Source: a virus (lineage: Duplodnaviria > Caudoviricetes). Taken from it: 64,000 bases of DNA. The DNA is taken from IMG/VR virus record IMGVR_UViG_3300031555_004891. One strand, written 5' to 3'. A model generated the notes under the pieces. It saw only the letters and a list, made by a program, of their open reading frames with translations, was not told the origin of the DNA and did no database searches. Position numbers and translations under genes: made by a program. Shown one piece after another: positions 1-64,000 of the stretch; position 1 is the first letter of the stretch, and every line of letters starts with the position of its first letter.

Positions 1-234
1 TACGTAAGTAATCGAGGATTAGATAGAGATGAGCACATCAATAATCAACCTAAAGCATTAAAAGATGCTGTAGAAGATTGGTGTAAGAAATTAGGCTATG
101 GCTACACTGTAGAAGCTTTAGTAAATGATGATAATGGAAGCTTGAGAATGATTTGGAATCTTCTAGTTTTAGATCAATGGAGAAAAACCTTCAAATATGA
201 GGGTACACAATCGTTTAAGACCGAGCTTTGGTAA
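1..234 (+). CDS. 3' end of hypothetical protein (partial)
   Basis: Open frame 1 from window start to TAA 232-234 (YVSNRGLD...FKTELW). Confidence 0.7.
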   Translation, partial: YVSNRGLDRDEHINNQPKALKDAVEDWCKKLGYGYTVEALVNDDNGSLRMIWNLLVLDQWRKTFKYEGTQSFKTELW

Positions 235-265
235 TAAGAAAAAAGACCTGGAGGTATAATATAAA

Positions 266-1396
266 ATGATTTTAAGAACAGATGCACTTAAAGATGTATG
301 TAGTAAGATTTTGAGCGCTGTGGATAGCTCAGAATTATCAGCAGTAACTGAAACGTTAGAATTGAAAGCATTTAATAATGCTTTACATATGCGCGTAACA
401 AATAAAGAATATTTTGTAGATATTAAGCTTGATGTAGATGGTATTGATAATTTCCACGCTACTGTAAATGCAAATCTTTTCCTTAAGCTTATTTCTCAAA
501 TTACAACTGAAACTATTGAGCTTAATGTAGTTGATAGAGCTTTAGTCGTAAAAGGAAATGGTGTTTATAAGCTTCCTTTAATTTTTGATGGAGAAGATCT
601 TCTAGTACTTCCTGAAATTATCATTGAGAATGATACTGTAAACACAAAAATTTCAAGCGAAAATCTTTTGAGTATTTTACAATATAATAGTAAAGAATTG
701 CTTAAAGGTAATATTGCTAAACCCGTACAAAAATTTTATTATGTAGATGAAAAGGGTGCTATTACTTTCACTACAGGTGCATGTGTAAATAGCTTTAATA
801 CTGATACACCTTTCACTGTTTTACTTAATAGTAGAATTGTTAAATTATTTAAGTTATTTAAAACTGGTGATGTGCAGTTCACTTTAGGTTATGATGCATT
901 AAGTGATGATGTTATCCAAACTAAAGTTTGCTTCAAAAATGATAATATAGTATTGACTGCAATTTTGTCCTGTGATGATACTTTGTTAAAGCAAGTTCCT
1001 GTTAATGCTATCAGAGGTAGAGCCGATTTTGTTTACCCTCATTCCATAACTGTTAATAAAGATGCTCTTATCCAAACTATTAGCCGTCTTATGCTTTTTA
1101 GTTCTGGTATTGGTGGTAAAGAAATCGTTAAACCTTACAGTATGTTTGAATTTAAAGAATCTAGTATGATTGTTTGGGATGTTAAGAAAGAGCAAAACGA
1201 AGAAGTTATTTATACTAATTCTGATCCATCACTTTCTACTAAATATACTACTATGTTAGACCTTAATGATTTGAAACTTACTCTCGAGTCTTGCTCAGAA
1301 CAATATGTAACACTTAACTTTGGTAATAAGCAAGCAATGGTGTTAGCTAGAGCAAATGTTAAAACTGTTATACCTGAAATTGTAACCATGGAGTAA
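266..1396 (+). CDS. dnaN: DNA polymerase III beta sliding clamp-like
   Basis: 376 aa, beta-clamp-like size and pattern; GGAGG RBS; clamp-loader genes nearby. Confidence 0.8.
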   Translation: MILRTDALKDVCSKILSAVDSSELSAVTETLELKAFNNALHMRVTNKEYFVDIKLDVDGIDNFHATVNANLFLKLISQITTETIELNVVDRALVVKGNGVYKLPLIFDGEDLLVLPEIIIENDTVNTKISSENLLSILQYNSKELLKGNIAKPVQKFYYVDEKGAITFTTGACVNSFNTDTPFTVLLNSRIVKLFKLFKTGDVQFTLGYDALSDDVIQTKVCFKNDNIVLTAILSCDDTLLKQVPVNAIRGRADFVYPHSITVNKDALIQTISRLMLFSSGIGGKEIVKPYSMFEFKESSMIVWDVKKEQNEEVIYTNSDPSLSTKYTTMLDLNDLKLTLESCSEQYVTLNFGNKQAMVLARANVKTVIPEIVTME

Positions 1397-1399
1397 TCC

Positions 1400-1882
1400 A
1401 TGGCTACTAACTATGGGAAACAATTTGAGCAAAAAGTAAGAACAGCATTAGCTAAAATACCTGGTGTATCTGTTGATAGACTTTATGATACTCAAAATGG
1501 GTACAAATCTATAAGTTAGATTTCGGATTGCATAGCATATAAATATCCAGTATTAGTTTACTTAGAGTTGAAAAGTATTCATGGTAATACTTTTCCTCTA
1601 ACTAATTTACATCAATATCCTAAATTACTTACCAAAAAGGGTATTAAAGGCGTAAAAGCTGGTGTTTTAATTTGGTATGTGGATAATGATGTAGAGATTT
1701 TTGTTCCTATAAAATCTTTCGAGAGGATTGTAAAAGAAGGTCATAAATCAATAAATATAAAAACAATTGACCTAGAAGAATATGGAATAACAAAAATTCC
1801 AGCAATAAAGAAGCGAGTTTTTCTAGATTGTGATTATTCTTGCTTATTTGACTTTAATAAGGATGCTAACAATAATGATTGA
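1400..1882 (+). CDS. recU: RecU-like Holliday junction resolvase (1 in-frame TAG=Gln)
   Basis: ATG 1400 gives NYGKQFE..DRLYD..SDCI..YLELKS..NLHQ; TAG 1517-1519 lies between catalytic motifs. Confidence 0.8.
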
Positions 1883-2453
1883 ATTAAAAAATTTTGATAC
1901 TGATAAACTTGAGAATCTTATGACTAATATTGAAACTAATGTAGAATATTTTAATAAAACAGCAGCAGAAGCAGCAGCTAAATACACAGAAGATCTTGAT
2001 GGATTAATGAACGATTTGTATAGCGCTGTAACTCAAGAACATGAAGCAGAAACGCCAACCTTAGAGAGGTATTATCTTGAGCTTACTAATATGCTTTATT
2101 TCATGGCACAAAGAGTCGAGCAGCTTAATGTGTATGCTGATATGGCTAAAGCTCAAGCAAAAGAAGTTTATAATAAATCTTATTTGACAAACAGTGCTGC
2201 TAAGGATGAAAAAGGTAAATCTATGCGAACTGTTGCTGAAAATACAGCTTTAGCAGAAGAAGATTCTAAATATGAGAGTACTCTCGAAACTATTTATAAG
2301 AGCGCATATTCTGTTGCCAAAGCAAAAGTACAGGCTGGCTTTGAGATGGTAAATACGTTGAGAAAAATTCTCACAGTACGTGGCCTTGAAATGCAGTTAG
2401 GTTTGCAAAACACTCGCGGAGAGATGCCTCCAAGATTCGTGGAGGAAGATTGA
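1875..2453 (+). CDS. hypothetical helical protein
   Basis: ORF overlapping both neighbours in operon. Confidence 0.7.
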   Translation: MIELKNFDTDKLENLMTNIETNVEYFNKTAAEAAAKYTEDLDGLMNDLYSAVTQEHEAETPTLERYYLELTNMLYFMAQRVEQLNVYADMAKAQAKEVYNKSYLTNSAAKDEKGKSMRTVAENTALAEEDSKYESTLETIYKSAYSVAKAKVQAGFEMVNTLRKILTVRGLEMQLGLQNTRGEMPPRFVEED

Positions 2454-2968
2454 TGAAGTTTGAAAAAGTAAGTTTTAAGCGATTTTTACATGATTATGCT
2501 TATGCTTTAGATCTCGATCCTGATTGCTGCGATTTATCTGAAGAATTTATTGAAACGGCTAGACGCAGATATGATGCTATAAAATTACCAAAAAGAGCAA
2601 CTTCTGGATCTGCTGGTTATGATTTTTTCATTCCATATAAGCAAAAGTTTAATCATAAAATAGCGACTCTAATACCAACTGGAATAAGATTTAAATGTGA
2701 TCCAGATAAATATTTACCTATTTATCCTAGAAGTGGTTTAGGATTTAAATATGGTATGGCTTTAAGAAACACTGTTGGAATTATAGACCATGATTATTAT
2801 TTTTCTGATAATGAAGGTCATATAATGCTAAAAGTTATTTGTGATGAAGATTTTGAGCTTGAAGCTGGAAAGGGTATAGCTCAAGGAATTATATCTAACT
2901 ATTATAAAGTTGAAGATGATAGCACAGATGGAGAAAGAAATGGTGGATTCGGTTCAACAGGGATGTAA
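2453..2968 (+). CDS. dut: trimeric dUTPase
   Basis: Motifs SAGYD, PRSGLG, GIIDHDY, IAQG, RNGGFGSTG. Confidence 0.95.
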   Translation: MKFEKVSFKRFLHDYAYALDLDPDCCDLSEEFIETARRRYDAIKLPKRATSGSAGYDFFIPYKQKFNHKIATLIPTGIRFKCDPDKYLPIYPRSGLGFKYGMALRNTVGIIDHDYYFSDNEGHIMLKVICDEDFELEAGKGIAQGIISNYYKVEDDSTDGERNGGFGSTGM

Positions 2969-3188
2969 AAATCCATTTGATTATATAGAGAATATAAAAG
3001 CTCTTGATCCTAATAAAATTTATTTTATAAACATGTCTTTTGAAGATAATCCTGGATTCGAATATAGATGTAAGATGGCTGAAGCTCTTCAAAGAGCTTT
3101 TCATGCATATGATATTGCTGTTATTATTAATCCAGGACCTTATGGTTGTAAAGTAGATTTTGTTCAAGAAAATTCAGAGAATGACTAA
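2940..3188 (+). CDS. hypothetical protein
   Basis: ORF, ATG 2940. Confidence 0.55.
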   Translation: MVDSVQQGCKNPFDYIENIKALDPNKIYFINMSFEDNPGFEYRCKMAEALQRAFHAYDIAVIINPGPYGCKVDFVQENSEND

Positions 3189-3228
3189 CTAATGTCATTC
3201 TTTTTCTGTATAAAAATGTGGAGGTATA

Positions 3229-4395
3229 ATGACTAAGCTTGAAAAATTAGCATTAGAAATTGATTAGGATTTATTCTCAGATCTTTATTTGAAACAAAAT
3301 AAATCACAGAAGGATTTAGCGCAATATTTTAATGTAACAGTAAGAGATATTGAAGACTTATGTTTTTATTTCCACGCTATTAAGTTAAAGAAAAATTCAA
3401 AATTAGCGAATATTTTAAATAACTTAGATGCTGAAGCATTTATATCTGATAGACAGGTGTTAACATCAGCTGAACTAATAGTAAAATATGACTTAAAAAC
3501 ACATTATTAGTTATAGCGACTTGTTTTATGGACACATTGTTCTCTAACTGTTGAGCAGAAAAATCAAATAACAACACGAAAAATTCGGGAACAAACTGCA
3601 GATAAGAAATTATAGAATGTCTAGAAGTGTAATCAATCAAAAATAGAGCATTATGGATCTCTAGAAGAATGTAACAAACAATCTGTGATTAAAGTTCGAA
3701 AAACAAAACTGGATAGGTACAATGATCCTAAATATAATAATAGAGAAAAATCGAAGCAGACATGTTTTATTAAATATGGCGGACCCTCAAGCATGAATTC
3801 AGCAGAGGTTGTTTAGAAGGGTATGTAGACTAGAGAAAAACATGCTGGATCAATAGCTGCATCATATTCAGCAGGAAAGCTAAAGTAGCAAAAAACACTT
3901 AAAGAAAGATATGATGTAGATTATTTTGTACTACATCCAAAATGTAGATCTAAAATATAGCACACTAAGAATAGTAAACCAAATAAACGGTTCGCTAAAA
4001 TTTTAATAGAAAATAACATTGAGTTTGATCAAGAGTTTTTCCTTGAAAATAAATTTTATGATTTTAAAGTAAAAAATTATTTAATAGAAATAAATCCAGC
4101 GCCTACACATAATAGTTCTATTAATGTATTTGGATCTGATTAGCCTTTAGATAAGTACTATCATAGAAATAAATCTATGTTAGCTTTTAAGAATAATTAT
4201 ATTTGTATTCATGTTTGGGATTGGACAGATATAAATAGCGTATTAAGATTATTATGTACAGATATTTCATTAGATAAAATAATTTTCACAGAACCTTCTG
4301 TATATTATTATAATATAACAAAAAAGAAACTAACAGATATGTCAGATCCCAATGCTGTATAGATTTGGGATGATGGATTAAAAATAATGGAGTAA
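3229..4395 (+). CDS. free-standing putative homing endonuclease, 388 aa with 11 in-frame TAG
   Basis: GGAGG + ATG 3229, no TAA/TGA until 4393; KQTCFIKYG-type repeats then YDFKVKNYLIEINP..THNS..YHRNKS (Vsr/PD-(D/E)xK-like) C-terminus. Confidence 0.75.
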
Positions 4396-4399
4396 TATA

Positions 4400-5575
4400 A
4401 TGGCAAAAGAATTTGAATCAGTGAAAGACGTATTAAAAGCAATAAACAAAAAATTTGGAGAAAATGTAGCTCAAGTTGGTGTACCTAAATTAAATGATTT
4501 TGGAACACTTTCTTTAGGTTCCCCATCATTAGATTTTTGTCTTTATAACAATCTAGTAGAAGGTAAGTTTGTAGAATTGAGCGGATTAGAGTCTTCTGGT
4601 AAGACTACCTTAGCATTCTTGATTGCTGCTAACTTTATAAAATCAGAACTTAGACGTAGACCAGATAACCCTAGAAAAATATTGTTTGTAGATGCAGAAG
4701 CAGCTTGCGATCCAGGTTGGGCGTATCAAGCTACTGGCTATGATATGAATGACACTAGAGTAGAGACTATTTATATACAGGGTGCTGGACAGACTGCAGA
4801 AGAGTATTTTGATATAGTTATGGATTTTGTAAAAACGGGTGAGATTGGGTTAGTTATTTTTGATTCTCTAACTATGTTAGCTAGCCAGCAAGTTGCTGAT
4901 GAATCCCTTGAAAAGAAGCAAATGGGTGGTATAGCATCAGTTTTAGGTGATTTTTGTAAAAGATCAGTTGGATTATTTAATCGTAACAGAACAACATTCA
5001 TTGGTATCAATGGGTTGACTGAAAATATTAGTGGTTATGGAGATCCGTTCCACACACCTGGTGGTAAGACATGGAAGCGTACCTGTATGGTTAGACTTCG
5101 TGTAAAACGAGGAGATTTCTTCGACGATGAAGGAAATGTTCTCATGAAAAAGGATGCGCAATCACCAGCAGGCCATGTCATCGAAATGTATGTTGAAAAA
5201 AGTAAGGTTGCAAAATGGGACAGAAAACTTGGATTTTGTCACTTAAATTATTCTAGAGGTGTTGATCTTATACAGGACACTATTGATGTAGCTATTTATT
5301 TTGGATTAATAGATAATAGCACTCAAGGTAGTTTTAAATTAGTTGATCCTGATACTGGTGAAATCCTTGTAGATGAAAATAATAATGAAATTAAAATTCG
5401 TGGCAAGAAAAATGTCAAACCCTTCTTTGAAGAAAGGCCAGAATTATTCAGAAGTCTTTATAATAAATGTTATGAAATGCTAAGTAGAAAAGAAGATCCA
5501 AACATTGTAGCTTTTGAAAAATTACTCGGTGTAGATGTTAACGAAGTTATTGGTACAGATTCTGATGAGGATTGA
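4400..5575 (+). CDS. recA: RecA recombinase
   Basis: GLESSGKTT, FVDAE, VIFDSL, TPGGK motifs. Confidence 0.95.
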   Translation: MAKEFESVKDVLKAINKKFGENVAQVGVPKLNDFGTLSLGSPSLDFCLYNNLVEGKFVELSGLESSGKTTLAFLIAANFIKSELRRRPDNPRKILFVDAEAACDPGWAYQATGYDMNDTRVETIYIQGAGQTAEEYFDIVMDFVKTGEIGLVIFDSLTMLASQQVADESLEKKQMGGIASVLGDFCKRSVGLFNRNRTTFIGINGLTENISGYGDPFHTPGGKTWKRTCMVRLRVKRGDFFDDEGNVLMKKDAQSPAGHVIEMYVEKSKVAKWDRKLGFCHLNYSRGVDLIQDTIDVAIYFGLIDNSTQGSFKLVDPDTGEILVDENNNEIKIRGKKNVKPFFEERPELFRSLYNKCYEMLSRKEDPNIVAFEKLLGVDVNEVIGTDSDED

Positions 5576-5578
5576 TTT

Positions 5579-5869
5579 ATGAATACAGTAAACGAAATAG
5601 TTTTTTGCAAATCTGTTTATAATGATGATAGGGATAGGATGTATGATGCTATTAGAGATCAATTAAAAATTCTCATGGAGCAAGAATACATATGTACAGT
5701 TTATGATGACGATATTGATATTGTTGTTATTAAATTTGAACATAATGATAAAAAGGATTATTGGGGTTGTACAAATCCTTATTGGTTAACACCTAAAGAA
5801 GCTGAAGAAGTTGAATGCTACAGGGCCAGACTAGAAGCTGAAAATTCAAATGATTCAAGTGAAAAATAA
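5579..5869 (+). CDS. hypothetical protein
   Basis: ORF, followed by terminator. Confidence 0.7.
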   Translation: MNTVNEIVFCKSVYNDDRDRMYDAIRDQLKILMEQEYICTVYDDDIDIVVIKFEHNDKKDYWGCTNPYWLTPKEAEEVECYRARLEAENSNDSSEK

Positions 5870-5875
5870 TTTGTA

Positions 5876-5911
5876 GACGTTGGAAATCTTTTGAAATCCA
5901 ACGTCTTTTTT
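5876..5911 (+). terminator. intrinsic terminator
   Basis: AGACGTTGGA...TCCAACGTCT + T tract. Confidence 0.8.
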
Positions 5912-5913
5912 AG

Positions 5914-5942
5914 TTGATTTATTAAAAAATTTATATTATAAT
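5914..5942 (+). promoter_or_regulatory. sigma70/A-type early promoter (1 of 11 copies)
   Basis: (AG)TTGATT-N17-TATAAT; same layout with -35 at 10965, 29610, 35946, 39434, 49163, 49765, 51890, 60442, 60783, 61039. Confidence 0.8.
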
Positions 5943-5976
5943 AAATGTATAAGATTATACTAGTGAGGTTTTAATT

Positions 5977-6171
5977 ATGAGAGATCCAAATAGAATTGAA
6001 ATTGTATTAGATCAAATTAAATATATTTGGAAAGAGGTTCCTGATTTAAGGTTGGGGCAACTTATATTAAATGTATTGCAAGATCCAGCATTATATTATG
6101 TAGAAGATGATCAATTAGTTGATTATTTGAAAAAGTTTTATATAAGGGAGGAAGATATAAGTGAAGCATAA
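5977..6171 (+). CDS. small phage protein (MRDPNRI type)
   Basis: MRDPNRI..W...PDLRLGQL pattern. Confidence 0.75.
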   Translation: MRDPNRIEIVLDQIKYIWKEVPDLRLGQLILNVLQDPALYYVEDDQLVDYLKKFYIREEDISEA

Positions 6172-6433
6172 GATAATTATACATGTTGTAGAGATGGCTA
6201 CACATTTTACTGATGATGATTCAGATTATGTGAAGATTCCTATTGAAATTTGCGATAATGAAGATTCTGCTAGAGTTGCTTTAAGTACAGCAGTAGCAGC
6301 TTATTGTGAGAAATTTGATAATCCAGAAATAGATAATCATATAGAAGATGATATCATTGTTTATGAAGAGCCTGGTAAGAAATATCCATATGCAGAATTC
6401 TGGAGATATAAAGCAGAAGTGATACCCGAATAA
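6161..6433 (+). CDS. hypothetical protein
   Basis: GTG start with GGAGG RBS. Confidence 0.65.
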   Translation: MKHKIIIHVVEMATHFTDDDSDYVKIPIEICDNEDSARVALSTAVAAYCEKFDNPEIDNHIEDDIIVYEEPGKKYPYAEFWRYKAEVIPE

Positions 6434-7206
6434 TGGATTTGTTAACATGGTCAAAATTTAATTGCTATACTTTTTTTGAAAAAACACATCAATATTATTA
6501 TTATGATAAACCTGTAAAGACTTCTGTTACACAGTTTGTTAGCACATTCTTTGAGCCTTTCGATAAAGAAGCTGTAAGCTTAAAGTATGCTAAAAAACAC
6601 AAATTAAAGCAAGAAGAAGTTTTAGCTGAGTGGGATAAGCAAGGAAAAATCTCTACAATATCTGGAACTATAATACATGCTTTTCTAGAAGATTACGCTA
6701 GAGGAAAAGTTTTTGAGTTAGATTTTTCAGAAGCTATAGATGCTGGTTTAGAGCAAGAAGTTCGAGAGCGTGTAGACTTATTACTTCCTCAAGCTGAAAA
6801 TTTTCATTTTGAAACCTTAAATAAATTAATTCCTATACAATGCGAGTATACAGTTGGGATAGAAGATATAATTGCGGGAAATATAGATTTGCTTTGTTGG
6901 AACGTAAAAGCAGGTGAGTTTCAGATATGGGATTATAAGAATATAAAAGAAATGCGAGTGCAGAATGACTATAAGCAAAAAGCATTAAAAGAATTTTCTG
7001 CATATGATGATTGCAATTTAATTCATTATTCCATACAACAAAATTTGTATAAAGTTATGCTTCAAAGAAAACTCGGTATAAAAATAGGAAAATGTTATTT
7101 AGTTAAATTTTCACATTTAGCGAAAGACTTTGAGATATATCAATGTATTGATTTAGAAAAAGAATGCAATTTAGCTCTAGATAGGCTTATTATGGAGAAC
7201 AGATGA
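6433..7206 (+). CDS. PD-(D/E)xK exonuclease
   Basis: GTIIHAFLE, IAGNIDLL, IWDYK, YSIQQNLY. Confidence 0.85.
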   Translation: MDLLTWSKFNCYTFFEKTHQYYYYDKPVKTSVTQFVSTFFEPFDKEAVSLKYAKKHKLKQEEVLAEWDKQGKISTISGTIIHAFLEDYARGKVFELDFSEAIDAGLEQEVRERVDLLLPQAENFHFETLNKLIPIQCEYTVGIEDIIAGNIDLLCWNVKAGEFQIWDYKNIKEMRVQNDYKQKALKEFSAYDDCNLIHYSIQQNLYKVMLQRKLGIKIGKCYLVKFSHLAKDFEIYQCIDLEKECNLALDRLIMENR

Positions 7207-7207
7207 T

Positions 7208-7399
7208 ATGAATTATTTTATAGAAGCACAAAATCTATACACAACGCATCAACCACTAATTAATAAAGTAACAGATAGCATAGGTGATACTATAGCATAT
7301 AGTTTAAAGCATGTCTCATCGAATGCTTTTATAAATTACATAGATGATGAACTAGTAGAAGATGTTAGTTTTAGCAATAAGTGTGAGGTGGTACTTTGA
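7208..7399 (+). CDS. hypothetical protein
   Basis: ORF in operon. Confidence 0.55.
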   Translation: MNYFIEAQNLYTTHQPLINKVTDSIGDTIAYSLKHVSSNAFINYIDDELVEDVSFSNKCEVVL

Positions 7400-9249
7400 G
7401 TAAAGAATATGGTGCAGAAAGCATAAGAATACTAGGTGATGTACAGCACATACAACAACGACCTGGTATGTACATAGGGGAAGCAAATGACCCTAGAGCT
7501 TTATTATCTGAGATTTTTGATAACGCTATCGATGAGGTGCAAGCTGGCTTTAGCGATGAGTTAATTGTAGATATAGATACACATGAGAATAAATACACTG
7601 TTAGAGACTTCGGTAGGGGTATTCCTCATGGTAAGAAACTCTTAGAAAATGGTGAGGAAAAAGAAGTACTTGAAGTTCTGCTTACTAAGTCTCATAGCGG
7701 TGGTAAATTTGATAATTCTAGTTATAATTATTCCAGCGGCTTAAATGGTTTAGGTATGACTGTAACTAATGCTTTATCTAATGTTATTGAAATTGTTTCT
7801 CATAGGGATAAGAAATACGTAAAAGCTACATCTCATGGTGGAGCTGATTGTGTATTAGAATATGGGAACTCAGCTGAACGTAGAGGTACTAAAGTTACTT
7901 TTATACCTAATAAGAAGTACTTTCACACGGCTAAAATTCCTGTTGATTTTATAGAGCATAGATGTAAGATAGCAAGCGCTTTAGGTTTCAGAGCTAGATT
8001 AATTATCGATGGAAAAGAAGTTCCAACAGATTCTTCTATGTTTGATTTGATGAAAGAAGATAATGTTTCTACATATGTGCAAGTAACACCTTTTGAGTGC
8101 GTCTCAGAATCTGCTGAGAGAATGAAAGTAGCTATGAAATATGTATCTGAAACAAATGATAGATATTTTGGCTACACTAACTTGCTAAATAACTCATTAG
8201 GTGGAACACATGTTTCAGAATTATCTAAAACAATCATAAGTGCCTGGAAAGATTTTGTTGAAAAACATAAAAAGATAAAACCTGATATTGAGTTACACCC
8301 TTCTGATTATTTAGTTGGCTTGAGAGCCGTTTGTGCTGTTTTTATCAGTAAACCTGAGTTTTCTTCTCAAACAAAAGAAAAATTAGTTGTTAATAGAAAA
8401 TACTTTGAAGAGCTTATGGAATTGTTTAAAAGACAATTTATAAAGTATTTAGAAGAAAATATCGTTTTAGCTCAACAATTACTTAAACGTTTTGAAGAAT
8501 ATCGTATATCTCAGAATAATTTATTATCTAGAAAAGAAATAGGATCATTGATAAAAGTTAACGAAGATTCTAGTGATAATATTCGAAGAAGAAGTGTTGT
8601 AAGTAAATTAGTAGAATGTACATCTAAAAAGCGTTCCGGAACAGAATTATTCTTAGTTGAGGGTAACTCAGCTATGGGACCTTATCTGTTTACTAGAAAT
8701 AAAGAAACTCAAGCTATTCTTCCACTTAGAGGTAAGATACTCAATGTTACGTATAAATCTATAAAAGAAGCTGTACAGAATAAAGAAATTTGTGATATTG
8801 CAAACAGTATTGGCTGCGGTATTGGCGGTGCGTGTGATGCTTCAAAAAGCAGGTATGATCGAATTATAATCAGTGCAGACGCCGATGAAGATGGTAAGCA
8901 AATCGCCTGCTTAGTTTTATCCGTTTTTGTAAATATGTTTCCAGACTTAGTAAAAGCTGGCAGAGTATATGTTTCGTTACCACCTTTATATTGTTGGGGA
9001 AATTCGATAAAAGATTATGGTTGGTGCAATGATATACATGATGTTCCAGCTAATGTTAAAAATATGCATAGATTTAAAGGTCTAGGTGAAATGCAAACAG
9101 ACCAGCTAGAATATTTCTTAGTTAATCCAGAAACTAGAAATGTTATGCAAGTCCAGTACCCATCTGATATCGATAGATTTAACGAAATATTAGGGTCAAG
9201 CGCAGGTAAAAATAGCCTTATGAAAGAATTGGGGGTAATTGTAAGCTAA
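7396..9249 (+). CDS. type IIA topoisomerase B subunit (GyrB/ParE-like)
   Basis: RPGMYIG, EIFDNAIDE, DFGRGIP, VEGNSA, PLRGKILN, ADADEDG, RFKGLGEM. Confidence 0.95.
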   Translation: MSKEYGAESIRILGDVQHIQQRPGMYIGEANDPRALLSEIFDNAIDEVQAGFSDELIVDIDTHENKYTVRDFGRGIPHGKKLLENGEEKEVLEVLLTKSHSGGKFDNSSYNYSSGLNGLGMTVTNALSNVIEIVSHRDKKYVKATSHGGADCVLEYGNSAERRGTKVTFIPNKKYFHTAKIPVDFIEHRCKIASALGFRARLIIDGKEVPTDSSMFDLMKEDNVSTYVQVTPFECVSESAERMKVAMKYVSETNDRYFGYTNLLNNSLGGTHVSELSKTIISAWKDFVEKHKKIKPDIELHPSDYLVGLRAVCAVFISKPEFSSQTKEKLVVNRKYFEELMELFKRQFIKYLEENIVLAQQLLKRFEEYRISQNNLLSRKEIGSLIKVNEDSSDNIRRRSVVSKLVECTSKKRSGTELFLVEGNSAMGPYLFTRNKETQAILPLRGKILNVTYKSIKEAVQNKEICDIANSIGCGIGGACDASKSRYDRIIISADADEDGKQIACLVLSVFVNMFPDLVKAGRVYVSLPPLYCWGNSIKDYGWCNDIHDVPANVKNMHRFKGLGEMQTDQLEYFLVNPETRNVMQVQYPSDIDRFNEILGSSAGKNSLMKELGVIVS

Positions 9250-10619
9250 TGAATGAAATCAGAACAATAGATGCTTTAGAGATGGCTCAAAATAATTATA
9301 AAGATTACTCTTTATATGTAGCTCAAGGTAGAGCTTATCCAGCATTAAAAGATGGTTTGAAATCATCTTACAGAAGAGCAATTTACGGTATGTACTTAAA
9401 TAACACGCATAAGACTGTAAAAGTAGCAGAATTAGCTGCTCATGCTCTTCCATATCACCCACATCCCAGCTCAGTTTCAGGTGTAATTGTACAATTAGGT
9501 GAGGGTGGTAATAAACTTAAACTTATGGAAACTCAAGGTAACTGGGGTAATAGTGCTCGAGATATCGAAGCTTCTGCTGATAGATATATTGGTGGTTATT
9601 TATCTACGCTAGCTGAGTCCTTGTTATGTGATTCTGTAGAATATTCTAATTTTATAAAAGGTGAGATAGATAAAGATGAACCAGAAGCCTTACCTGTTTT
9701 ATTACCTACCTGCTTTATAAATGGTATGAAAGGTATTCCATCTGGTCTTCCAACATTAAATATACCAACAATAGATATTTCAGGAATGATAGATTATTAT
9801 TTAGAAATTTTAGCAGCAAAAGATTTAGACTATGCACCTAAAAAATTTCCTAAAGCTAATTATGACTGCGATATTGTATCCACAAAAGATGATTGGAATC
9901 AGGTTATGCTAACTGGAAAAGGTACAATTAGATTTGCACCAAAGATGTCTATCGAGGGTAATGTAATTACTATAACTTGCTTACCTTCTGGTAAAAATAT
10001 AGAGCATGTAAGAAAAATAGTTGAAAAAGAAATCCTTTTGGACAAAATTGATGTCAGAGATGAATCAACAAAAGATATCTGTATTGTAATAGAAAAAGTT
10101 CCGCATAAACAACAAAATATGCAAGAACTTTATAAAAAGCTTTATAATAAACTTCAAACAAATGAAACTTTTAATATGGCTTTTTATGATGAAGATAAAG
10201 TATATGTTCCATGCGGCTTTGATAAGGTAGTAAAAGCAAATTTAAGTTATTTGATAGCTACACACAAAAATAGAATAGCACATCAATTAGAAGATTTGAA
10301 ATTAAAACTTCGAGTTTTAGAGATTATTGAGAGCTTGAAAAAGGGTAATAATATAAAACCTTTAGTTGATATGACTAATAAAGAAGCTATAGAATTCATT
10401 TGTGAAAAATATAAAACAATTGAAGATGTAGCATCTAAAGTTATGCAAAAACCATTATCTTATTTAACTAAAGAACATTTAGTTGAGATAGAAGATTTAA
10501 AGCAAAAGATAAGTGATTTAAATACTGATGATAAAGATATATATGAATTTTTATCTAAAAAATATAAAGCTATTAAAAAAGATATAACAAAAGCTTTGAG
10601 GAAACAAAATGGCGAATAA
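9249..10619 (+). CDS. type IIA topoisomerase A subunit (short, no beta-pinwheel CTD)
   Basis: RAYPALKDGLK, YHPH, QGNWG, ASADRY catalytic Tyr. Confidence 0.9.
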   Translation: MNEIRTIDALEMAQNNYKDYSLYVAQGRAYPALKDGLKSSYRRAIYGMYLNNTHKTVKVAELAAHALPYHPHPSSVSGVIVQLGEGGNKLKLMETQGNWGNSARDIEASADRYIGGYLSTLAESLLCDSVEYSNFIKGEIDKDEPEALPVLLPTCFINGMKGIPSGLPTLNIPTIDISGMIDYYLEILAAKDLDYAPKKFPKANYDCDIVSTKDDWNQVMLTGKGTIRFAPKMSIEGNVITITCLPSGKNIEHVRKIVEKEILLDKIDVRDESTKDICIVIEKVPHKQQNMQELYKKLYNKLQTNETFNMAFYDEDKVYVPCGFDKVVKANLSYLIATHKNRIAHQLEDLKLKLRVLEIIESLKKGNNIKPLVDMTNKEAIEFICEKYKTIEDVASKVMQKPLSYLTKEHLVEIEDLKQKISDLNTDDKDIYEFLSKKYKAIKKDITKALRKQNGE

Positions 10620-10959
10620 GAATGAAAACTCAACTAGATTTTATAGTGATGCTCATGAAAAAAGCGTTTGTAAAGCTTTAGGTGCTAGACAACAGTTAAA
10701 TTCTGGTGCTGGTAAGTTTGGAAAAGGTGATGTTATTACTGATAGCTTTCTTATCGAATGTAAAACTGTTATGAAACCGAAAGATTCTGTATCAATTAAA
10801 AAAGAATGGGTTGAGAAGAATAAGCAAGAAGCATTTAGCATAAGAAGACCGAATCAAGCTATCTGTATAAATTTTGAACCAGGTGGTTCTAACTATTACT
10901 TGATAAATGAGCGCTTGATGAAATTCTTAGTAGAAAAAATTTCTGAAGAAGATAATTAA
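10609..10959 (+). CDS. PD-(D/E)xK resolvase-like nuclease
   Basis: NSGAG..KGDV..FLIECK. Confidence 0.7.
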   Translation: MANKNENSTRFYSDAHEKSVCKALGARQQLNSGAGKFGKGDVITDSFLIECKTVMKPKDSVSIKKEWVEKNKQEAFSIRRPNQAICINFEPGGSNYYLINERLMKFLVEKISEEDN

Positions 10960-11015
10960 AACAGTTGATTTATTTCATAATATATTATATAATATTTATA
11001 AGAATGAGGTGTATT

Positions 11016-11273
11016 ATGAAATATTTTAAAGTTAAAGATAAAAAATTAGCTGTTGAAAAATTAGCTCATGCAATGCTTGAGATTCGAGATGCTTCAGGTA
11101 AATATGTGAAAACTATACAACCATATACACCTATGACAAAAATAATTGATGAAATTAAAAATAGTTGGAAAAAAGATTTTAAAGTGCATTTCATAACATA
11201 TGCTTATGGTGATGTTGGAAATGTTTATGAAATTTTTGATGGTAAACAGTCATTATTTGCACCTAATTTGTAA
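11016..11273 (+). CDS. hypothetical early protein
   Basis: GAGG RBS + ATG 11016 after promoter at 10965. Confidence 0.7.
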   Translation: MKYFKVKDKKLAVEKLAHAMLEIRDASGKYVKTIQPYTPMTKIIDEIKNSWKKDFKVHFITYAYGDVGNVYEIFDGKQSLFAPNL

Positions 11274-11302
11274 TTAATATAATACTTGGAGGTATTTTTT
11301 AT

Positions 11303-11686
11303 ATGTGTTTGATTTTTAGCAAGAAAGCGAGAAAAGAATATAAAGCTCGCAAAACGGTCCTTAAGATGGATGATGCAACGATTGATGCGAAGGTTAAGAT
11401 TCAAGGAACGCCTTACGATAGAAAGCGTAAGTATGGTCCAGAAATTCTCAACGCAATTCAATTAGAGTTTAATAACGGCGTAAAAGTAGCAGATATTGCG
11501 AAAAAGTACAACATGAGCTCTACTGTAGTCAGGTACAATGTTGATTCTGAGTTTAAGAAAGCTCATAACGCTAAAAGAAAGAAAGGCGCGCATGGAATTG
11601 GACCTATGGATTTCGACAACAGAGTTACATATAAAAGAAAATTGGTTAAGGATAAGAAAATCAGCGTAGCAGGATTAGTGGAATGA
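11303..11686 (+). CDS. basic protein with HTH-like segment
   Basis: GVKVADIAKKYNMSSTVVRY. Confidence 0.6.
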   Translation: MCLIFSKKARKEYKARKTVLKMDDATIDAKVKIQGTPYDRKRKYGPEILNAIQLEFNNGVKVADIAKKYNMSSTVVRYNVDSEFKKAHNAKRKKGAHGIGPMDFDNRVTYKRKLVKDKKISVAGLVE

Positions 11687-12327
11687 AAGCATTAAACATT
11701 GAAAATAACAAATATCGATTTATCGAATTGTTAAATAAAATCACACGTGATGGAGCAGATATTTCTGGCTTTATCTATAAGTTAGATCATTCTGACTTTT
11801 TTCAAGCACCATGCTCTACTGTTTATCATCTAAATATAGAAGGTGGATTATGTTTACATTGCTTAAACGTCTATGATCAAATTGTTAAACTTGCAGATAT
11901 GTTTTGTCCAGGTCAATACTCAGAGGAAACCTTAATTATAGTTGCTCTTTGTCATGATATGGATAAAATGAACAAATATGAGCCATATTTCAAAAATGTA
12001 AAAGATTATTGTGAAAATGGGTCTAAAAAAGATGATGCAGGTAGATTTGAGTGGAAAACAGAAAAAGCTTATAAAGTAAAAGATAATGATAATAGATTTG
12101 TTTATGGTCATCATGGACAAAATTCTGAGTACATTACTAGCACATATATTCCACTTAAGTTCGAAGAAAGTGTGGCGATTGTAAATCATTCTGGTGGCGA
12201 TGACCAGTATAAGCCTTATGATATGAGTACAATTTTTAATAAATATGATTTAGCGGTATTACTTCATATGGCTGATTTTATAAGCACATACATTATCGAA
12301 CCTCGATTAGAGAAGGCTGATGAATAA
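11683..12327 (+). CDS. HD-domain hydrolase
   Basis: HLNIEGGLCLH, ALCHDMDK, LLHMAD. Confidence 0.85.
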   Translation: MKALNIENNKYRFIELLNKITRDGADISGFIYKLDHSDFFQAPCSTVYHLNIEGGLCLHCLNVYDQIVKLADMFCPGQYSEETLIIVALCHDMDKMNKYEPYFKNVKDYCENGSKKDDAGRFEWKTEKAYKVKDNDNRFVYGHHGQNSEYITSTYIPLKFEESVAIVNHSGGDDQYKPYDMSTIFNKYDLAVLLHMADFISTYIIEPRLEKADE

Positions 12328-12694
12328 AATTATTTTAGAACAGTTACAAAATTGTAAACATTGTCAATTACCAGCATATGATGATGATACTACGAAGATT
12401 TTTATTCCAAAACATGAGATAAAGAAAGAAATAGTTTTAACAGAAGGTCATTGCTATTTGATTGAGATAGCTGATTATGTATTAAATCCACCAGAAGGAT
12501 TTACTTTATCTAAAAATTGGAATGGCGGAACGAATCCACCAACAAAATATATGAACGTTTCTGTTATAAAATCTATGGGTAAAATGTTTAAAGTGGAAGG
12601 TGTTGGTATAGATATTATGTCCAGATGCACATTAGATTGTTTTTGGACAGGTTGGCTACCTGGAACAGCTGTTGTTATTAAGGAGGAAATTTAA
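12320..12694 (+). CDS. hypothetical protein
   Basis: ORF in operon. Confidence 0.7.
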   Translation: MNKIILEQLQNCKHCQLPAYDDDTTKIFIPKHEIKKEIVLTEGHCYLIEIADYVLNPPEGFTLSKNWNGGTNPPTKYMNVSVIKSMGKMFKVEGVGIDIMSRCTLDCFWTGWLPGTAVVIKEEI

Positions 12695-12697
12695 GTT

Positions 12698-13714
12698 ATG
12701 GCGCAAAGCTTAGCAGTCAGATACAGACCAGAAACACTAGAAGAGGTTGTTAGCCAAAAATCAGTTATCAAAATTCTTAATAAGCAGTTGCAGCTTGACC
12801 AATTGAAACATAATTATTTATTCTGTGGTCCTAGCGGCACAGGGAAGACAACTACTGCCCGTGCGTTTGCAAAACTTATAAACGAAGGTGTTGGTGATCC
12901 TATAGAGATTGATGGCGCATCAAACAATGGTGTAGAAAACGTCAGAGCTATTATCAAAAATGCTCAAGAAAGATCTATTGAGGGTAAATATAAGATCTTT
13001 ATTATCGACGAAGCGCATATGATAACAACTGCTGGCTGGAATGCTTTTCTTAAATGCATTGAAGAGCCACCTGCTTTTACCATTTTTATGTTTTGTACTA
13101 CTGACCCCCAAAAAATACCTGCAACAATTATTAATCGTGTTATGAAGTTTCAACTCACAAAGATTGAAACAAATCTTATAGTCGATAGATTGAAATACAT
13201 ATGTAAATGCGAAAATGTTTCATACACAGATGAGGCTATTGAGTTTATCGCAAAAGTTGCTGATGGTGGTATGCGTGATGCTATAGCGAGTATGGAACAG
13301 TGTATTGATTATGGTGAGCTCAATATTGATAATGTTTTAACTGTATTAGGTTCTTACTCATATTCGATGTTTTTCAATCTAGTTAACTACATTATAGATG
13401 GAAAAGACCCAGAAGTGTTACAAACTGTAGAAGATGTGTATAATCAAGGATCTGATTTAAAACTTTTTGTAGAGCAATTTTTGAATTTCTGTTTAGATGT
13501 AGCTAAATATGCTATTTTTAATAATTGTTCGATGGTAAAGATACCTTCAAGCATGGAGCAAGACCTTAAAAATGCTACAAACTTCGAGAACGCTTCTAAA
13601 TATTATATGTATTTGACTGATAAGCTTCTCGATTTAAAAGTTATATTGAAAAATGACACAAATATTAAAGACACTGTAGAAGTTTATTTCTTAAAAATGT
13701 CTAGATGTATGTGA
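12698..13714 (+). CDS. dnaX: DNA pol III gamma/tau-like clamp-loader ATPase
   Basis: YRP, GPSGTGKTT, EIDGASN, IIDEAHM, NAFLKCIEEPP, GGMRDA. Confidence 0.92.
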   Translation: MAQSLAVRYRPETLEEVVSQKSVIKILNKQLQLDQLKHNYLFCGPSGTGKTTTARAFAKLINEGVGDPIEIDGASNNGVENVRAIIKNAQERSIEGKYKIFIIDEAHMITTAGWNAFLKCIEEPPAFTIFMFCTTDPQKIPATIINRVMKFQLTKIETNLIVDRLKYICKCENVSYTDEAIEFIAKVADGGMRDAIASMEQCIDYGELNIDNVLTVLGSYSYSMFFNLVNYIIDGKDPEVLQTVEDVYNQGSDLKLFVEQFLNFCLDVAKYAIFNNCSMVKIPSSMEQDLKNATNFENASKYYMYLTDKLLDLKVILKNDTNIKDTVEVYFLKMSRCM

Positions 13715-13721
13715 GGTTTAT

Positions 13722-14504
13722 ATGGTAGGTCAAGAGCATATAATTAAATATATAGATAATAAGACCAGGGATACTTTCCCTAGGTCTTTAATACTATTAG
13801 GTGAAACAGGTTGCGGTAAACATACTGTTATAGCATACATAAAGGATAAACTTAAACTTGAGGTAATTAATATATCTGATAATCTAAATCTAGAATTTAT
13901 AGAAAATCTTTATAGTAAACCAGAGCCTTATATTTATGTTATAGACGCACCTAAGATAACGATTAAAGAGCAGAATATAATTCTTAAATTTGTAGAAGAG
14001 CCACTTAAAAATTCTTATATAATTATTATTGCTGAAACAAAAAATCAGCTTCTACAAACTGTTTATAATAGATGTCAAGTGTTATCTTTTAATCCATATA
14101 GTAGAGAGCAGTTACAGCAATTCACATCAGATGAGTTGGTTCTCAAAATAGCTAAAACACCAGGTCAAGTAACTGATCTTTTAGCTAGTGATTTGAAAAG
14201 TATGCTTGAGTTAGCTGAAAAGATTGTAAGAAAGATTGGTAACGCAAATTTACCGAATGTTTTAACAATATCAGATAAAATAGCTTATAAGAATGAGAAA
14301 GATAAATTTGATCTAGATATTTTTTCAAGAATTCTGTTATATACTGTAAAGCAGGAAATTATCTGTAATAACACAGACCCTAGATATCTAGCTATGTATG
14401 ATTTAGTACGAGAATGGTTACTAAAGAAAAAAGCACCAACTATAAGTCAAAAATTCTTATTTGAAAATTATCTAGTTAAATTACATGAGCTTATGAGAGG
14501 TTAA
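13722..14504 (+). CDS. clamp-loader delta-prime-like subunit
   Basis: GETGCGK, QNIILKFVEEP, LLQTVYNRC. Confidence 0.75.
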   Translation: MVGQEHIIKYIDNKTRDTFPRSLILLGETGCGKHTVIAYIKDKLKLEVINISDNLNLEFIENLYSKPEPYIYVIDAPKITIKEQNIILKFVEEPLKNSYIIIIAETKNQLLQTVYNRCQVLSFNPYSREQLQQFTSDELVLKIAKTPGQVTDLLASDLKSMLELAEKIVRKIGNANLPNVLTISDKIAYKNEKDKFDLDIFSRILLYTVKQEIICNNTDPRYLAMYDLVREWLLKKKAPTISQKFLFENYLVKLHELMRG

Positions 14505-14505
14505 T

Positions 14506-15426
14506 ATGACTATTGAAAGCTTAAAAGAGTTAATTGAAACAAATGCTGATTTAGATAGTATGTATATTTTTTTGAATTCTGAAAATACTTTTCTATCAAA
14601 TCAATATATAGTAGAGATTTCAAAAAAGAAAAACTTAAAAATAGTTTACGTAGAGGATCTTAAAGCTCTTATTCCAGATAAGAATGATATTTTTGGCGTA
14701 GAAGAAACTATAGATAGCACCTGCTTATATGTTCATCATCAAGAAACATTTGATTTTAAAGATTCTAGTTTGAAAGAATTAAAGAATCTTATCATTGTTT
14801 GCGATAAGATTGATGATGAAACAAAAGAAATTTTTGATCCATATATTATAAAAATGCCAAGACTAGAAGAGTGGATGATAAAAGATTATGTATACACTAT
14901 AGCAGATGGGGTAGATACTGTTAAATTAGATTGGCTTATAAAAGTTGCTAATAATGACATTTATCGCATAGAAAATGAAATAGCAAAAATATCTATATTT
15001 CCTAAAGTTGAAAGAAATTATATTTTTGATCTTCTTATGGAAGAAGATGCTTTTGCTGACTTAAATAACTATCACATATTTGACTTATCTACAGCATTGT
15101 TACAGAAAGACCTGATTAAAATTGCTGAGTTAGTAGAAGATGTTAAAAGTTGGGATTGTGAACCGCTCGGCTTGCAAGTATTAACTTCTCAGAATTTTAG
15201 AAAAGTTTTACAAATTCAGTTATCCCCTAAACCAGATCCAGATAAATTAGGCTTAACTAGTAAACAGATTTGGGCTATACAAAAATATAACTGTGGCTTT
15301 TATTCTAGAGATCAATTAGTAAAGATTTTTGATAAAGTAACCTATGCAGATTATATGATGAAAAATGGTGACTTATCGAATGATAAGCTAGTTGATTATT
15401 TAATTCTTAATATTTTATCGGCATAA
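14506..15426 (+). CDS. clamp-loader delta-like subunit
   Basis: NDIYRIENEIAK, IFDLSTALL, ADYMMKNG; follows dnaX/holB-like genes. Confidence 0.7.
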   Translation: MTIESLKELIETNADLDSMYIFLNSENTFLSNQYIVEISKKKNLKIVYVEDLKALIPDKNDIFGVEETIDSTCLYVHHQETFDFKDSSLKELKNLIIVCDKIDDETKEIFDPYIIKMPRLEEWMIKDYVYTIADGVDTVKLDWLIKVANNDIYRIENEIAKISIFPKVERNYIFDLLMEEDAFADLNNYHIFDLSTALLQKDLIKIAELVEDVKSWDCEPLGLQVLTSQNFRKVLQIQLSPKPDPDKLGLTSKQIWAIQKYNCGFYSRDQLVKIFDKVTYADYMMKNGDLSNDKLVDYLILNILSA

Positions 15427-15439
15427 TGGAGGTAGCTGT

Positions 15440-16477
15440 TTGAAAGTTTTAATTGTAGGTGATGTGCATTGGAGTGAATATGCATCAATTGTCAGAAAGC
15501 GTGGTCCTAAATATTCTAAACGTCTTGAAAATTTAATTAATTCTGTTAATTGGGTAGAAGCAACAGCAGAAGAATATAACTGTGATATGATTATTTTTCT
15601 AGGCGATTTCTTCGATAAGTCTGAACTTAATGCTGCTGAAGTAACAGCTTTGCAAGAAGTTGTTTGGGCTAGAATACCACATATTTATTTAGTTGGTAAT
15701 CATGAAGAAATGCTTCAAGATCTTTCTACTAGCTCAGCTCATTTCTTTAATTCTATCCCTTACGCTAGAGTTATAGATGAGCCTACTTTTGAAGAGTTGC
15801 CTGGCGGGATGTTTGTATACATACCTTATATTTTAGAAGAAGAGCGTAAACCTTTAACTGAGTATATTCCAGATACTATAGCTAACACTTTTGTATTTAG
15901 TCACAATGATATAAAAGGTATAAATTTTGGTCATTTTGAGTCAAAAGAAGGTTTTGAAGTTTCAGAAATAGAAGAACATTGTGATAGATTCTTTAATGGT
16001 CATTTGCATAATGGTACGCAATTCTGTAAGAATGGTTTTAATATAGGTAATTTAACTGGTCAGAATTTCAGTGAAGATGCTTCTAAATATGAGCATAAAG
16101 TTTGCGTATTTGAAACAGAAGATTATCAGCAATTATGGTTAGAAAATCCTTACGCACTAAATTTCTATAAATTCGAAATAAATGATATAAATACGTATTT
16201 ACGTAAAATTAAAGACATAAAAAACAATTCTGTTGTAACTATTAAGGTACCAGAAGATTCTGTAGCAGATGTAAAGAAACTCATAGCAGAAAATGATAAA
16301 ATTATCGAATATAGAATAATTTGTGTACCAAATAAACTTGATAGCAATAATCAAAAAGAAAATGTAGTAATAGAATCTGTTAATCATTTGGACCAGTTTG
16401 TGCAGTATATAAAAGATAATTTAGAAATGACTGATATTATAGTATCAGAGTTATCGGAGGTATGTAAATGCAATTAA
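15440..16477 (+). CDS. sbcD: SbcD/Mre11-like nuclease
   Basis: GDVH, LGDFFD, GNHE, NGHLH. Confidence 0.88.
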   Translation: MKVLIVGDVHWSEYASIVRKRGPKYSKRLENLINSVNWVEATAEEYNCDMIIFLGDFFDKSELNAAEVTALQEVVWARIPHIYLVGNHEEMLQDLSTSSAHFFNSIPYARVIDEPTFEELPGGMFVYIPYILEEERKPLTEYIPDTIANTFVFSHNDIKGINFGHFESKEGFEVSEIEEHCDRFFNGHLHNGTQFCKNGFNIGNLTGQNFSEDASKYEHKVCVFETEDYQQLWLENPYALNFYKFEINDINTYLRKIKDIKNNSVVTIKVPEDSVADVKKLIAENDKIIEYRIICVPNKLDSNNQKENVVIESVNHLDQFVQYIKDNLEMTDIIVSELSEVCKCN

Positions 16478-18336
16478 GATTTAAACGAGTTATAATTGAA
16501 AATTTCTTATCTATTGGTACTGCTGATATCAATCTTGAGGATAGAGGCTATTGTCAAATTATTGGTGTTAATAATAATCCCGCAGATCTGGCGAAGTCAA
16601 ATGGTAGCGGTAAAAGCAGCCTCATGTCAGCTATTGTTTGGGCTTTAACAGGTGAAACAGCGAGTGGTGTTAAAGATGTAGTTAACATGTTTAATCCAGG
16701 TGGTACATCAGTAGAATTACAGTTCACTGCTGATAATGATTCTTATGTTATTACCAGATATAAAGAGCATAAGAAGTTTAAAACTGACTTGAAAATTTTA
16801 GTTAACAGTGAGGATAAATCAGGAAAAGGTATTCGGGATAGTCAAAAGCTTTTAGAATCATATTTACCAGATTTAACACCATCACTTATTGGCTCTGTAA
16901 TTATTTTAGGTCAAGGCTTACCACAACGTTTTACTAATAACACACCTTCTGGAAGAAAAGAAGTCTTAGAAAAATTATCTAAGTCAGATTTCATGATAGA
17001 GGATTTGAAAAAACGTTTGGTAGAAAGAAAAGCAACCTTAAATAAATTGTTGCGTGAGCAAGAAGACAACATTTTAGCAGCTAACACCCAAAAAACTACC
17101 TTACAAACTCAAATAACGCAATCAGAACAGCGCTTAGCAACTTTAGAAGATCCTGCTATTTATTCTGATCTAATAAAGCGCACAGAAGAAAAGATTTCTT
17201 ATATAGATAATAAAGTTCAAGAATTAAAAACAGATCTTGACTTATATAGAGATACTTATCAAAAAGCTTCTTTGCAGAAAGCTGAAATTGAAAAAGATAT
17301 TGCTGAAAGAAGAAATGCAGTAAATGTAGAGTTCTTAAATGCTAAAAATGAGATAAATATAAGAAAGACTGAATTTCAATCTGCAATCGCAAATCTAACT
17401 AGAGAAATTACAAAAGCAAAATCAATCAAAGATACTTGCCCTACATGCGGTAGAAAATTTGAAAATGTTTATATTCCAGATACTACAGAGCAAGAATGTG
17501 AGGTAGAATCGTTAAGAATTAAAATAGCTGATTTAGATAAAATTTTATCTGAAGTAGTTTCTAGTAATAATGCTGAGATGGATTCTTTTGACGCAGAATT
17601 ATCAGAAAGGACTGAAGCATTAACTAGAGAGCTCTTAGAAACTCAAGCACATATTTCAAGTTTAGAGAAAGCTATAAGCGCACAACAGTATGAGAGAAAT
17701 GTTGAGCAAACATCATTGACTAAATATGAAAATCTTAAATCTACATATTATGCAACAGTAGATGCTATAAGCAGCACTATTGCGAGCAATAAAACCGCAA
17801 TTGCAGAATTAGAGCAAAATCTGGTATATTATATTGATAGTAAGGAAAAGCTAGAAGTCCGTCTAGAAGTAATAAATAAATTTACAACTATTACTACTAG
17901 AGATTTTAGAGGGTACTTGCTTAAAAATGTAATAGAATTTATTGATAAGAAGTCAAAAGATTATTGCAGATTTATTTTCGATACGGATAAGTTAGACTTT
18001 ATTCTTGATGGAAATAATATAGATATCAGATATTGTGATAAGCAGTATGAATCTTTATCAGGTGGTGAGAAACAGAAAGTAGATTTAATTGTACAATTTG
18101 CTATCAGAGATATGCTCTGTCAATTTTTAGGTTTTGCATCAAATATTTTAGTATTAGATGAGATATTTGATAATCTGGATAGTATAGGTTGTGATAGAGT
18201 TATTAATATGTTGTCTCAAAATTTGTCTGATATTGATAGTGTTTTTATTATATCGCATCATCAAGACCTTGCATTACCTTCTGACTCTACTATTACAGTT
18301 ATTAAACAAAATAACGGAGTCAGCACGGTACAATGA
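16468..18336 (+). CDS. sbcC: SbcC/Rad50-like ATPase
   Basis: NGSGKS, CPTC hook, LSGGE, LVLDE, ISH. Confidence 0.92.
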   Translation: MQLRFKRVIIENFLSIGTADINLEDRGYCQIIGVNNNPADLAKSNGSGKSSLMSAIVWALTGETASGVKDVVNMFNPGGTSVELQFTADNDSYVITRYKEHKKFKTDLKILVNSEDKSGKGIRDSQKLLESYLPDLTPSLIGSVIILGQGLPQRFTNNTPSGRKEVLEKLSKSDFMIEDLKKRLVERKATLNKLLREQEDNILAANTQKTTLQTQITQSEQRLATLEDPAIYSDLIKRTEEKISYIDNKVQELKTDLDLYRDTYQKASLQKAEIEKDIAERRNAVNVEFLNAKNEINIRKTEFQSAIANLTREITKAKSIKDTCPTCGRKFENVYIPDTTEQECEVESLRIKIADLDKILSEVVSSNNAEMDSFDAELSERTEALTRELLETQAHISSLEKAISAQQYERNVEQTSLTKYENLKSTYYATVDAISSTIASNKTAIAELEQNLVYYIDSKEKLEVRLEVINKFTTITTRDFRGYLLKNVIEFIDKKSKDYCRFIFDTDKLDFILDGNNIDIRYCDKQYESLSGGEKQKVDLIVQFAIRDMLCQFLGFASNILVLDEIFDNLDSIGCDRVINMLSQNLSDIDSVFIISHHQDLALPSDSTITVIKQNNGVSTVQ

Positions 18337-19187
18337 AAGAGTAGTTAAGAAAACGAACAGTAGATTATTGTATATATGTAGATGAGCATATATACACAAA
18401 TAATTTTGATCCAGAATAGATTTTTGATGCTTTATATAATATAGTTTATGTTTTAGCTATTAAGCATAAGCTATTTAAAAGCTGGGAAGATTATGAACCA
18501 TTTGCGATGGATTGTTCCTGTAGATTGTATTAGCGTCTAACTAATCCAAAGCAATTTTTACCAGAAGGTGATCCCAGAAAAATAAAGAAGATAAAATCTA
18601 TTCTAAATTATATTAAGAAAACATTATTCTTAATGAAAATAGATTATCAGAAAGAATTTTTTGGACAATAGTTTGTTCCTGAAATGCATGATCAATCTGT
18701 ATAGGATATCCGTGAGAGACTTGTTGGATCTGCTCACGAGCAAACAAAAAACTTTTTGCATGTAGATTTTGAGCATTATTTGAAAAAAATATCTCGAACA
18801 ATGAAACATTTCTTAAAGTCTACACCATATGCAAATAATCCAGTCATGTTACATAATATTTATTTAAGCTGTCTCATGACTATGCTTAATTAGATTACAT
18901 TAAATAATAATAACAAAAAACGTCTTGAAAATAAGCTTAAAAAAGGTTATGAGACATCGGATTTTATAAATAGAGTTTATATGGAAGAAGCATCTACATC
19001 AACTGTACTTTTTCATTTAGATGATAGTATGTTTAATTATATAAACACTCTAGTTGCTAGAATAAAGAAATTGATTGTTAAAGATTTACGAGATCTTATT
19101 GGTAGTGCAGAACCCACAGATACAGTAGTGCAAGCTATCATAGCATCATCGATGGAGGAATATTCGGATGATCCGGAACAATATTGA
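18333..19187 (+). CDS. hypothetical 284-aa protein with 6 in-frame TAG (possible transcription factor)
   Basis: ATG overlaps sbcC stop (ATGA); no TAA/TGA until 19185. Confidence 0.75.
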
Positions 19188-19542
19188 GAACTTAAAGCAG
19201 CAAGATTTTTACTCATTGCTTTTATTTGCTCTATATAAATTTAATGACGTTAAAGAATATTCTTCTTTGAGTCAATTAGCATATATTTTAGATAAAGATA
19301 ACTTGCTTAATTTATGTGAGTATTTTGGTGGTCAAACTATTACGGTACCAACATTGCAAGAATTAGAATCTCTCATATATTCGCTTTTATTATATCAATA
19401 TGTTAAGATTGACGGTATGGAATATGATGAAGCACTTAAGCTAATCGGACATGAGTCATGTGAGTTGCGTCAAGTAAAGAAAAGATATAAAGCATTGTGT
19501 GATGTTTTAGAAAATTACTCTTTTAAACCGCAGGAGAATTAA
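19168..19542 (+). CDS. Mor-like transcription activator
   Basis: LCEYFGGQTITVP motif + C-terminal helical segment. Confidence 0.6.
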   Translation: MIRNNIENLKQQDFYSLLLFALYKFNDVKEYSSLSQLAYILDKDNLLNLCEYFGGQTITVPTLQELESLIYSLLLYQYVKIDGMEYDEALKLIGHESCELRQVKKRYKALCDVLENYSFKPQEN

Positions 19543-19545
19543 CCT

Positions 19546-19746
19546 ATGGTAGAAGAAATAGCGAAAAGTATGCTAGCGGATGTAAAAAAGCGAAATAGGA
19601 CTAAAGAAGAGCTTTTACCATATTATGTTTAGAAACGGTTAGATAAATCTATAAAAACATATTATAAACAATTGCTTGAAAGCTGTAATTTCTTAAGCAA
19701 TGTTACTGATGAGTCTAAAGTAATAAAAAAGTTAGCTAAATTATAA
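19546..19746 (+). CDS. hypothetical protein (1 TAG)
   Basis: AGGAG RBS, ATG 19546, TAA 19744. Confidence 0.6.
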
Positions 19747-19757
19747 GGAATGTAGAG

Positions 19758-20099
19758 ATGGAAGATAAGAAACCAATAAATATTCTAGATGATATATGTA
19801 AAATAACGACTATTCCTACTGCGTCTATGAATAAGCTTTTTAATAAGATGGAATGGTGTATATGTAATGCAGTAGAAGAGAGTAAAATATCTGGAGAAGC
19901 TATTACAGAAGTAAATATAGGGATTGGTAATTTAATAATTTCTATAGAAAATAATACATTACAATATAAATTTATTCCATCAGCTAAATTAGAAAAAGGT
20001 TTAGTTGAAACCGCTGTATATGGAAAAAATCCACTAGTGGTTAATTTAGAAGAAACTTTTGCTAATCGTATAGTAAAAACATTTAAGGATATGTTCTGA
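19758..20099 (+). CDS. hypothetical protein
   Basis: ORF. Confidence 0.7.
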   Translation: MEDKKPINILDDICKITTIPTASMNKLFNKMEWCICNAVEESKISGEAITEVNIGIGNLIISIENNTLQYKFIPSAKLEKGLVETAVYGKNPLVVNLEETFANRIVKTFKDMF

Positions 20100-20650
20100 T
20101 GTCAGAAGAAAAAAACTTACCTGAGATAATTGAATAGAAATCCATTTAGACGATGACTCAAGATTTAGCTCAACAAACTGAGCAGATAGTCTCAGATATA
20201 TTAGATCAAGATGACCCTGATAAAATGAAATAGCTTATAGGCTATTTTAATATGGCTCAATCTAAAAAAGATGTTTTGAGAACTTTATCTTATAATCAAC
20301 TTCTGGATGCTGTAACAGAATAGATGAGTGAAAGGGTAACAAAACGTGCAGATCAATTTAGTAATAAAGATTTACTTGATTACATGAACACTATGAACAG
20401 CTCGCTTGAAAGAGCTAGAAAGCAGATAAATAGTGTTGATGAAACACCAATGATTACACTTAATCAGCAAAACAATACAGTGATTCTAGATACGGATTCT
20501 TTAGATAGGGATTCTAAGAAAAGGGTAGCAGACGCAGTTAAATCAATACTTAAAAAATTAGAAGCTCAGAAAAATCTTGATGAAAGTATGGAAATTACAG
20601 AAGAATCACCTGTATTAAATAATGATACATCAGAAGATGACAACATATAA
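20099..20650 (+). CDS. hypothetical helical protein, 4 TAG (possibly terminase small subunit-like)
   Basis: ATG overlaps upstream TGA; in frame with 20324 ORF; function is a guess. Confidence 0.65.
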
Positions 20651-20669
20651 AATTTGGAGGAAATTTTAA

Positions 20670-20981
20670 ATGCCAGAAACTAAAAGTAAAGATATCGCTG
20701 CAGAAGAGGTGAAAGAAGAGATTAAAGCAGTTCCCGCTAAATCTGTCAAGCCTATTGTTAAGCCTGCAGCCATGACTAAAGCTAGTGATAATTTAACTAA
20801 AATAAATGCAGATCAAAAGAAAGAGATCGAAGAATTGAAAGCTAAGGTAGCTGAGTATGAGCAAAGAGATGCTCAATTCCAGCAAGCATATGCTCAGCAA
20901 GAAGCTAAATATGAAAAATTATTTAATGCTTACGCAACACTTCTCGATCTTTATCTCGGTAATTTAGATAATAGAAATTAA
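20670..20981 (+). CDS. coiled-coil hypothetical protein
   Basis: GGAGG RBS. Confidence 0.75.
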   Translation: MPETKSKDIAAEEVKEEIKAVPAKSVKPIVKPAAMTKASDNLTKINADQKKEIEELKAKVAEYEQRDAQFQQAYAQQEAKYEKLFNAYATLLDLYLGNLDNRN

Positions 20982-21072
20982 TAAAATATGAAAAAGAATT
21001 TAGTGGGGATATTTCAAAAGCATATCGGACCACTAACTATTAATAAATTGAGTATTTGTTAACGGGAGGTAT

Positions 21073-21900
21073 ATGAAAATGCAAACTCAAGAAATAACCC
21101 CTATTAAATGTGAGTTACCACAAACATTAGGTAATAATATACAAATCTATGTATTATCAGATGTACATATTGGTGACCCACATTGTGATATGGAAGTGCT
21201 TAAATAGATTGTTGATAAAATTAAAAATACACCTGAAATGTACTGCATTCTTTTAGGTGATATTCTCAATACAGCTCTCAAAACTTCTAAATCAGATATT
21301 TATTCTGAAACTATGAACGTAGCAGAAGCGCAGAAAAGAGCTGTAGAATTGCTTTATCCAATTAAAGATAAGATTCTTGCTATGACGCCAGGCAATCATG
21401 AGCTTCGAGTTTGGAGAGAAGCTGGTGTAGATATCTCATTATGGCTAGCAGAAAAACTTGAAATCACTGATAAATATAGAAATGAAGCTATAGCTCTTAA
21501 CATTAAATTTGGTAAAGATGTAGATGGTAAACCTTTCCATTTAAATATTTTCGGTCAACATGGTCAATATGGCGGTGGTAGAAAATTAGGGTCTGCTATG
21601 AACGCTTTAGAAGATCTTGATGGTATTATGTGTAATGCAGATATTTATATCAGAGCTCATACACATAATGCAGTGCAAGGTAGCAGAAAAGTATATTATT
21701 TCAATCAATATGGTAATGTAGACTGTAAAGTAAAATATTACTATAACAGCCCTAGTGTTTTAACATTTGGTGGATATGCTCTAGAAAAGGGTTATAAACC
21801 TACTAATGATGATCCTGCATATCTTAATATCAGAGCTGTTAGTACTAGAAAAGATAAGAGAACATTAAAAAGCTTTAAGATAGATAAAATCATGCTTTAA
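21073..21900 (+). CDS. calcineurin-like metallophosphoesterase (1 TAG)
   Basis: First motif SDVHIG lies upstream of the TAG; LGDILN, GNHE, AHTH downstream. Confidence 0.88.
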
Positions 21901-22030
21901 TAGCTGATTTTCATAGCTAAATTATATAGATTTCAATAGTTAAGTTCTATAAGAATTATTAAATAAGAGTATCTGTAAGCCCAGAAATGGTAAGTCAGAT
22001 AATAAAGAAATAATTGAGGAGAACATTAAG

Positions 22031-22516
22031 ATGAAAGTATATTCGGAAATTACAAAAGAACTTTATGACACTGTTGATGAGTGTCAAACTGCAGAAGAAA
22101 ATTTTGCAAAAGAAGAAGCAGCTAAGAAAGCTAAAGCAGAAGAAGATTTGAAGCAAGCTGCTGTTGCTGCAACAAATGAAAAAAATGCAGTAAGCAAAAG
22201 AAAAAAAGAGCTTGCTGATGCTGTAGAAGCAGCTGATGAGGTTTATTCTGAAGCTTGCAAGAAATATGACGCAGCAAAAGCTCAAGCTAGAGAAATACTT
22301 GCAGAAGCACAAAAGAAGGCCGATGTAATTATTGGTCAAGCAGCAAAAGAAGTACGTGAAGCTTCCCAGAAGAAATTTAATGCAGTATTACATTTTAACA
22401 ACGAATTTGGTACTTACAGAACAGTTTTAACTGGTAGTAAAGCTCTCGAAGAAGCTAACAGAATGCTAAACAATTTCTGGTCAAATAATCCACTTAGAGA
22501 CTTTTTCGATCTGTAA
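22031..22516 (+). CDS. Ala/Lys/Glu-rich coiled-coil protein
   Basis: ORF with RBS, followed by terminator. Confidence 0.75.
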   Translation: MKVYSEITKELYDTVDECQTAEENFAKEEAAKKAKAEEDLKQAAVAATNEKNAVSKRKKELADAVEAADEVYSEACKKYDAAKAQAREILAEAQKKADVIIGQAAKEVREASQKKFNAVLHFNNEFGTYRTVLTGSKALEEANRMLNNFWSNNPLRDFFDL

Positions 22517-22556
22517 GATAAAATACACTGAGAACTTAATTATGAAATATATAAAA

Positions 22557-22590
22557 GCTATCTAGAATCATTTCTAGATAGCTTTCTTTT
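22557..22590 (+). terminator. intrinsic terminator
   Basis: AGCTATCTAGAA...TTCTAGATAGCT + T tract. Confidence 0.75.
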
Positions 22591-22651
22591 ATGTAAGTAA
22601 TTCCTGTATAAAATAATGTTAAAGTATACGCACAAAGATTTGAGGATTTTT

Positions 22652-23014
22652 ATGGAAAACATTATCCAACCTGAGCTTTTGATAACAGAAACAGCATTAG
22701 CCTGGCTATAGAAAACACATTAGCCATTTTGTTTCACTGATTTTATGGGCTATATTTTTGTTTTAGATGTTAAAAAATCAGTTGCTGCTTCTATAGATGT
22801 ATTTGGTGATATTAAGATATTTTCATGTGATAAAAATAGAATGTTATCAATAAAGAAAGTTCAGAAATACATTAAAAAATTAGTTAAAAGTAATTTTCTA
22901 GAAATAGGCTACGAACCTTTTCCAGAATTTTCAAATAGAAAAAATATAAAAATAAATCCAGCAAAAGTTATTTTTATGGAAGAGCCATTATTTGGTAAAT
23001 TAAATGAGGATTAA
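22652..23014 (+). CDS. hypothetical protein (2 TAG)
   Basis: GAGG + ATG 22652 in frame with 22745 ORF. Confidence 0.65.
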
Positions 23015-23019
23015 ATAAA

Positions 23020-23445
23020 ATGGGAATGGAAAGCTATTTAAGCATTGTTTAGAAGAAAACTGGTAAAAAATTTATACTAAACTATTACTGCAATTTTATG
23101 TCTTTGCATAATTGGATAAAGCAGGATAAATATTGCGAGAAGTTAATAGATGATGAAAGCTATAAAGTTAGCGAGATTAGTTTACATAAGTTAAAAGATT
23201 ATTTAACACCTATGTATAAAGAAGTGATCGTCTTAGATGAGAATGATTGTTTCTACTGGGATGAAAATTGCTGGCCTAACAAATATCAAGGTAAACCGAT
23301 ATTTAATTGGCACGAATTTAGTCCTATAAAAACTGGTAGCACATATAAATTGATTACTTTATATCACAACATTTGTACGTTAATCAATTTTATATCAAAT
23401 GATTTCGATAATGAGTATGAAATATATTATGAGTGTTCATATTAA
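23020..23445 (+). CDS. hypothetical protein (1 TAG)
   Basis: GAGG + ATG 23020 in frame with 23098 ORF. Confidence 0.65.
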
Positions 23446-23471
23446 GTTAATAAATTCTGCGGAGGTAATAA

Positions 23472-23807
23472 ATGAGTAAAAAGCATTTTTAGAAATATTA
23501 CGATCAAGTTTGCGATCAATATCACACATTTATTGAGCAATTAAAAGTATTTGATGAGGAATGTAAAAAAGGTATAGTTCCACCAGAAATTATAGATAAT
23601 GTAAAAGCTACAATTGCTCCATTGAAAAATAATTGGGAAACACTCAATTATGTTATGTATTTATTAAACAAACCAAATAAAAAGTCGAAAGAAAAAAGAT
23701 ATGAAAATCAAAATAAAAATCTTCTAAAAAACTGTAAAACAAAAGAAGCAGTTATAGATGAAAATCAGTCATGTCTTGAAAAAGTTAAAGAAGTAACAAA
23801 AGTTTAA
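23472..23807 (+). CDS. hypothetical protein (TAG at codon 7)
   Basis: GGAGG + ATG 23472 in frame with 23622 ORF. Confidence 0.7.
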
Positions 23808-23863
23808 CCCTTAAATTTTTCAGGGTTAGCTAAATTTATTGTAATAAGGAACAATTAAATAAT

Positions 23864-24151
23864 ATGGAAGAAATGTTACAGGAATTAGGAATATTTGAGC
23901 CTGGTCAAGCAGGTAAAAATAATTCTTATGTAGTAGATTTGGATTCTGATTTAGCATGGGGTAAGATCTATTCTTTGCTTGAAACTAACGAAGATGTAGA
24001 GCAAATGGAAGATAATACATTGTTAACAGTCCATAATGCAAGCGTGATATATGTCTACAAAGATAAATATCAACTAAACCTAAAAGCAGATTTCGATAAT
24101 GAAATTTATTCGCTTATTTGTTCTAAATTATCATCGGAGGAAAAAATTTAA
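23864..24151 (+). CDS. hypothetical protein
   Basis: ORF after GCTAAATT motif. Confidence 0.7.
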   Translation: MEEMLQELGIFEPGQAGKNNSYVVDLDSDLAWGKIYSLLETNEDVEQMEDNTLLTVHNASVIYVYKDKYQLNLKADFDNEIYSLICSKLSSEEKI

Positions 24152-24152
24152 T

Positions 24153-24791
24153 ATGGCTATTAAAACAGTAATAACTGATTATGATGTTTTGAGTGAAATT
24201 TCAGAAGAAATTGATCTTAGAAAAGAAAACAATCTCGCTAGAGAAACTACACTTGACTTAAAGCATACTATGCAGAAAAATGAGTATGCAGTTTTAGCAG
24301 CACCACAAATTGGTGTCAAGAAAAGAATGTTTTGTATAAACTTTAATGGTGATATACGTACATTCTGCAACCCCATGTATAAAAATGTAGGTAGATTAGT
24401 GTTAAATAGAGAAAGATGTCCCAGTATTCCTGGAAAAGAGTTTTTCAGATTTAGACACGATGATGTTGAGCTAGTTTATCAAACACCTATGGGTAAAATA
24501 GAATGTAGAAAATTTACAGGTATGGCTGCATATGTAGTGCAATATGCTGTAGATATGCTCGATGGGTTGCTTATATCCGATGTTGGCTTAGAAATTTTAG
24601 ATGGCTGGGAAGAATTATCAGAAGCTGATAAAAATTCAGTAATTGATGATTATATCCAATCTCTAGATTTAACCAGAAAAGAAGTCAAAAAAGAAATAAA
24701 TGAAAACAAAGAGCTTAAACAATTATCAGATGCTATAGATTTCATTGAAAGCGTACAGCGTGGTGAAACTAAATTAGAATCTGATGTTTAA
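24153..24791 (+). CDS. peptide deformylase-like protein, active site degenerate
   Basis: LAAPQIG, ERCPS, QYAVDMLDG (canonical QHExDHLxG). Confidence 0.8.
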   Translation: MAIKTVITDYDVLSEISEEIDLRKENNLARETTLDLKHTMQKNEYAVLAAPQIGVKKRMFCINFNGDIRTFCNPMYKNVGRLVLNRERCPSIPGKEFFRFRHDDVELVYQTPMGKIECRKFTGMAAYVVQYAVDMLDGLLISDVGLEILDGWEELSEADKNSVIDDYIQSLDLTRKEVKKEINENKELKQLSDAIDFIESVQRGETKLESDV

Positions 24792-25130
24792 TAATATATA
24801 AGAAAAAGAGCGAGTAGATAGCCTTTAACAGAATTTCTACTCGCTTTCTTAATAAAAAATAAAAGATACTTCGCGCAAATAATTAACTTTCCGAGGGCTA
24901 ATTACACAAAAGTATCTTTTATGAGATGTAGGTAAGGATCTTTTTACGTATCTCTAAATAAATACCTGCCAAGATTTTTACTCCGGATATGTATTTAGAT
25001 TCTTACTTACTGTATATAAACTACTGACATAAGCAGCAGTTATTTGTTAAATATTATTATTTAATTCTTACCTGTTGTTTATATATAAATTTAGCAAATA
25101 AATATAATATAATTTAAGGGAGAATTAAAA

Positions 25131-25528
25131 ATGGCTGGAAACGGTGCTATTAAATTCTTACGCGGTACAACAACTGCGGTAAGTAACAACAGTTCTGCAA
25201 CTTTACTTGATGGCCAACCTCTCTACATTACCAATCAGAATCAACTTGTGATTGGGGGGGGGGCAATAATGCTTTAACAAAAGCCCCTATTTCATGTAGA
25301 GAATTAATTGGTTACGCAAGTAATACATCAACAACTGAATCATATTCAATTAAATATACAGGGAATGCATTCTAGTTTAAACAGGGATCTTACACTTTAA
25401 GCTTTCCTACTTTGACTGCTAATAAAACTGTTGCATTATCGGATCACACACATAGCGGATATGCATTAAAAACTGAATTACCTGCATTTTCATATAGTGG
25501 AACAACACTCACTATAACTACTTCTTAA
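25131..25528 (+). CDS. Mtd_N-like tail-fibre protein A, frameshifted at G10 (25254-25263), 1 TAG
   Basis: 0 frame MAGNGAIKFLRGT..GQPLY..LVIGGG stops at 25277; -1 frame continues to TVALSDHTHSGYA..SGTTLTITTS, paralogous to 26739 gene. Confidence 0.8.
25254..25263 (+). repeat. G10 homopolymer tract (GGGGGGGGGGCAA)
   Basis: Direct read. Confidence 0.95.
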
Positions 25529-25551
25529 GAATAAAAAGGAGGAAATTATAG

Positions 25552-26664
25552 ATGAGTAATTTAACTATAGATACAGCAGCAATGCAAGCATGCATGTATA
25601 ATGGTAATAATGTAGAAAAATTAATCATAGATGGTACAACAGTTTGGGAAAAAATTAGTGGTCCTTTTGATATAACATTTCGTAGTTATGATGATCTGTA
25701 TACTTACTTAATTCCATCAGGATCAAATTATGGATATTATGAGTATACAGTATAGACTGACGCTAGAGGTAAGCTTGATATTGAGCAGATTCCAGCTATA
25801 AGTACTATGTGGGCATTAAATGGTGAAAGCTCGCCATACTGGATTCTTGATGGTAATGGTAACCCAGAATATAGTAATTATGAAGTGATGCTTTTATATT
25901 GCGAGGAGTTTTATGGCCCATCTGGTTCTATTGCGCATGCAGATATAGCTGATATGACTTTTTCAGGCAATGAAGACTTTTTTGCGAAACCTACTTGGGG
26001 AGGTTTTTATACCAGCACTGCGTCTGATTTAGAACTATGCACATCACTCACGATATAGAGCGCATGTCTGCTTAGCTGGTGGCCTTTAGAATCAATGTCT
26101 GATGCTATTTGGTTATATATTTACACAGATCCAGGTAGTGCAGAAGATCTATATTCTGAAAACTGGCTTGTGAGAATTAACTTAACTGATTATACGCAGA
26201 TGATGCTTGACAGACTCAATCTTCCATTTATTGATATCAATCGAGATTTAGTTTCTCAAATAATAGAAAATAATATTGGATATTGTCCATGCTATTTACA
26301 TTTTCAAGATATTAACACTAGTGGTGGTGCTGAAATTAATCCTGAGTTGTTGCATGTCTGGTAGGAAATGGAGAGCTCTGTTAATCCAGATAATCCAATA
26401 GAATTAGGTGTACGTTTAATTATTCCAACTGGAACAGCTTTTTTCCCAAGCGTTACGTGCGTCCCTGTTTCTTCAAATATACGATATGCTGTACATGACG
26501 CCGGCTATCTTTGGTTAGACAATATGGATAATGCTGACCTTGTTGATGAGTATATTTGTAGCTGTTCTCACCTTGATGTTGAACCGCTTTATTTCTGTAA
26601 TGCATTAGATTATCGAGATAGTGCTGGTAATGCGATTTGGTCTATAACACCAATAATAAAATAA
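25552..26664 (+). CDS. putative receptor-binding/tail tip protein, 370 aa, 3 TAG
   Basis: Four in-frame ORFs joined through TAG; N-terminal YNGNNVEKLIIDGTTVWEK adaptor-like motif. Confidence 0.75.
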
Positions 26665-26738
26665 TTTAAGCGATCAATTATTCTCTACATTTTTAACAAA
26701 ATTAATCAAAAAAAAATTAAAAATGGGAGAAATATATT

Positions 26739-27299
26739 ATGTCGATCACAAATCCTTCTATACAATTTTTACGCGGTACATCTACCGCTAAAAGCAACAA
26801 CAGCACAAAAGTTTTAGCTGCTGGTCAACCTTTCTATGATACAACTAATAAAAAGTTATATATTGGCGATGGTTCAACAACTTTAGGCAATTTAACTGCT
26901 ATTGGTGGTGATAATGCTGAATATACTTTAACTAAGTCTGGATCTAACATTTATTTGAAAAAAGATGGAACAACAGTTTCAACTATTACTGATGATGTTG
27001 GATCTAGCACAGATACTAACTATTATCATACACCTAGCTACTCATCAGGTTTACAAATTGCTACAGGTACTGGTGTTAACGCTTTATATGTTCCAACCGG
27101 TACAACTGCTAACACCGTTGCTTTAGGTAACCATACTCATAGTGGCTATGCTGCTTCTTCTCATACACACTCAAGTTTGACAAATGGATCTTATACAGCT
27201 ACTGCGCCTTCTAAAACCGGTACTATTGCTCTTACATCTGATGTTCCTACTATTACTTATGACTCAAGCAGCGGTACCTTAAATATAACAACTGCATAA
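26739..27299 (+). CDS. Mtd_N-like tail-fibre protein B (intact)
   Basis: IQFLRGT..LAAGQPFYD..KLYIGDG; HTH metal-knot repeats (NHTH, SHTH); ends SGTLNITTA. Confidence 0.8.
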   Translation: MSITNPSIQFLRGTSTAKSNNSTKVLAAGQPFYDTTNKKLYIGDGSTTLGNLTAIGGDNAEYTLTKSGSNIYLKKDGTTVSTITDDVGSSTDTNYYHTPSYSSGLQIATGTGVNALYVPTGTTANTVALGNHTHSGYAASSHTHSSLTNGSYTATAPSKTGTIALTSDVPTITYDSSSGTLNITTA

Positions 27300-27321
27300 T
27301 ATTGAGCGGGAGGAAGTTTTT

Positions 27322-28607
27322 ATGATTTATGAAATACTTACAGGCTCAGATTTGCAGTCATGTTTTTATAATAATTAGGATGTTTCAAAGATAATTTTAG
27401 ATGGAACACTTATCTGGTTAAAGGAAGGCACTGGTGGTTCAGATACACCTACTCCATCTTATAGTACATTAACTATTGATTTGTATTCTGACGATCCTTC
27501 TAACACAGTAGAAGGAAATATTAATGGTTATGTATACGAACTTTGCGCAGAAGGTACATCAGGTTGCTTAAAAGAATCAGATGAGAGTCTAGAAGCTGCC
27601 TTAGCAGACACTTATTGTAAGGTTATTGCTGGTGGTGGATATGCAACTACTCGAATATTTTATTACAACCACTCAGCTTTAGCTATTTATATACCAGCAG
27701 AGTCTTTGGTAGATATTGCTGGATATAACTTATTAGGTGTGCGCTTTGAGTTTGAGAATGAATTTGACTTATCTAATATTGAAACAAGAATTTGTGCAGA
27801 AAACGGTGACACTGTTGCTGTACCAGGTGATTATGCAACAGAAGTTTATAGTGGTTCACCTAGCATAAGTGGCAATAGCTTAGAACTAATTTTTGATACA
27901 GCATATGAATTATATGGAGCTAATCTGAGTCTCGGTTTTACTTTCTCATCATCAAATTGGGCTAGTAATGCAATGTTATATAATAGGATTACCTTACTGC
28001 ATGATGGGGGGGGGCAATAACCCCTGATGAACCTGATGAACCTACTGTAGCAGAGGTGTCTGATTTAACCGAAGTTTCTGCACTTGAGGATGGCACTTCT
28101 TTTATCTTCTCTGGAGAATGCTATGTAGTTGCTGTTAAGGGTAATTATGCATTATTGTGCGATGCTACTGGTTATGCTACAGTTTATATGAATGGTGGGT
28201 TACCAGAAGAGTTTACTACTTAGGGATAGGTTATAACAGATTTTACTGGTACTGTTAAACTATACCATGATGGAGTGCAGTTAACAAACATTAATGATAT
28301 CGGTTATGATGATTATTTAGTTGAAGTAAATCCTTACGAAATAGCTACAATATAGGATGCTCCAGGTTACTATATCGTTAAAGGTATATCAATAGAAGAG
28401 TATGATGATACTTATTACATTGCAAATCTTGATGGTGAGCCACTGCTGTATATTCCTAGAGAGGATAATTATGAGATAGCGCCAGGTCTTACCTATGATA
28501 TTGTTTTCGCTCAAATGTATTATAGTTCTAGATATTCTTATCCACTTAGCATAAACTCGAATCAAATTTATCTAGAGTCTATTACAGAATGTGAAGGGAT
28601 AGAATAA
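27322..28607 (+). CDS. putative receptor-binding/tail tip protein, frameshifted at G9 (28006-28014), 4 TAG
   Basis: GGAGG + ATG 27322; FYNN(Q)DVSKIILDGTLIW adaptor; 0 frame stops at 28020; -1 frame AITPDEPDEPTV... open to TAA 28605. Confidence 0.75.
28006..28014 (+). repeat. G9 homopolymer tract (GGGGGGGGGCAA)
   Basis: Direct read. Confidence 0.95.
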
Positions 28608-28696
28608 AATTGGTGTTTTTTAACGGTATATATAAATGAACAAAGATTGCTTGGCCAAGCAAAATAAAATAATTAGAAATAAGGAAATTTTTATTA

Positions 28697-29572
28697 ATGG
28701 ATACAATTAATACTGAAAATGTTATGGAACTTAATTTTGTAGATGATTCTGTTGAAGTAAGACAAAACTTGCTTTTAACTAACGCTAGAGCTAGATATGC
28801 TAATTATAGAAATTGTAGATGTCAAGGCATTGTTTGGCAACCCAGTGATACAACAGATGATGAGGGAAATGCTCTAGTTCCTGAGTTTGAAAATTGCACC
28901 TTTACAGCATGCTCATTCCTTGAACTTCCTGAAACTGCTGTAATTAGATTCTATGGTGTAAATACTTTCTATAATTGTCATTTTGGTCCTGATCAAACTG
29001 TAGTTATTGATAGCAATTGCGAATTCTATAACTGCCAAAATGTTAATATTAAATTTGCTGAGGCTAAAGCATATAAGCTTAATGTTATCGGTGGTAACAT
29101 CGCATTCCCTCAAATCACTTCTACAGCTGTTGCAGGTACTTATCCTCTCGAACTCCAAATGACTGGAGGTAAGTTAACTCTTCCTTCTGTTGTTGTTTAT
29201 GGTGATTGGGTACTTAATCTTACTAATGTTAATGTTGTAAGCTCAGCAGCTACTTGCGCATTTACTAGCATGACTATGACTGGTTGCAAATTCCAGGGTG
29301 TAGATAACCTTTATGCAGATAGAGTAGTTGGTTCAAGTCTTGCATTTAGCGGAACTTCTGCTTCTAATATTACTTTGCAAGGTGGTTCAGTAATTGGTAA
29401 TACTATTGAAAATAAAACTGCAGATGGCACGATGCTAACAGCAAAAACTGGTGTTACTTTCAATTGCTCAATTGACGTCGCTAACCGCGTAAATATGGCT
29501 AACAGAACTATGACTACAGGCTCAAGCGCTAAAACTGTAGAACATAACTACAATGGAGCTGAAACTCTTTAA
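28697..29572 (+). CDS. beta-helix-like virion/tail-associated protein
   Basis: FENCTF, FYNCHF, FYNCQ repeats; Ser/Thr/Asn-rich. Confidence 0.65.
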   Translation: MDTINTENVMELNFVDDSVEVRQNLLLTNARARYANYRNCRCQGIVWQPSDTTDDEGNALVPEFENCTFTACSFLELPETAVIRFYGVNTFYNCHFGPDQTVVIDSNCEFYNCQNVNIKFAEAKAYKLNVIGGNIAFPQITSTAVAGTYPLELQMTGGKLTLPSVVVYGDWVLNLTNVNVVSSAATCAFTSMTMTGCKFQGVDNLYADRVVGSSLAFSGTSASNITLQGGSVIGNTIENKTADGTMLTAKTGVTFNCSIDVANRVNMANRTMTTGSSAKTVEHNYNGAETL

Positions 29573-29672
29573 TTCCCATAACAATTCTTAAAATAAATAA
29601 TTAAAATAGTTGATCTTTTCCTTTATTTATATTATAATATAATTGTAAATAAAGGAAGAGGTCATTTTTATT

Positions 29673-30827
29673 ATGAAATACACAATCCATAAAGATTTAG
29701 TAGCAATGTTCGAAGAAAAGATGAAAAAATTTGCATCTAAATTCGAAAAATATGGTACCTGCGAATATCTTAAATCTAAGCCTTATGTGTGCTTAAACGA
29801 AAATAGTCCTAGATATCTTTATGAGTTAGTAGATATTGATGTAAATGCTTCTTATAAAGTTGGTGATTATTCTTTTGTAGCATCTCTCGAATGGGTAGAA
29901 GAAGCTCAAGAAAATCTTATTAAGAAAATTTCTGAGGATATTTATGTTCCTGAAATTTATAAGACTCGCAGAGAATGCGATCATTGCAACACTAAGCGCT
30001 ACAGAAAATCTACAATTATTTTGAAAAATAATGAAACCGATGATTATATCCAGGTAGGTAAAAGTTGTGTAAAAGATTACACTGGTGTAGATTTGGGTAG
30101 ATACGCTGCTTATTTGTCTTTCTTCGATGACCTTGAGCAATATTTGCAAGAATGTGAAAAAGACAATATCACCAGAATTAAGCCCATGTATAAGGTGAGC
30201 TATATTTTGGAGCAAGCTGCAGAAGAAGTTAGACATCATGGTTATATCAGCAAGAGCAAGTCCTGGGAATTAGAGACTGATAGCACTTCTAGTAGAGTGT
30301 TTATGATGATTACTAATTATATAGACTACTATACTGGCAAGAAAACTTATGAAACATATAAAGAAATATCTAAAGAAGCAAAAGAAACTGTAGAAAATGT
30401 GTATTCTTTCTATAGAGATCTTGATTCGTCTGATGATTATGTAAATAATATTAAAACTATTCTTAAGACTGATTATGTTGGCGCAGATAAAATTGGGTTA
30501 GTTGTTTCTGCTATTGGTACAAAACTTCGCATTGAAAATCAGAATAAAGAAAAAGAGCAAAAAGCTCAGTCAAATTATGTTGGCGAAGTTGGGCAAAAAA
30601 TCACATTTAAGGCTATACCTGAATGCGTATATTCTGGAAGTAGCCAATTTGGTTGGGTATATATTTATAAAATGAAAGTCGGTAATGATGAGATTGTTTG
30701 GACAACCAGCAAAGATTTAGCTCCAGATACTGAGCTCGAATTTACAGCGACTGTTAAAGCCCATGAGGAATATAGAGGTTGTAAGCAAACAGAAATCACG
30801 AGAGCGAGAACAAAAATTGCTTTATAA
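29673..30827 (+). CDS. early phage protein with CxxC and C-terminal OB-fold-like domain
   Basis: ECDHC..RYRK..QVGKSC; YVGEVGQK..ATVKAHEEYRGCKQT. Confidence 0.75.
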   Translation: MKYTIHKDLVAMFEEKMKKFASKFEKYGTCEYLKSKPYVCLNENSPRYLYELVDIDVNASYKVGDYSFVASLEWVEEAQENLIKKISEDIYVPEIYKTRRECDHCNTKRYRKSTIILKNNETDDYIQVGKSCVKDYTGVDLGRYAAYLSFFDDLEQYLQECEKDNITRIKPMYKVSYILEQAAEEVRHHGYISKSKSWELETDSTSSRVFMMITNYIDYYTGKKTYETYKEISKEAKETVENVYSFYRDLDSSDDYVNNIKTILKTDYVGADKIGLVVSAIGTKLRIENQNKEKEQKAQSNYVGEVGQKITFKAIPECVYSGSSQFGWVYIYKMKVGNDEIVWTTSKDLAPDTELEFTATVKAHEEYRGCKQTEITRARTKIAL

Positions 30828-30846
30828 TATAAAATAGTAAATAAAT

Positions 30847-30876
30847 AAGCTCAGATAAAATTCTGAGCTTATTTTC
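30847..30876 (+). terminator. intrinsic terminator
   Basis: TAAGCTCAGA...TCTGAGCTTA + TTTT. Confidence 0.7.
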
Positions 30877-31098
30877 ATGTATAGATATATAGAGGACAAA
30901 CTTATGGATACACCTTCTATTTCATTTAAAATTGGTGAAAAAATTAAGAATAAAAGTGGCGAAATTATATACATATGCGACATTGTATATTCGATGGTAG
31001 AAAAAGGCTGGTTAGTAATATACTACGAGTTAGATAAGCAAGATAAAATTCAAAAAATGAACACTATGTCTTTAGATCTTTTTAGCATGGGGTTGTGA
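30877..31098 (+). CDS. hypothetical protein
   Basis: ORF. Confidence 0.55.
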   Translation: MYRYIEDKLMDTPSISFKIGEKIKNKSGEIIYICDIVYSMVEKGWLVIYYELDKQDKIQKMNTMSLDLFSMGL

Positions 31099-31101
31099 TA
31101 T

Positions 31102-31647
31102 ATGGATAGTAAGGAATTATGGCACCAGTATAATTTATCTTATGATGACCAACTCAACTTCCTAAAAAATAAATACGGATTACCTCAAGGAAATTATTTT
31201 CTTACTGAGAGTTGCAAATCTACAAATAACAAAATAAAAAGAGCTAAAGAAGGACTTTACGTGCATCATGATTATGAGTGGAATCCAAATGACTGGACAT
31301 GTCATAGCTTAAGCACTCAAGAATTAGCCTTAAAATACCCTTTCGAATATCAATTAAGTGATCATCTAACATACTGTAACATGTTAGAGCATTTAATGTT
31401 GCATATGAAAATTTATAGATTAAGACGCGATTATCTAGGTGGACCAATTTTTACAGATGGGGTACAAAATTTCTTGATACCACAAATAAATGATATTTAT
31501 CAGACTAGAAAATATAAGCAAGAATGGCTTATAGCAACAAAAGAAGCTATAGTAGAAAATTATAATGATTATATTGAGCTGATAAAAATTCATGCAGAAG
31601 ATAGTGATCAAGATGTTGTAGATCTATATGGTTTATCTTTAAGATAA
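31102..31647 (+). CDS. hypothetical protein, HNH-like His pattern
   Basis: LYVHH...LTYCNMLEHLMLH. Confidence 0.65.
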   Translation: MDSKELWHQYNLSYDDQLNFLKNKYGLPQGNYFLTESCKSTNNKIKRAKEGLYVHHDYEWNPNDWTCHSLSTQELALKYPFEYQLSDHLTYCNMLEHLMLHMKIYRLRRDYLGGPIFTDGVQNFLIPQINDIYQTRKYKQEWLIATKEAIVENYNDYIELIKIHAEDSDQDVVDLYGLSLR

Positions 31648-31720
31648 TGTATAACAAACTATGTGTGGATAAACTATTTACTTAAGAATAGTTAGTCCTT
31701 TTCCATATAGAGGGAGTAAT

Positions 31721-34700
31721 ATGTTTATAGTAAAAAGAAGCGGTAAGCGTGAAAAATTTGACAAAGAAAAAATAAAAATTGTTTTAGAAAAAGCTAATGA
31801 AACAGTTTTAGAAGAGTATCGAATATCTAAAACTATAATAAACAATATAGCTGAGAAGATCGAGAAGCTAGCAGAAGAAAATGCAACTATGTTTACTATA
31901 GATGATATCCAGGATGCAGTGGAAGATTATCTCATTAAAATAAATAAATATGAGTTAGCTAAATCATATATAAAACATAGATATACGAAAGAATTAGCTA
32001 GAGATAAATATTCTAAGATGATGGATGCTATTGCGAATAAAGTAGCATGCAAAGATATCCAAAATCAAAATGCTAACTTAGATGAAAAATCTTTTGGTGG
32101 TAGAATTGGTGAAACATCATCTTTAATAATGAAACAGTTTGCTTTAGATTATTGTGTATCACCCAAAACTAGAGAGAATCATCTCAATAATGAGGTTTAT
32201 ATACATGACCTCGATTCTTATGCTGTTGGAAGTCATAACTGTTTAAGTATTCCTTTTGATAAGCTATTAGCTAAAGGCTTTAATACTAGACAAACTGATG
32301 TTAGACCTGCAAATAGTGTTAATACAGCCATGCAGTTAGTTGCTGTTATATTCCAATTACAAAGTTTACAACAATTCGGTGGAGTAAGTGCAACACATCT
32401 AGATTGGACGATGGTTCCATATGTGAGAAAATCTTTTGCAAAACATTTTAAAGATGGTATGGAAGAATTACCTTTCAAGTGGTGGAAATTGTTTAAGGAT
32501 ACTAGAAACTATCAACCACCAAAAGAATTACCTTTCGATGATGCTACTATAAACTTAAAAAGATTTAGAAGAGTTTATAGATATGCTATGAAAATGACTA
32601 AAAAAGAAACCCATCAAGCAGTAGAAGCTTTATATCATAACTTAAATACATTGCAAAGTAGATCTGGCTGCCAACTTCCTTTCACCAGCATTAATTTAGG
32701 AACATGTACGCAAGAAGAAGGGCGGTTAGTCAGTAAAGAAATTCTTACTGTGTGTAGACAGGGTTTAGGTAAGTTTCATAAAACATCTATCTTCCCATGT
32801 GTTATATTTCAATGCATGAAGGGTGTTAACCGTAAAAAGGGTGATCCTAATTATGATTTATTTAGGCTAGCATTAAAATCAACTGCTGAGAGATTATACC
32901 CCAACTATGCTAATGTAGATTGGAGTGGTAATGCTGGATATGATCCAAAAGATCCTAAAACATATTTTTCAACGATGGGTAAGCGTAAACTACAGCTCAT
33001 CTAAAATCTTTTGAACCTCGCTCGAGGGTGTTTAATATTACTAAATGGGTAGAACCTTAAATATTTTTAATTAAAGGTTATGCTAAATTTATTGATAATA
33101 TTTTGCTAACGGTTAGGTCCAGACATCCTGGATGAGACCGTGCTAAGCGGGTGAGGATAGATTTGGTTATATACAAAATAACATGTTTAAAAAATAATAA
33201 AATTTATATAGGTCAAACAAAAAATACATCTAGAAGACGTTTCGAACATCATGTTAAAGGTGCCTTAACAAATGATTTAGATACGCATTTAGCTAGAGCT
33301 ATAAGAAAATATGGTCCAGAAAACTTTATTTTAGAAGATATAGATTTTGCTGAAAATCAAGAAGATTTAACTGAAAAAGAGTATTATTGGATAAATTTTT
33401 ATGAAAGCTTTAAGCCAGATATTGGTTATAATGAGACAAATAATAAAAATAAATGCGGCGGAAATACATATAAATTTAAAAGTATTGAAGAAATGCAGAA
33501 AATAAAACGTAAAATCTCAAAAGCAAATTCTGGTTCTAAAAATGGTATGTCAAAAGGTGTTAAATGTAAAAACACAAAAAGCGGAGAAGAATTTCATTTT
33601 GGTTCGACCGCGGAATGTGCTAGGTTTTTTGGTACATATGTAACTGGTTTTATAAGAAAACGCTGTTGTGGTTACAATTACCTATATAAAAATACCTGGG
33701 CTTTTGCTTGGGAAGATGATCAATTTCTTTTAGAATATGAGAATTTTGATCCATCTACTAGAAAAGGAATAAAAGTTTAGCTTTTAAATTTAGAAACAAA
33801 AGAGGTATATACTTTTAATAGTAAAAGTAAAGCAGCAAAATTTCTAAATGTTGAGTTAGCAATTATTAAACATGATATTATTGTAAATAATTATAGAATA
33901 TCTATTCTCAACTGAAAGTGTATCGACTATTCCTGATGAGTTTAAGGAAGTAGGATTGGAGATAAGCACCAATCCGAAGCGGAAGACTACTTATAATAAA
34001 AGTAGAAGATATAGTCAGTGCTAACAGTAATGTTAGATAAAATGTGTAGAACAGCGAATGGTTATGATATAAACGGCTTTGCTCAACTAAAAGACGGTAG
34101 AGGAAACATAGCACCTACTACTATAATTCTTCCAACATTAGCTATGGAAGCAGAGAAAGATGTTAAGAAATTTATGCGCCTTTTGAGAATTAAGTTAGAA
34201 GAAGCGAAAGATTCTTTAATTGATAGATTCGAATGGATTTCAAGTCAATCATCAGATTCTGCAAAATTTATGTATGAAAATGGAACTATGGAAGGTTACA
34301 TTCCGAAAGAAGGAATTAGATCAGCATTAAAACATGGTACTTTAGCTATCGGTATGTTAGGTATGGCTGAGACTTTAGAATTATTAGTTGGTTGTAATCA
34401 TACTAAACCAGAAGGAATGAAACTAGCAAAGAGAATTTGTTCCTTATATAAACAAAAATGTGCTGAGTATAAAGAAACATATAAGCTTAATTTTGGCGTA
34501 TATTACACACCAGCTGAGAATCTTTGTTATACTGCAATGAATAAATTTGTAGAAGCTTATGGTGTTATTCCTAAAGTTTCAGATCATGAGTATTTTACAA
34601 ATTCTATCCACGTACCAGTTTGGGAAGAAATAGATGCTTTTGAAAAAATAAGAATTGAAAGTGAGCTTACTGGATATAGTTCAGCTGGTTGTATAACATA

Positions 34701-35019
34701 TACTGAGTTAGATGCATCTGTAGCAAAAAACATAGATGCTTTAGAAGATTTAGTTAATTTTGCTATGGATCATGATATCCCGTACTATGCGATTAATGTA
34801 CCGGTAGATCAATGTATGAGTTGTGGCTATCAAGCAGAAATTACAGAAGATATTTGTCCTAAATGCGGTAGTACAAAAATACAGCGATTGAGACGTGTGA
34901 CAGGTTATTTGACAGGTTCCTATAAAGATTCTTTCAATTATGGTAAGCAGAAAGAAACCGAAGCTAGGGTAAAACATACAGGTATTTCTGTATTAAAAGA
35001 TAGCGAGGATAATGCTTAA
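31721..35019 (+). CDS. nrdD: anaerobic ribonucleotide reductase, two exons (31721-32980 and 34045-35019)
   Basis: ATP cone, IHDLD, spliced MG|CRT, TPAE, CxxC...CPKC, RRVTGYL glycyl-radical motif. Confidence 0.93.
32981..34044 (+). mobile_element. group I intron in nrdD
   Basis: Exon GATGGGT pairs with guide GCTCATC (32995-33001) with U.G at the splice site; P7 GACTA / AAGATATAGTC; terminal G 34044; removal restores MGCRT. Confidence 0.9.
33151..33915 (+). CDS. intron-encoded GIY-YIG homing endonuclease (1 TAG)
   Basis: VIYKI..KIYIGQT..R..E..GYN; TAG 33778 read through into a second NUMOD1-like repeat, TGA 33913. Confidence 0.88.
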
Positions 35020-35486
35020 TGAATATTTGTGACATTACGACCTGTGATGTTTGCAATGGTGAGGGTATTGGTGTAGTTCTTTGGATATCTGGTTGTGATG
35101 TCCAATGTCCAGGTTGTCATAATAAAGAAACCTGGGATCCAAATTTCGGTAAGCCTTTTGATGAAAATGCTAAACAAAAATTATTTTCAGAGTTAGAAAG
35201 ACCTGAAATAAAACGGTTAACACTTTCTGGTGGTCACCCACTTATGCCGTGCAACTTTATAGCTGTCAAAAATTTACTAGAAGAAGTCAGAGAAAAATTT
35301 CCTAAAATTATTATTTGGTTATATACTGGATACACTTATGAGAGTCTATCTGTAGAGCAGTTAGAAATGATACACTCTTGCGTAGATGTATTAGTAGATG
35401 GACCATTTATAGAAGAGGAAAAAGATATATCCTTAGAGTTTAGAGGCTCTAGAAATCAAAATATAATAAGAATAACTGGAAAGTAA
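35019..35486 (+). CDS. nrdG: anaerobic RNR activase
   Basis: CxxxCxxC, SGGHP, LVDGPF, FRGSRNQ. Confidence 0.95.
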   Translation: MNICDITTCDVCNGEGIGVVLWISGCDVQCPGCHNKETWDPNFGKPFDENAKQKLFSELERPEIKRLTLSGGHPLMPCNFIAVKNLLEEVREKFPKIIIWLYTGYTYESLSVEQLEMIHSCVDVLVDGPFIEEEKDISLEFRGSRNQNIIRITGK

Positions 35487-35491
35487 TTTTT

Positions 35492-35520
35492 AAGACCCCT
35501 GCATTTAGGGGTCTTTTATT
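35492..35520 (+). terminator. intrinsic terminator
   Basis: AAGACCCCT...AGGGGTCTT + T tract. Confidence 0.8.
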
Positions 35521-35550
35521 TTGTATAATATTATGTGGAGGACTATTTAA

Positions 35551-35949
35551 GTGGATAAATATTACGATGATTCTATGCGAATGGATGATTTAGAAACTGA
35601 AATGACAAATAGAGAGCTTAAAGAATATATAGATAGAAAAATAAGCGATGCTTGCCAAATGTCTTTAGCGCATGATTCGGATATATTACCTGGGTTTACC
35701 ATGACAACTAGCTCAGATAAAGACGCCGGAGATGATAGTCAAGATAACATAGAATGCATAGATTATATTTTAGATAAAAACTTAAATTACTGTTTAGGTA
35801 ATGCTATACAGTATATAAGTAAATGCGATCTTTCAAATAATGCTTCTATTGATGCTAAATATAAAGCGATTGAAAATTTAAGAAAAGCTATTGAGTACTT
35901 AAATACAGAAATAGAGAGAATTGATAGATCTACGGTAAAAAATAGTTGA
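35551..35949 (+). CDS. DUF3310-like protein
   Basis: IECIDYI..YCLGNAIQY..ENLRKAIEYL. Confidence 0.65.
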   Translation: MDKYYDDSMRMDDLETEMTNRELKEYIDRKISDACQMSLAHDSDILPGFTMTTSSDKDAGDDSQDNIECIDYILDKNLNYCLGNAIQYISKCDLSNNASIDAKYKAIENLRKAIEYLNTEIERIDRSTVKNS

Positions 35950-35993
35950 AATTACTTATAATAAATTATATAATATAAGCAAGAGGTACATAT

Positions 35994-36575
35994 ATGTTAG
36001 AAGAAAAAACAAATATTACATATGAGCAATATCAAAAAGATTTTGTTGCTGGCGATCAATTTGTTATGTGGAACGATTTCTCAAATCAACCTGTGCGTTG
36101 TGATAATAGATTTTATTGGGAGCAACATTCTGTTTATAATCTTATGAAACCAGTTATCCACCGTTGGTTATTTAGCTATAATATACCAGAAGATCAGATT
36201 TTTGGAAGATATGGGTTAGTCGATGACCTTATACCGTATCAACGCCAATACAACTTGCTCATGAACAGTTATACTAATCTGTTAGTTAGATTTACTAGCC
36301 CACTTTTATTAGTAGAAGATGGCTCTGTAGATTGCGATGAGTTATCAGAAGAAGGCTTAGCACCTGGAAAAATTATAGTGTATAGACAGGGCGGAAACCA
36401 ACCTGAAATATTATCAACTGTTAGTAGCAATGACTTAGCAGCTATAAGAAAAGCTTGCGAAGAAGCAAAAGATAATTTCTATTCTGCAGTTTATCGAGCA
36501 GAAGAGATATTGAGCTCAAAAAGAAATATTGCTCAAGAAGATAATAATCTAAATATAGAGGTAATAGATGAGTAA
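35994..36575 (+). CDS. protein resembling a fragment of a phage portal
   Basis: GLVDDLIPYQRQYN..LLVEDGSV..GLAPGKIIVYRQG. Confidence 0.55.
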   Translation: MLEEKTNITYEQYQKDFVAGDQFVMWNDFSNQPVRCDNRFYWEQHSVYNLMKPVIHRWLFSYNIPEDQIFGRYGLVDDLIPYQRQYNLLMNSYTNLLVRFTSPLLLVEDGSVDCDELSEEGLAPGKIIVYRQGGNQPEILSTVSSNDLAAIRKACEEAKDNFYSAVYRAEEILSSKRNIAQEDNNLNIEVIDE

Positions 36576-37965
36576 AATTATTATTGTAGGCGGAGGTCCA
36601 GCAGGTCTGTTTACCGCATTAGAACTAATTAAAAACAACTTTGGGGGTCAAATTACCATTTTCGAAAAGGGTAAGTTAGTTCAGAATAGACATTGTCCTA
36701 AAGATAAGATGAAAAAATGTGTTAACTGTAATCCATGCAACATCACTACAGGTATTAGTGGTGCAGGAGCTTTTTCTGATGGTAAGTTATCTTTAAGTCC
36801 GGAAGTTGGTGGAGATTTTCCTGAACTTATTGGCTACGATAAAGTAGAAGAATTGATCAAATATACTGATAATATCTATTTGGATTTTGGTGCTAGCGAA
36901 ACTATAGAAGGTTTAAATTTAGATAATCCAGAAGTTACTGAGATTAGAAGAAGAGCGATTAAAGCTGGTTTGAAACTGGTGGATTGTCCAGTGCGGCATT
37001 TAGGTACAGAAGAAGCTCATAAAGTTTACTATAATATCCAACAATATCTTATTGAGAATGGTGTTGAGATTATAGATCGAGTTGAAGTAGACGATTTGAT
37101 TATTGAAAACAATAGATGTGTAGGTGTAATTACCGATAAACGCTTTATCACCGAGACTAAACATTATGCTGATAAGGTAATTGTAGCTACAGGTCGAAGA
37201 GGGGCAGCGTGGTTAGAAGAATGCTGCAGAAAACATAATATTGCACACTTACCAGGTACTGTAGATATTGGTGTCCGTGTTGAGTGTAGAAATGAAATTA
37301 TGGAAACTATCAATAAAAATTTATATGAAGGAAAATTGATTGGTTACCCTAATCCATTTAGAAATAAAGTAAGAACTTTCTGTCAAAATCCAGGTGGGTT
37401 TGTTGCTCAAGAAAATTATGACGAAGGTTTAGCAGTAGTAAACGGCCATTCTTTTAAAAATACTAAATCAACAAATACTAATCTAGCGATTCTCTGCTCA
37501 CACAATTTTACTACACCATTTAATCAACCTATCGAATATGCTAAGATGGTAGGTCAGCTGACAAATATGCTCGGTGATGGACACATTTTGGTGCAAAGAT
37601 TTGGTGATATTCTCAATGGTAAGCGAACCTGGCAAAAAGAATTAAATAGAAGTAATGTTAAACCCACTCTTCCTGATGCTATTGCTGGTGATATTACTGC
37701 TGCGATGCCTTATAGAGCCATGACTAACATTATAAACTTTATTAAACAGTTAGATGAGGTTGTTCCAGGTTTTGCGAGTGATGAGACTCTCTTATACAGT
37801 CCAGAATTAAAGTTTTACAGTAATAAAGTAGAGATGGATAAAAACTTAAATACATCGGTTATCGGTCTACACTGTTTAGGTGACAGCAGTGGTTGGACTA
37901 GAGGTCTTATGATGGCATCGGTTATGGGTGTTTATTGTGCAAGAAAACTTTTGGGAAACAATTAA
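36568..37965 (+). CDS. NAD(P)/FAD-dependent oxidoreductase (host-like)
   Basis: IVGGGPAG, GAGAFSDGKL, RHLGT, ATGR, DIGVRVE, VRTFC, GDSSG. Confidence 0.9.
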   Translation: MSKIIIVGGGPAGLFTALELIKNNFGGQITIFEKGKLVQNRHCPKDKMKKCVNCNPCNITTGISGAGAFSDGKLSLSPEVGGDFPELIGYDKVEELIKYTDNIYLDFGASETIEGLNLDNPEVTEIRRRAIKAGLKLVDCPVRHLGTEEAHKVYYNIQQYLIENGVEIIDRVEVDDLIIENNRCVGVITDKRFITETKHYADKVIVATGRRGAAWLEECCRKHNIAHLPGTVDIGVRVECRNEIMETINKNLYEGKLIGYPNPFRNKVRTFCQNPGGFVAQENYDEGLAVVNGHSFKNTKSTNTNLAILCSHNFTTPFNQPIEYAKMVGQLTNMLGDGHILVQRFGDILNGKRTWQKELNRSNVKPTLPDAIAGDITAAMPYRAMTNIINFIKQLDEVVPGFASDETLLYSPELKFYSNKVEMDKNLNTSVIGLHCLGDSSGWTRGLMMASVMGVYCARKLLGNN

Positions 37966-37967
37966 TT

Positions 37968-38498
37968 ATGGAAAACTTAGAAGAAGATTTTAATGTGCTT
38001 GAAGATTTAGAAACACCAGAAGAACATGAACGCTTTTTACTGGAGATGGCTAATGTTCGGGGAAAATCTGTTAAGGTTGAAGACATTGATTTTTCTTTTT
38101 ATATCTCCACAAAAGGTGATATTCAGCACGCTATAAGAATTAAGATTTGTTGGAATAGAGAGCGTATGCAATTAAATACCACTGGTATCCTCCAGTTACA
38201 TGGTGATTATGAATACTTCAATAGTCCTAATAGCAACTACAAACCAAAAAAGTACGAAGTAGAAACTGTTAGATATTTTGGTAAAAAATATAAAGTTCTA
38301 TTTGCTGCTGTGTGGGAAGATAAGTTAGATGCATCTGACCTTGCTGCATACTTTACTGGGTATATAAGCTGGCAAGAACTTATGAAAAGTTTCATGGATA
38401 TAGATGAAGAAGTTCTTGAAGTAATAGCTAATTGTAGGGGTTTGAAGGATTTAGAATTTGCAGTACGTAAAAACAACGCTTTTAATATGAACGATTGA
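37968..38498 (+). CDS. hypothetical protein
   Basis: ORF. Confidence 0.7.
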   Translation: MENLEEDFNVLEDLETPEEHERFLLEMANVRGKSVKVEDIDFSFYISTKGDIQHAIRIKICWNRERMQLNTTGILQLHGDYEYFNSPNSNYKPKKYEVETVRYFGKKYKVLFAAVWEDKLDASDLAAYFTGYISWQELMKSFMDIDEEVLEVIANCRGLKDLEFAVRKNNAFNMND

Positions 38499-38506
38499 GG
38501 TGAACT

Positions 38507-38875
38507 ATGTTTGAAGATATTATATTAAAAACTGAACAGCATCTAATTTTTGTAGATCCTAACTGGACCTTCTTTTGGATTTTTGTTGTAGGCATCTCCA
38601 TTTTAGGCTTTTTATCATTTGTGTTCGCATTCAAAAATCTTTTTTTGAAGAAAATGAATATGCTTTTAACAAGTTTAGGCTGCACTGTTATGATGAGTCT
38701 AATAATCTGTGTATTAGGTTATTTTATTGCAACAGTTCCATATGTAGGTACCCCACACTATGAAAATTACTACCATGTAGAAGCAGAAAAATTTTATGTC
38801 TATGAAGAAAGAGATGAGTACGAGATTGTTCGACAGGAAGATAAAATATTAGTTGTAAGAGAGAAAACAGATTGA
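38507..38875 (+). CDS. two-TM membrane protein
   Basis: Two hydrophobic segments; resembles 53823 and 54214. Confidence 0.7.
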   Translation: MFEDIILKTEQHLIFVDPNWTFFWIFVVGISILGFLSFVFAFKNLFLKKMNMLLTSLGCTVMMSLIICVLGYFIATVPYVGTPHYENYYHVEAEKFYVYEERDEYEIVRQEDKILVVREKTD

Positions 38876-39414
38876 TGTTTTTAGATTATAATCTTATAGA
38901 TAAAAATATAGAAGAAAAATCTGGAATATACATCTTTTACAGAGAGTAGGAAGGTTTTAAGTTCGCTTATGTTGGCTAGTCTATAAATTGTAGAAATAGA
39001 ATAATTTAGCATCTCAAGGGCTACGATCAGCATATAGATTTAAGTATTCGTAAACATGGATTGTATTCCGAAGAAAATCTAACTGGATATAAAGTAACTA
39101 TAGCTGAATATTGCAATGAAGATGTATTAGATGAAAAAGAATTATTCTATTGCAAAAAATGGGCTAATGAAGGATATCAACTTAGAAACACTACTAGCGG
39201 AAGTTAGGGTCCAGGAAAGTTTGGTATAAACCCTAATAAATCCAGTAAGGGTTATCGAGATGGAGTTGCTTATGGTTATAAAAAAGCACAAAAAGAAATA
39301 AAACATCTTTTTGAAAAGCATTTAGAGGTATCGATAAAGGGTAAGCCTAATAAAAATAAACAAAAAGCTTTAGATAAATTTAATACATTTATAGATAATA
39401 CCACAGGAAATTAA
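38875..39414 (+). CDS. GIY-YIG nuclease, 179 aa, 4 TAG (absent from ORF track)
   Basis: SGIYIF..AYVG(TAG)S..R..(TAG)HL..LDEKE..LRN; ATG overlaps upstream TGA. Confidence 0.88.
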
Positions 39415-39494
39415 GAACCTGTGGTATTTTTAGTTGATTTATTTTTAAATTTATTATATAATATATTTGCGAATAAAATATTAAGGGTTTAATA

Positions 39495-41080
39495 ATGAAA
39501 AACAAAATTGTACTCAAAATACCTAAAATAGATATTAAAAAAGAAACACCTGAACAAAGACTTGAGCGAGTACGTCATGGTAATGTTTTGAGAACCAGGG
39601 TTGTTCCTAATAAGAAAAAGCTTACAAATAAGCAACAGAGACAGAGTGATAGCAGAGAGATTAAAGATTATGTCTAAAAAGAAAGAGCCTATATATGAGC
39701 CAAAAGCTGAAAATGATTGGGACGAATATGCAAATTGGAAATATTTTAATTGCATAAAATGTGGTGGTAGAGTTGGTAAGTATTCTTACCCACTTCGTTG
39801 CCCTCACTGTAGTGTAAAACTTAAAGAAAGAACTTGAGGTGAAATATGAAAGACTTAAATGTTGGCGATTTAGTTGTTGTACCTGGGTGTAGATTTGGTA
39901 CAATAAAGGCTATTTCCAGTACCCATGCAATTGTTGAAATTGAAATTACTGAATATAATGATGTTATTGAGGAAACATATCCTTTAGATAATATAGCGAA
40001 GGTGTAATTATGAGAATAATCAAGTCAACAGAAACTCAAACCAAAATTTTATATGAAAGCTTTGATGGTAAGACTTTTGATACTGAACACAGATGCAAAC
40101 TGCACGAAGCTAAGGATATTTATGAAACATACGTGCAAGAGTTAGTGTTTATGGATAATATTTATGATACATTTAAGTGTAATGATCCAGATGATTGGTA
40201 TTATATAATTTATTATCTTAGATTTAATTTATGTAGCAGCTTTAATATCTATGAGAAGGACTTTTCAAAATACGCAGGTAAGCAATTGATCGTAGAATAT
40301 GATTCTGGAGAAGATTGGGATTTATGCAATCTGATTTGTGCTGATACGTTTATTAAGAATTTAGAAGAAACAATTTCTGAAACTCAAAACAGCATTGATA
40401 AGCTCAAATTTTTATCGAAGCTTCCACCCCTAGTCTCTAGCAAGGAATGGTAATTATGACAAGAATAGATGTTGTAGATATTTATAAAACGATTAAAGAT
40501 GAGCTTTCTATTTATCCAGATGTTTGGGATGAAAAATGTTGGGAATTAGCTTGCACAATTCATGCTAAATATAAAAATGAGCGAGTTAACCCTAAATATA
40601 ATTCTACTACAGATGGAATAAAAAGATATGAGTGCGCAGTTTGTGGAAAAGAAGTCACTGGCTGCGATTATTGTCCAAGATGTGGTGTAAGATTAATTTA
40701 ATAAAATGGGGTTAAACATGAGTAGAGAAGAAATGTTAGGAATATTAATCGCTGTAGGTATAATGATTGCATGCATACCTATTAGAATGTTTGCAGATTG
40801 GCTTTTTGAGAGGTGGGTATGCAAAGATTGTAACTGCAAGGGTTGCTGTGAGAAAAGAAATATTGAGGATAAATAAATTATGTTAAACACTAAGTTATCA
40901 GATAGTGAAAAAGAATCTTTATTGAAACATTTGTTAACATATGTCAGTCTCGAAGAGCAAAAGATAAATGGTGATTATAGCTATATAATTCATTTTAATA
41001 AAGATCAGTTTATTCCTTTTGATTATGCGCAACTTATAAAGAAAGCAATTCTAAATATACAAAATAATGTGATTATGTGA
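39495..41080 (+). CDS. run of small TAG-free early ORFs (39495, ~39670, 40010, 40447, 40880 and others), several with CxxC
   Basis: Tightly packed ORFs after promoter at 39434. Confidence 0.6.
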
Positions 41081-41094
41081 GGTGATATACGATT

Positions 41095-41988
41095 ATGCTT
41101 AGTATTAGAAAAGGTTGTTTTGAAACGAATTCAAGCTCAATGCATTCTATTTGTATTGCTAAAGAATTTAGAAATGGCTACGACGATTGGGATTTAACTT
41201 TAGGTAATGGTTATAATGTAGATAAAAAAACTAATACATTCCATCTACTTCAATTTTCTAGTGATGATTCCGAATTTCATAGAGCTCCATTTAGGATTTT
41301 AGATAGACCAATTGATAAATTGCGTTATTTGGTAGGGTTATTTGTTAGATATAATTATCATAAGGATAGAAAAGGATCTGAAGCTTTCGAGTATTATATC
41401 GAACCAGAAGCTAAAGATAAATTTGACGCGCTCATTAAAAAAGCGACTGGATGTGAGAATGTGCAATATTATCACGAAGGATTTGCTGGTGAGAAAAATT
41501 ATCCAGATACGTCTTTAACAAATGATAGCGGCGAAAATGTTTATGCATTTATAAAGAGAAAAAATTTATCTTTCGAAGATGTTGTTTTTGATCCTAGAAT
41601 TACAATTCAGGTAGATGGGGATGAATATCAAGTGTTTAAGAAGCTGTTTGATAATAATCTTATCGATAGAAATGCTATTGAGGACATATCAAGTGGTTTC
41701 GAGTTCTGGTATGATGAAAATATCTATGTAGATGTTAAACGTCTCGCATGCAGAAAACATGATTGCTATGATAACATGACATATTTTGATTATATATGGG
41801 ATAATATGCAGGGGAAGACGCTTATTGAGTTATATGCTAGGGAAGCTTGTTCTGAAACTGCTTGGAGAAAATTGCGGAAAATCGCCGATCAATTTAATAT
41901 TAAAAAGTTCTCTGGGGTGAGTGGGGTGCATGATAAACATTTTCTTGAAAAATATTTCCCTGATATTGAGGTAAGTTATGTTAAATGA
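41095..41988 (+). CDS. phage protein with N-terminal RxxxFETNSSSxH motif
   Basis: IRKGCFETNSSSMH; paralog at 54613. Confidence 0.75.
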   Translation: MLSIRKGCFETNSSSMHSICIAKEFRNGYDDWDLTLGNGYNVDKKTNTFHLLQFSSDDSEFHRAPFRILDRPIDKLRYLVGLFVRYNYHKDRKGSEAFEYYIEPEAKDKFDALIKKATGCENVQYYHEGFAGEKNYPDTSLTNDSGENVYAFIKRKNLSFEDVVFDPRITIQVDGDEYQVFKKLFDNNLIDRNAIEDISSGFEFWYDENIYVDVKRLACRKHDCYDNMTYFDYIWDNMQGKTLIELYAREACSETAWRKLRKIADQFNIKKFSGVSGVHDKHFLEKYFPDIEVSYVK

Positions 41989-43502
41989 CGCTAAAATTGG
42001 CCAAGCTGTTTTATTTCCCAATGTTTATGGTGAGACATACTCAACAAAGTATTCTTATAGATATGGAAATGTTATGGCTGGTTTTGTGACTGATATTGAA
42101 TACATAGAAGCTAGAAAGCTTTATTTATATACGATTGGTACTATTAATCCTATGGATAACACAAAAGTTGTTTATAGAACACTCGGGGAACATCGTTTAT
42201 ATGCCATTAATGATTATGAAAATTGTTTTGCAGAAGTGAAGAGACTAGCTCAAAAAGTGGAGAATTAATTATATGGATAATGTAAAATTTGAGCCTTACG
42301 AAATCGAAGAATACCTCAAAAATAACGCTGAGTATAAAATTACTAGTTTAATACTTGCTAATCAAGCTAAAACATTAACTTATGGTCATATTCTTAATTA
42401 TATTTATGCTTTAAAGTGTGAGTTGGCTGGTGCAGATAGCAAAATCAATCAGTTAGAAGAAATCGTAGCTGACCAAAAAAGACAAATTAATGGCTATGTA
42501 TCTGATCAAGAAGTTTATATTAGCGGGTATCAAGGAATACAAAAAGAAAATGAACAACTGAAAGTCGAAGTTAAAAGATTGACTGAACAGTCTGGTAAAC
42601 ATGTTATTGAAAGCGACCATTGGAAGAGTATGCATGATGTACTAGCAGAGAGTTATACTAAGTTGAAAAATGATTTTGATAATCTTGAAGAAAAGTATCG
42701 TTTATACAAAGATGCAAATAATGTGATTAAGGAAAAAGCTGCTAAGCTACAAAAAGAAAATATTGAGTTGAGAAGCGAAAATGCTAGAAAAGATTTGCAA
42801 TTACAATTTCAAACAGTTGAAGCAGATATCGCAAATGCTTTAACTCAAAAACTTAGATTTTTTATTAGAGATGTTCTGATAGAAGCAGATAAAAAAGCTG
42901 AGGAAATCGGCGACTGTGATGAGACTGAGCGTGTCGTATATTTCACTATTGCTGATTATAAACTGGCTGAGTTAGCTAAAAAATTTACTATAGATCTGGA
43001 TTTAAAAGATGAACGATAAAGTATTATTTGACGCATTACCTATAGATGAGAAATTTAAAAAATTATTTGATCAGTATAAGCGAGAAATTCAAGAAAAAGT
43101 CCTTTACGATGTTTTAATAAGATTTTATTTCGCTGATTGGACTAGAGCTTGCGATTATGAAAATATGACTGCGGAAGAAGTTGTAAACGCTGCAATGGAA
43201 GTCTGTCATAAGATTGAAAAAGACTATAATTATGATGTGGATGATGATATTCTTCCAAGCCCATTTTCTGGACCTTATTATGATGTTGAGGACTAAATAT
43301 GAAATGTATATTAACAGATAATATTAGATATAAAGTATGTCCACATTGTGATACTATTTTCATATATGACCAGGAATTTAATACGTATAATGTATTTGAT
43401 GATAAAGGAAACGCAACTCTCATGGTTGAGTGTCCTGAGTGTAGAAAGTCATCAAAAGATGAGTTTTCAGAAAGTCTTATGAGGAGAATCAATAACACAT
43501 GA
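41978..43502 (+). CDS. four hypothetical ORFs (41978-42268, 42273-43019 coiled coil, 43009-43296, 43299-43502 zinc ribbon)
   Basis: Overlapping ORFs in operon. Confidence 0.65.
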
Positions 43503-44281
43503 TTAAAGACGAATTGGGTGATAGAATCAAATCAAACTATGAAAATAGAGCTAAAACATATTTATTGAGACGTACACCAGTTATCGTTAGAATTGATGTA
43601 CGAGCGTTTCACACTTTAACTAAAAAATTTGAAAAGCCGTTTGATACTATCTTTGGTATGGCTATGCAGATGACTTTAGAAGATATTTGCAAGGAAACAC
43701 CTGGTGTTGTTTTTGGTTATGTACAAAGTGATGAAATCTCTATTTTATTGCAAGATTATGCTACTAAACAAACAGAAGCATTTTTTGATTACGCTGTGCA
43801 AAAGATAAGCTCAGTTATGGCTGGTGTAGCTACTATGTACTTTAATAGAAATTTTCAAAAATTAATTGTGCAGCAAGCAAAATTAGGTATCGATCCATTG
43901 AAATATCTCGATAAAAATCTTAATCCACTTATGGGTAGCTTCGATGCTAGATGTTTTAACATTCCTAAAGAAGAAGTTTGCAATTATTTTATTTGGCGTC
44001 AAAATGATGCAAGTAAAAATAGTGTGCAGATGCTAGCTAGGTCGCTTTTTTCACATAAGGATTTGCAAGGTTTAAATCTTTCTCAATTGCAAGATAAAAT
44101 GATGCTTGAGAAAGATGTTAATTGGAACGATTTAGAGATTTGGAAAAAACGCGGTGCATGCTGTGTTAGAGACTCTGAAACTAGAAAATGGTTTATTGAT
44201 AGAGCTATTCCTATTTTTACAGAAGATAGAGATTATGTAGATAAATTTGTTTATTTAACAGCTTATCAAGAAGAAAATTAA
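43499..44281 (+). CDS. tRNA(His) guanylyltransferase Thg1-like protein
   Basis: RIDVRAFH, QSDEIS, FDARCF, YFIWRQNDA, NWND, KRG. Confidence 0.88.
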   Translation: MIKDELGDRIKSNYENRAKTYLLRRTPVIVRIDVRAFHTLTKKFEKPFDTIFGMAMQMTLEDICKETPGVVFGYVQSDEISILLQDYATKQTEAFFDYAVQKISSVMAGVATMYFNRNFQKLIVQQAKLGIDPLKYLDKNLNPLMGSFDARCFNIPKEEVCNYFIWRQNDASKNSVQMLARSLFSHKDLQGLNLSQLQDKMMLEKDVNWNDLEIWKKRGACCVRDSETRKWFIDRAIPIFTEDRDYVDKFVYLTAYQEEN

Positions 44282-44340
44282 TATAAAATAAAGTATACAG
44301 TACATATTCCTGTATACTTTTATGATATTGGAGGCTTATT

Positions 44341-47300
44341 ATGAGTGATTATGAAAGAAATAAAGCATTAAGATTACCCCTTGAAAAATATGGTTATGAG
44401 GAAGATCCATATAAAATTGAGAGCGAAAATCCTGCTGCTTTTAATAGAAGATATGGGGTAGATGAGAAGTTTTTTGAGGTTGTAGGAACAGATAATGGAA
44501 AGCATTACTTAGATTATGTTCTTGAAAGCGACTATGGTGCTGACGCAGGTGATTTTGCTAAATCTAGAGCTCTATCAAAAAGAGAGAAAGATAAGTATTT
44601 AGGAACATTCCAACAACTTATTCCAAACGTAAATATGGATGATGTGCGTTTAGTCGAATACTGTTGGTATAATTGTAGTGAGCCAATGGATATTTATAAT
44701 GAAACAACAGATCCATTTTACAAGGAAATATAAGTATGGAAAAATACTACAAAGCTAAGCCATCAGCTCTTCCATTCGTAGAAGAAGTTAAAGGGGAGTT
44801 ATACACAAACGCTATAAAAGATAGTGATGGGACCTTAGTTAGTACTGGCGAGTATTATTTGAGAAATTATTACACTACATTTGATGCGGATAATTTAGAA
44901 ATAATGATAAACTACGTAGATTATAGAGTGGATGAAAGTACCTTAGAAGAGGTTCCAGAACAGATTATAGATTTATCAGATTATAATCCGATGTACGAAG
45001 CAGGTAAATATTATGTTAGGAAACATTAATTTATTTGAAATTTGTAAAGAGTATTATCCTGGATTAAATTTAGATAATCTAGATTATAAGATTGAAAAAT
45101 TTGGTGATTTAGAGCGAATTGAAATTTGGTTAAATGATCACTCACCTATATATTGCTTATGTGATAGAAATTATATGCATTGGTATGGTGATCATGGCTC
45201 ATTTTCTTTTGATTGCACCTGGAAACCTAGCGTAAGAAATCTTCCATACAACTCGCCTAGCTATATGTTTGAGAAACTTGATCAAACAGCTATTTTGGGA
45301 GCTGGAAAAGAATTTAACGCTACGAAAGCTAGAAAAGCTATTTTAGATCACTTATTTAATAGCAGTTGGTGGGAAGAGGAAGTATTAGAAGAAGATAAGC
45401 CAGTAATAAAAGATTTGTTCGAGTGTGATTATATTTATTATAACAGTATTTGGGGTTTAGAGACTCAAAAAGAATATAATCAAGATATGTTAGAACAAAT
45501 CGCAGCTGTTTTAGACTCATCATCAGACCAGTTTGATTTAATTAATCGATTGAGAGACCTTGATGACGCTAATCCATTGTTTGATGATGACTATTCTTTA
45601 TACTATGCTGGGGAAGTTATCTCACCACATTTTTATCTTATCTTTTATGCGTTAAGTGTAGTAGCAGATTTAGAAATAAAGAAGGAAGAAAAGAGTGAAA
45701 GTAACTGAAAATACTACAGTAAAAGAAATTCACGATATTTGCTTGAAACATCAAAAACAAAATAGAGATTGCGAATCATGTCCTATCTATAGATTTTGTA
45801 TGCAAATGACTATTAGTTACCCTAGTGGTTGGAAATTGGAGGTGGAACATGCTGAAAAGTAATGCATTAAAAATATTAGCTTTATAGAACATCGCTAGTG
45901 CGCAAAATAATAATGCTTCGGCCACTAGAGGTTTAGCTAGAGAGCAAAGCAAAACAAATGAGTTATTGCAAGAGCAGTTAGAAGTAAAAGATCGAGTAGA
46001 TATATCTATGCGAGAATATCAAGATCTTAAACATATAGAATCTTGCTTTCATGCTTATAGAGATATATTTAGTAATATACTAGCTAAAACTGATTTGAAA
46101 CCAGAAGAACTTGCTACTGCTATGAAAAAAGAAGTGTCAGTTAGCTTCGATGAAAATCCAGCTGATTTAAGCATGCGATTACATATAGCATTAAACTTAG
46201 ATATACCAATATTTAGAATGCGAGAACTTTTAGAGAAAAATCGATTATGAAAAAAGAAGAATTTGTTACAAATTTTGCAGTAGGCGATAAATTAATATCT
46301 GTTGGTTTAGATGATTATGGTCAATGTTATTTTATAGAGTGGGCGGAAGATGGTGAAATAAAAGAAGAATCGTGCGGCTCTTATAATACTGATTATAAAG
46401 GTTATATCGAATATAGATTTGGTGAACCAGCTGAACATTGCAAATATTATCCTAAAGAAAATATCTTTAATGGTGAAATTCCACAATTGAAAGATTGTGA
46501 TAATCGTGGTACGTTTGGTTGGTGTGATAACTGTAAATATAATGATGTTAAATGGTATTCGCATAAACTGTTAGTAGAGTTAGGAATTATAGATAGAAGA
46601 GGAAATATTTTAGAGCCATTTCAAGACTATTTGGAGAAATGTGATGACGAATCGTGAGTACTTAAATACATTAGATAATAAAAATTTTGCTTTAGTTGTA
46701 GATAATATAATGTTTCAATGCTTGAGTGAGGTGTTACTCATGAAAGCATCTAAATTACAGTCAGATAGAGACCCACTTAAAAAGTTTGAAGAAGAAGCTA
46801 AAGAAGCTGGATTTACTGATTTAGATAATCTAGGTATATTTAAGTTTTATAAGTGGTTAGAAGAGAAATATAATGAAAGTAATTAAGCACGGAAATAAGC
46901 ATGTTGTACATAAGGAAAGAGCGACCTGTGAAATTTGTGATTGTGTGTTTGAGTTTACTCAAGCAGATTGTGAACCTAAGAATAAACTTATTGATAAAGA
47001 ATCGAATAAAGAGCTTGATATAACTAGTTTATTTTTAGGTGCTTTAACCTCAAAAGCTAATTATGGTGCTATCAAAACATTTTGTGTGACATGTCCAGAA
47101 TGCAAAAGCAAATTTGATTTAAGAGAAGATATATTTATAGATTTAACGGAGGAATGGGAAAAACATGATAGCACAAAAACTGAAAAATAATTACATAGCA
47201 ATTGGTCAAAACACAACTTTGAGAGATGATGCTTTAGAAGTTATTTATGAGTTGAGGGTTGGGGAATTTTATCGATTAAGTAAAGCTACAAATGATTGGG

Positions 47301-47806
47301 TAGAGCGTTTAGCAGATAAGCGCGATATTATGTTTGTTAAATATGATGATGAAAATGCTAAAATCTGCAAAGAATTTGATAAAATACTATCTAGAAGGAA
47401 ATTGTTTGTTGAAAAGCAAGAAGCTAGATTTAGCGAAGAAGAAGCATTGCAAGAAGAAATTTCTGACGCATTAGCAACTAAAGCTGATAAGCCAGTAAAG
47501 AAACCTTCTTATCCATCACTTATGATTGGAACATCTAGATTGCTTAGAATTCCTAGCAAACAAATCATAAAAATTTGTAAAAGAAAGGGTAAGTCTGATA
47601 ATTATAATAAACAAAACTCTGTATGTATTAGTAATGAGTGTAGAGAGATTTTCTTCTCAGATGTTAAGAAAACCGAGCATTTCAAGACTTCGCATCTTTA
47701 TGAGCTGTTAAATAGCAATGAAGATGCTAATATCTATAATAAATGGGATGCACACATTACAAAAATTTATGAAGCTGGATTGGAGGCGATTGATGGTAAT
47801 TCATAA
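44341..47806 (+). CDS. run of hypothetical ORFs (44341, 44736, 45013, 45849 with 1 TAG, 46247, 46641, 46873, 47165)
   Basis: Tightly packed + strand ORFs with RBSs. Confidence 0.65.
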
Positions 47807-48455
47807 GTAGGATTGTTATATTGAGGACATGTATGGTGATAAGCTTACCCCAGAAATGGGTGTTAAAGCTATGAAAGCTATTGAGAAAAAAGGAAGAAAT
47901 TGCTATCGTAGTACAGATCTTATTACAGAAGATAGTTACATAAAATTTCTAAAAATGATAATGAAACGCGGTCATTACTCAGTTATCGAGCATTGCTCAG
48001 TGTCTGCTTTTATAACTACAAATAAAGCTATTGAAACAGAAACTGTTAGACATAGACTCGCTTCATACTCAATTTCAAGCACACGTTATTGTAATTTTAG
48101 TAAAGATAAATATGGTAATGAAATCCATGTTGTAGAACCATTTGAAGGACTCAGTGAAGACGAAGATTGGTTAGCAGCAGTAGAAGCTTCAGAAAAAGCT
48201 TATTTGAAATTGCTTGAAAAAGGATACACCACAGATAAAGTTAGAGGTGTTCTCCCACTTGATGTTAAATCAGATATTTGGATGACCACAAATTTGAAAA
48301 ACTGGCGTCATTATTTTGAAATGCGTTGTACTCAATCTGCACATTTTCAGATTAGAGAAATCGCTAAAAAGCTTTTGACTCAATTCTATGAAGTATTTCC
48401 TGTTATCTTCGAAGATCAGTATGAAAAATTTATAACCTGTGATGAGGATAAATAA
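47793..48455 (+). CDS. thyX: flavin-dependent thymidylate synthase (TAG at codon 6)
   Basis: HYSVIEH, RHRLASYSISSTRY, R..AH.QIR; GGAGG precedes ATG 47793. Confidence 0.9.
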
Positions 48456-48873
48456 TATGGCTTATATAAACGATTATGATGTAGAAAAGATTTTATCTAT
48501 AATAGAAGAAGCTAAAACTAGAAATTATCCAGAGCATGTGTTACGTTATGATTTAGATAATTATGTAAGTGAAATTTTACATAGATACGATGATTATGAG
48601 TATACACAACAAGATATTGATAATGCTAATGATGAGTCTTACGATCAAGGTAAAGAAGACGGCTATTCGGAAGGATATGATGATGGTGAGAAATCAGGTA
48701 AAGCAGAAGGGTTTCATAACTGTCTTGAACGTTTAGCCAGCTTTATTCAATATTTTAAGCTTGAGTATGGTGATAATGAGCAATTTAACTCAAAAGAAAT
48801 TCGAACCAAATTAATTGAATTGTTATGCGAGCTTGACGAAGATGCTGAAATAAACATTGAGGAATTAGAATGA
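48439..48873 (+). CDS. hypothetical protein with GYxxG repeats
   Basis: YDQGKEDGYSEGYDDG. Confidence 0.65.
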   Translation: MMRINNMAYINDYDVEKILSIIEEAKTRNYPEHVLRYDLDNYVSEILHRYDDYEYTQQDIDNANDESYDQGKEDGYSEGYDDGEKSGKAEGFHNCLERLASFIQYFKLEYGDNEQFNSKEIRTKLIELLCELDEDAEINIEELE

Positions 48874-49224
48874 GTTATTTTGTAGTAATAGAAGAAATGA
48901 GAATAGTAGAAGTTAATGCACCATCTGAGGAAGCTGCTCTAGCTCAAGTTAAAAATCAATTAGACGCTGCTAATCCCAGAAATACAGCTAAACTTTCTAT
49001 AGCTAAAGAAGTGATAATTGAGTAATAGCTATTTTTATCTTTTATTCCTATAAATCTCTATATAAATCTTTCATAAAAATATATTTATTAACAAATATGT
49101 TAAAATAAATTTATTAAAGAAAAAATAAAGCGAGAATAATAAAAGATCAGCTATAAAAACAGTTGATCTTTTTTCTTTTTTATTATATAATATATTTATA
49201 AATTTGATATGAGGTTTTTATTTT

Positions 49225-52200
49225 ATGGAAGATAAAATTGAAAAACTTAAAACAGCACTTTGTACAGCAAAAGCTGTCGCATCATTTTTTAAAGATGAGC
49301 TTGATGATGGTACAGCTAACTTCGATCATCCGCTTTTATTTAAGCCTGATGGAATGACAAAAAAGCAAATTTTAGAAGCTTTTGAAAAAGCGCTTATCCG
49401 TTGTGAAATCGAAACCATTGGAATTTGGAAAAATTGGATACACATCTATGGTGTTGTAGATGGTCAAGGAAATCGAAGAACAACTATGGCTGAAAAATTC
49501 TCAGAAGCTTTAGAGAAGCAAGGATTTAAATCTTGCGTATATTATCAGATGGATTGAGGTGAAATATGAAAAAAGTTTACATAGTGACTGTACAGCATGC
49601 TAATTATACATGGGAAAAAGTTTCTCAAGAAGGTTATGATTCTTTGATAAAAGCTCAAAAATTTATAGAATCTAGATCTGATAAGCCTGAAAAATTTACT
49701 GATTTTAATTATAAAAGTGACTCAAATATTTATCGAATTTATGAGATTTCTGTGGTGTAAATAGTTGATCTTTTTCTTGAAATATATTATAATATAAGTG
49801 TAAATAAAAGAAAGAGGTGTTAAATATGAAACTTGAAACATTACTTGAAAAGCTTGATTCTTATAAAGCTGGATCTTTCATCAATCTCGCATGGGAAAGG
49901 GAAGTTTCTAGCGCAAAAGCTAAAAAAGCCGGTATAAAGATAAGCAAGAAATCTGCTGGTCTTATTCGTACCGATGTTAATTACTCTGCTCTCGCAGCTG
50001 TTCAAGGTATTGAGCGTGGCGAAAAAGAATCATGGTTTGAGCATTATAGAAAAGGTCTTTTGCAATCTAAAAAAGATTCTTCTAAAAAATATTTGCAAGC
50101 GTTTCCGGTTCCTGGTAAGAAAATCTCTTCTATTATGGTAGTAGATACTGGATCTGAAGTGTATGAATGTGATGCTGAAAAGCTTTATGCTGATGGTCTT
50201 ATCACTAAAGCTGCTTTAGGAAGCAAGACTGGAACTGATACTTTTATCGTTAGCGTAGAAAATATTACATCTTTTGGAGGTAACGAGTAATGAAAGTTAA
50301 ACAAATCACTGGTCTTATTGATTATCCTGATGATGTGCAGGTGACGCTTTATGATTACACTAAATCAGATGTAGTGTATGTAGGTTTGGAAGAAAATATT
50401 CCAGAATATTATTTAGATGAAGAAATTCTCGGAATTGAGATTCCTAGCAAAAATGAAATCATGTTAAATATTAAAACAAAATAAATTAAAATATTGAGAG
50501 GTATATATTATGTCAAATCGAACTGTTGTTGTTGCTCCTTATGCTGTTTCTGGTGGCGCTTTTGGCTTTACGCCGGTGTTGAAGAAAAAGAAGCCTAATT
50601 TTGGTGGTATGTTCATTATTAATGGTAAGCAAGTTTATATCACCAAAGTTATCTACAATGATCCAGCTACTGTTGTATTCTGGTCTGATGGAAAGAAAAC
50701 CACTGCTAAATGCGATAAAGCAGATACATATAACAAAGAAGTTGGTCTTATGCTTTGTGTTATGAAGCGCATGGTTGGCGGTGAGCAAGTCTCTATGCTT
50801 TTCAAAGATTGGGTAACCGAAGATAAAGTTATCGATCTCAAGAAAGTGCGCGAAAATCAAAAAGTAAAGGTAGAAGCGAAAGAAGAAGTTAAAGAGCAAA
50901 ACGCATGAAAGTAACAGAAGTAAAAACATATACTTGCGAATACTGTGGTTTAACATTAGTTAATGAGGAAATGATGGCTTTTCACGAAGAAATTTGCCCT
51001 GAAAATCCTCAGAACCAACCTTGCAGTAAATGCCGTAGATGTGAAATTAATGGTTTTACTGGTGATGCTAAATGCTCTAAAAATATGGATATGGAAGGAA
51101 TTGGCGGTAAAGTCTTATGCTTCTTCTACCAAAAAGGACAACCAGAAATACATATTTAATAGAATAAAAATAAGAGCAGTATAGCGTAAAATAGTATACT
51201 GCTCTTTTCTTTGAGGAAAAACTCTTATGGAACAAATAAGTTCAAGAAAACCTGTAGCTAGAAAAGAATATTGCTGTGATTATTGTAGAGATAAAATTAA
51301 AAAGGGACAGCGTTATTATAGAAGCTTTTGGAAAGATGATGTAGCTTATGAGTGGATAGCTCATCTAGAATGTCAATTTATAGTTAATGAGCTCTGGGAT
51401 TATTATGATCCAGATTATGGTGTTGACTCAGAAAATTTTGGAGAAATGTGTCATGATTTCTGTCAGAATTTTATTTGCCCTGCTTGCGAATATTGGGATA
51501 AAGCGTATGACGAATGCAGCGAAGATAAATGCTACATAGAATGTTTTGATAAAATTGTAGAAACATTAAAAAAGAAATACATAAAGTATATACCAAAGCA
51601 ACCTGGCGACTGGTTTGGACAATATATTTTAGTAGATAGAGAGAAGGTGATTGAAAATGTCTAGATATGATAATAATAACAATTCTGGATTAGGATTACT
51701 AGATGTTGCTGAAATAGCTTGCTTTATAGTTTTCTTAGTCTTTAAATTGGTCGGTTTAATTGATTGGTCATGGTGGTGGGTAACGGCACCGCTTTGGGGT
51801 GGATTCCTGCTTAATCTATTTATTATTTTAATAGTGTTTATTGTAATGTGGATTTACATAAAGTGGGATGGAAGACATTATTAAATTAGTTGATTTCTTA
51901 ATTAAAAGATTATATAATATAAATATAAAATTTATTAAAGGTAACTTTTTATAATGAAAAAATTAGTAATCACTTTGTTAGCATTTTTAACGATTTTTAG
52001 TTTTACAGCTTGCAATAGCAATAATAAAGATTATGAGGAATATCAACCAACGCAAGGTTCAATGTTTGCCTGCATTGAGTCTTACGAAGATCCTTATTTA
52101 GGTGCAGTAACAATTCTCGTAGATAGAGAAACCAGAATTATGTATATGCATTATTGGGAAAATGCCAGTACGGATTATGGAGTTAGTGGCATTACCGTTT

Positions 52201-52253
52201 TATATGATTCAGATGGCAAACCTAAAAAATATAATGGAGTGATTACAGAGTAA
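49225..52253 (+). CDS. run of small TAG-free early ORFs (49225, 49566, 49817, 50290, 50510, 50905, 51227, 51651 membrane, 51954 lipoprotein-like)
   Basis: Follow promoters at 49163, 49765, 51890; FTAC lipobox-like in 51954. Confidence 0.65.
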
Positions 52254-52945
52254 TGTTAAAAGTTTATTGTGATGGTGCATGTAGTGGTAATCCTGGTCCT
52301 GGTGGTTGGGCATTTGTAATTCCTAAATTCGATATTGAGATATCAGATTATGAAGAGCAAACAACAAATAATAGAATGGAAATTACTGCAGTAATGAAGG
52401 CTCTCGAATATTTATTGGAACATTTTTTCAATGAAGATAATATAGAGATAATTACTGATAGTCAATATGTTATTAATACAATGACTAAAGGGTGGCAAAA
52501 GAAAAAGAATACAGATTTATGGGATAGATTAGATAATGCTGTAGGAAAATTTAATTCTGTAACCTGGACATGGGTTAAAGGCCATGCAGATAACAAGCAC
52601 AATCAACGATGTGATGAACTTGCTGTTGCAGAATACAGGGCGTATCAAGAGAGTAAACGAACAATTAAAGAACTTGAAGAAGAAAGGGAATTAAAATGGT
52701 ATGGTAAACAAATTCCATTAACCTCAACTCAAAAAATAGTTGTAGAATTTGCTCCACTTGAACAATACGATGTAGGTAAAAATCATTTTGTTAATATTCT
52801 AAAATGCACAGCGATTGATGCTGTTTATGCAGCAGAAGCCGATAATAATGAGCTTTTATGTATTGGATCTTACTCAGAATGCCGGCAAGTATTACAAAAT
52901 TACAAAAGTTTAGTAGAAGATGATTTTCGGAGGATTCCTTTTTAA
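52253..52945 (+). CDS. rnhA: ribonuclease HI with C-terminal extension
   Basis: DGACSGNPGPGG, TNNRME, TDSQY, WVKGH, N.RCDELA. Confidence 0.93.
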   Translation: MLKVYCDGACSGNPGPGGWAFVIPKFDIEISDYEEQTTNNRMEITAVMKALEYLLEHFFNEDNIEIITDSQYVINTMTKGWQKKKNTDLWDRLDNAVGKFNSVTWTWVKGHADNKHNQRCDELAVAEYRAYQESKRTIKELEEERELKWYGKQIPLTSTQKIVVEFAPLEQYDVGKNHFVNILKCTAIDAVYAAEADNNELLCIGSYSECRQVLQNYKSLVEDDFRRIPF

Positions 52946-52947
52946 TT

Positions 52948-54609
52948 ATGATTCTTAATATTTTATTATCAGCTTTATTAGCTGCCACGCTCTTCCTAAT
53001 GTCTATGGGAATTATCTATCACGTGATACACCCGAATTATGAAGATTATCTAGAAGAAGAAACAAAAGCTGATAAAAAAGCTGACATATCTCTTATAGTA
53101 AATATTATTCTTTTCATTGGCTTTATTTTTGCTGGAATTGGTATAAGTGATAATGGTGATAAAAAATTTGTTGCAGAATATCAAGCTCAAAAATATACTA
53201 TCGAATCTAGCCTTGAAAATGCTGATTTAACAGGTCTTGAAAGAATTGAGTTAGTAAAACTAGCCACAGAGTTAAATAAAGATTTAGCAGCTAGAAAATA
53301 TAATTTCAACAAATGGTATAATGTGCATTATGATAATTCTATTTATGACAATATAGAATTTATTAATTTGGGAGGTACGCAAGAATGAACATCATTACCT
53401 GGGAATGGTTTATGATAATCGGCTTAATTGTAGGTTGGTCAGGTTTTTTGATTGGTAAAATTATTTATGATAACAGTTACTCTTTAGAAACTTTAGGGAC
53501 AGTTATGGCTGTTATTTCAAGCGTAATTCTTCTTTTGTCTGTTATTCTTATGATTCCATTGACATTAGCTCAAAGTAAAGTTGAAAAAGAATATAGCAGG
53601 TATATGGAAATTAAAACAGAATATTACGAAGCAAGAATAAATTATTTAGAAAATCCCGATGATGATTTTGCTAAAATTGCTTTAGATCTTGCTGAGCAAA
53701 AAGTCGAGTTTCAATGGAATGCTTGGTATGATACATATAAAGACGACTTAAATAATGAGTGGCACCTTTGGGGAACCAGCAGCTACGCTAAAAAGATGGA
53801 TTATATTGAGGTTAAATAAATTATGTTACCTGGCGTTATAATATTAGATTCTTATCAGTATGTAAGCGAATATAGTGCATTTAAAACAGGTCCGTTTTTG
53901 TTAACCTGCTTAGCTATATTCTTAGGTTGGATTATTCTAATTTTCGCCATATTAATCGGTTTGGATGGCAACTTTTCTAGTCTAAAAGATTCTTTTGTTT
54001 GGTTTTTTACTTTATTTGCTTCTTTTTTAATGACAATATTTATGGGAGCTCTGGTTAGTCTATGTTTTCAAGGCGATCCTATTGAGTATACCACTGTTTA
54101 TAAGGTAACTACAATGGATACTGTAAATGTGAATGATTTTACTGATATGTATGAGATAATCGAAGTAGAAGGTAAAATCTATACTGTAAAGATAAGAGAA
54201 AAATAAACAGGAAGTGTTGATAATGGAAGGTGTTATTGAGATTAGTAAAGAAGCTATATATGGTTGCTGGCAATATGCTTACATATTTGGTATTATTAGC
54301 TTTTTTATCTTTAGTTGTATTTTTACTTATACCATTATAAAGAATAAGAAATCTGGTGTTATTTATGATTGCAAGAATGTACTGCTGACTATTATTCTTT
54401 ATATTTTAGGAGCTATAGCTTCATGCATGGTTGTTATTTTAGCGGACTGTTTTGGTAAATTATTAGATGAGAAGAATTGCCCCGTTTTGTATTATGAGTA
54501 TACTGTTAAAATTACTGATGACGTTGATTTTGGTAAATTTAAAGATACATATAAAATATTAAGAGAAACAGAAGATAATACATATATTGTTATTTTGAAG
54601 GAAAATTGA
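52948..54609 (+). CDS. four tandem two-TM membrane proteins (52948, 53385, 53823, 54214)
   Basis: Paired hydrophobic helices in each. Confidence 0.7.
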
Positions 54610-54612
54610 TCT

Positions 54613-55116
54613 ATGTTTAGTGTTAGAAAAAATACGTTTGAAACAAATAGCTCTAGTACGCATTGCTTATGTTATGAAAAATCTGTAGAGCTCAAATCTG
54701 AAGATCTAGAAAAATTAAAAGAAGCTTATATAATTAAACCATATACGCAAGAAGAAATAGATGATGTTATGGAAATTACATCTATAAAAGATAAGTTAAG
54801 ATATTTCTACACTTTGTACATACAGGCTAATCATACTAGCAATAAATTTATGAGAAAGCTAAAAAATATTGTACCAAATGTTATTTTTAGTGAAGAATTT
54901 CCAGATGAGACTTATATTCTTGAAGATGGGGACAGCTTTATGGAAGGTGGTTACTTTGCTCCAGCAGAATATGAGATATTAACAGATGACTTGCTCACTA
55001 AACTTTTATTATATGGAAAAATCTATTTTGGTGATAGAGATAGAGAATCTTATTCGGATAAAGTATATGGCATCGAGCATAGTGATGCTTATTTTTCCAT
55101 GGTTTGGAGCGGTTAA
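54613..55116 (+). CDS. phage protein with RxxxFETNSSSxH motif
   Basis: VRKNTFETNSSSTH. Confidence 0.75.
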   Translation: MFSVRKNTFETNSSSTHCLCYEKSVELKSEDLEKLKEAYIIKPYTQEEIDDVMEITSIKDKLRYFYTLYIQANHTSNKFMRKLKNIVPNVIFSEEFPDETYILEDGDSFMEGGYFAPAEYEILTDDLLTKLLLYGKIYFGDRDRESYSDKVYGIEHSDAYFSMVWSG

Positions 55117-55235
55117 TTTATTTATTTTATAAAATTACAGACTTAAATTATAAATTATATCAGCAAAACAATAAAAAATCAAAAACAGATAACTGTATAT
55201 AATAGAGAAGATAATCAAATCTTCTCTATTTTTAT

Positions 55236-55326
55236 TGCCCCTTAGGTTAATGGTAAACCGCCGGTCTCTAAAACCGTTATACTCTCTGAAAGGGTAATCT
55301 GGGTTCGAATCCCAGAGGGGTAGCCA
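55236..55326 (+). tRNA. amber-decoding tRNA (CUA) with long variable arm
   Basis: TGCCCCT/AGGGGTA acceptor, G73, CCA; loop CT-CTA-AA (55268-70); 6-bp extra arm; CTGGG-TTCGAAT-CCCAG T arm. Confidence 0.9.
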
Positions 55327-55330
55327 ATAC

Positions 55331-55408
55331 TGGGGATTAGCATAACGGCTATTGTGCGGCGGACTCTAAATCCGTTTTGAGCTGGGTCGGCACCAGCATC
55401 CCCCGCCA
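55331..55408 (+). tRNA. amber-decoding tRNA (CUA), Gln-like acceptor stem
   Basis: TGGGGAT/ATCCCCC (U1.C72, G2-C71, G3-C70), G73, CCA; GCGGA-CTCTAAA-TCCGT; atypical T loop GTCGGCA. Confidence 0.88.
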
Positions 55409-55443
55409 ACTTAAAAATAATTAACTTTCCGGAGGCTCTTATT

Positions 55444-55911
55444 TTGAAACTATTTAGAAATTTCAAACTTTGTAGAGAAACTAGAAAAGAAATAAAGCAA
55501 GCAGAAAAAGAAAAGAAAAGATGTGCAAAAAAATATTCTGATTGGAAAGATGATGAGTATAACTGCGGTCCACTTAAATTTATTTGGGGATTAAAATCTT
55601 ACGATGACCTATCTTCTTGCGATGTTAATTTTTATTCTATGAACGATATAGATGTATATTTCAATAGGGATACTCAAAAATATATTTTAGGTATTGAAAC
55701 TATCTTTAAGTTTGAAAGTCAAGATCATAGAATAAAATATCTAGAAAGATTATTAAAAGCATTTAAAGAATATATGAGTGGTAAATTTGATAGTACTTTT
55801 GACCCACACAACTTATATTTATATAATGATGGTAATTTTTTTCAAGCAAGTAGTTTGACAGAGCTTTATTATAAATTTGAAATATTTGTGACTGGTTATA
55901 GTCAACTTTAA
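55444..55911 (+). CDS. hypothetical protein
   Basis: GGAGG + TTG start. Confidence 0.65.
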   Translation: MKLFRNFKLCRETRKEIKQAEKEKKRCAKKYSDWKDDEYNCGPLKFIWGLKSYDDLSSCDVNFYSMNDIDVYFNRDTQKYILGIETIFKFESQDHRIKYLERLLKAFKEYMSGKFDSTFDPHNLYLYNDGNFFQASSLTELYYKFEIFVTGYSQL

Positions 55912-56013
55912 TTCTTTAGAGGTAAGCTTATTAAATTTAATCTTTAAGTTAGATTTAGTACAAAAGCTATGCTAAATTAAATAGATAATCTTTAATATGC
56001 TTAAAATATTTAT

Positions 56014-56385
56014 ATGAGAACATTTGAGTATTTTTTCACTAGACAAGCAGTTGGAGAGTTAGAAGTAGAAGATATGGGTAATTGCTGTATCGAAGCCACT
56101 AACGATCAAGGTATGCTTTATTATTTAGTAACTGATACGAAATTAGGCTAGACTAGAATTTTTGAGTATGGTCCAGCTATACCTGATTTTGATGAGTTAC
56201 CAAAAAGTGTTTATTGCGCTTTTTCTAGAATAGAATATGATGAGCGTAAACTTACAAAAAAGATTTCAGAATTTCTTAATAGTCCTACTCGAGAGATTAC
56301 GCAAGCTTTCGAAGTTGATAGAGATATTTGTTTCTCTAATTGTAAATGTATAAATGACTATATGGAAAATAAAGAAAACTTTTAA
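56014..56385 (+). CDS. hypothetical protein (1 TAG; absent from ORF track)
   Basis: ATG 56014 to TAA 56383 with a single TAG. Confidence 0.65.
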
Positions 56386-56399
56386 GGGTTATAAATTAT

Positions 56400-56603
56400 A
56401 TGGCTAAACAGTATATTAAAGATTTTTACGGTCGAGTAATAGGATCTTTGGAAGAATTATCAAACGGAGATATTATTGCTAAAGACTTTCATGGTAGAGT
56501 AAAAGGTAAATACAGAAAATCAGATAACACAACTAGAGATTTTCATGGTAGAGTTGTTGCTAAAGGAAATCAAGTTGGAATGTTAATAACATCTGATAGA
56601 TAA
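56400..56603 (+). CDS. small beta-repeat protein
   Basis: Three (K/R)DFxGRV repeats. Confidence 0.7.
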   Translation: MAKQYIKDFYGRVIGSLEELSNGDIIAKDFHGRVKGKYRKSDNTTRDFHGRVVAKGNQVGMLITSDR

Positions 56604-56654
56604 AATCAGGGGAGAATCTATTAGCTACCCCGTTAATGAGGAATTTATAAAGAC

Positions 56655-59015
56655 ATGGCTGGAAATAATGTAATACAGATACTCAGGGGTACTAGAGATG
56701 AGATCGCTTCTAACAAAAATAAAGATGTGATGCTCAACGAAGGTTAGCTTCTTTATAATCTTACAGATAATTATCTTACCTGTGGTGGTGAAAATGGTAG
56801 TAAGTTAACTAGCCTACCAGTAACTACTAGAAGTATGTCAGGTCATTATGATGATTAGATAATGGGAATATTGCCATCTAATTGCCTTGATGGATCTGTT
56901 GATAAATACAGAGTGGGCCCAGTAGTAACACCAACTAGAGTAGAGTATGATGAGAATGGCGATCCTATAAAAACTTATTATGACTCAAAATTTGAAATAG
57001 ATTCTGCTTTAGGATCAAAAATTATCTTAGGCTCAGATTTTATTAAGTTATCTTTAAGTGATGGTAAACATGTAACACTAAATTCTTCAGGTTTTTCATC
57101 ATCAAGTGGATCATCTGCTAGCTCAGTAAACGCAACAGATTTATCAGCATCTTCTGCAAATATTGGTGGAGCACTTACTTCGAGAAGCATAAGTGTTGGT
57201 GGAACTAAGACTTATTTATCCGCTAACGGTAATGCTGTAACTTTAAGAAATGCTAAAAAGATTCTATTAGATGGTGAAAATGGTACTATAGAGCAAAAAG
57301 CAAGCAGCATAACTCAAGAAGCCATAGTATTAGATTCTAAAGTTGCTGTTATTAATTTCAATTCGCAAGTAGAGATTGGAACTACTGCTGCTAGATTAAA
57401 TCTAAAATTCGCTAAACCAACTAATATAGATGGGAATATTAATTTTACTGGAAAAGTAACATCATCTTACACACCTAGAGATGAGAATGATGTAGTAAGA
57501 CTTAAAGATTTAGGTGTTAATATAGATTAGTTGCAAGATTCTATCGATGGAATTGTTATTCCAGATAAATCTTCTTCATCTGCAGTAAGTGATTCTGTAG
57601 TTGTAACTGAGTCAGATTTAGATGATCAATATTCTGTTATTATAAGTACTGCTGGTGAAAAATCAGCTTTATCAGCTACACCTAAAAATTTAGTATCTAT
57701 AAATCCTAAAAATGGTAGAATGACTGCTGGTAGATATACTGTGAGCACAGCAGATCAGCAAGTTGAAAGAGATAATGCACACGGTATAAATTTAAATAAC
57801 TCTGATGCAATAAACGCTCATGCTATACACTTTAATAACACTGGAAATTATGGTTTAACATTCTCTAGTAAGAATGATCGCTTTTATGTAGATAGAGGCA
57901 CTGCTTTTATCTAGACTAAAAATGATAAAAATGAAACTATAACTAAAACACTTCTTACTCAAGAAGGTGGTGATATAACAACCCTTAATATATAGAATGA
58001 TTTTACCGTTGGCGGTAAATTGACTGTTAATGGAAGCTTTCAACCAAATAAACTAGTTATAGCTGGTGCTAATTAGCATGTGCGTGATGGTGCTAAATCT
58101 TATGGTTTCTATGCAAATAATTCTGATATTGATGGTGTATATAATATAAGGTTTGAGACACATGCAGATAACCCAGATCAAGGTATCTTATTCTAGAATC
58201 GTGATTTTGATAATCAATATTATAGATTAGCAGCTGAGACATCAAATACAGGACCTAAGTTATATTTAAGTACTGTAAAGTATGATGAAAGTGGTAAAAA
58301 AGTTATTGGTGTTGGAACTAATGATTCTCATGTAAAATACGAAGTTATAACATCTAAAGGTGGATAGACTATAGGTGATGGAACTACCACAAACAATCTT
58401 TAGATGTTTACAGTAAACGGTCACCAAACAGTAACAAAGACCTTAACAGCAAACAAAGCTTCTTTAACAGATTTATCTGTTAGCGGCGGTGCTGTAAGCA
58501 TTAAGAATAAAAGCAATAAAACAGGTGAAATAGTCTTAACAGATGGAAGTGTTACTGCTAAAACTATAACTGCTACTGATACTATAAAATCTAATAAAAA
58601 TATAATAGCCAGCGGTGATATTACAGGTAACGTATTGCAGACTAGTGGTTCTCATAATGTAGTTATCGATGGTAATACAGGTAATATTTCCGGTGCTTAT
58701 CTAGATGGTACAGCAAATTATGCTAAACACTTAGCGCCTGGAGCCGTTAAATTAGGCCTTCTTCCTGAAGGCACCTATACAGGTAACGATCCAAACACTT
58801 TGTATATTTTAGTATGTAAATCTAGCGATGGCAAATCGAATTGCACATTTAAGTCTAAGTATGCTTATGATTATTGCTATATAAGAATATCTTCCGATGA
58901 TGATCACAACAAAGAGGACGCTGGAAGCATGAGTGCTGGAACTGAGTTAAAAATACATAATGATACAAATGATGATTGGATACATACTTGGTTGTATGTA
59001 TACACTAAAAATTAA
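56655..59015 (+). CDS. long Mtd_N-like tail fibre C, 786 aa, 9 TAG
   Basis: VIQILRGT..LNEG(TAG)LLYN..LTCGG; no TAA/TGA until 59013; G/S/T-rich beta repeats. Confidence 0.85.
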
Positions 59016-59052
59016 AAAAAAAATAAAAATTTATATATAGGAGTAAAAATCT

Positions 59053-60392
59053 ATGAGTAATAACAAATCTATTTAGTTACTCAGGGGCTCAGATACTAGT
59101 ATCAAAGCCTCAACAGACACTTTGCTCCCCGGTCAACCTCTCTACAACTTGACTACAAAAGAGTTTTACGTAGGGGGGGGGGCAACACCACTATTAAAAG
59201 TCTTACAGGTATAACAGCCAATAAGACAAAAAATGCTCTAACATTTAGCTCGGCAGGCTCTGGAGCATCTAGTGGAACAACTTTTGATGGAAGCACAGCA
59301 AGAACTATAAGTTACAACACAATTGGTGCTGCTGCAGCTTCTGATGTGCAATATGCTATAAATAAAGATAATTATTTGGTAATCTATACAAATAAAAATT
59401 CTCAATCAACTAGCAATATCGTTTATACTAATTATCCAGTATACACAATTACTTTTAACGCTGGGAGTAATGGTACCTGCTCAACATCAAGCAAATAGAC
59501 TGTTTTAGGTTATTTATCAAGCACACCTAGTGTAACAGCTAATTCTGGTTATACATTTAAGGGTTGGTATACATCAAGCAGCGGTGGTACTCAAGTAACT
59601 ACTAGCTATAAGTTTACAGGTAATGCAACTGTTTATGCTCAGTATACAGCAGCATCTACAACAACATATAAAGCTACATTCTATACAGATGGTGGATCTG
59701 TTTCACCTAGTTATGTATCAGCTAATTCTAGCAACTATTTAGATGCTTCTACCTTACCTATACCAACAAAATCTGGTTATGCGTTTGGTGGTTGGTACCT
59801 TGATGCTTCTTATTATAACCAATTTACTTCTAGAACATTAACTAGCGATATAACTCTATATGCGTACTGGATTGATTCTAGCAGTTACGATTGGTTTGGT
59901 CCAGTAAATCCTTCTGGTGGATTTGTAGCGTTGAGAAAACCTATAGATGCGTCCGATGATTATTATGCGTTCGCACCAGTTTTAAATGATGAGTATGATA
60001 GTCCAGCTAACTACATAGCATATGGTCAGTGGCAAGAAGAAAATCAACAGCTATATTTTAATCCGGAAGATGCATTTACTGATGCAGATACATGGTCTGG
60101 TGAAATCTATATCGGTGTTCAGAGTGAACAAGGTATCTTCATACCTGCAAATTGTGTTAACAGTTCATGCCTTCCAGATACTAACTATAATTTAAATGAT
60201 GGAAATACTAATTATGACAATGGTTGGGCTACCCTTGAGTTTGAACATCTTCCTGGTGTTATTTGTCCAGCAGATGAGGGTATTGCTGAAATTACAGGTG
60301 TTGCCGCTACTACAATTGTTATAGATAGAAATTCTATGTGTGCTGGCGATTGCGGCGGTGATGGTAGTGAAATATGGCACGATATATCTTAA
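59053..60392 (+). CDS. Mtd_N-like tail fibre D with two InlB-B/Flg_new-type repeats, frameshifted at G10 (59173-59182), 2 TAG
   Basis: SI(TAG)LLRGS..PGQPLYN..FYVGGG; 0 frame stops at 59214; -1 frame gives TFDGSTARTISYNTIGA, GYTFKGWY..VYAQY, PTKSGYAFGGWY..LYAYW and joins the 59931 ORF. Confidence 0.85.
59173..59182 (+). repeat. G10 homopolymer tract (GGGGGGGGGGCAA)
   Basis: Direct read. Confidence 0.95.
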
Positions 60393-60402
60393 TTTAATTT
60401 AT

Positions 60403-60439
60403 AAAGACTTTAGATTTATTTCTAAAGTCTTTTCTTTTT
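60403..60439 (+). terminator. intrinsic terminator
   Basis: AAAGACTTTAGA...TCTAAAGTCTTT + T tract. Confidence 0.75.
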
Positions 60440-60533
60440 AGTTGATTTATAAATGAAAATATTATATAATTATAATGTAGATAAGAAATCTAATCTCATT
60501 TATACATAACTAAATATAAGTGAGGTATTTATA

Positions 60534-61273
60534 ATGGAACAAATTAACCCTAAGTATGAGATTGGAACAAAAATTATCTACAAACAAAAGAAATATGCTA
60601 TTGCTGATCATGTATATTATAAAAGTAATGATACATGGTACTATTGGTTGAGAGGTGTTATCAAAAAATCTAGACTAGGAATACCCGAATGGATTTATAT
60701 AAATGACGCTAAACAAATTTTAATAAATAGGATTGATTCTGATACTTCTATTAAAATAATTTCAGAAACAGCATAAAATTAGTTGATTTATTAATTAATT
60801 TATTATATAATATAAGTGTAGATTAAAGATGGAGTGATAGTATATGGAAAAGCTTGATCATTTCGAACTTATGTTAGTAAAAGGTTGTGTAGTATCTGAA
60901 ATCAGACAGCTCGAAGAATTAAATGCTGAAATTGATAGCAAAAAATCACCATCAACTATAGATTTAGTTAACTATGCTTATAATAAAGAATATATTGAAA
61001 AATATCAAAAAATTATTCAAAAATTAAGTTAAAAACAGTTGATTAAATAATCAAAATATTATATAATATATAATGTAAATAGAAGTTATAGAGGTCATTG
61101 ATATGGATAAAAAGCAAATGTTAAAAGACGGTTTGAAAAAGAAAACAGTGTATTTACTTGTTGGAAAAGATATCAATGGAAAAGAGCATTTCACAGTAAT
61201 AGAAGATTTAGAAATGGCTAAGCTTTATAAAACTAGTGAAAATGTTCGACCTATAACGATGTTTATGAAATAA
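60534..61273 (+). CDS. three small early ORFs (60534-60776, 60844-61032, 61103-61273), each with its own promoter
   Basis: Promoters at 60442, 60783, 61039 and GAGG/GGAG RBSs. Confidence 0.7.
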
Positions 61274-61279
61274 GCTAAA

Positions 61280-62215
61280 TAAACGGTGCCACGAAGCCAA
61301 AGCGTTCGCGATATAGATGTTATTAAATCTCTCAAAAACGGATCTGGGAAGAAAGCAGCTGTGGTAAATGGAATGAGATAAACAGCCGTTATTAAAACTC
61401 AAATATAATCAATGACGCCTCGGAAAGACGAGCATTAACTGGTTGGGTAGTTAGGTCATCATCTCTCAACTTGAAATGACCAGATTTGTTTATATTTGAG
61501 TAACAATTTAATTGAACACTGTAGTTTAACAGCAGCAAGTCGTAAACACCTCATCTAGAAAGGGGAGAAGTGGTTTCGGTAGATGGTAAGTGCAATTCAC
61601 CACTAGTTAGTTCAATTAACAATAAAAACCTAGGTATTCAAAACGTAGAGTAAAATCCGCGTGGAGGAAGGTCAGACATTTCTAATTCAAGTGCACAAAG
61701 GATTAGAAGTGAGTTGTTGTCAGGACATTTAGTTATTAGTCCTATCCGTATGAGACAATGAGGTTATCCCCGAAGGATAACTGACGGTGAAAAAGTTGAG
61801 TAGACCTTTAATCGAAAGATGAAATAACTGCTTATATATAATATTGTACTGAAGTTCACAAATCGATTCTCAGCAAAATGTGTATCTGAAAGATGGTAAA
61901 TTGTGATAGTACACTACTTCGGCGAGTACAATATTTTGGTGCGGAATAAAGAGTTGATTTACATGTCCGCGAAAGTCAACCACCTTTAGAAATTAGTCGT
62001 GTAAGGCATTATACGGCGCGTAGTAATTATTGATGTGGTAGGTCCGTTGAAAGATTACGGCACCCATCAAGCGGGGCGTGTATGAATGATATAGTCGCTA
62101 AGCCCCGCGGCGACATAATTAATGTAACGGTCAATAAATACTAATTGTTAACCGTGGTTAGTTGCAGAGAGGATAGATGCTCAGTGGAATAGTTGTGAAA
62201 TATCAATTCTACCTC
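61280..62215 (+). ncRNA. large structured non-coding RNA region (GOLLD/ROOL-class candidate); boundaries approximate
   Basis: No credible ORF, raised GC, many stems (61508-17/61610-19, 61841-50/61925-34), pseudoknot 62071-77/62102-08, directly upstream of tRNAs. Confidence 0.6.
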
Positions 62216-62334
62216 TTCAGAGTTTAATTAAGGACTGACGTTACTTTTGGAAACGACACAAAGGCGTACAGACTAAACCAACGAGAAGGGTTTATCCGTA
62301 ACTGGACAACACGTTAGAAATTGTCCGTATATAC

Positions 62335-62410
62335 TCCAGGGTGTTAGCAATGGTAGCTGGCGAGGTTCATACCCTCGAGGTTGTGAGTTCGAGTCTCACC
62401 CCTGGGCCCA
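62335..62410 (+). tRNA. tRNA with CAU anticodon (Met or Ile2)
   Basis: TCCAGGG/CCCTGGG, CGAGG-TTCATAC-CCTCG, GTGAG-TTCGAGT-CTCAC, CCA; unusual C73. Confidence 0.88.
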
Positions 62411-62413
62411 AAT

Positions 62414-62491
62414 CACTTACTCGACTAACTGGTAAGTCGTCCGCTTGAGCGCTGCGGAGGTTAGAGGGTTCAAGTCCCCTGTAAGTGGCCA
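62414..62491 (+). tRNA. tRNA-like gene with 9-nt anticodon loop
   Basis: CACTTAC/GTAAGTG, D arm GACT/AGTC, TCCGC-TTGAGCGCT-GCGGA, TTCAAGT loop, CCA. Confidence 0.7.
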
Positions 62492-62660
62492 TTTAAGGTA
62501 AGGCCTTCTCTAACAGGTAGACTTTAAATTAGTTAGAGTCAAGCGTTTCTCGATATCGTATAAAGAATCGAGCTTTAATTTGTTATCTTAATACGCTTGT
62601 TGGTTCGTATTTATTTAACTTAATCTATGTATTGTTTAACTGGATAATACATAGATACAT

Positions 62661-62743
62661 GGGTAGCATGGCGAAATCTAGAAGACGCGAGGGTCGCTCC
62701 CTTACCGAAAGGTGTGTAGGTGCAAGTCCTGCTGTGCCCACCA
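62661..62743 (+). tRNA. class II (Leu-like) tRNA-like gene with 5-nt anticodon loop
   Basis: GCG/CGC D stem, AGGG-TCGCT-CCCT, ACC-GAAA-GGT arm, GTAGG-TGCAAGT-CCTGC, ACCA. Confidence 0.6.
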
Positions 62744-62808
62744 TCAGATTTATAATCTGAAACCTCTTTTTATTTACACATTAATGGTAGTATTTTCTAC
62801 CATTATAT

Positions 62809-62878
62809 CTATGGATAGTCTAGCGGATAAGACGCTGGTTAAGAGCCAGTATCGCAGGTTCGAATCCTGCTCTATAGC
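62809..62878 (+). tRNA. short tRNA-like gene, AAG anticodon, no encoded CCA
   Basis: CTATGGA/TCTATAG, GTCT/AGAC, CTGG-TTAAGAG-CCAG, GCAGG-TTCGAAT-CCTGC. Confidence 0.65.
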
Positions 62879-63129
62879 ACGCTTATAACAGGTTGTAAAG
62901 GCCTAACAACTTTAGAGGTAAGATGGCTGATTGAAAAAGATCAGCATACGTATCCTGAGTGCCCTTCGATTCGGTTCGACTCCAAACATTCGCATCGGAA
63001 TAGCGAGAGGGTAGGTCACGAGAGTCGTAAGATAGTTCGAGTCTATCCCTCAAGTTTATCTTTTTACAATTACTAAATATGTGCTAAAATTATTGTATAA
63101 TATATTATATGATATAAGGAAACATATTT

Positions 63130-64000
63130 ATGAGTGAGAAAAAAGATTAGAAATTATTGAAAAAATATCTTCTTAAAAATGTTGAAAATGGATATGTACC
63201 ATCACCGGAAGATACTAGAGACTACACAATTAAAAATGTTGCTTTAGAAGAAACAGATGAAATACCTGAAACTTACATAAAGAAGGGTATGAAAGTACTT
63301 AGTCAAGGTAATGTTGGAAGTTGCGTTGCTCATGCTTGTGCCACTGCTATGGGGTATGGTGAGTTAGCTGGTGGTTTTGAAACTGCTCATGATTTCAGTA
63401 GAGGTTATATCTATGGTAATAGAGGTCCTGCTGATTCGCAAAGTGAAGGTATGTATATACGTCAAGCATTAAAACAGTTAAATAAATGTGGTGATGTTGA
63501 GTATATAGATTTTCCGCTAAATGCTAAATATCCAGTAGTTAAAGCAGAAATAGAGAAGAATAAAGATGCTTTAGCTGAAAAAGCAGCTCAATTTAAAATA
63601 GTAAATTACTTTAGATGCTATAGTGATGAGGAAGTTAAGAAGACTCTTCTAGCTCAAGGTGCCGTAGTTATAGGTATTCCTGTATATAGCTCATTTAAAG
63701 CGGAATGTCCATTACCTGATGCTGATGATAAACGCACTGGTGGTCACGCTATGGTTGTTGTTGGTTGGGATGAAACAGGCTGGATTATACAAAATAGTTG
63801 GTCTAGCAGTTGGGGTAAGCAAGGATTTATGCATTTACCATACGATTATCCTATTGATGAGTTATGGGGAATAACAGTCAATAAAAATGTTCCACAACCT
63901 GAACAAAAATCAGCTACAGATAGAATTGTTGCTTTCCTCGCTTTCTATATTAAGTATCTATTAAGAGAAATTAAAAGATTTTTTTTACAAAAAATAAGTA
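63130..64000 (+). CDS. papain-like (C1A) cysteine peptidase, TAG at codon 7, runs off window
   Basis: QGNVGSCVAHA, GGHAMVVVGW, IQNSW..WG. Confidence 0.9.

Follow-up and report, generated by a model that had tools for sequence, protein, structure and literature searches.

The window, that is, the whole 64,000-nucleotide stretch of DNA that was analysed, comes from an uncultured TAG-recoded jumbo phage (~210-260 kb) of the herbivore gut, whose topoisomerase is 43-46% identical to those of its nearest cultured relatives, which infect Gram-positive hosts. Two tail-fibre genes (sites 1 and 3) and one tip-like gene (site 2) of the window are each interrupted at a long run of G. A tract is called ON when its length joins the upstream frame to the downstream frame, and OFF when it does not. 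The features concerned are the following.

25131-25277, plus strand: site-1 fibre gene, 0-frame product of 48 aa (ATG at 25131, stop at 25275-25277), an Mtd_N-like anchor plus four out-of-frame residues
25254-25263, plus strand: poly-G tract 1, G10, OFF
25262-25528, plus strand: site-1 continuation in the -1 frame, 88 codons, HTHS fibre motif, one TAG
25552-26664, plus strand: tip-like gene of module 1, 370 aa, three TAG, intact, with an N-terminal motif that recurs in the site-2 gene
26739-27299, plus strand: Mtd_N fibre paralog without a tract, IGDG encoded by ATT GGC GAT GGT
27322-28020, plus strand: site-2 tip-like gene, 0-frame product of 232 aa ending in GGGQ and the stop (GGG GGG GGG CAA TAA), identical to protein P0004
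28006-28014, plus strand: poly-G tract 2, G9, OFF; G10 would be in frame
28014-28607, plus strand: site-2 continuation in the -1 frame, 197 codons, PDEPDEP linker followed by a C-terminal domain, three TAG
55236-55408, plus strand: two tRNA genes with anticodon CUA, which read TAG in these genes
56655-59015, plus strand: Mtd_N-like fibre paralog without a tract, 786 aa, nine TAG, TGT GGT GGT
59053-59214, plus strand: site-3 fibre gene, 0-frame product of 53 aa (ATG at 59053, stop at 59212-59214), TAG at codon 8
59173-59182, plus strand: poly-G tract 3, G10, OFF; 11 nt would be in frame
59181-60392, plus strand: site-3 continuation in the -1 frame, 403 codons, two Listeria-Bacteroides (InlB-B) repeats

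Poly-G tracts and the Mtd_N anchor

The three tracts are the only G runs of eight or more in the window, and no other G or C run of seven or more was found there. Shuffles of the window gave an expectation of 0.06 for such G runs, and a first-order model of the window predicted 0.0 runs of eight or more, with G5-G7 runs being depleted. The in-frame length is 11 nt at sites 1 and 3 and 10 nt at site 2, and each of the three tracts was found to be exactly one G below it. Given that all three are OFF, a common offset has a chance of 1 in 4 and is statistically weak. An earlier note on this DNA had claimed that its only long G runs break fibre or tip genes just before CAA, that the 0 frame ends soon afterwards, and that one added G opens 88, 197 and 403 codons at sites 1, 2 and 3, respectively; the run scan and the reading frames bear out each of these points. 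The CAA stands directly 3' of all three tracts, and indeed after all five long tracts of the window and of the relative G001, across three reading registers.

The tract itself supplies the final glycine codons of the Mtd_N-like domain in the genes of sites 1 and 3. In Pfam searches, Mtd_N (PF18454) scored 33 bits in gene 26739, above the family cut-off of 26.3 bits, and 22.4 bits at site 3 and 16.9 bits at site 1, both below it. The N-termini of sites 1 and 3 are nevertheless clear paralogs of gene 26739 (for site 1, 53% identity over 45 aa, E 1e-8), with GQPLY...(I/V)GGG common to both. The alignment position also confirmed that the paralogs at 26739 and 56655 lack a run, as had been noted. 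The C-terminal part of the site-3 gene matched Flg_new with 82 bits (Pfam). The three genes had additionally been described as doubly gated by TAG. In-frame TAG codons are indeed present, but TAG occurs across many genes of the window, and it forms no special gate here.

Tract alleles in related assemblies

The tracts were compared among public assemblies, in which OFF alleles dominate. Most of these assemblies apparently come from one campaign of related faecal samples, judging from sample numbering and year, and the allele counts are therefore not independent. At site 1, G10 was found in at least 24 public contigs. In contrast, strain L220, with 98% nucleotide identity to the window, carries the in-frame sequence GGAGGAGGGGG, and its protein P0007 reads through the site in a single frame (...VIGGGGNNALTK...), giving a product of 81 aa versus the stub of 48 aa. 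The peptides predicted across the tracts are IGGGGNNALTK, VGGGGNTTIK and HDGGGAITPDEPDEP; the first of these, which the earlier note had proposed as a junction peptide, is literally encoded by P0007.

At site 2, a 247-aa open reading frame that ends one base later was found in the 262-kb contig of JGI 3300032167 and in two similar places, compared with 179 aa otherwise. Its coordinates imply a G10 allele, which would be in frame. The same contig still carries the 48-aa stub at site 1, and the sites thus vary independently of one another. At site 3, L216 has G9 with no mismatches to the window over 4.1 kb, the run lying 21 nt from the contig end, and L228 has G7-A-G3, an in-frame tract of 11 nt, with no mismatches over 3.2 kb. 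In L228, the N-terminus and the continuation are joined in an open reading frame of 125 aa. L216 (G9) and L230 (G10) both derive from JGI sample 3300024268. Thus, at all three sites a change of length toggles between an intact and a truncated product, as read from the open reading frames of the assemblies.

The possibility that the true lengths are G11, G10 and G11, all in frame, and that short reads or assemblers under-call them by one was given a very small probability. It is in accordance with pure tracts being exactly one base short while interrupted tracts have 11 nt, with the low depth (5-10x) of the Logan contigs, and with the finding that many contigs from independent assemblers break at the tracts or within about 50 nt of them. 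However, JGI, ENA (k141) and Logan assemblies agree on the lengths in many samples, a one-base under-call would leave the L216 allele and the G001 tract out of frame, and a pure G10 allele at site 2, as deduced from its reading-frame coordinates, was assembled in one sample. Sequencing by synthesis is not known to cause systematic shortening of 10-nt runs in a consensus, and in Campylobacter such reads are routinely used to score poly-G tracts of 8-11.

Conservation was examined in two more distant genomes. The relative G001 (233 kb) is syntenic with the window and shares 50-70% amino acid identity with it. Its site A carries a G9 tract at the same Mtd_N codon position as the window tract. Here the offset differs from that of the window, since G8 or G11, a +1 change, would open a fibre of 782 aa. 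The tract is OFF as found, as are the three of the window, so that OFF is the state of all four coding tracts. In L212, which is 82% identical to the window, site 2 is again G9, and the differences in the continuation are mostly synonymous in the -1 frame. The downstream frames, opening 88, 197 and 403 codons and conserved in G001 and L212, are therefore under selection. Apart from the tracts, no G or C run of six or more was found across 90-233 kb of the relatives, although some 2-9 G runs of at least this length per genome would be expected from a first-order model. Since these genomes otherwise purge G runs, the tracts are argued to be maintained.

These observations also bear on plain decay, in which the runs would be mutational hot spots that inactivated accessory fibre genes the phage can do without, and switching would be neither adaptive nor reversible. 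Such decay is regarded as improbable, although several findings are of the kind it predicts. Besides the uniformly OFF coding tracts, the site-2 gene has a second, non-tract frameshift (a G lost at 27781) in two JGI assemblies, the window segment 27069-28357 is missing from L220, and a wholly different gene stands in place of the site-3 gene in L218 and L219. Against decay, the frames downstream of the tracts have stayed open for 88-782 codons although the DNA is AT-rich, diverged phages have them in common, and in-frame alleles coexist within the same strain background. Moreover, despite the purging of G runs, two phages whose proteins have diverged by about 30-50% have both kept G9-G10 at this conserved codon position.

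Proposed slipped-strand switching and the recoding alternative

The three tracts are best explained as DNA-level slipped-strand contingency loci, acting as on/off switches of accessory tail-fibre and tip genes, with a probability of roughly 0.7. This reading is the most likely because run length is almost the sole difference between otherwise identical phage copies. The earlier note had put forward slipped-strand variation and RNA-level slippage side by side. The former is favoured by contigs that are otherwise identical and differ in tract length or interruption alone, in-frame and out-of-frame alleles both being present. Also in its favour are the occurrence of the runs far beyond chance, the differing offset of the G001 tract, the conserved downstream frames, and the contig breaks made by independent assemblers at or near the tracts. 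Under this proposal, DNA polymerase would slip on the run during replication, so that one G is gained or lost and each gene toggles between a full-length fibre and a stub. At sites 1 and 3 the stub would end just past the Mtd_N anchor, and at site 2 it would stop short of the C-terminal domain. Because two of the tracts sit at the end of the Mtd_N domain, the OFF state would still give a complete anchor. The assembled genome would represent the majority state, with all three genes OFF, while minority or alternative populations would carry ON alleles, some of them locked ON by an A within the run. Switching is presumably frequent and reversible, and it may change the receptors or hosts usable by the virion, making the tracts candidate host-range switches.

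If long G tracts mostly lose a G, tracts resting one G short are as expected under slipped-strand switching. Known poly-G tracts have a modal length of 9; G8 gains, and G11, with a tenfold higher mutability, mainly loses (Bayliss et al., 2012, PMC3401435), which agrees with the lengths in the window. A bias of G10-G11 tracts towards deletion would likewise give the common -1 offset (PMC3401435).

The alternative at the RNA level holds that OFF is the designed state, with slippage of RNA polymerase or a -1 shift of the ribosome giving a fixed ratio of stub to full-length product. It is in keeping with the uniform one-G shortfall of the window tracts, with OFF being the consensus in nearly all assemblies (at site 2 in the 82%-identical strain too), with intact and conserved downstream frames, and with the CAA that follows every long tract whatever the reading register. 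In addition, pure G11 was never seen at sites 1 and 3 among the assemblies, the in-frame alleles there being interrupted tracts, a pattern that would follow equally well from a stable OFF template decoded at the RNA level or from a systematic one-base under-call. However, the homologous G001 tract needs the opposite shift, a G9 allele of site 3 exists, and variation at the tracts was directly seen in DNA; because the DNA varies, RNA recoding need not be invoked separately. We consider it unlikely. No stimulatory RNA structure stood out when, for each tract, the 100 nt that begin with its first G were folded and compared with shuffles (z-scores of -0.61, +0.81 and -1.52 for sites 1-3). The suggestion that the shared offset reflects programmed -1 frameshifting or slippage was accordingly not upheld, given the G001 shift, the G9 allele and the lack of such a structure. 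As a candidate programmed -1 site, the tract was rejected: the shift site consists of G only, and no X XXY YYZ heptamer with A or U is present. Efficient -1 sites need A or U at the YYY positions, an all-G heptamer being non-canonical, and documented bacterial transcriptional slippage uses A/T runs. No RNA runs containing the stretch were found.

Rather improbably, the tract together with its invariant CAA could be a dedicated signal and no by-product, either for slippage by the phage's own polymerase or by RNA polymerase, or as a recombination junction. If it were a slippage signal, Mtd_N anchor-only caps and full-length fibres would be made in a set proportion from a stable OFF template, and the phage would tune fibre stoichiometry beyond plain on/off control. 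If it were a junction for gene conversion or recombination, switchable tracts would move between fibre cassettes.

Comparison with known systems and significance

Slipped-strand switching of this kind is known already, from Campylobacter phage poly-G tracts and from phage contingency loci; what would be new is its occurrence in a jumbo phage with recoded TAG. In Campylobacter Fletchervirus phages, the poly-G tracts of receptor-binding protein genes were described as hypermutable (Sorensen et al., 2021, Cell Rep 35:109214, as cited in PMC10579305 and PMC10877375). Like the Fletchervirus phages, the window phage has an AT-rich genome with several G runs of about 9-10 lying inside receptor-binding or fibre genes, and a change of run length switches between full-length and truncated products. 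Unlike Fletchervirus, it belongs to an unrelated lineage, is uncultured and TAG-recoded, has two tracts exactly at the end of the Mtd_N anchor, and shows coexisting interrupted alleles that are locked ON.

Contingency loci have also been reported in T2, T4 and other phages (Gomez, Barrick and Waters, 2025, bioRxiv 10.1101/2025.10.21.683753), and these resemble the window in having simple-sequence repeats within phage genes, and the proposed switching in polymerase slippage, reversible frameshifts and population bet-hedging. However, those loci are mostly short repeats in all gene classes, whereas the window, in which G/C runs are otherwise avoided, has just three G runs of very great length, each of them in a fibre gene. 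The poly-G/C surface genes of Campylobacter jejuni, Neisseria and Haemophilus resemble the window tracts in their modal length of 9-10 and length-dependent insertion/deletion bias (PMC3401435), a bias that would explain why tracts rest one below the 11-nt in-frame length. Those genes are cellular, with measured rates, whereas the genes of the window are viral.

Through programmed -1 frameshifting or transcriptional slippage, the phage tail genes G/GT of lambda and Thermus dnaX (A9) likewise give a short and a long product with a common N-terminus from one gene. In contrast to these, the window lacks an A/U slippery heptamer or stimulatory structure, the offset is not conserved, and the DNA varies. 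Bordetella phage BPP-1 Mtd shares with the window genes the Mtd_N (PF18454) N-terminal family and, if the proposal holds, the theme of tropism switching via a distal fibre protein. In BPP-1, adenine mutagenesis by a diversity-generating retroelement acts on a C-terminal variable repeat, whereas in the window the frameshift lies at the end of the N-terminal domain, and the variation seen at the tracts is in length and not A-specific substitution.

Overall, this proposal would carry the poly-G switching of receptor-binding proteins beyond Campylobacter phages, into an unrelated jumbo phage of the herbivore gut that is uncultured and stop-codon-recoded, and whose three independent switches could combine in as many as eight ways. 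In metagenomic phage genomes, a broken fibre gene can represent a biological state as opposed to an assembly error, and annotation pipelines should keep such genes. Tract-length spectra in metagenomes could then report on phage-host dynamics.

Three fibre genes interrupted at poly-G tracts

The window is AT-rich (31% G+C), every gene lies on the + strand, and TAG is read through in frame in many of them. G runs of at least seven nucleotides occur at three places only, all within fibre or tip genes, and no C run of that length is present in the window. From shuffled sequences, an 8-G pattern would be expected 0.06 times, and a first-order model predicted 0.0 runs of eight or more; G5-G7 runs are themselves rarer than expected. 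G runs in the window thus comprise either at most five or at least nine nucleotides, and the run-length spectrum is therefore bimodal. The relevant features are as follows.

24099-24791, + strand: phage-encoded peptide deformylase (PF01327, 79.5 bits), immediately 5' of the first fibre cassette
25131, + strand: ATG of the site-1 gene, reading ...VIGGG to a stop at 25275-25277 (48-aa product); one more G in the tract (G10, 25254-25263) opens 88 further codons
26708-26716 and 59014-59023, + strand: A9 and A10 runs, a short way 5' of the ribosome-binding sites of two fibre genes, 26739 and 59053
27322, + strand: start of the site-2 gene, ending GGG GGG GGG CAA TAA; one more G in the tract (G9, 28006-28014) opens 197 codons, as far as 28607
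55236-55408, + strand: two tRNA genes with CUA anticodons
59053, + strand: ATG of the site-3 gene, with a stop at 59212-59214 (53-aa product); one more G in the tract (G10, 59173-59182) opens 403 codons, as far as 60392

The stops and the three continuations were re-derived, and the frames proposed in the earlier note are correct for all three genes. The in-frame (ON) tract lengths are 11, 10 and 11 nt at sites 1, 2 and 3, and the junction peptides predicted for the full-length products are IGGGGNNALTK, VGGGGNTTIK and HDGGGAITPDEPDEP.

The Pfam domain Mtd_N was recognized below its cut-off at the N-termini of the site-1 (16.9 bits) and site-3 (22.4 bits) proteins, and above it in the tract-free paralog 26739 (33 bits). 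At sites 1 and 3 the last glycines of this domain are encoded by the tract, and the tract-less paralogs do carry IGDG or CGG in mixed codons at that position, as had been claimed. The site-3 continuation contains two Listeria-Bacteroides/InlB-B repeats (Pfam), and the site-2 gene shares its N-terminal ~35 residues with the adjoining tip-like gene 25552. The fibre cassettes lie amid genes for topoisomerase II, SbcC-like and RecA-like proteins, NrdD and peptide deformylase, and the closest relatives in culture are large phages that infect Gram-positive bacteria (topoisomerase identity 43-46%). The host of the present phage is probably an anaerobic member of the gut Bacillota. None of nine fibre pieces matched PHROGs, an IMG/VR scan with the site-2 protein gave no match, and a homolog search for longer proteins found no fused form of it. 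An fn3-like lead for its N-terminal part was weak (0.83) and under the level of evidence. For the C-terminal part of the site-3 protein, an IMG/VR scan and an exhaustive representative search returned only unrelated Flg_new repeat proteins. A diversity-generating retroelement (DGR) reading, prompted by Mtd_N, was set aside because the variation is one of tract length.

Tract alleles in other assemblies of the phage

Most of the stretch is present, as contigs only, in six animal-faeces runs. Over 24900-28800, tract 1 is bridged as G10 by contigs of three runs (X3, X4 and X7) and tract 2 as G9 by a contig of X3; a contig of X4 starts inside tract 2, and run X6 has a contig that ends inside tract 1 and none that bridges tract 2. 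Where contigs of the four compared runs give cover in this interval, no indel variants were found. Further contigs were recovered from JGI, ENA and Logan by exact-protein look-ups. Their allele counts are not independent, since most come from one campaign, judging by sample numbering and year.

Tract alleles among the recovered contigs
Site 1: G10, at least 24 contigs
Site 1: GGAGGAGGGGG, 11 nt and in frame, strain L220 (ENA ERZ27303204, 98% nt identity)
Site 2: G9, most contigs
Site 2: G10, implied by ORF coordinates, JGI 3300032167 and two similar places
Site 3: G10, most contigs
Site 3: G9, contig L216
Site 3: G7-A-G3, 11 nt and in frame, contig L228 (125-aa table-11 ORF)

The site-1 allele of L220 encodes ...VIGGGGNNALTK... 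(P0007). At site 3, L216 (over 4.1 kb) and L228 (over 3.2 kb) match the window without a single mismatch; the tract is thus the sole difference. One sample yields both L216 (G9) and another contig with G10 (L230). Several contigs from different assemblers begin or end at the tracts. No length variation was found in the A9 and A10 runs upstream of 26739 and 59053 in any contig examined.

At site 2, a diverged copy (L212, 82% protein identity) also has G9 and likewise ends in GGGQ*. In a 262-kb contig of JGI 3300032167 and two similar places, the site-2 ORF comprises 247 aa and ends one base later. This agrees exactly, in product and in coordinate, with the prediction for G10, so that the ORF coordinates imply this allele. 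The site-1 gene of that contig is still a 48-aa stub.

Plain decay of the site-2 gene is a real rival. It is favoured by an extra frameshift, the loss of G 27781, in two assemblies and by the absence of the whole region from strain L220. This single G (ATATT-G-AAACA) is absent from JGI assemblies L210 and L211, where this second frameshift leaves a truncated site-2 product of 128 aa (P0003). L224 and L225 similarly lack G 28323 (TTAGTT-G-AAGT); the position is 13 nt away from the ends of these contigs, and the loss may be artefactual.

Larger changes were also observed. In L220 (positions 4001-6300 of a 213,578-bp contig), the fibre region is rearranged between flanks of 98% identity: the site-1 gene is intact with an additional HxH repeat block, the segment corresponding to window 27069-28357, which contains site 2, is missing, and in its version of gene 26739 codon 9 is a stop. 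In other strains, represented by contigs L218 (1-1878) and L219 (3-1373), a wholly different long fibre gene takes the place of the site-3 gene immediately 5' of an 80-aa gene that is conserved (window 60534-60776); the cassette at this locus has been replaced.

RNA polymerase slippage may add some full-length product from out-of-frame (OFF) templates: OFF alleles dominate the assemblies, and pure G11 was seen in none of the contigs at sites 1 and 3.

A homologous tract in a diverged phage

The pattern GQP(L/F)(Y/F)-N21-33-G8+ had a sole match in IMG/VR, the related phage G001 (233 kb, estimated complete), which is syntenic with core proteins 50-70% identical; among the at least 120 matches listed for JGI metagenomes, none was a real Mtd_N gene, all being due to chance. 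G001 contains only two long G runs. Site A (G9, 24270) occupies the same Mtd_N codon position as in the window and leaves a 52-aa stub as assembled, whereas G8 or G11 would give a 782-aa fibre with SHAEG repeats; the shift needed is opposite to that in the window. Site B (G9, 178136) is contained in a short ORF that precedes another Mtd_N gene by ~190 nt. This ORF, MILSIIKTGGGQ... (G001 178113-178170; L013 1478-1535), directly follows a deformylase homolog, and with G10 it would cross a stem-loop and reach almost to the Mtd_N fibre gene.

An under-call artefact, with true tracts one G longer, is unlikely: lengths agree across three assembly pipelines, pure G10 is assembled at site 2 as deduced from ORF coordinates, and one more G would repair neither G001 site A nor the L216 allele.

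G runs of at least eight are absent from eighteen further relatives, two of which are nearly complete; in the three read in their entirety, neither G nor C forms a run of at least six. Outside the fibre tracts, runs of six or more are likewise lacking in G001, G002, G004 and G008 (30-40% G+C), and G5-G7 runs are strongly depleted in related phages (in G008, 7 observed vs ~48 expected). Apart from the fibre tracts, these genomes appear to have been cleared of slippery G/C runs throughout.

All five long tracts are followed by CAA (window 25264-25269, 28015-28020 and 59183-59187; in G001, L015 1579-1581 and L013 1510-1512), a context that only 2-3% of these genomes' G runs have. Homology accounts for the shared triplet at sites 1, 3 and A (GGC AAY). 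At site 2 it falls in a different register (G GCA ATA), and site B appears to be non-coding, making three registers in all; TGAT(T)-Gn-CAATAA is common to sites 1 and 2. Counting the three homologous sites as one event, the probability of two further coincidences is ~6e-4. This regularity may stem from recombination between the tracts or from a sequence that slippage requires.

Probable slipped-strand variation and known systems

The tracts bear the signature of slipped-strand contingency loci: variation in the DNA is almost confined to them, alleles that are in frame occur alongside alleles that are not, and in a diverged phage the homologous tract departs from the frame by another offset. 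Of the two alternatives in the earlier note, this one is supported by tract lengths that vary between otherwise identical contigs, with in-frame alleles present. The other, programmed -1 frameshifting, finds neither an A/U slippery heptamer, notable 3' structure nor a conserved offset. It had been argued from the -1 offset shared by all three genes; G001 site A, compared as the note had proposed, has G9 at the same codon position and another offset, and the chance of an identical offset, given that all three are OFF, is 1 in 4. Deletion bias would account for it simply. In Campylobacter, the modal tract length is 9; gains prevail at G8 and losses at G11, which is ten times more mutable (PMC3401435). 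With in-frame lengths of 11, 10 and 11, this bias leads one to expect tracts one below the in-frame length.

Poly-G phase variation of receptor-binding proteins is established in Campylobacter Fletchervirus phages (Sorensen 2021, as cited in PMC10579305 and PMC10877375), and contingency loci have been described across T-even and other phages (2025 preprint, 10.1101/2025.10.21.683753). The present case probably belongs to this known kind of poly-G phase-varied phage receptor-binding or fibre genes. It is particular in four respects: 1) a TAG-recoded jumbo phage as carrier, 2) a tract placed precisely where the anchor domain ends, 3) three independent candidate switches, and 4) interrupted, locked-ON alleles alongside pure tracts.

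What the first reader, a model, noticed from the sequence alone, without database searches (positions are those of the whole stretch)
55236..55408. Tandem amber-decoding tRNAs with different architectures
Seen: two CCA-ending tRNAs 4 nt apart, both with CUA anticodons. tRNA-2 is class I with Gln-type acceptor features (weak 1-72 pair, G2-C71, G3-C70, G73) but a non-canonical T loop. tRNA-1 has U1-A72, G73 and a 6-bp variable arm. Established: long arms typify Ser/Leu/Tyr tRNAs, SerRS reads the arm rather than the anticodon, and U1-A72 is the GatCAB determinant. Inference: the pair may cover both Gln-charging routes (GlnRS versus GluRS plus GatCAB) in different hosts, or tRNA-1 may carry another amino acid such as Ser, making TAG decoding ambiguous.
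Basis: partly seen in the sequence, partly recalled or inferred. Interest (0 to 1): 0.8.

Follow-up and report, generated by a model that had tools for sequence, protein, structure and literature searches.

The report
Paired glutamine amber-suppressor phage tRNAs
A gut phage that reads the stop codon TAG as glutamine carries two side-by-side tRNAs for that job, both built on a glutamine-tRNA plan; the longer one has an extra hairpin that displays the normal glutamine anticodon, a design that may explain how host enzymes load glutamine onto a stop-codon reader.

Summary
There are two tRNA(CUA) genes, at 55236-55326 (91 nt, long variable arm) and 55331-55408 (78 nt, class I). They lie 4 nt apart and both encode CCA.

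TAG means glutamine in this phage: in-frame TAGs fall on invariant Gln columns of homologues. I found no sign of serine or ambiguous decoding.

- **tRNA-2** has the GlnRS acceptor set (G2-C71, G3-C70, G73) with a pre-broken U1·C72 pair. Its odd T-loop is conserved in independent samples.
- **tRNA-1** is not Ser-like. It has a class-I D-arm and a Gln-type acceptor and anticodon stem. It belongs to a widespread phage family of 51 unique sequences.
- **The family's variable-arm tip** always shows YUG-A, a glutamine anticodon. Stems vary across 23 versions.
- **Complete phage genomes** with only this tRNA type still read TAG as Gln.
- **Long-arm opal suppressors** carry the Trp anticodon loop (U-CCA-A) in the same place.

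Best reading: both are Gln amber suppressors. tRNA-1's extra arm is a pseudo-anticodon that restores recognition by the host Gln-charging enzyme. That last step is inferred, not shown.

Earlier notes of this scan reached the same two-headed reading on other DNA. I found no paper describing it.

The parts
55236..55326 (+). tRNA-1: amber suppressor tRNA(CUA), 91 nt, Gln-type body with a long variable arm ('two-headed'), CCA encoded
   Evidence: ARAGORN; Rfam 56.2 bits; cloverleaf is the MFE; family analysis
55268..55270 (+). Anticodon CUA of tRNA-1, in a canonical 7-nt loop CUCUAAA
55280..55296 (+). Variable-arm hairpin of tRNA-1: 6-bp stem and loop CUGAA (55286-55290). CUG at 55286-55288 is the proposed pseudo-anticodon (a Gln anticodon)
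   Evidence: YUG followed by A is present in 51/51 and 50/51 family members, against 1/90 control class II tRNAs
55327..55330 (+). 4-nt spacer ATAC between the two tRNAs; 5 nt in a relative from another study
55331..55408 (+). tRNA-2: class I amber suppressor tRNA(CUA), 78 nt, with U1.C72, G2-C71, G3-C70, G73 and CCA encoded
   Evidence: ARAGORN; Rfam 33.1 bits. Identical in an independent sample, and a variant has 4 compensatory anticodon-stem pairs. The same acceptor design is seen in class I partners of other lineages
55386..55392 (+). Non-canonical T-loop GUCGGCA of tRNA-2 (G54, G58)
   Evidence: Unchanged in contigs of other studies. The same T-arm occurs in a metagenomic tRNA-Tyr, L297
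55201..55235 (+). Intrinsic-terminator-like hairpin (12-bp stem) plus T-tract, ending 1 nt before tRNA-1
   Evidence: fold -14.5 kcal/mol, z -5.9
55193..55202 (+). CTGTATATAA motif, a candidate phage promoter. It overlaps the 5' arm of the hairpin. The same motif precedes TAG-bearing ORFs at 3206, 22604 and 25010
   Evidence: 5 matches against 0.93 expected, 0/100 shuffles reach 5. The promoter function is inferred
38872..39414 (+). GIY-YIG endonuclease-like ORF with 4 in-frame TAGs; a client of the suppressors and used to read the meaning of TAG
56655..59015 (+). 786-codon tail-fibre-like ORF with 9 in-frame TAGs, 1.2 kb downstream of the tRNA pair
3229..4395 (+). DUF7487 ORF with 11 in-frame TAGs

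Best explanation
The window belongs to a large animal-gut phage that reads TAG as glutamine in a subset of its genes.

Both tRNAs are glutamine-accepting amber suppressors derived from tRNA-Gln and charged by host enzymes. They represent two different answers to one problem: the CUA anticodon lacks G36, which Gln-charging enzymes read.

tRNA-2 keeps the full GlnRS acceptor set (G2-C71, G3-C70, G73) and has its first pair already broken (U1.C72).

tRNA-1 keeps a Gln-type acceptor end and anticodon stem. It adds a second hairpin in the variable region whose tip displays U-CUG-A, a copy of the glutamine anticodon. This pseudo-anticodon most likely gives the anticodon-binding part of the host enzyme something cognate to hold, while the true CUA arm decodes UAG on the ribosome.

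Shown: the tRNAs are real; TAG means Gln; the body and acceptor are Gln-type; the YUG-A tip is conserved; long-arm-only genomes read TAG as Gln; Trp/opal suppressors show the same design with CCA.

Inferred: Gln charging of each individual tRNA, and binding of the pseudo-anticodon by GlnRS or ND-GluRS.
For: (1) TAG = Gln in the window.
- GIY-YIG ORF: TAG columns are Q 114/120, Q 120/120 and Q 80/120; a fourth is E 111/120, with Q in 3 of the 4 closest relatives.
- Fibre-like ORF: TAG 31 aligns with Q in 52/52 homologues.
- DUF7487 ORF: TAG columns are rich in E, K and Q.

(2) Complete phage genomes with direct terminal repeats, G001 (169 kb) and G002 (181 kb).
- Their only credible CUA tRNA is the long-arm type. 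This holds under relaxed ARAGORN settings apart from one low-score candidate in G002.
- Reading TAG as sense raises coverage by ORFs of 100 aa or more from 66% to 93% in G001.
- TAG aligns to CAA 16 times and CAG 7 times out of 90 columns. That is 25.6% Q, against 28.5% Q-to-Q conservation in the same alignments. Gln beats Lys by 31.8 and Ser by 59 log-likelihood units.
- Five such genomes encode no GlnRS or GluRS.

(3) Gln ancestry.
- G002's own tRNA-Gln(UUG) shares the acceptor stem of its long-arm suppressor.
- G001's tRNA-Gln(CUG) shares the C27.U43 anticodon stem and the D-arm.
- In the 51 unique long-arm sequences, 1:72 is never G-C, 2:71 is G-C in 46, 3:70 is G-C or C-G, and N73 is G or A. 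This matches the 42 authentic phage tRNA-Gln and not the 72 tRNA-Ser.

(4) Pseudo-anticodon.
- 51/51 have CUG (42) or UUG (9) at the hairpin tip.
- The next base is A in 50/51 and the preceding base is U in 40/51.
- There are 23 distinct stems.
- Control class II tRNAs show YUGA in the loop in 1/90.
- CUCUGAA and CUUUGAA are real anticodon loops of phage tRNA-Gln in the same loci.

(5) Independent parallel: 24/24 unique long-arm tRNA(UCA) carry U-CCA-A in the extra arm, most with a Trp-like acceptor end.

(6) Class I partners in other lineages share U1.C72, G2-C71, G3-C70 and G73. Both CUA types occur in 17 of 83 loci, mostly adjacent.

(7) tRNA-2 is under constraint.
- It is identical in a contig from another study, where the flanks carry about ten differences.
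- A bovine-gut variant has 4 double compensatory changes in the anticodon stem and keeps the odd T-loop.

(8) 3 of 5 MAGs holding such tRNAs encode a 551-572 aa ORF with the GlnRS C-terminal domain.

(9) From memory, not checked here:
- GlnRS opens the 1:72 pair and reads C/U34, U35 and G36.
- It splays these bases from a loop closed by 33.37 and 32.38 pairs (Rould 1991; Jahn 1991).
- It accepts a tRNA-Ser amber suppressor, long arm included, once the acceptor pairs are made Gln-like (Rogers and Soll 1988).
Against: No aminoacylation, expression or proteomic data exist for these tRNAs.

The hairpin geometry varies: loops of 3 to 7 nt and stems of 2 to 6 bp. Only 25 of 51 sequences have YUG centred as in an anticodon loop. 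In the window the loop is a pentaloop, CUGAA. It is therefore not an exact copy of an anticodon arm.

In the standard L-shape a variable arm points away from where GlnRS holds the anticodon. Binding would need an alternative stacking or another contact.

tRNA-1 here has G2.U71 and C3-G70, not the E. coli GlnRS set.

Body-similarity ranking puts a tRNA-Gln first for tRNA-1, but only narrowly ahead of Lys.

A minor share of mis-serylation cannot be excluded from alignments.

The host is unknown, so the charging enzyme is unknown.
Confidence: 0.6

Rival explanations
1. tRNA-1 is a Ser-type (supD-like) suppressor. SerRS reads the long arm, so TAG is decoded ambiguously as Gln and Ser.
For: tRNA-1 has G73 and a 6-bp variable arm. 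SerRS ignores the anticodon (established knowledge). Class II-bodied CUA tRNAs do exist in other phage contigs, for example L091 and L118.
Against: - The D-arm is class I (4-bp stem, 7-nt loop), 1:72 is U-A and 3:70 is C-G. Phage tRNA-Ser in the same loci have G1-C72 in 64/72 and A3-U70 in 42/72.
- Long-arm-only genomes read TAG as Gln. Ser aligns in 3/90 columns and its likelihood is 59 units worse.
- TAG falls on invariant Gln positions of a nuclease motif.
- SerRS would not explain an invariant YUG-A tip.
Confidence: 0.05
2. Division of labour between charging routes. tRNA-2 serves GlnRS. tRNA-1 serves ND-GluRS plus GatCAB, or different hosts. That is why the two types are kept together.
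For: - The pair recurs in several distinct lineages, which argues against simple redundancy.
- tRNA-2 and its counterparts have U1.C72, which fits GlnRS but lacks the U1-A72 that GatCAB reads. tRNA-1 has U1-A72 and a small D-loop.
- A YUG pseudo-anticodon would serve ND-GluRS as well as GlnRS.
Against: - Among long-arm members 1:72 is A.C in 14, U.U in 6 and U.C in 3 of 51, not U-A.
- Three of five MAGs with such tRNAs have a GlnRS-like gene.
- Long-arm tRNAs alone suffice in complete genomes.
- The host of this phage is unknown.
Confidence: 0.2
3. The conserved extra hairpin serves a partner other than the synthetase, such as a phage protein, a modification enzyme or a decoy for a host nuclease. 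Alternatively it is a slowly decaying relic of an anticodon-arm duplication.
For: No binding data exist. The hairpin geometry is heterogeneous. The standard position of a variable arm is far from the anticodon pocket of GlnRS (structural knowledge).
Against: - The tip triplet follows the amino acid: CUG or UUG in amber/Gln suppressors and CCA in opal/Trp suppressors. That is what a synthetase identity element would do.
- 23 different stems with an invariant tip argue against a neutral relic.
- No candidate phage partner was found next to the tRNAs.
Confidence: 0.2
4. tRNA-1 switches between two cloverleaves and decodes both CAG (through the CUG hairpin) and UAG.
For: There are two consecutive hairpins, each tipped by an anticodon-like triplet. 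Some family members have a 7-nt loop CUCUGAC or CUCUGAA on a 3-5 bp stem.
Against: - In the window the second hairpin is 6 bp with a 5-nt loop.
- Across the family, loops run from 3 to 7 nt, which is incompatible with ribosomal decoding.
- The CUA arm is canonical in every member.
- The MFE and centroid structures give the standard cloverleaf.
Confidence: 0.05

Closest known systems
Phage-encoded tRNA-Sup(CUA) of TAG-to-Gln ('code 15') phages, especially phAss-1 (OQ749652; PMC10607447); also crAss-like, Lak and others (Borges preprint 10.1101/2021.08.26.457843; PMC9523058)
   Same: - Phage-borne amber suppressors in a genome that uses TAG = Gln in part of its genes.
- phAss-1 and its relatives carry the same tandem of a 75-nt class I and a 91-nt long-arm tRNA(CUA).
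- No phage aaRS is present.
   Different: - The papers annotate them only as tRNA-Sup-CTA with a Gln isotype. The passages my term searches returned do not mention the long arm or its YUG tip.
- In the window the gene order is reversed, with the long-arm tRNA first.
- The window phage is not a close relative: only 69 nt match at 88%.
E. coli supE-type tRNA-Gln(CUA) and the GlnRS identity set (U1-A72, G2-C71, G3-C70, G73, G10, anticodon YUG)
   Same: - tRNA-2 has G2-C71, G3-C70, G73 and G10.
- tRNA-1 has U1-A72, G73 and G10.
- Both have C34 and U35.
   Different: - tRNA-2 replaces U1-A72 with a U.C mismatch and has G54/G58 in the T-loop.
- tRNA-1 has G2.U71 and C3-G70 and an added hairpin.
- The identity rules are recalled from E. 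coli work and were not tested on the unknown host.
Class II tRNAs (bacterial Ser, Leu, Tyr) and supD-type Ser amber suppressors
   Same: A long variable arm; G73 as in tRNA-Ser.
   Different: - tRNA-1 has a class I D-arm.
- Its 1:72 pair is weak.
- Its arm tip is conserved in sequence.
- The family does not share the Ser acceptor profile.
- TAG is not Ser.
Engineered tRNAs with a pseudo-anticodon arm in the V-arm (Mukai 2020, PMC7590224)
   Same: A hairpin in the variable-arm position carries the cognate anticodon, so as to recruit a synthetase's anticodon-binding domain to an amber suppressor.
   Different: Those tRNAs are synthetic, use an allo-tRNA chassis and need a HisRS fused to an extra binding domain. 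Here the design is natural, widespread and would have to work with unmodified host enzymes.

Membership tests
tRNA (Rfam RF00005) | Cloverleaf scoring above the gathering score of 29 bits | tested here: met
   56.2 and 33.1 bits; ARAGORN; MFE cloverleaves
Amber suppressor tRNA of a TAG-recoded phage | CUA anticodon in a canonical 7-nt loop, and in-frame TAGs in conserved genes of the same genome | tested here: met
tRNA-Gln identity (GlnRS set, from E. coli) | Weak or open 1:72 pair and G73 | tested here: met
   tRNA-1 has U1-A72 and G73; tRNA-2 has U1.C72 and G73
tRNA-Gln identity (GlnRS set, from E. coli) | G2-C71 and G3-C70 | tested here: inconclusive
   tRNA-2 meets both. tRNA-1 has G2.U71 and C3-G70. 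Authentic phage tRNA-Gln in the same loci also show C3-G70 in 13/42
tRNA-Gln identity (GlnRS set, from E. coli) | Anticodon YUG with G36 | tested here: not met
   Both decoding anticodons are CUA (A36). tRNA-1 carries CUG only in the extra hairpin
tRNA-Gln identity | Actual charging with glutamine | not testable with these tools
   Inferred from TAG = Gln and from long-arm-only genomes
Class II tRNA-Ser | 3-bp D-stem with a long D-loop, G1-C72, usually A3-U70, G73, and a long arm without a sequence requirement | tested here: not met
   tRNA-1 has a 4-bp D-stem, a 7-nt D-loop, U1-A72 and C3-G70. Only G73 and the arm length fit
tRNA-Pyl (ARAGORN's label for any cta anticodon) | Short D-loop without G18G19, 6-bp anticodon stem, 3-nt variable loop, one base between the acceptor and D stems | tested here: not met
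   Both have GG in the D-loop and two bases at positions 8-9. tRNA-1 has a long arm. The label is a naming convention only. The feature list is recalled from memory
Two-headed phage suppressor tRNA (long-arm CUA family defined here) | Class I D-arm, Gln-like acceptor, and an extra hairpin with YUG-A at its tip | tested here: met
   tRNA-1 has all of these. 51 unique members were found by a scan that did not constrain the arm

The most novel reading that the evidence does not exclude
Natural suppressor tRNAs solve the identity problem of a changed anticodon by carrying a second, non-decoding hairpin that presents the cognate anticodon to the host synthetase. That anticodon is CUG or UUG for Gln and CCA for Trp. 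tRNA-1 is a member of this class. The tandem partner tRNA-2 is an alternative solution, an opened 1:72 pair, kept alongside it for a second enzyme, host or stage of infection.
Probability: 0.45. Interest if true: 0.9.

Novelty: new variant of a known kind. Interest (0 to 1): 0.8.

Why it matters
Phage stop-codon recoding is known. How a host synthetase that reads the anticodon comes to load glutamine efficiently onto a CUA tRNA is an open point, raised in the recoding literature itself.

A natural tRNA that separates the identity anticodon from the decoding anticodon would be a new principle of tRNA identity. It would explain why only Gln and Trp reassignments are common in such phages.

It would also give genetic-code engineers a ready-made way to make efficient suppressors without altering synthetases.

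The recurrent pairing of two designs in one operon offers a direct comparison in a single system.

Tried and rejected
- **No whole genome is held for the window**.
- **No close relative found in two searches.** Megablast of 24 kb of the window against phage records gave nothing close. The search for related loci with the 786-aa TAG-rich protein found no relative in IMG/VR.
- **The 786-aa protein has few homologues.** The exhaustive protein search found homologues only for its N-terminal ~200 residues, so only 2 of 9 TAG positions could be read.
- **G001 versus the window was uninformative.** Too few shared genes: 2 TAG columns. Pfam did not recognise G001 structural proteins.
- **Metagenome scan with the 17-nt T-arm of tRNA-2 was too unspecific.** It gave 120 mostly unrelated GC-rich hits. 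One informative hit was a tRNA-Tyr with the same T-arm.
- **No RNA holder is listed among public runs**, so expression and processing could not be examined.
- **Neighbouring ORFs 51227-56382 gave no translation-related family** in PHROGs. A Pfam call failed on a bad coordinate.
- **Crude body-similarity ranking, used as a stand-in for tRNAscan-SE isotype models, had weak resolution.** Gln came first for tRNA-1. For tRNA-2, Gln came second, behind the tRNA-Tyr that shares its T-arm.
- **The tRNA-Pyl label of ARAGORN was rejected** as a naming convention.
- **No theta ribozyme match.** No HDV-like theta ribozyme (PMC10879173) appeared among the Rfam matches around the tRNAs.
- **Literature searches found no description of a natural pseudo-anticodon arm in suppressor tRNAs**. 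Only open-access text is covered.

Full report
**1. Observation**

ARAGORN reports two tRNA genes with anticodon cta at 55236-55326 and 55331-55408 on the + strand. Rfam's tRNA model scores them 56.2 and 33.1 bits against a gathering score of 29. Both fold into the cloverleaf as MFE and centroid.

They are 4 nt apart and both encode CCA.

tRNA-1 (91 nt) has:
- U1-A72, G2.U71, C3-G70 and G73;
- a class-I-type D-arm (4-bp stem, 7-nt loop);
- a canonical anticodon loop CUCUAAA;
- a variable arm with a 6-bp stem and a CUGAA loop.

tRNA-2 (78 nt) has:
- a U1.C72 mismatch, G2-C71, G3-C70 and G73;
- a T-loop GUCGGCA, in which positions 54 and 58 are G instead of U and A.

**2. Context**

The window has 31.6% G+C, and nearly all long ORFs are on the + strand. 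It encodes a T4-like replication set: sliding clamp, clamp loader, UvsX, topoisomerase II, SbcCD-like nuclease and NrdD.

A subset of ORFs is open only if TAG is read through:
- 3229-4395 (11 TAGs);
- 18333-19187 (6 TAGs);
- 38872-39414 (4 TAGs);
- 56655-59015 (9 TAGs), and others.

Most replication genes have none.

The stretch occurs in animal faeces and bovine-gut metagenomes of about 13 studies. No whole genome is held for the window.

**3. What TAG means here**

- The GIY-YIG-like ORF has thousands of homologues. Its four TAGs align with Q 114/120, Q 120/120, Q 80/120 and E 111/120. For the last column, three of the four closest relatives have Q.
- TAG 31 of the fibre-like ORF aligns with Q in 52/52 homologues.
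- TAG columns of the DUF7487 ORF are variable and rich in E, K and Q.
- No column is dominated by S, L, Y or W.

TAG is glutamine, as in the published code-15 phages.

**4. The pair is a recurrent design**

phAss-1 (OQ749652) and its relatives carry a 75-nt class I tRNA(CUA) directly followed by a 91-nt long-arm tRNA(CUA). The paper calls them tRNA-SUP-CTA and reads TAG as Gln. The passages my term search returned say nothing about architecture.

Among 83 loci with a long-arm CUA tRNA, 17 also hold a class I CUA tRNA. These fall into several distinct sequence groups. In all the adjacent pairs outside the window, the class I gene lies upstream. In the window it is downstream.

The class I partners almost all share U1.C72, G2-C71, G3-C70 and G73, while the rest of the acceptor stem differs.

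**5. The long-arm tRNA is Gln-type, not Ser-type**

First, two complete phage genomes with direct terminal repeats, G001 (168,960 bp) and G002 (181,407 bp), have the long-arm type as their only credible CUA tRNA. This holds even at relaxed ARAGORN thresholds.

In G001, reading TAG as sense raises coverage by ORFs of 100 aa or more from 66% to 93%.

In 37 orthologous ORF pairs, TAG aligns to:
- CAA 16 times and CAG 7 times;
- K 11 and N 8;
- S 3, L 4 and Y 4.

The share aligned to Q (25.6%) equals the Q-to-Q conservation in the same alignments (28.5%). A likelihood comparison puts Gln 31.8 units ahead of Lys and 59 ahead of Ser.

None of five such genomes encodes a GlnRS/GluRS catalytic or anticodon-binding domain.

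Second, G002's own tRNA-Gln(UUG) has the same acceptor stem as its long-arm suppressor. G001's tRNA-Gln(CUG) shares the D-arm and the anticodon stem with the C27.U43 mismatch, which tRNA-1 also has.

Third, the acceptor profiles differ by family.

| Position | 51 unique long-arm CUA tRNAs | 42 authentic phage tRNA-Gln | 72 phage tRNA-Ser |
|---|---|---|---|
| 1:72 | never G-C: U-A 23, A.C 14, U.U 6, U.C 3, A-U 3 | U-A 30, A-U 8, G.U 3 | G-C 64 |
| 2:71 | G-C 46 | G-C 30 | G-C 45 |
| 3:70 | G-C 25, C-G 26 | G-C 25, C-G 13 | A-U 42 |
| N73 | G 40, A 11 | G 24, A 15 | G 60 |

The long-arm profile matches tRNA-Gln and not tRNA-Ser.

A crude body-similarity ranking also puts a tRNA-Gln first for tRNA-1, though only narrowly.

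**6. The extra arm carries a glutamine anticodon**

A scan that fixed only the CUA loop and the T-loop, and left the arm free, gave 51 unique Gln-like long-arm sequences.
- Every one has CUG (42) or UUG (9) at the hairpin tip.
- The following base is A in 50 and the preceding base is U in 40.
- RNAfold leaves the triplet unpaired in 45 of the 51.
- The stems come in 23 versions.
- Among 90 unique Ser, Leu and Tyr tRNAs of the same loci, YUGA occurs in the arm loop once.
- The strings CUCUGAA, CUUUGAA and CUCUGAC are also real anticodon loops of phage tRNA-Gln in these loci.

I reached this reading. A later look-up showed that earlier agents of this scan had reached the same reading on other genomes.

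Following one of those notes, I tested the opal case. A scan for long-arm tRNA(UCA) gave 24 unique sequences. All have U-CCA-A in the arm (mostly CUCCAAA, which I recall as the E. coli tRNA-Trp anticodon loop), and most have a Trp-like acceptor end.

The tip triplet therefore follows the amino acid in two independent classes.

**7. Mechanism**

From established E. coli work, recalled and not tested here:
- GlnRS breaks the 1:72 pair.
- It reads G2-C71, G3-C70, G73, G10 and the anticodon bases, G36 included.
- It splays C34, U35 and G36 out of a loop closed by non-canonical 33.37 and 32.38 pairs.
- Amber derivatives are poorer substrates.
- A tRNA-Ser amber suppressor with Gln-like acceptor pairs is glutaminylated despite its long arm.

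Against this background the two tRNAs look like two ways of regaining recognition. tRNA-2 has an opened first pair plus the full acceptor set. tRNA-1 has a spare cognate anticodon on a second hairpin.

Three of five MAGs that hold contigs with such tRNAs encode a GlnRS-like ORF. This is compatible with GlnRS as the enzyme, but binning of phage contigs is unreliable.

A synthetic precedent exists. Mukai (PMC7590224) put a pseudo-anticodon arm into the V-arm of amber suppressors to recruit an engineered HisRS.

I found no paper describing a natural case.

Weak points:
- The hairpin geometry varies. In the window it is a pentaloop.
- A standard variable arm does not point towards the anticodon pocket.
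- There is no biochemical evidence.

**8. Is tRNA-2 functional despite its T-loop?**

- A contig from another study spans the whole region with about ten differences in the flanks. It has none in tRNA-2 and only G57A in tRNA-1, plus one extra A in the spacer.
- A small contig from a bovine-gut run is a tRNA-2 variant with four double compensatory changes in the anticodon stem. Its CUCUAAA loop and its T-arm are unchanged.
- The main contig of that run has 185 other letters in place of 55236-55410, so the tRNA cassette is a variable spot.
- The same T-arm occurs in a metagenomic tRNA-Tyr.

The odd T-loop is therefore a conserved feature, not decay or an assembly error.

**9. Expression context (inferred)**

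A strong terminator-like hairpin with a T-tract ends 1 nt before tRNA-1.

Its 5' arm overlaps the motif CTGTATATAA. That motif occurs 5 times in the window against 0.93 expected. On the + strand it also sits just upstream of TAG-bearing ORFs at 3206, 22604 and 25010.

If this is a phage promoter, transcripts started there would lack the 5' arm and escape termination. Read-through from the upstream TAG-free block would be stopped. This would tie suppressor supply to the genes that need it. It is a hypothesis only.

**10. Verdict**

- Both tRNAs are Gln-type amber suppressors.
- The Ser/ambiguity idea is not supported.
- The two-route idea is open.

The most interesting content is the pseudo-anticodon arm of tRNA-1. 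It is a new variant of a known kind of element, and simple aminoacylation and reporter experiments would test it.

Noticed in passing
window 31673-35019: The NrdD gene is in two pieces (31673-33001 and 34000-35016), both matching one 760-aa NrdD of phage G001. A separate ORF (33136-33912) lies between them. Possibly an intron, intein or homing-endonuclease insertion.
   Followed up: no
window 62809-62878: A 70-nt class I tRNA with anticodon AAG, labelled Leu, has no long arm and no encoded CCA. G001 and G002 also carry short 'Leu' tRNAs (UAG, AAG, CAA anticodons) without a variable arm.
   Followed up: no
window 3206, 22604, 25010, 55193 (+ strand) and 4771 (- strand): The motif CTGTATAWAA is over-represented: 5 matches against 0.93 expected. 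On the + strand it lies just upstream of TAG-bearing ORFs and of the suppressor pair. It is a candidate phage promoter.
   Followed up: partly
loci L148-L235 (IMG/VR): Long-arm opal suppressor tRNA(UCA): 24 unique sequences, all with the Trp anticodon loop motif U-CCA-A in the extra arm.
   Followed up: yes
L091, L106, L118, L127, L141, L013 (IMG/VR): Other phage tRNA(CUA) genes have true class II bodies, with long D-loops and no YUG tip, and G73 or A73. They may insert Ser, Leu or Tyr at TAG in those phages.
   Followed up: no
L297:358-442: A metagenomic tRNA-Tyr(GUA) has the same unusual T-arm (GCUGG GUCGGCA CCAGC) as tRNA-2.
   Followed up: no
window 55236-55410 in run X8: In a bovine-gut relative the flanks are conserved, but the 175-nt tRNA cassette is replaced by 185 other letters. 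The suppressor cassette is exchangeable.
   Followed up: no
window 51227-51670: This ORF has a TAG two codons before a second stop. It may be a true TAG terminator with a back-up stop for when suppression is on.
   Followed up: no

Follow-up and report, generated by a model that had tools for sequence, protein, structure and literature searches.

Separate RNA modules, one of them from a widespread phage RNA family, precede a tRNA cluster in a large phage genome

The sequence between positions 61277 and 62334 of the window, i.e. of the whole 64,000-nt stretch of virus DNA that was analysed (IMG/VR record IMGVR_UViG_3300031555_004891), is made up of several distinct RNA modules in a row, as opposed to a single giant RNA. 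The evidence supports a real non-coding, folded sequence that is structured on the + strand. With moderate confidence, the region is regarded as the non-coding front of a phage tRNA operon, in which tandem, separately folding RNA modules are processed to stable RNAs. Transcription, processing and the functions of all modules are proposed here from sequence data. The following features were assigned.

61039..61067, + strand: sigma-70-like promoter, TTGATT-17-TATAAT
61103..61273, + strand: small ORF of 56 aa without known family
61277..61395, + strand: module A, one copy of the RNA family R1 (full-length model match, 88.1 bits, E ~1e-20)
61397..61501, + strand: module B, a stem-closed RNA (arms 61397-412/61486-501; hairpin motif 61414-61432)
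61508..61619, + strand: module C, a stem-closed RNA (10-bp clamp 61508-17/61610-19; homolog at L260:3543-3633)
61620..61715, + strand: variable spacer with a local hairpin (61677-86/61702-11), poorly conserved in comparison to the related locus L260
61716..62330, + strand: unit E, a candidate structured RNA of ~615 nt with ~19 local helices, ending 4 nt before tRNA-Met
61716..61759, + strand: 5' hairpin domain of E (H0 61716-21/61754-59; Ha 61722-26/61739-43, with a conserved 12-nt loop)
62071..62114, + strand: 7-bp GC hairpin and possible pseudoknot helix within E (62071-77/62102-08; 62094-98/62110-14)
62335..62410, + strand: tRNA-Met (CAU), the first of the tRNA cluster (tRNA prediction and Rfam tRNA model)

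Phage context, coding capacity and related loci

The source is a large, AT-rich gut phage (GC content 0.316 over the whole window), and the window encodes topoisomerase II subunits, a Rad50/SbcC-like protein, a RecA-like protein and NrdD. TAG is used as a sense codon in the window: two tRNAs with CUA anticodons are encoded at 55236-55408, and ORFs lengthen when TAG is read through, e.g. with nine in-frame TAGs in 56655-59015. The initial annotation had described an ORF-free, GC-elevated stretch beside tRNA genes, and all three statements held. GC content was 0.236 at 60400-61276, 0.386 at 61277-62334 and 0.434 in the tRNA cluster. Using translation table 11, no + strand ORF of at least 40 aa was found wholly within 61277-62334, the longest comprising 31 aa; with TAG read as Q, the sole + strand frame has 85 aa and needs six TAG read-throughs. 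Six-frame translation of the region (stops as X) and comparison to syntenic relatives gave no protein remnant and nothing below E=0.4.

The site at 61039-61067 is the likely start of the transcription unit, as judged by its promoter-like sequence. The same TTGATT/TATAAT hexamer pair is present at 60442 and 60783, ahead of the adjoining small ORFs. On the + strand of 61067-63063, neither a further strong (10/12) promoter-like site nor a terminator-like site was detected; one weak promoter-like site (9/12) is located at 61903-61932. A GCTAAAT motif at 61274, which had been pointed out as preceding the region, is present but weakly enriched (37 occurrences vs 23 expected) and reads GATAAAT in L260, and was therefore given no weight as a promoter motif.

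For the protein encoded by the 56-aa ORF, identical copies are on record in 34 collection blocks, with 23 contigs read. An exact look-up of this product (61103-61270) gave six loci. Over the region, four of them match the window without a difference, and L262 departs from it at three positions that are clustered. The remaining locus, L260, is a mosaic relative and has the two CUA tRNAs as well. Promoter, 56-aa ORF and module A are 94% identical between the window and L260, and the two changes in the ORF are both synonymous (dS ~5%). The order in L260 is module A, a weak A-like copy, a strong A copy, a homolog of module C, a divergent spacer and E. Module B is absent, and two extra R1 copies (one weak, one strong) take its place. 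As L260 keeps A, C and E and swaps B for copies of A, the modules are separable. Downstream of E, L260 has an unrelated tRNA-Met followed by a different region; the distance of 4 nt between E and tRNA-Met is the same in the window and L260 lineages.

Further relatives share parts of the locus. Two of them (L133 and L135) match the window from 61789 onward at 98-99% identity. In L129, nine tRNAs and three other structured RNAs are located between the same promoter and tRNA-Met, the latter being 83% identical to that of the window. L128 carries a ROOL RNA at 13756-14320 (219 bits), 25 nt before a tRNA-Thr. The complete 233-kb IMG/VR phage G001 is a distant relative, with 69% identity of topoisomerase subunit A. 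When synteny was followed via the downstream peptidase C1 gene, most relatives of ~60% identity had no tRNA array at this position.

Module A and the R1 RNA family

An element of about 110 nt closed by AACGG/CCGTT had been suggested as a possibly distinct RNA, and this was borne out by the match of module A to the R1 model. The family was recognized by comparison of G001 with the window, which revealed two common strings around a variable body. A degenerate 23-nt pattern taken from the 3' string was scanned over IMG/VR, and the matches listed comprised more than 117 stretches, nearly all of them on contigs of 50-410 kb. The R1 model was searched over 100 sources and gave 130 matches, 90 of them distinct; module A was the single match in the 64-kb window. 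In GTDB genomes the R1 motif was found in 33 stretches, mainly gut and rumen Clostridia bins. In total, IMG/VR contigs and genome bins of gut Clostridia yielded more than 160 model matches.

R1 RNAs consist of a clamp helix (P1; in module A 61282-87/61385-90), a second covarying helix (P2; 61289-92/61361-64) and a large conserved internal loop. The conserved strands are GGUGCYACGAAGCC and UAAAUGGARUNNGAURAACAGCC. The family terminates in AACAGCC and lacks an ACAGCAA word; ACAGC precedes the 3' strand of the clamp. In a MAFFT alignment of 56 copies, three positions of P1 showed AU, UA, GC and CG pairs and P2 was CYAC/GURG, with 104 double-change cells vs 33 expected, a value attained by none of 500 shuffles. 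In the family as a whole, 93% of the cells were paired vs 77% in shuffles, and 168 double-change cells were observed vs 55 expected, again with none of 500 shuffles attaining the observed value. Two purines in the conserved 3' loop match each other in nearly all copies (G..G in 93, A..A in 21, A..G in one); module A carries the A..A variant. The two bases may thus make a non-Watson-Crick contact or be recognized jointly.

R1 copies are located in the tRNA arrays of large gut phages. A tRNA on the same strand was present within ~1 kb of 103 of the 133 R1 copies examined for context and at most 30 nt downstream of 25 of them, and none of the 133 had an opposite-strand tRNA within 1 kb. For module A the nearest tRNA is 940 nt downstream, farther than for most copies. 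No Rfam family matched module A or typical R1 copies. No description of R1 was found, the literature not having been searched by R1 sequence. On these comparisons, R1 is well supported as a widespread phage RNA family that is absent from Rfam. Resemblances to hammerhead and SRP RNAs, noticed by eye in L260 and R1, were discarded, with core positions not conserved and no Rfam match.

Genes for a possible protein partner were searched in R1-bearing phages. Of 50 phage records with R1, 11 had a DUF2828 (Ro60-like) gene (12 of 55 with the five records that were checked first), as did seven of the 31 records that were at least 90% complete. Its distance to R1 was ~1-9 kb in 10 of the 11 records for which the distance was worked out. 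In phage G004, two R1 copies are interspersed with ACAGCAA motifs at a distance of 1.4 kb from the DUF2828 gene, on its upstream side. R1 is regarded as a class of its own in such arrays, apart from the RNAs that carry the ACAGCAA motif. TROVE was found in none of five R1-bearing phage records, no Ro60-like gene was found among the window ORFs scanned, and in most R1-bearing phages, including the complete relative G001, neither a TROVE nor a DUF2828 gene was detected.

Y RNAs (YrlA/YrlB/Yrn1, RF02553) are bound by Ro60/Rsr and carry the motif GNCGAA(N)G near the 5' end (PMC4201824). A further mark of Y RNAs is a location within ~4 kb of a Ro60/TROVE gene, on the same strand as the latter. The invariant ACGAAG in the 5' strand of R1 is close to this motif, six of the seven positions of YACGAAG being in agreement and the first G not being kept. 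Module A and other R1 RNAs also resemble Y RNAs in length (~100-150 nt) and in their location among tRNAs. They differ from Y RNAs in that neither module A nor typical R1 copies matched the YrlA model (RF02553) and in that no tRNA-like domain was seen. By analogy, R1 may act as a small RNA that binds protein in the manner of Y RNAs, and the Rsr of the host would be a candidate partner; since most R1 phages lack a detectable Ro60-like gene, a Y-RNA-like role is put forward only as a proposal.

Modules B and C, and unit E

The hairpins described in the initial annotation are present, with coordinates shifted by 1-2 nt in places: arms GGTTATCC/GGATAACT at 61762-69/61775-82, CTCG-GAAAGA-CGAG at 61419-61432, and GTCGTGTAA-GGCA-TTATACGGC at 61996-62017. 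The long-range stems were likewise found to be real, with complementary arms of 16 nt (61397-412/61486-501), 10 nt (61508-17/61610-19) and 11 nt (61840-50/61925-35). Folding z-scores of 61396-62334 were weak and did not distinguish the strands (-1.8 for the + strand, -2.0 for the - strand).

Module B had a folding z-score of -3.2, with boundaries picked by the analyst from the repeats. Its hairpin, GACGCCUCGGAAAGACGAG, is identical in G001, where it is located directly 5' of two tRNAs. Matches to the hairpin came from more than 117 IMG/VR stretches of great diversity, in which it precedes tRNAs on their 5' side or lies in the leaders of genes; some carry it as tandem repeats of 24 nt. A literature search with its sequence yielded no paper. 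In module C, the clamp shows an A-U to G-C double change in L260 with pairing kept. The 5' part of this module is conserved in L260, and its interior is variable in sequence and length. The 10-bp clamp is followed by ACAGCAGCAA; the ACAGCAA word is interrupted and is located 11 nt from the clamp, and module C, like R1, is not counted among the RNAs with this motif.

Unit E is 91% identical to L260:3746-4361, the flanks being different. It contains no ORF, and the indels of 1 nt and 5 nt among its relatives are frameshifting. Substitutions were evaluated by comparing the pairs broken in the MFE fold with those broken by the same base changes placed randomly. Between the window and L133, 14 substitutions break one + strand pair, with 7.6 expected (P=0.0002); after removal of a cluster of four substitutions, one pair was broken vs 4.8 expected (P=0.01), and an energy test gave P=0.005. 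In the - strand fold, seven pairs were broken vs 3.7 expected, i.e. there was no protection. Between the window and L260, 49 substitutions break 11 pairs, with 17.9 expected (P=0.008), again without protection in the - strand fold; the 40 substitutions private to L260 broke 11 pairs vs 13.3 expected, which is not significant (P=0.23). The structural constraint on E is strand-specific.

A curated set of 118 pairs in 19 local helices was evaluated for E, which is known from three distinct sequences only; as the set was derived from the sequence of the window itself, the share of paired cells is inflated. Pairing was retained in four double changes relative to L260, of which the 6-bp helix 61716-21/61754-59 has three and 61722-26/61739-43 has one, as compared to 0-1 double changes in controls in which the partner was slid by 1-3 columns. 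Thirteen one-sided changes into or out of G-U still pair, and six cells are unpaired. Two Ha pairs are broken in the rare variant L262, and the terminal pair of H0 is also lost. The 13-bp stem 62021-33/62131-43 has lost two pairs in L260 without compensation, and helix 62274-79/62289-94 is re-registered in L260 via several coordinated changes. Of the 7-bp pseudoknot that had been proposed for GCGGGGC (62071-77) and GCCCCGC (62102-08), the pairing stands, but it forms an ordinary hairpin stem. For a pseudoknot, the loop GTCGC (62094-98) would have to pair with GCGAC (62110-14) as well. Neither helix of 62071-62114 varies among the window, L133 and L260, with differences confined to loop and linker.

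E diverges from L260 by 18-27% towards either end and by 2-10% in its central part, at a dS of ~5%; from L133, the centre diverges by 2.9% at a dS of ~3%. As the centre changes at near the synonymous rate, its sequence identity is no evidence of constraint. The tRNA cluster, with a divergence of 0.55%, is far more constrained than E. The diverged ends, in which the compensatory changes of E are located, look like the result of an exchange with a more distant homolog. Long-range helices predicted in MFE and RNAalifold folds (e.g. 61950-63 with 62194-210) are invariant, and helices of such lengths arise by chance in AT-rich sequence; they are therefore not claimed. No long-range or tertiary contact in E was supported by these folds of the three distinct sequences.

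Homologs of E were searched by several methods. A blastn search of the stretch against INPHARED phages gave no match. Using nhmmer with a single sequence and with a three-sequence profile on 2.1-2.4 Mb of phage loci, only near-identical copies and one borderline match of 50 nt were obtained. Exact 20-mers of the invariant core were absent from IMG/VR and JGI metagenomes, and with a covariance model of the covarying 5' domain of E (R2), searched over 1.5 Mb, no match had an E value below 0.3. E is known from one narrow lineage, and these searches gave no homolog outside it. Taken on its substitution pattern, E is moderately supported as a set of local + strand helices under selection, which may belong to one RNA or to several.

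Comparison to known RNAs and interpretation

The stretch had initially been compared to GOLLD and ROOL RNAs, and a check against covariance models of GOLLD, ROOL, RNase P and group I/II introns had been proposed. Rfam 15 was searched at the gathering score and at E<=10. At the gathering score only tRNAs were found. At E<=10 nothing relevant was obtained on 60900-63150, and 61396-62340 (945 nt) had zero matches, including those to group I/II introns, RNase P RNA, tmRNA and riboswitches. ROOL (RF03087; gathering score 99.1 bits) did not match 61396-62340 or 60900-63150 at E<=10, and GOLLD (RF01998) matched neither at the gathering score nor at E<=10. No tRNA or tRNA remnant was detected within 61277-62334 by ARAGORN or by the tRNA model at E<=10. 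Since the same approach recovered the ROOL of L128 as a positive control, GOLLD and ROOL are excluded for the stretch, as are introns, RNase P RNA, tmRNA and tRNA remnants.

The likeness of E to GOLLD and ROOL is limited to general traits. With ~615 nt, E is similar in size to ROOL (~580 nt) and GOLLD (~800 nt); it is encoded by a phage, immediately precedes a tRNA on its 5' side, and contains many local helices, with loops of the GNRA and UUCG types. It differs by the missing covariance-model match, by the fact that no conserved pseudoknotted core was demonstrable, and by its confinement to one narrow lineage. A parallel for the arrangement may be species 1 and 2 of phage T4 (rnaC/rnaD), stable small RNAs that are co-transcribed with the phage tRNA cluster. 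Like these, the modules would be structured non-tRNA RNAs of a phage tRNA operon that are freed by tRNA-processing enzymes, the array in the window being much longer. GOLLD and ROOL were reported to form multimeric cages by cryo-EM (10.1101/2024.12.08.627333).

In the scheme proposed for the window, transcription would probably proceed rightward from the promoter-like site at 61039-61067 through the 56-aa ORF, and the precursor would be cut by tRNA-processing enzymes. Cleavage by RNase P at the 5' end of tRNA-Met would set the 3' end of E, clamp helices would delimit the other units, and the pieces cut out would build up as stable RNAs during infection. A more far-reaching version appears doubtful, though possible: E would be a single stable RNA of ~615 nt of a new class, matured with the tRNA and doing for the TAG-recoded lineage what ROOL and GOLLD do elsewhere, and A would represent a new widespread Y-RNA-like family used with a Ro60-like partner, either the phage DUF2828 protein or that of the host.

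Three other explanations were weighed against the modular operon front. That the whole region is one ornate RNA of ~1 kb of the GOLLD/ROOL type, as originally envisaged, is very improbable: its size, its position next to tRNAs in a phage and its many hairpins would fit, as would the true ROOL directly 5' of a tRNA in the relative L128, but no Rfam match was obtained even at E<=10 with a working positive control, the first 115 nt belong to a family of their own, members of which are found elsewhere singly or in arrays, and L260 replaces module B by R1 copies while retaining the other modules. It is also unlikely that everything beyond A, with the possible exception of C, is spacer or the remains of decayed genes and tRNAs, in which the hairpins are incidental or act only as local stability elements. 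Decay would be consistent with the nine tRNAs and three other RNAs that L129 has between the same promoter and tRNA-Met, with the rate of change of E, which is about synonymous and five times faster than that of the tRNA cluster, and with the failure to find a homolog of E outside its own lineage; in addition, ~50 nt at 62126-62175 resemble the 3' end of a gene for a 205-aa membrane protein in L128/L129 (nhmmer E=0.06). Substitutions in E, however, spare pairs of the + strand and not those of the - strand, and this strand-specific sparing argues for a present function. Decay is further opposed by the four compensatory double changes in E and the one in C, by the lack of protein remnants and of any tRNA-like remnant at E<=10, and by a GC content raised as in the tRNA cluster.

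Slightly less likely still is a cis-acting leader of the tRNA operon, with hairpins that serve as signals for processing, anti-termination or stability and are not part of free-standing RNAs. In many phages the hairpin of module B immediately precedes tRNAs or is part of the 5' leader of structural genes, its loop may resemble boxB-type GNRA-like loops, and the fixed end of E 4 nt before tRNA-Met in both lineages would also suit a leader. Against this, 615 nt of conserved helices far exceed the needs of known leaders, and R1 copies are self-contained, clamp-closed units that occur in arrays.

Phage tRNA arrays are emerging as reservoirs of non-tRNA RNAs, of which GOLLD and ROOL are the best known. 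The locus described here adds R1, a well-supported family of small RNAs with an unusual matched-purine pair in its loop, and a candidate large RNA at a place where a relative carries ROOL. If the link of R1 to Ro60-like proteins is true, Y-RNA biology would reach into many phages. The locus also illustrates that what looks like a giant RNA can turn out to be a row of interchangeable RNA cassettes, which matters for the annotation of such regions.

tRNA cluster of the window

The tRNA cluster (62411-63060) was the most highly conserved part of the locus, with 0.55% divergence between the window and its close relative L133. Only two of its tRNA-like units were called by ARAGORN and Rfam.

tRNAs and tRNA-like units of the window
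62335-62410, tRNA-Met (ARAGORN and Rfam)
62809-62878, tRNA-Leu (ARAGORN and Rfam)
62662-62740, third tRNA-like unit (18 bits)

Since the cluster is the best conserved part of the locus, its odd tRNA-like units look selected and not decaying.

The R1 family and its arrays

In the R1 family, to which module A (61277-61395) belongs, the conserved 3' loop (GGAR...GAUR) contains two purines, at window positions 61373 and 61380. Of 119 distinct motif contexts, 114 have the same base at both positions (G..G in 93, A..A in 21). This matching speaks for a homopurine contact, or for joint recognition, rather than for a Watson-Crick pair.

Arrays of two to four R1 units were found in L217, L144 and L282, and a head-to-tail trio of R1-type units (86, 31 and 74 bits) was found at L260:3175-3530, in the place taken in the window by one R1 unit plus module B. 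The distant relative G001 has its own ORF-free, GC-raised stretch of 1.3 kb (L010:3600-4900) inside an array of 26 tRNAs. This stretch carries a single R1 copy (3962-4122) and T-arm-like pieces, none of which was called by ARAGORN.

Structured elements of unit E and module B

A UUAGWWAUU-type word occurs three times in the candidate structured RNA E (61716-62330), at 61728-61741, 61984-61998 and 62313-62326, and two of the three copies lie in hairpin loops. The first copy forms a 12-nt loop that is unchanged in L260, and both stems beneath it covary. One otherwise identical contig (L262:2901-3546) carries three clustered substitutions (window 61740, 61741 and 61746), which disrupt two pairs of the 5' domain hairpin Ha; these may reflect an error in sequencing or assembly, or else a variant that is tolerated. 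Further downstream, about 50 nt of E (62126-62175) show a similarity (73% identity, nhmmer E=0.06) to the final codons of a gene for a 205-aa membrane protein, located immediately before tRNA-Gln in the related contigs L128 and L129. This segment could represent a remnant, or else a recombination joint that is shared.

The module B hairpin GACRCCUCGGAAAGACGAG(G) (61414-61432) was conserved to the letter across more than 117 stretches of IMG/VR (including L011-L127) from phages very different from one another, both GC-rich and AT-rich. It was located directly 5' of tRNAs, within larger conserved RNAs, where a CUAACACGCAUGAGGAUUGG-like string often comes next, or in a structural-gene leader as 24-nt tandem repeats. 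Neither an Rfam family nor a paper was found for this hairpin.

Further RNAs of related tRNA arrays

Two phage tRNA-array contigs also contain a skipping-rope RNA (L088:773-842, 46 bits, above threshold) and a c-di-GMP-I-GGC-like element (L137:1214-1291, 46 bits, below threshold), respectively; L088 was obtained via the hairpin motif, and L137 carries R1. At L129:560-1040 and L128:3825-4300, a second tRNA-like unit seems to be nested in a tRNA-like gene, and this nested unit (33 bits) was the sole Rfam match there. The structured RNA of about 340 nt that follows shows apparent compensatory differences between both contigs and gave no Rfam match.

Further unassigned inter-tRNA RNAs (200-330 nt)
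L129:1114-1442
L129:1517-1723

A true ROOL RNA (219 bits) was detected at L128:13756-14320, with tRNA-Thr 25 nt downstream, about 5 kb downstream of a peptidase C1 gene. As the peptidase C1 gene runs over the end of the window (position 64000 lies inside it), a ROOL RNA might be located just beyond 64000 in the window phage.
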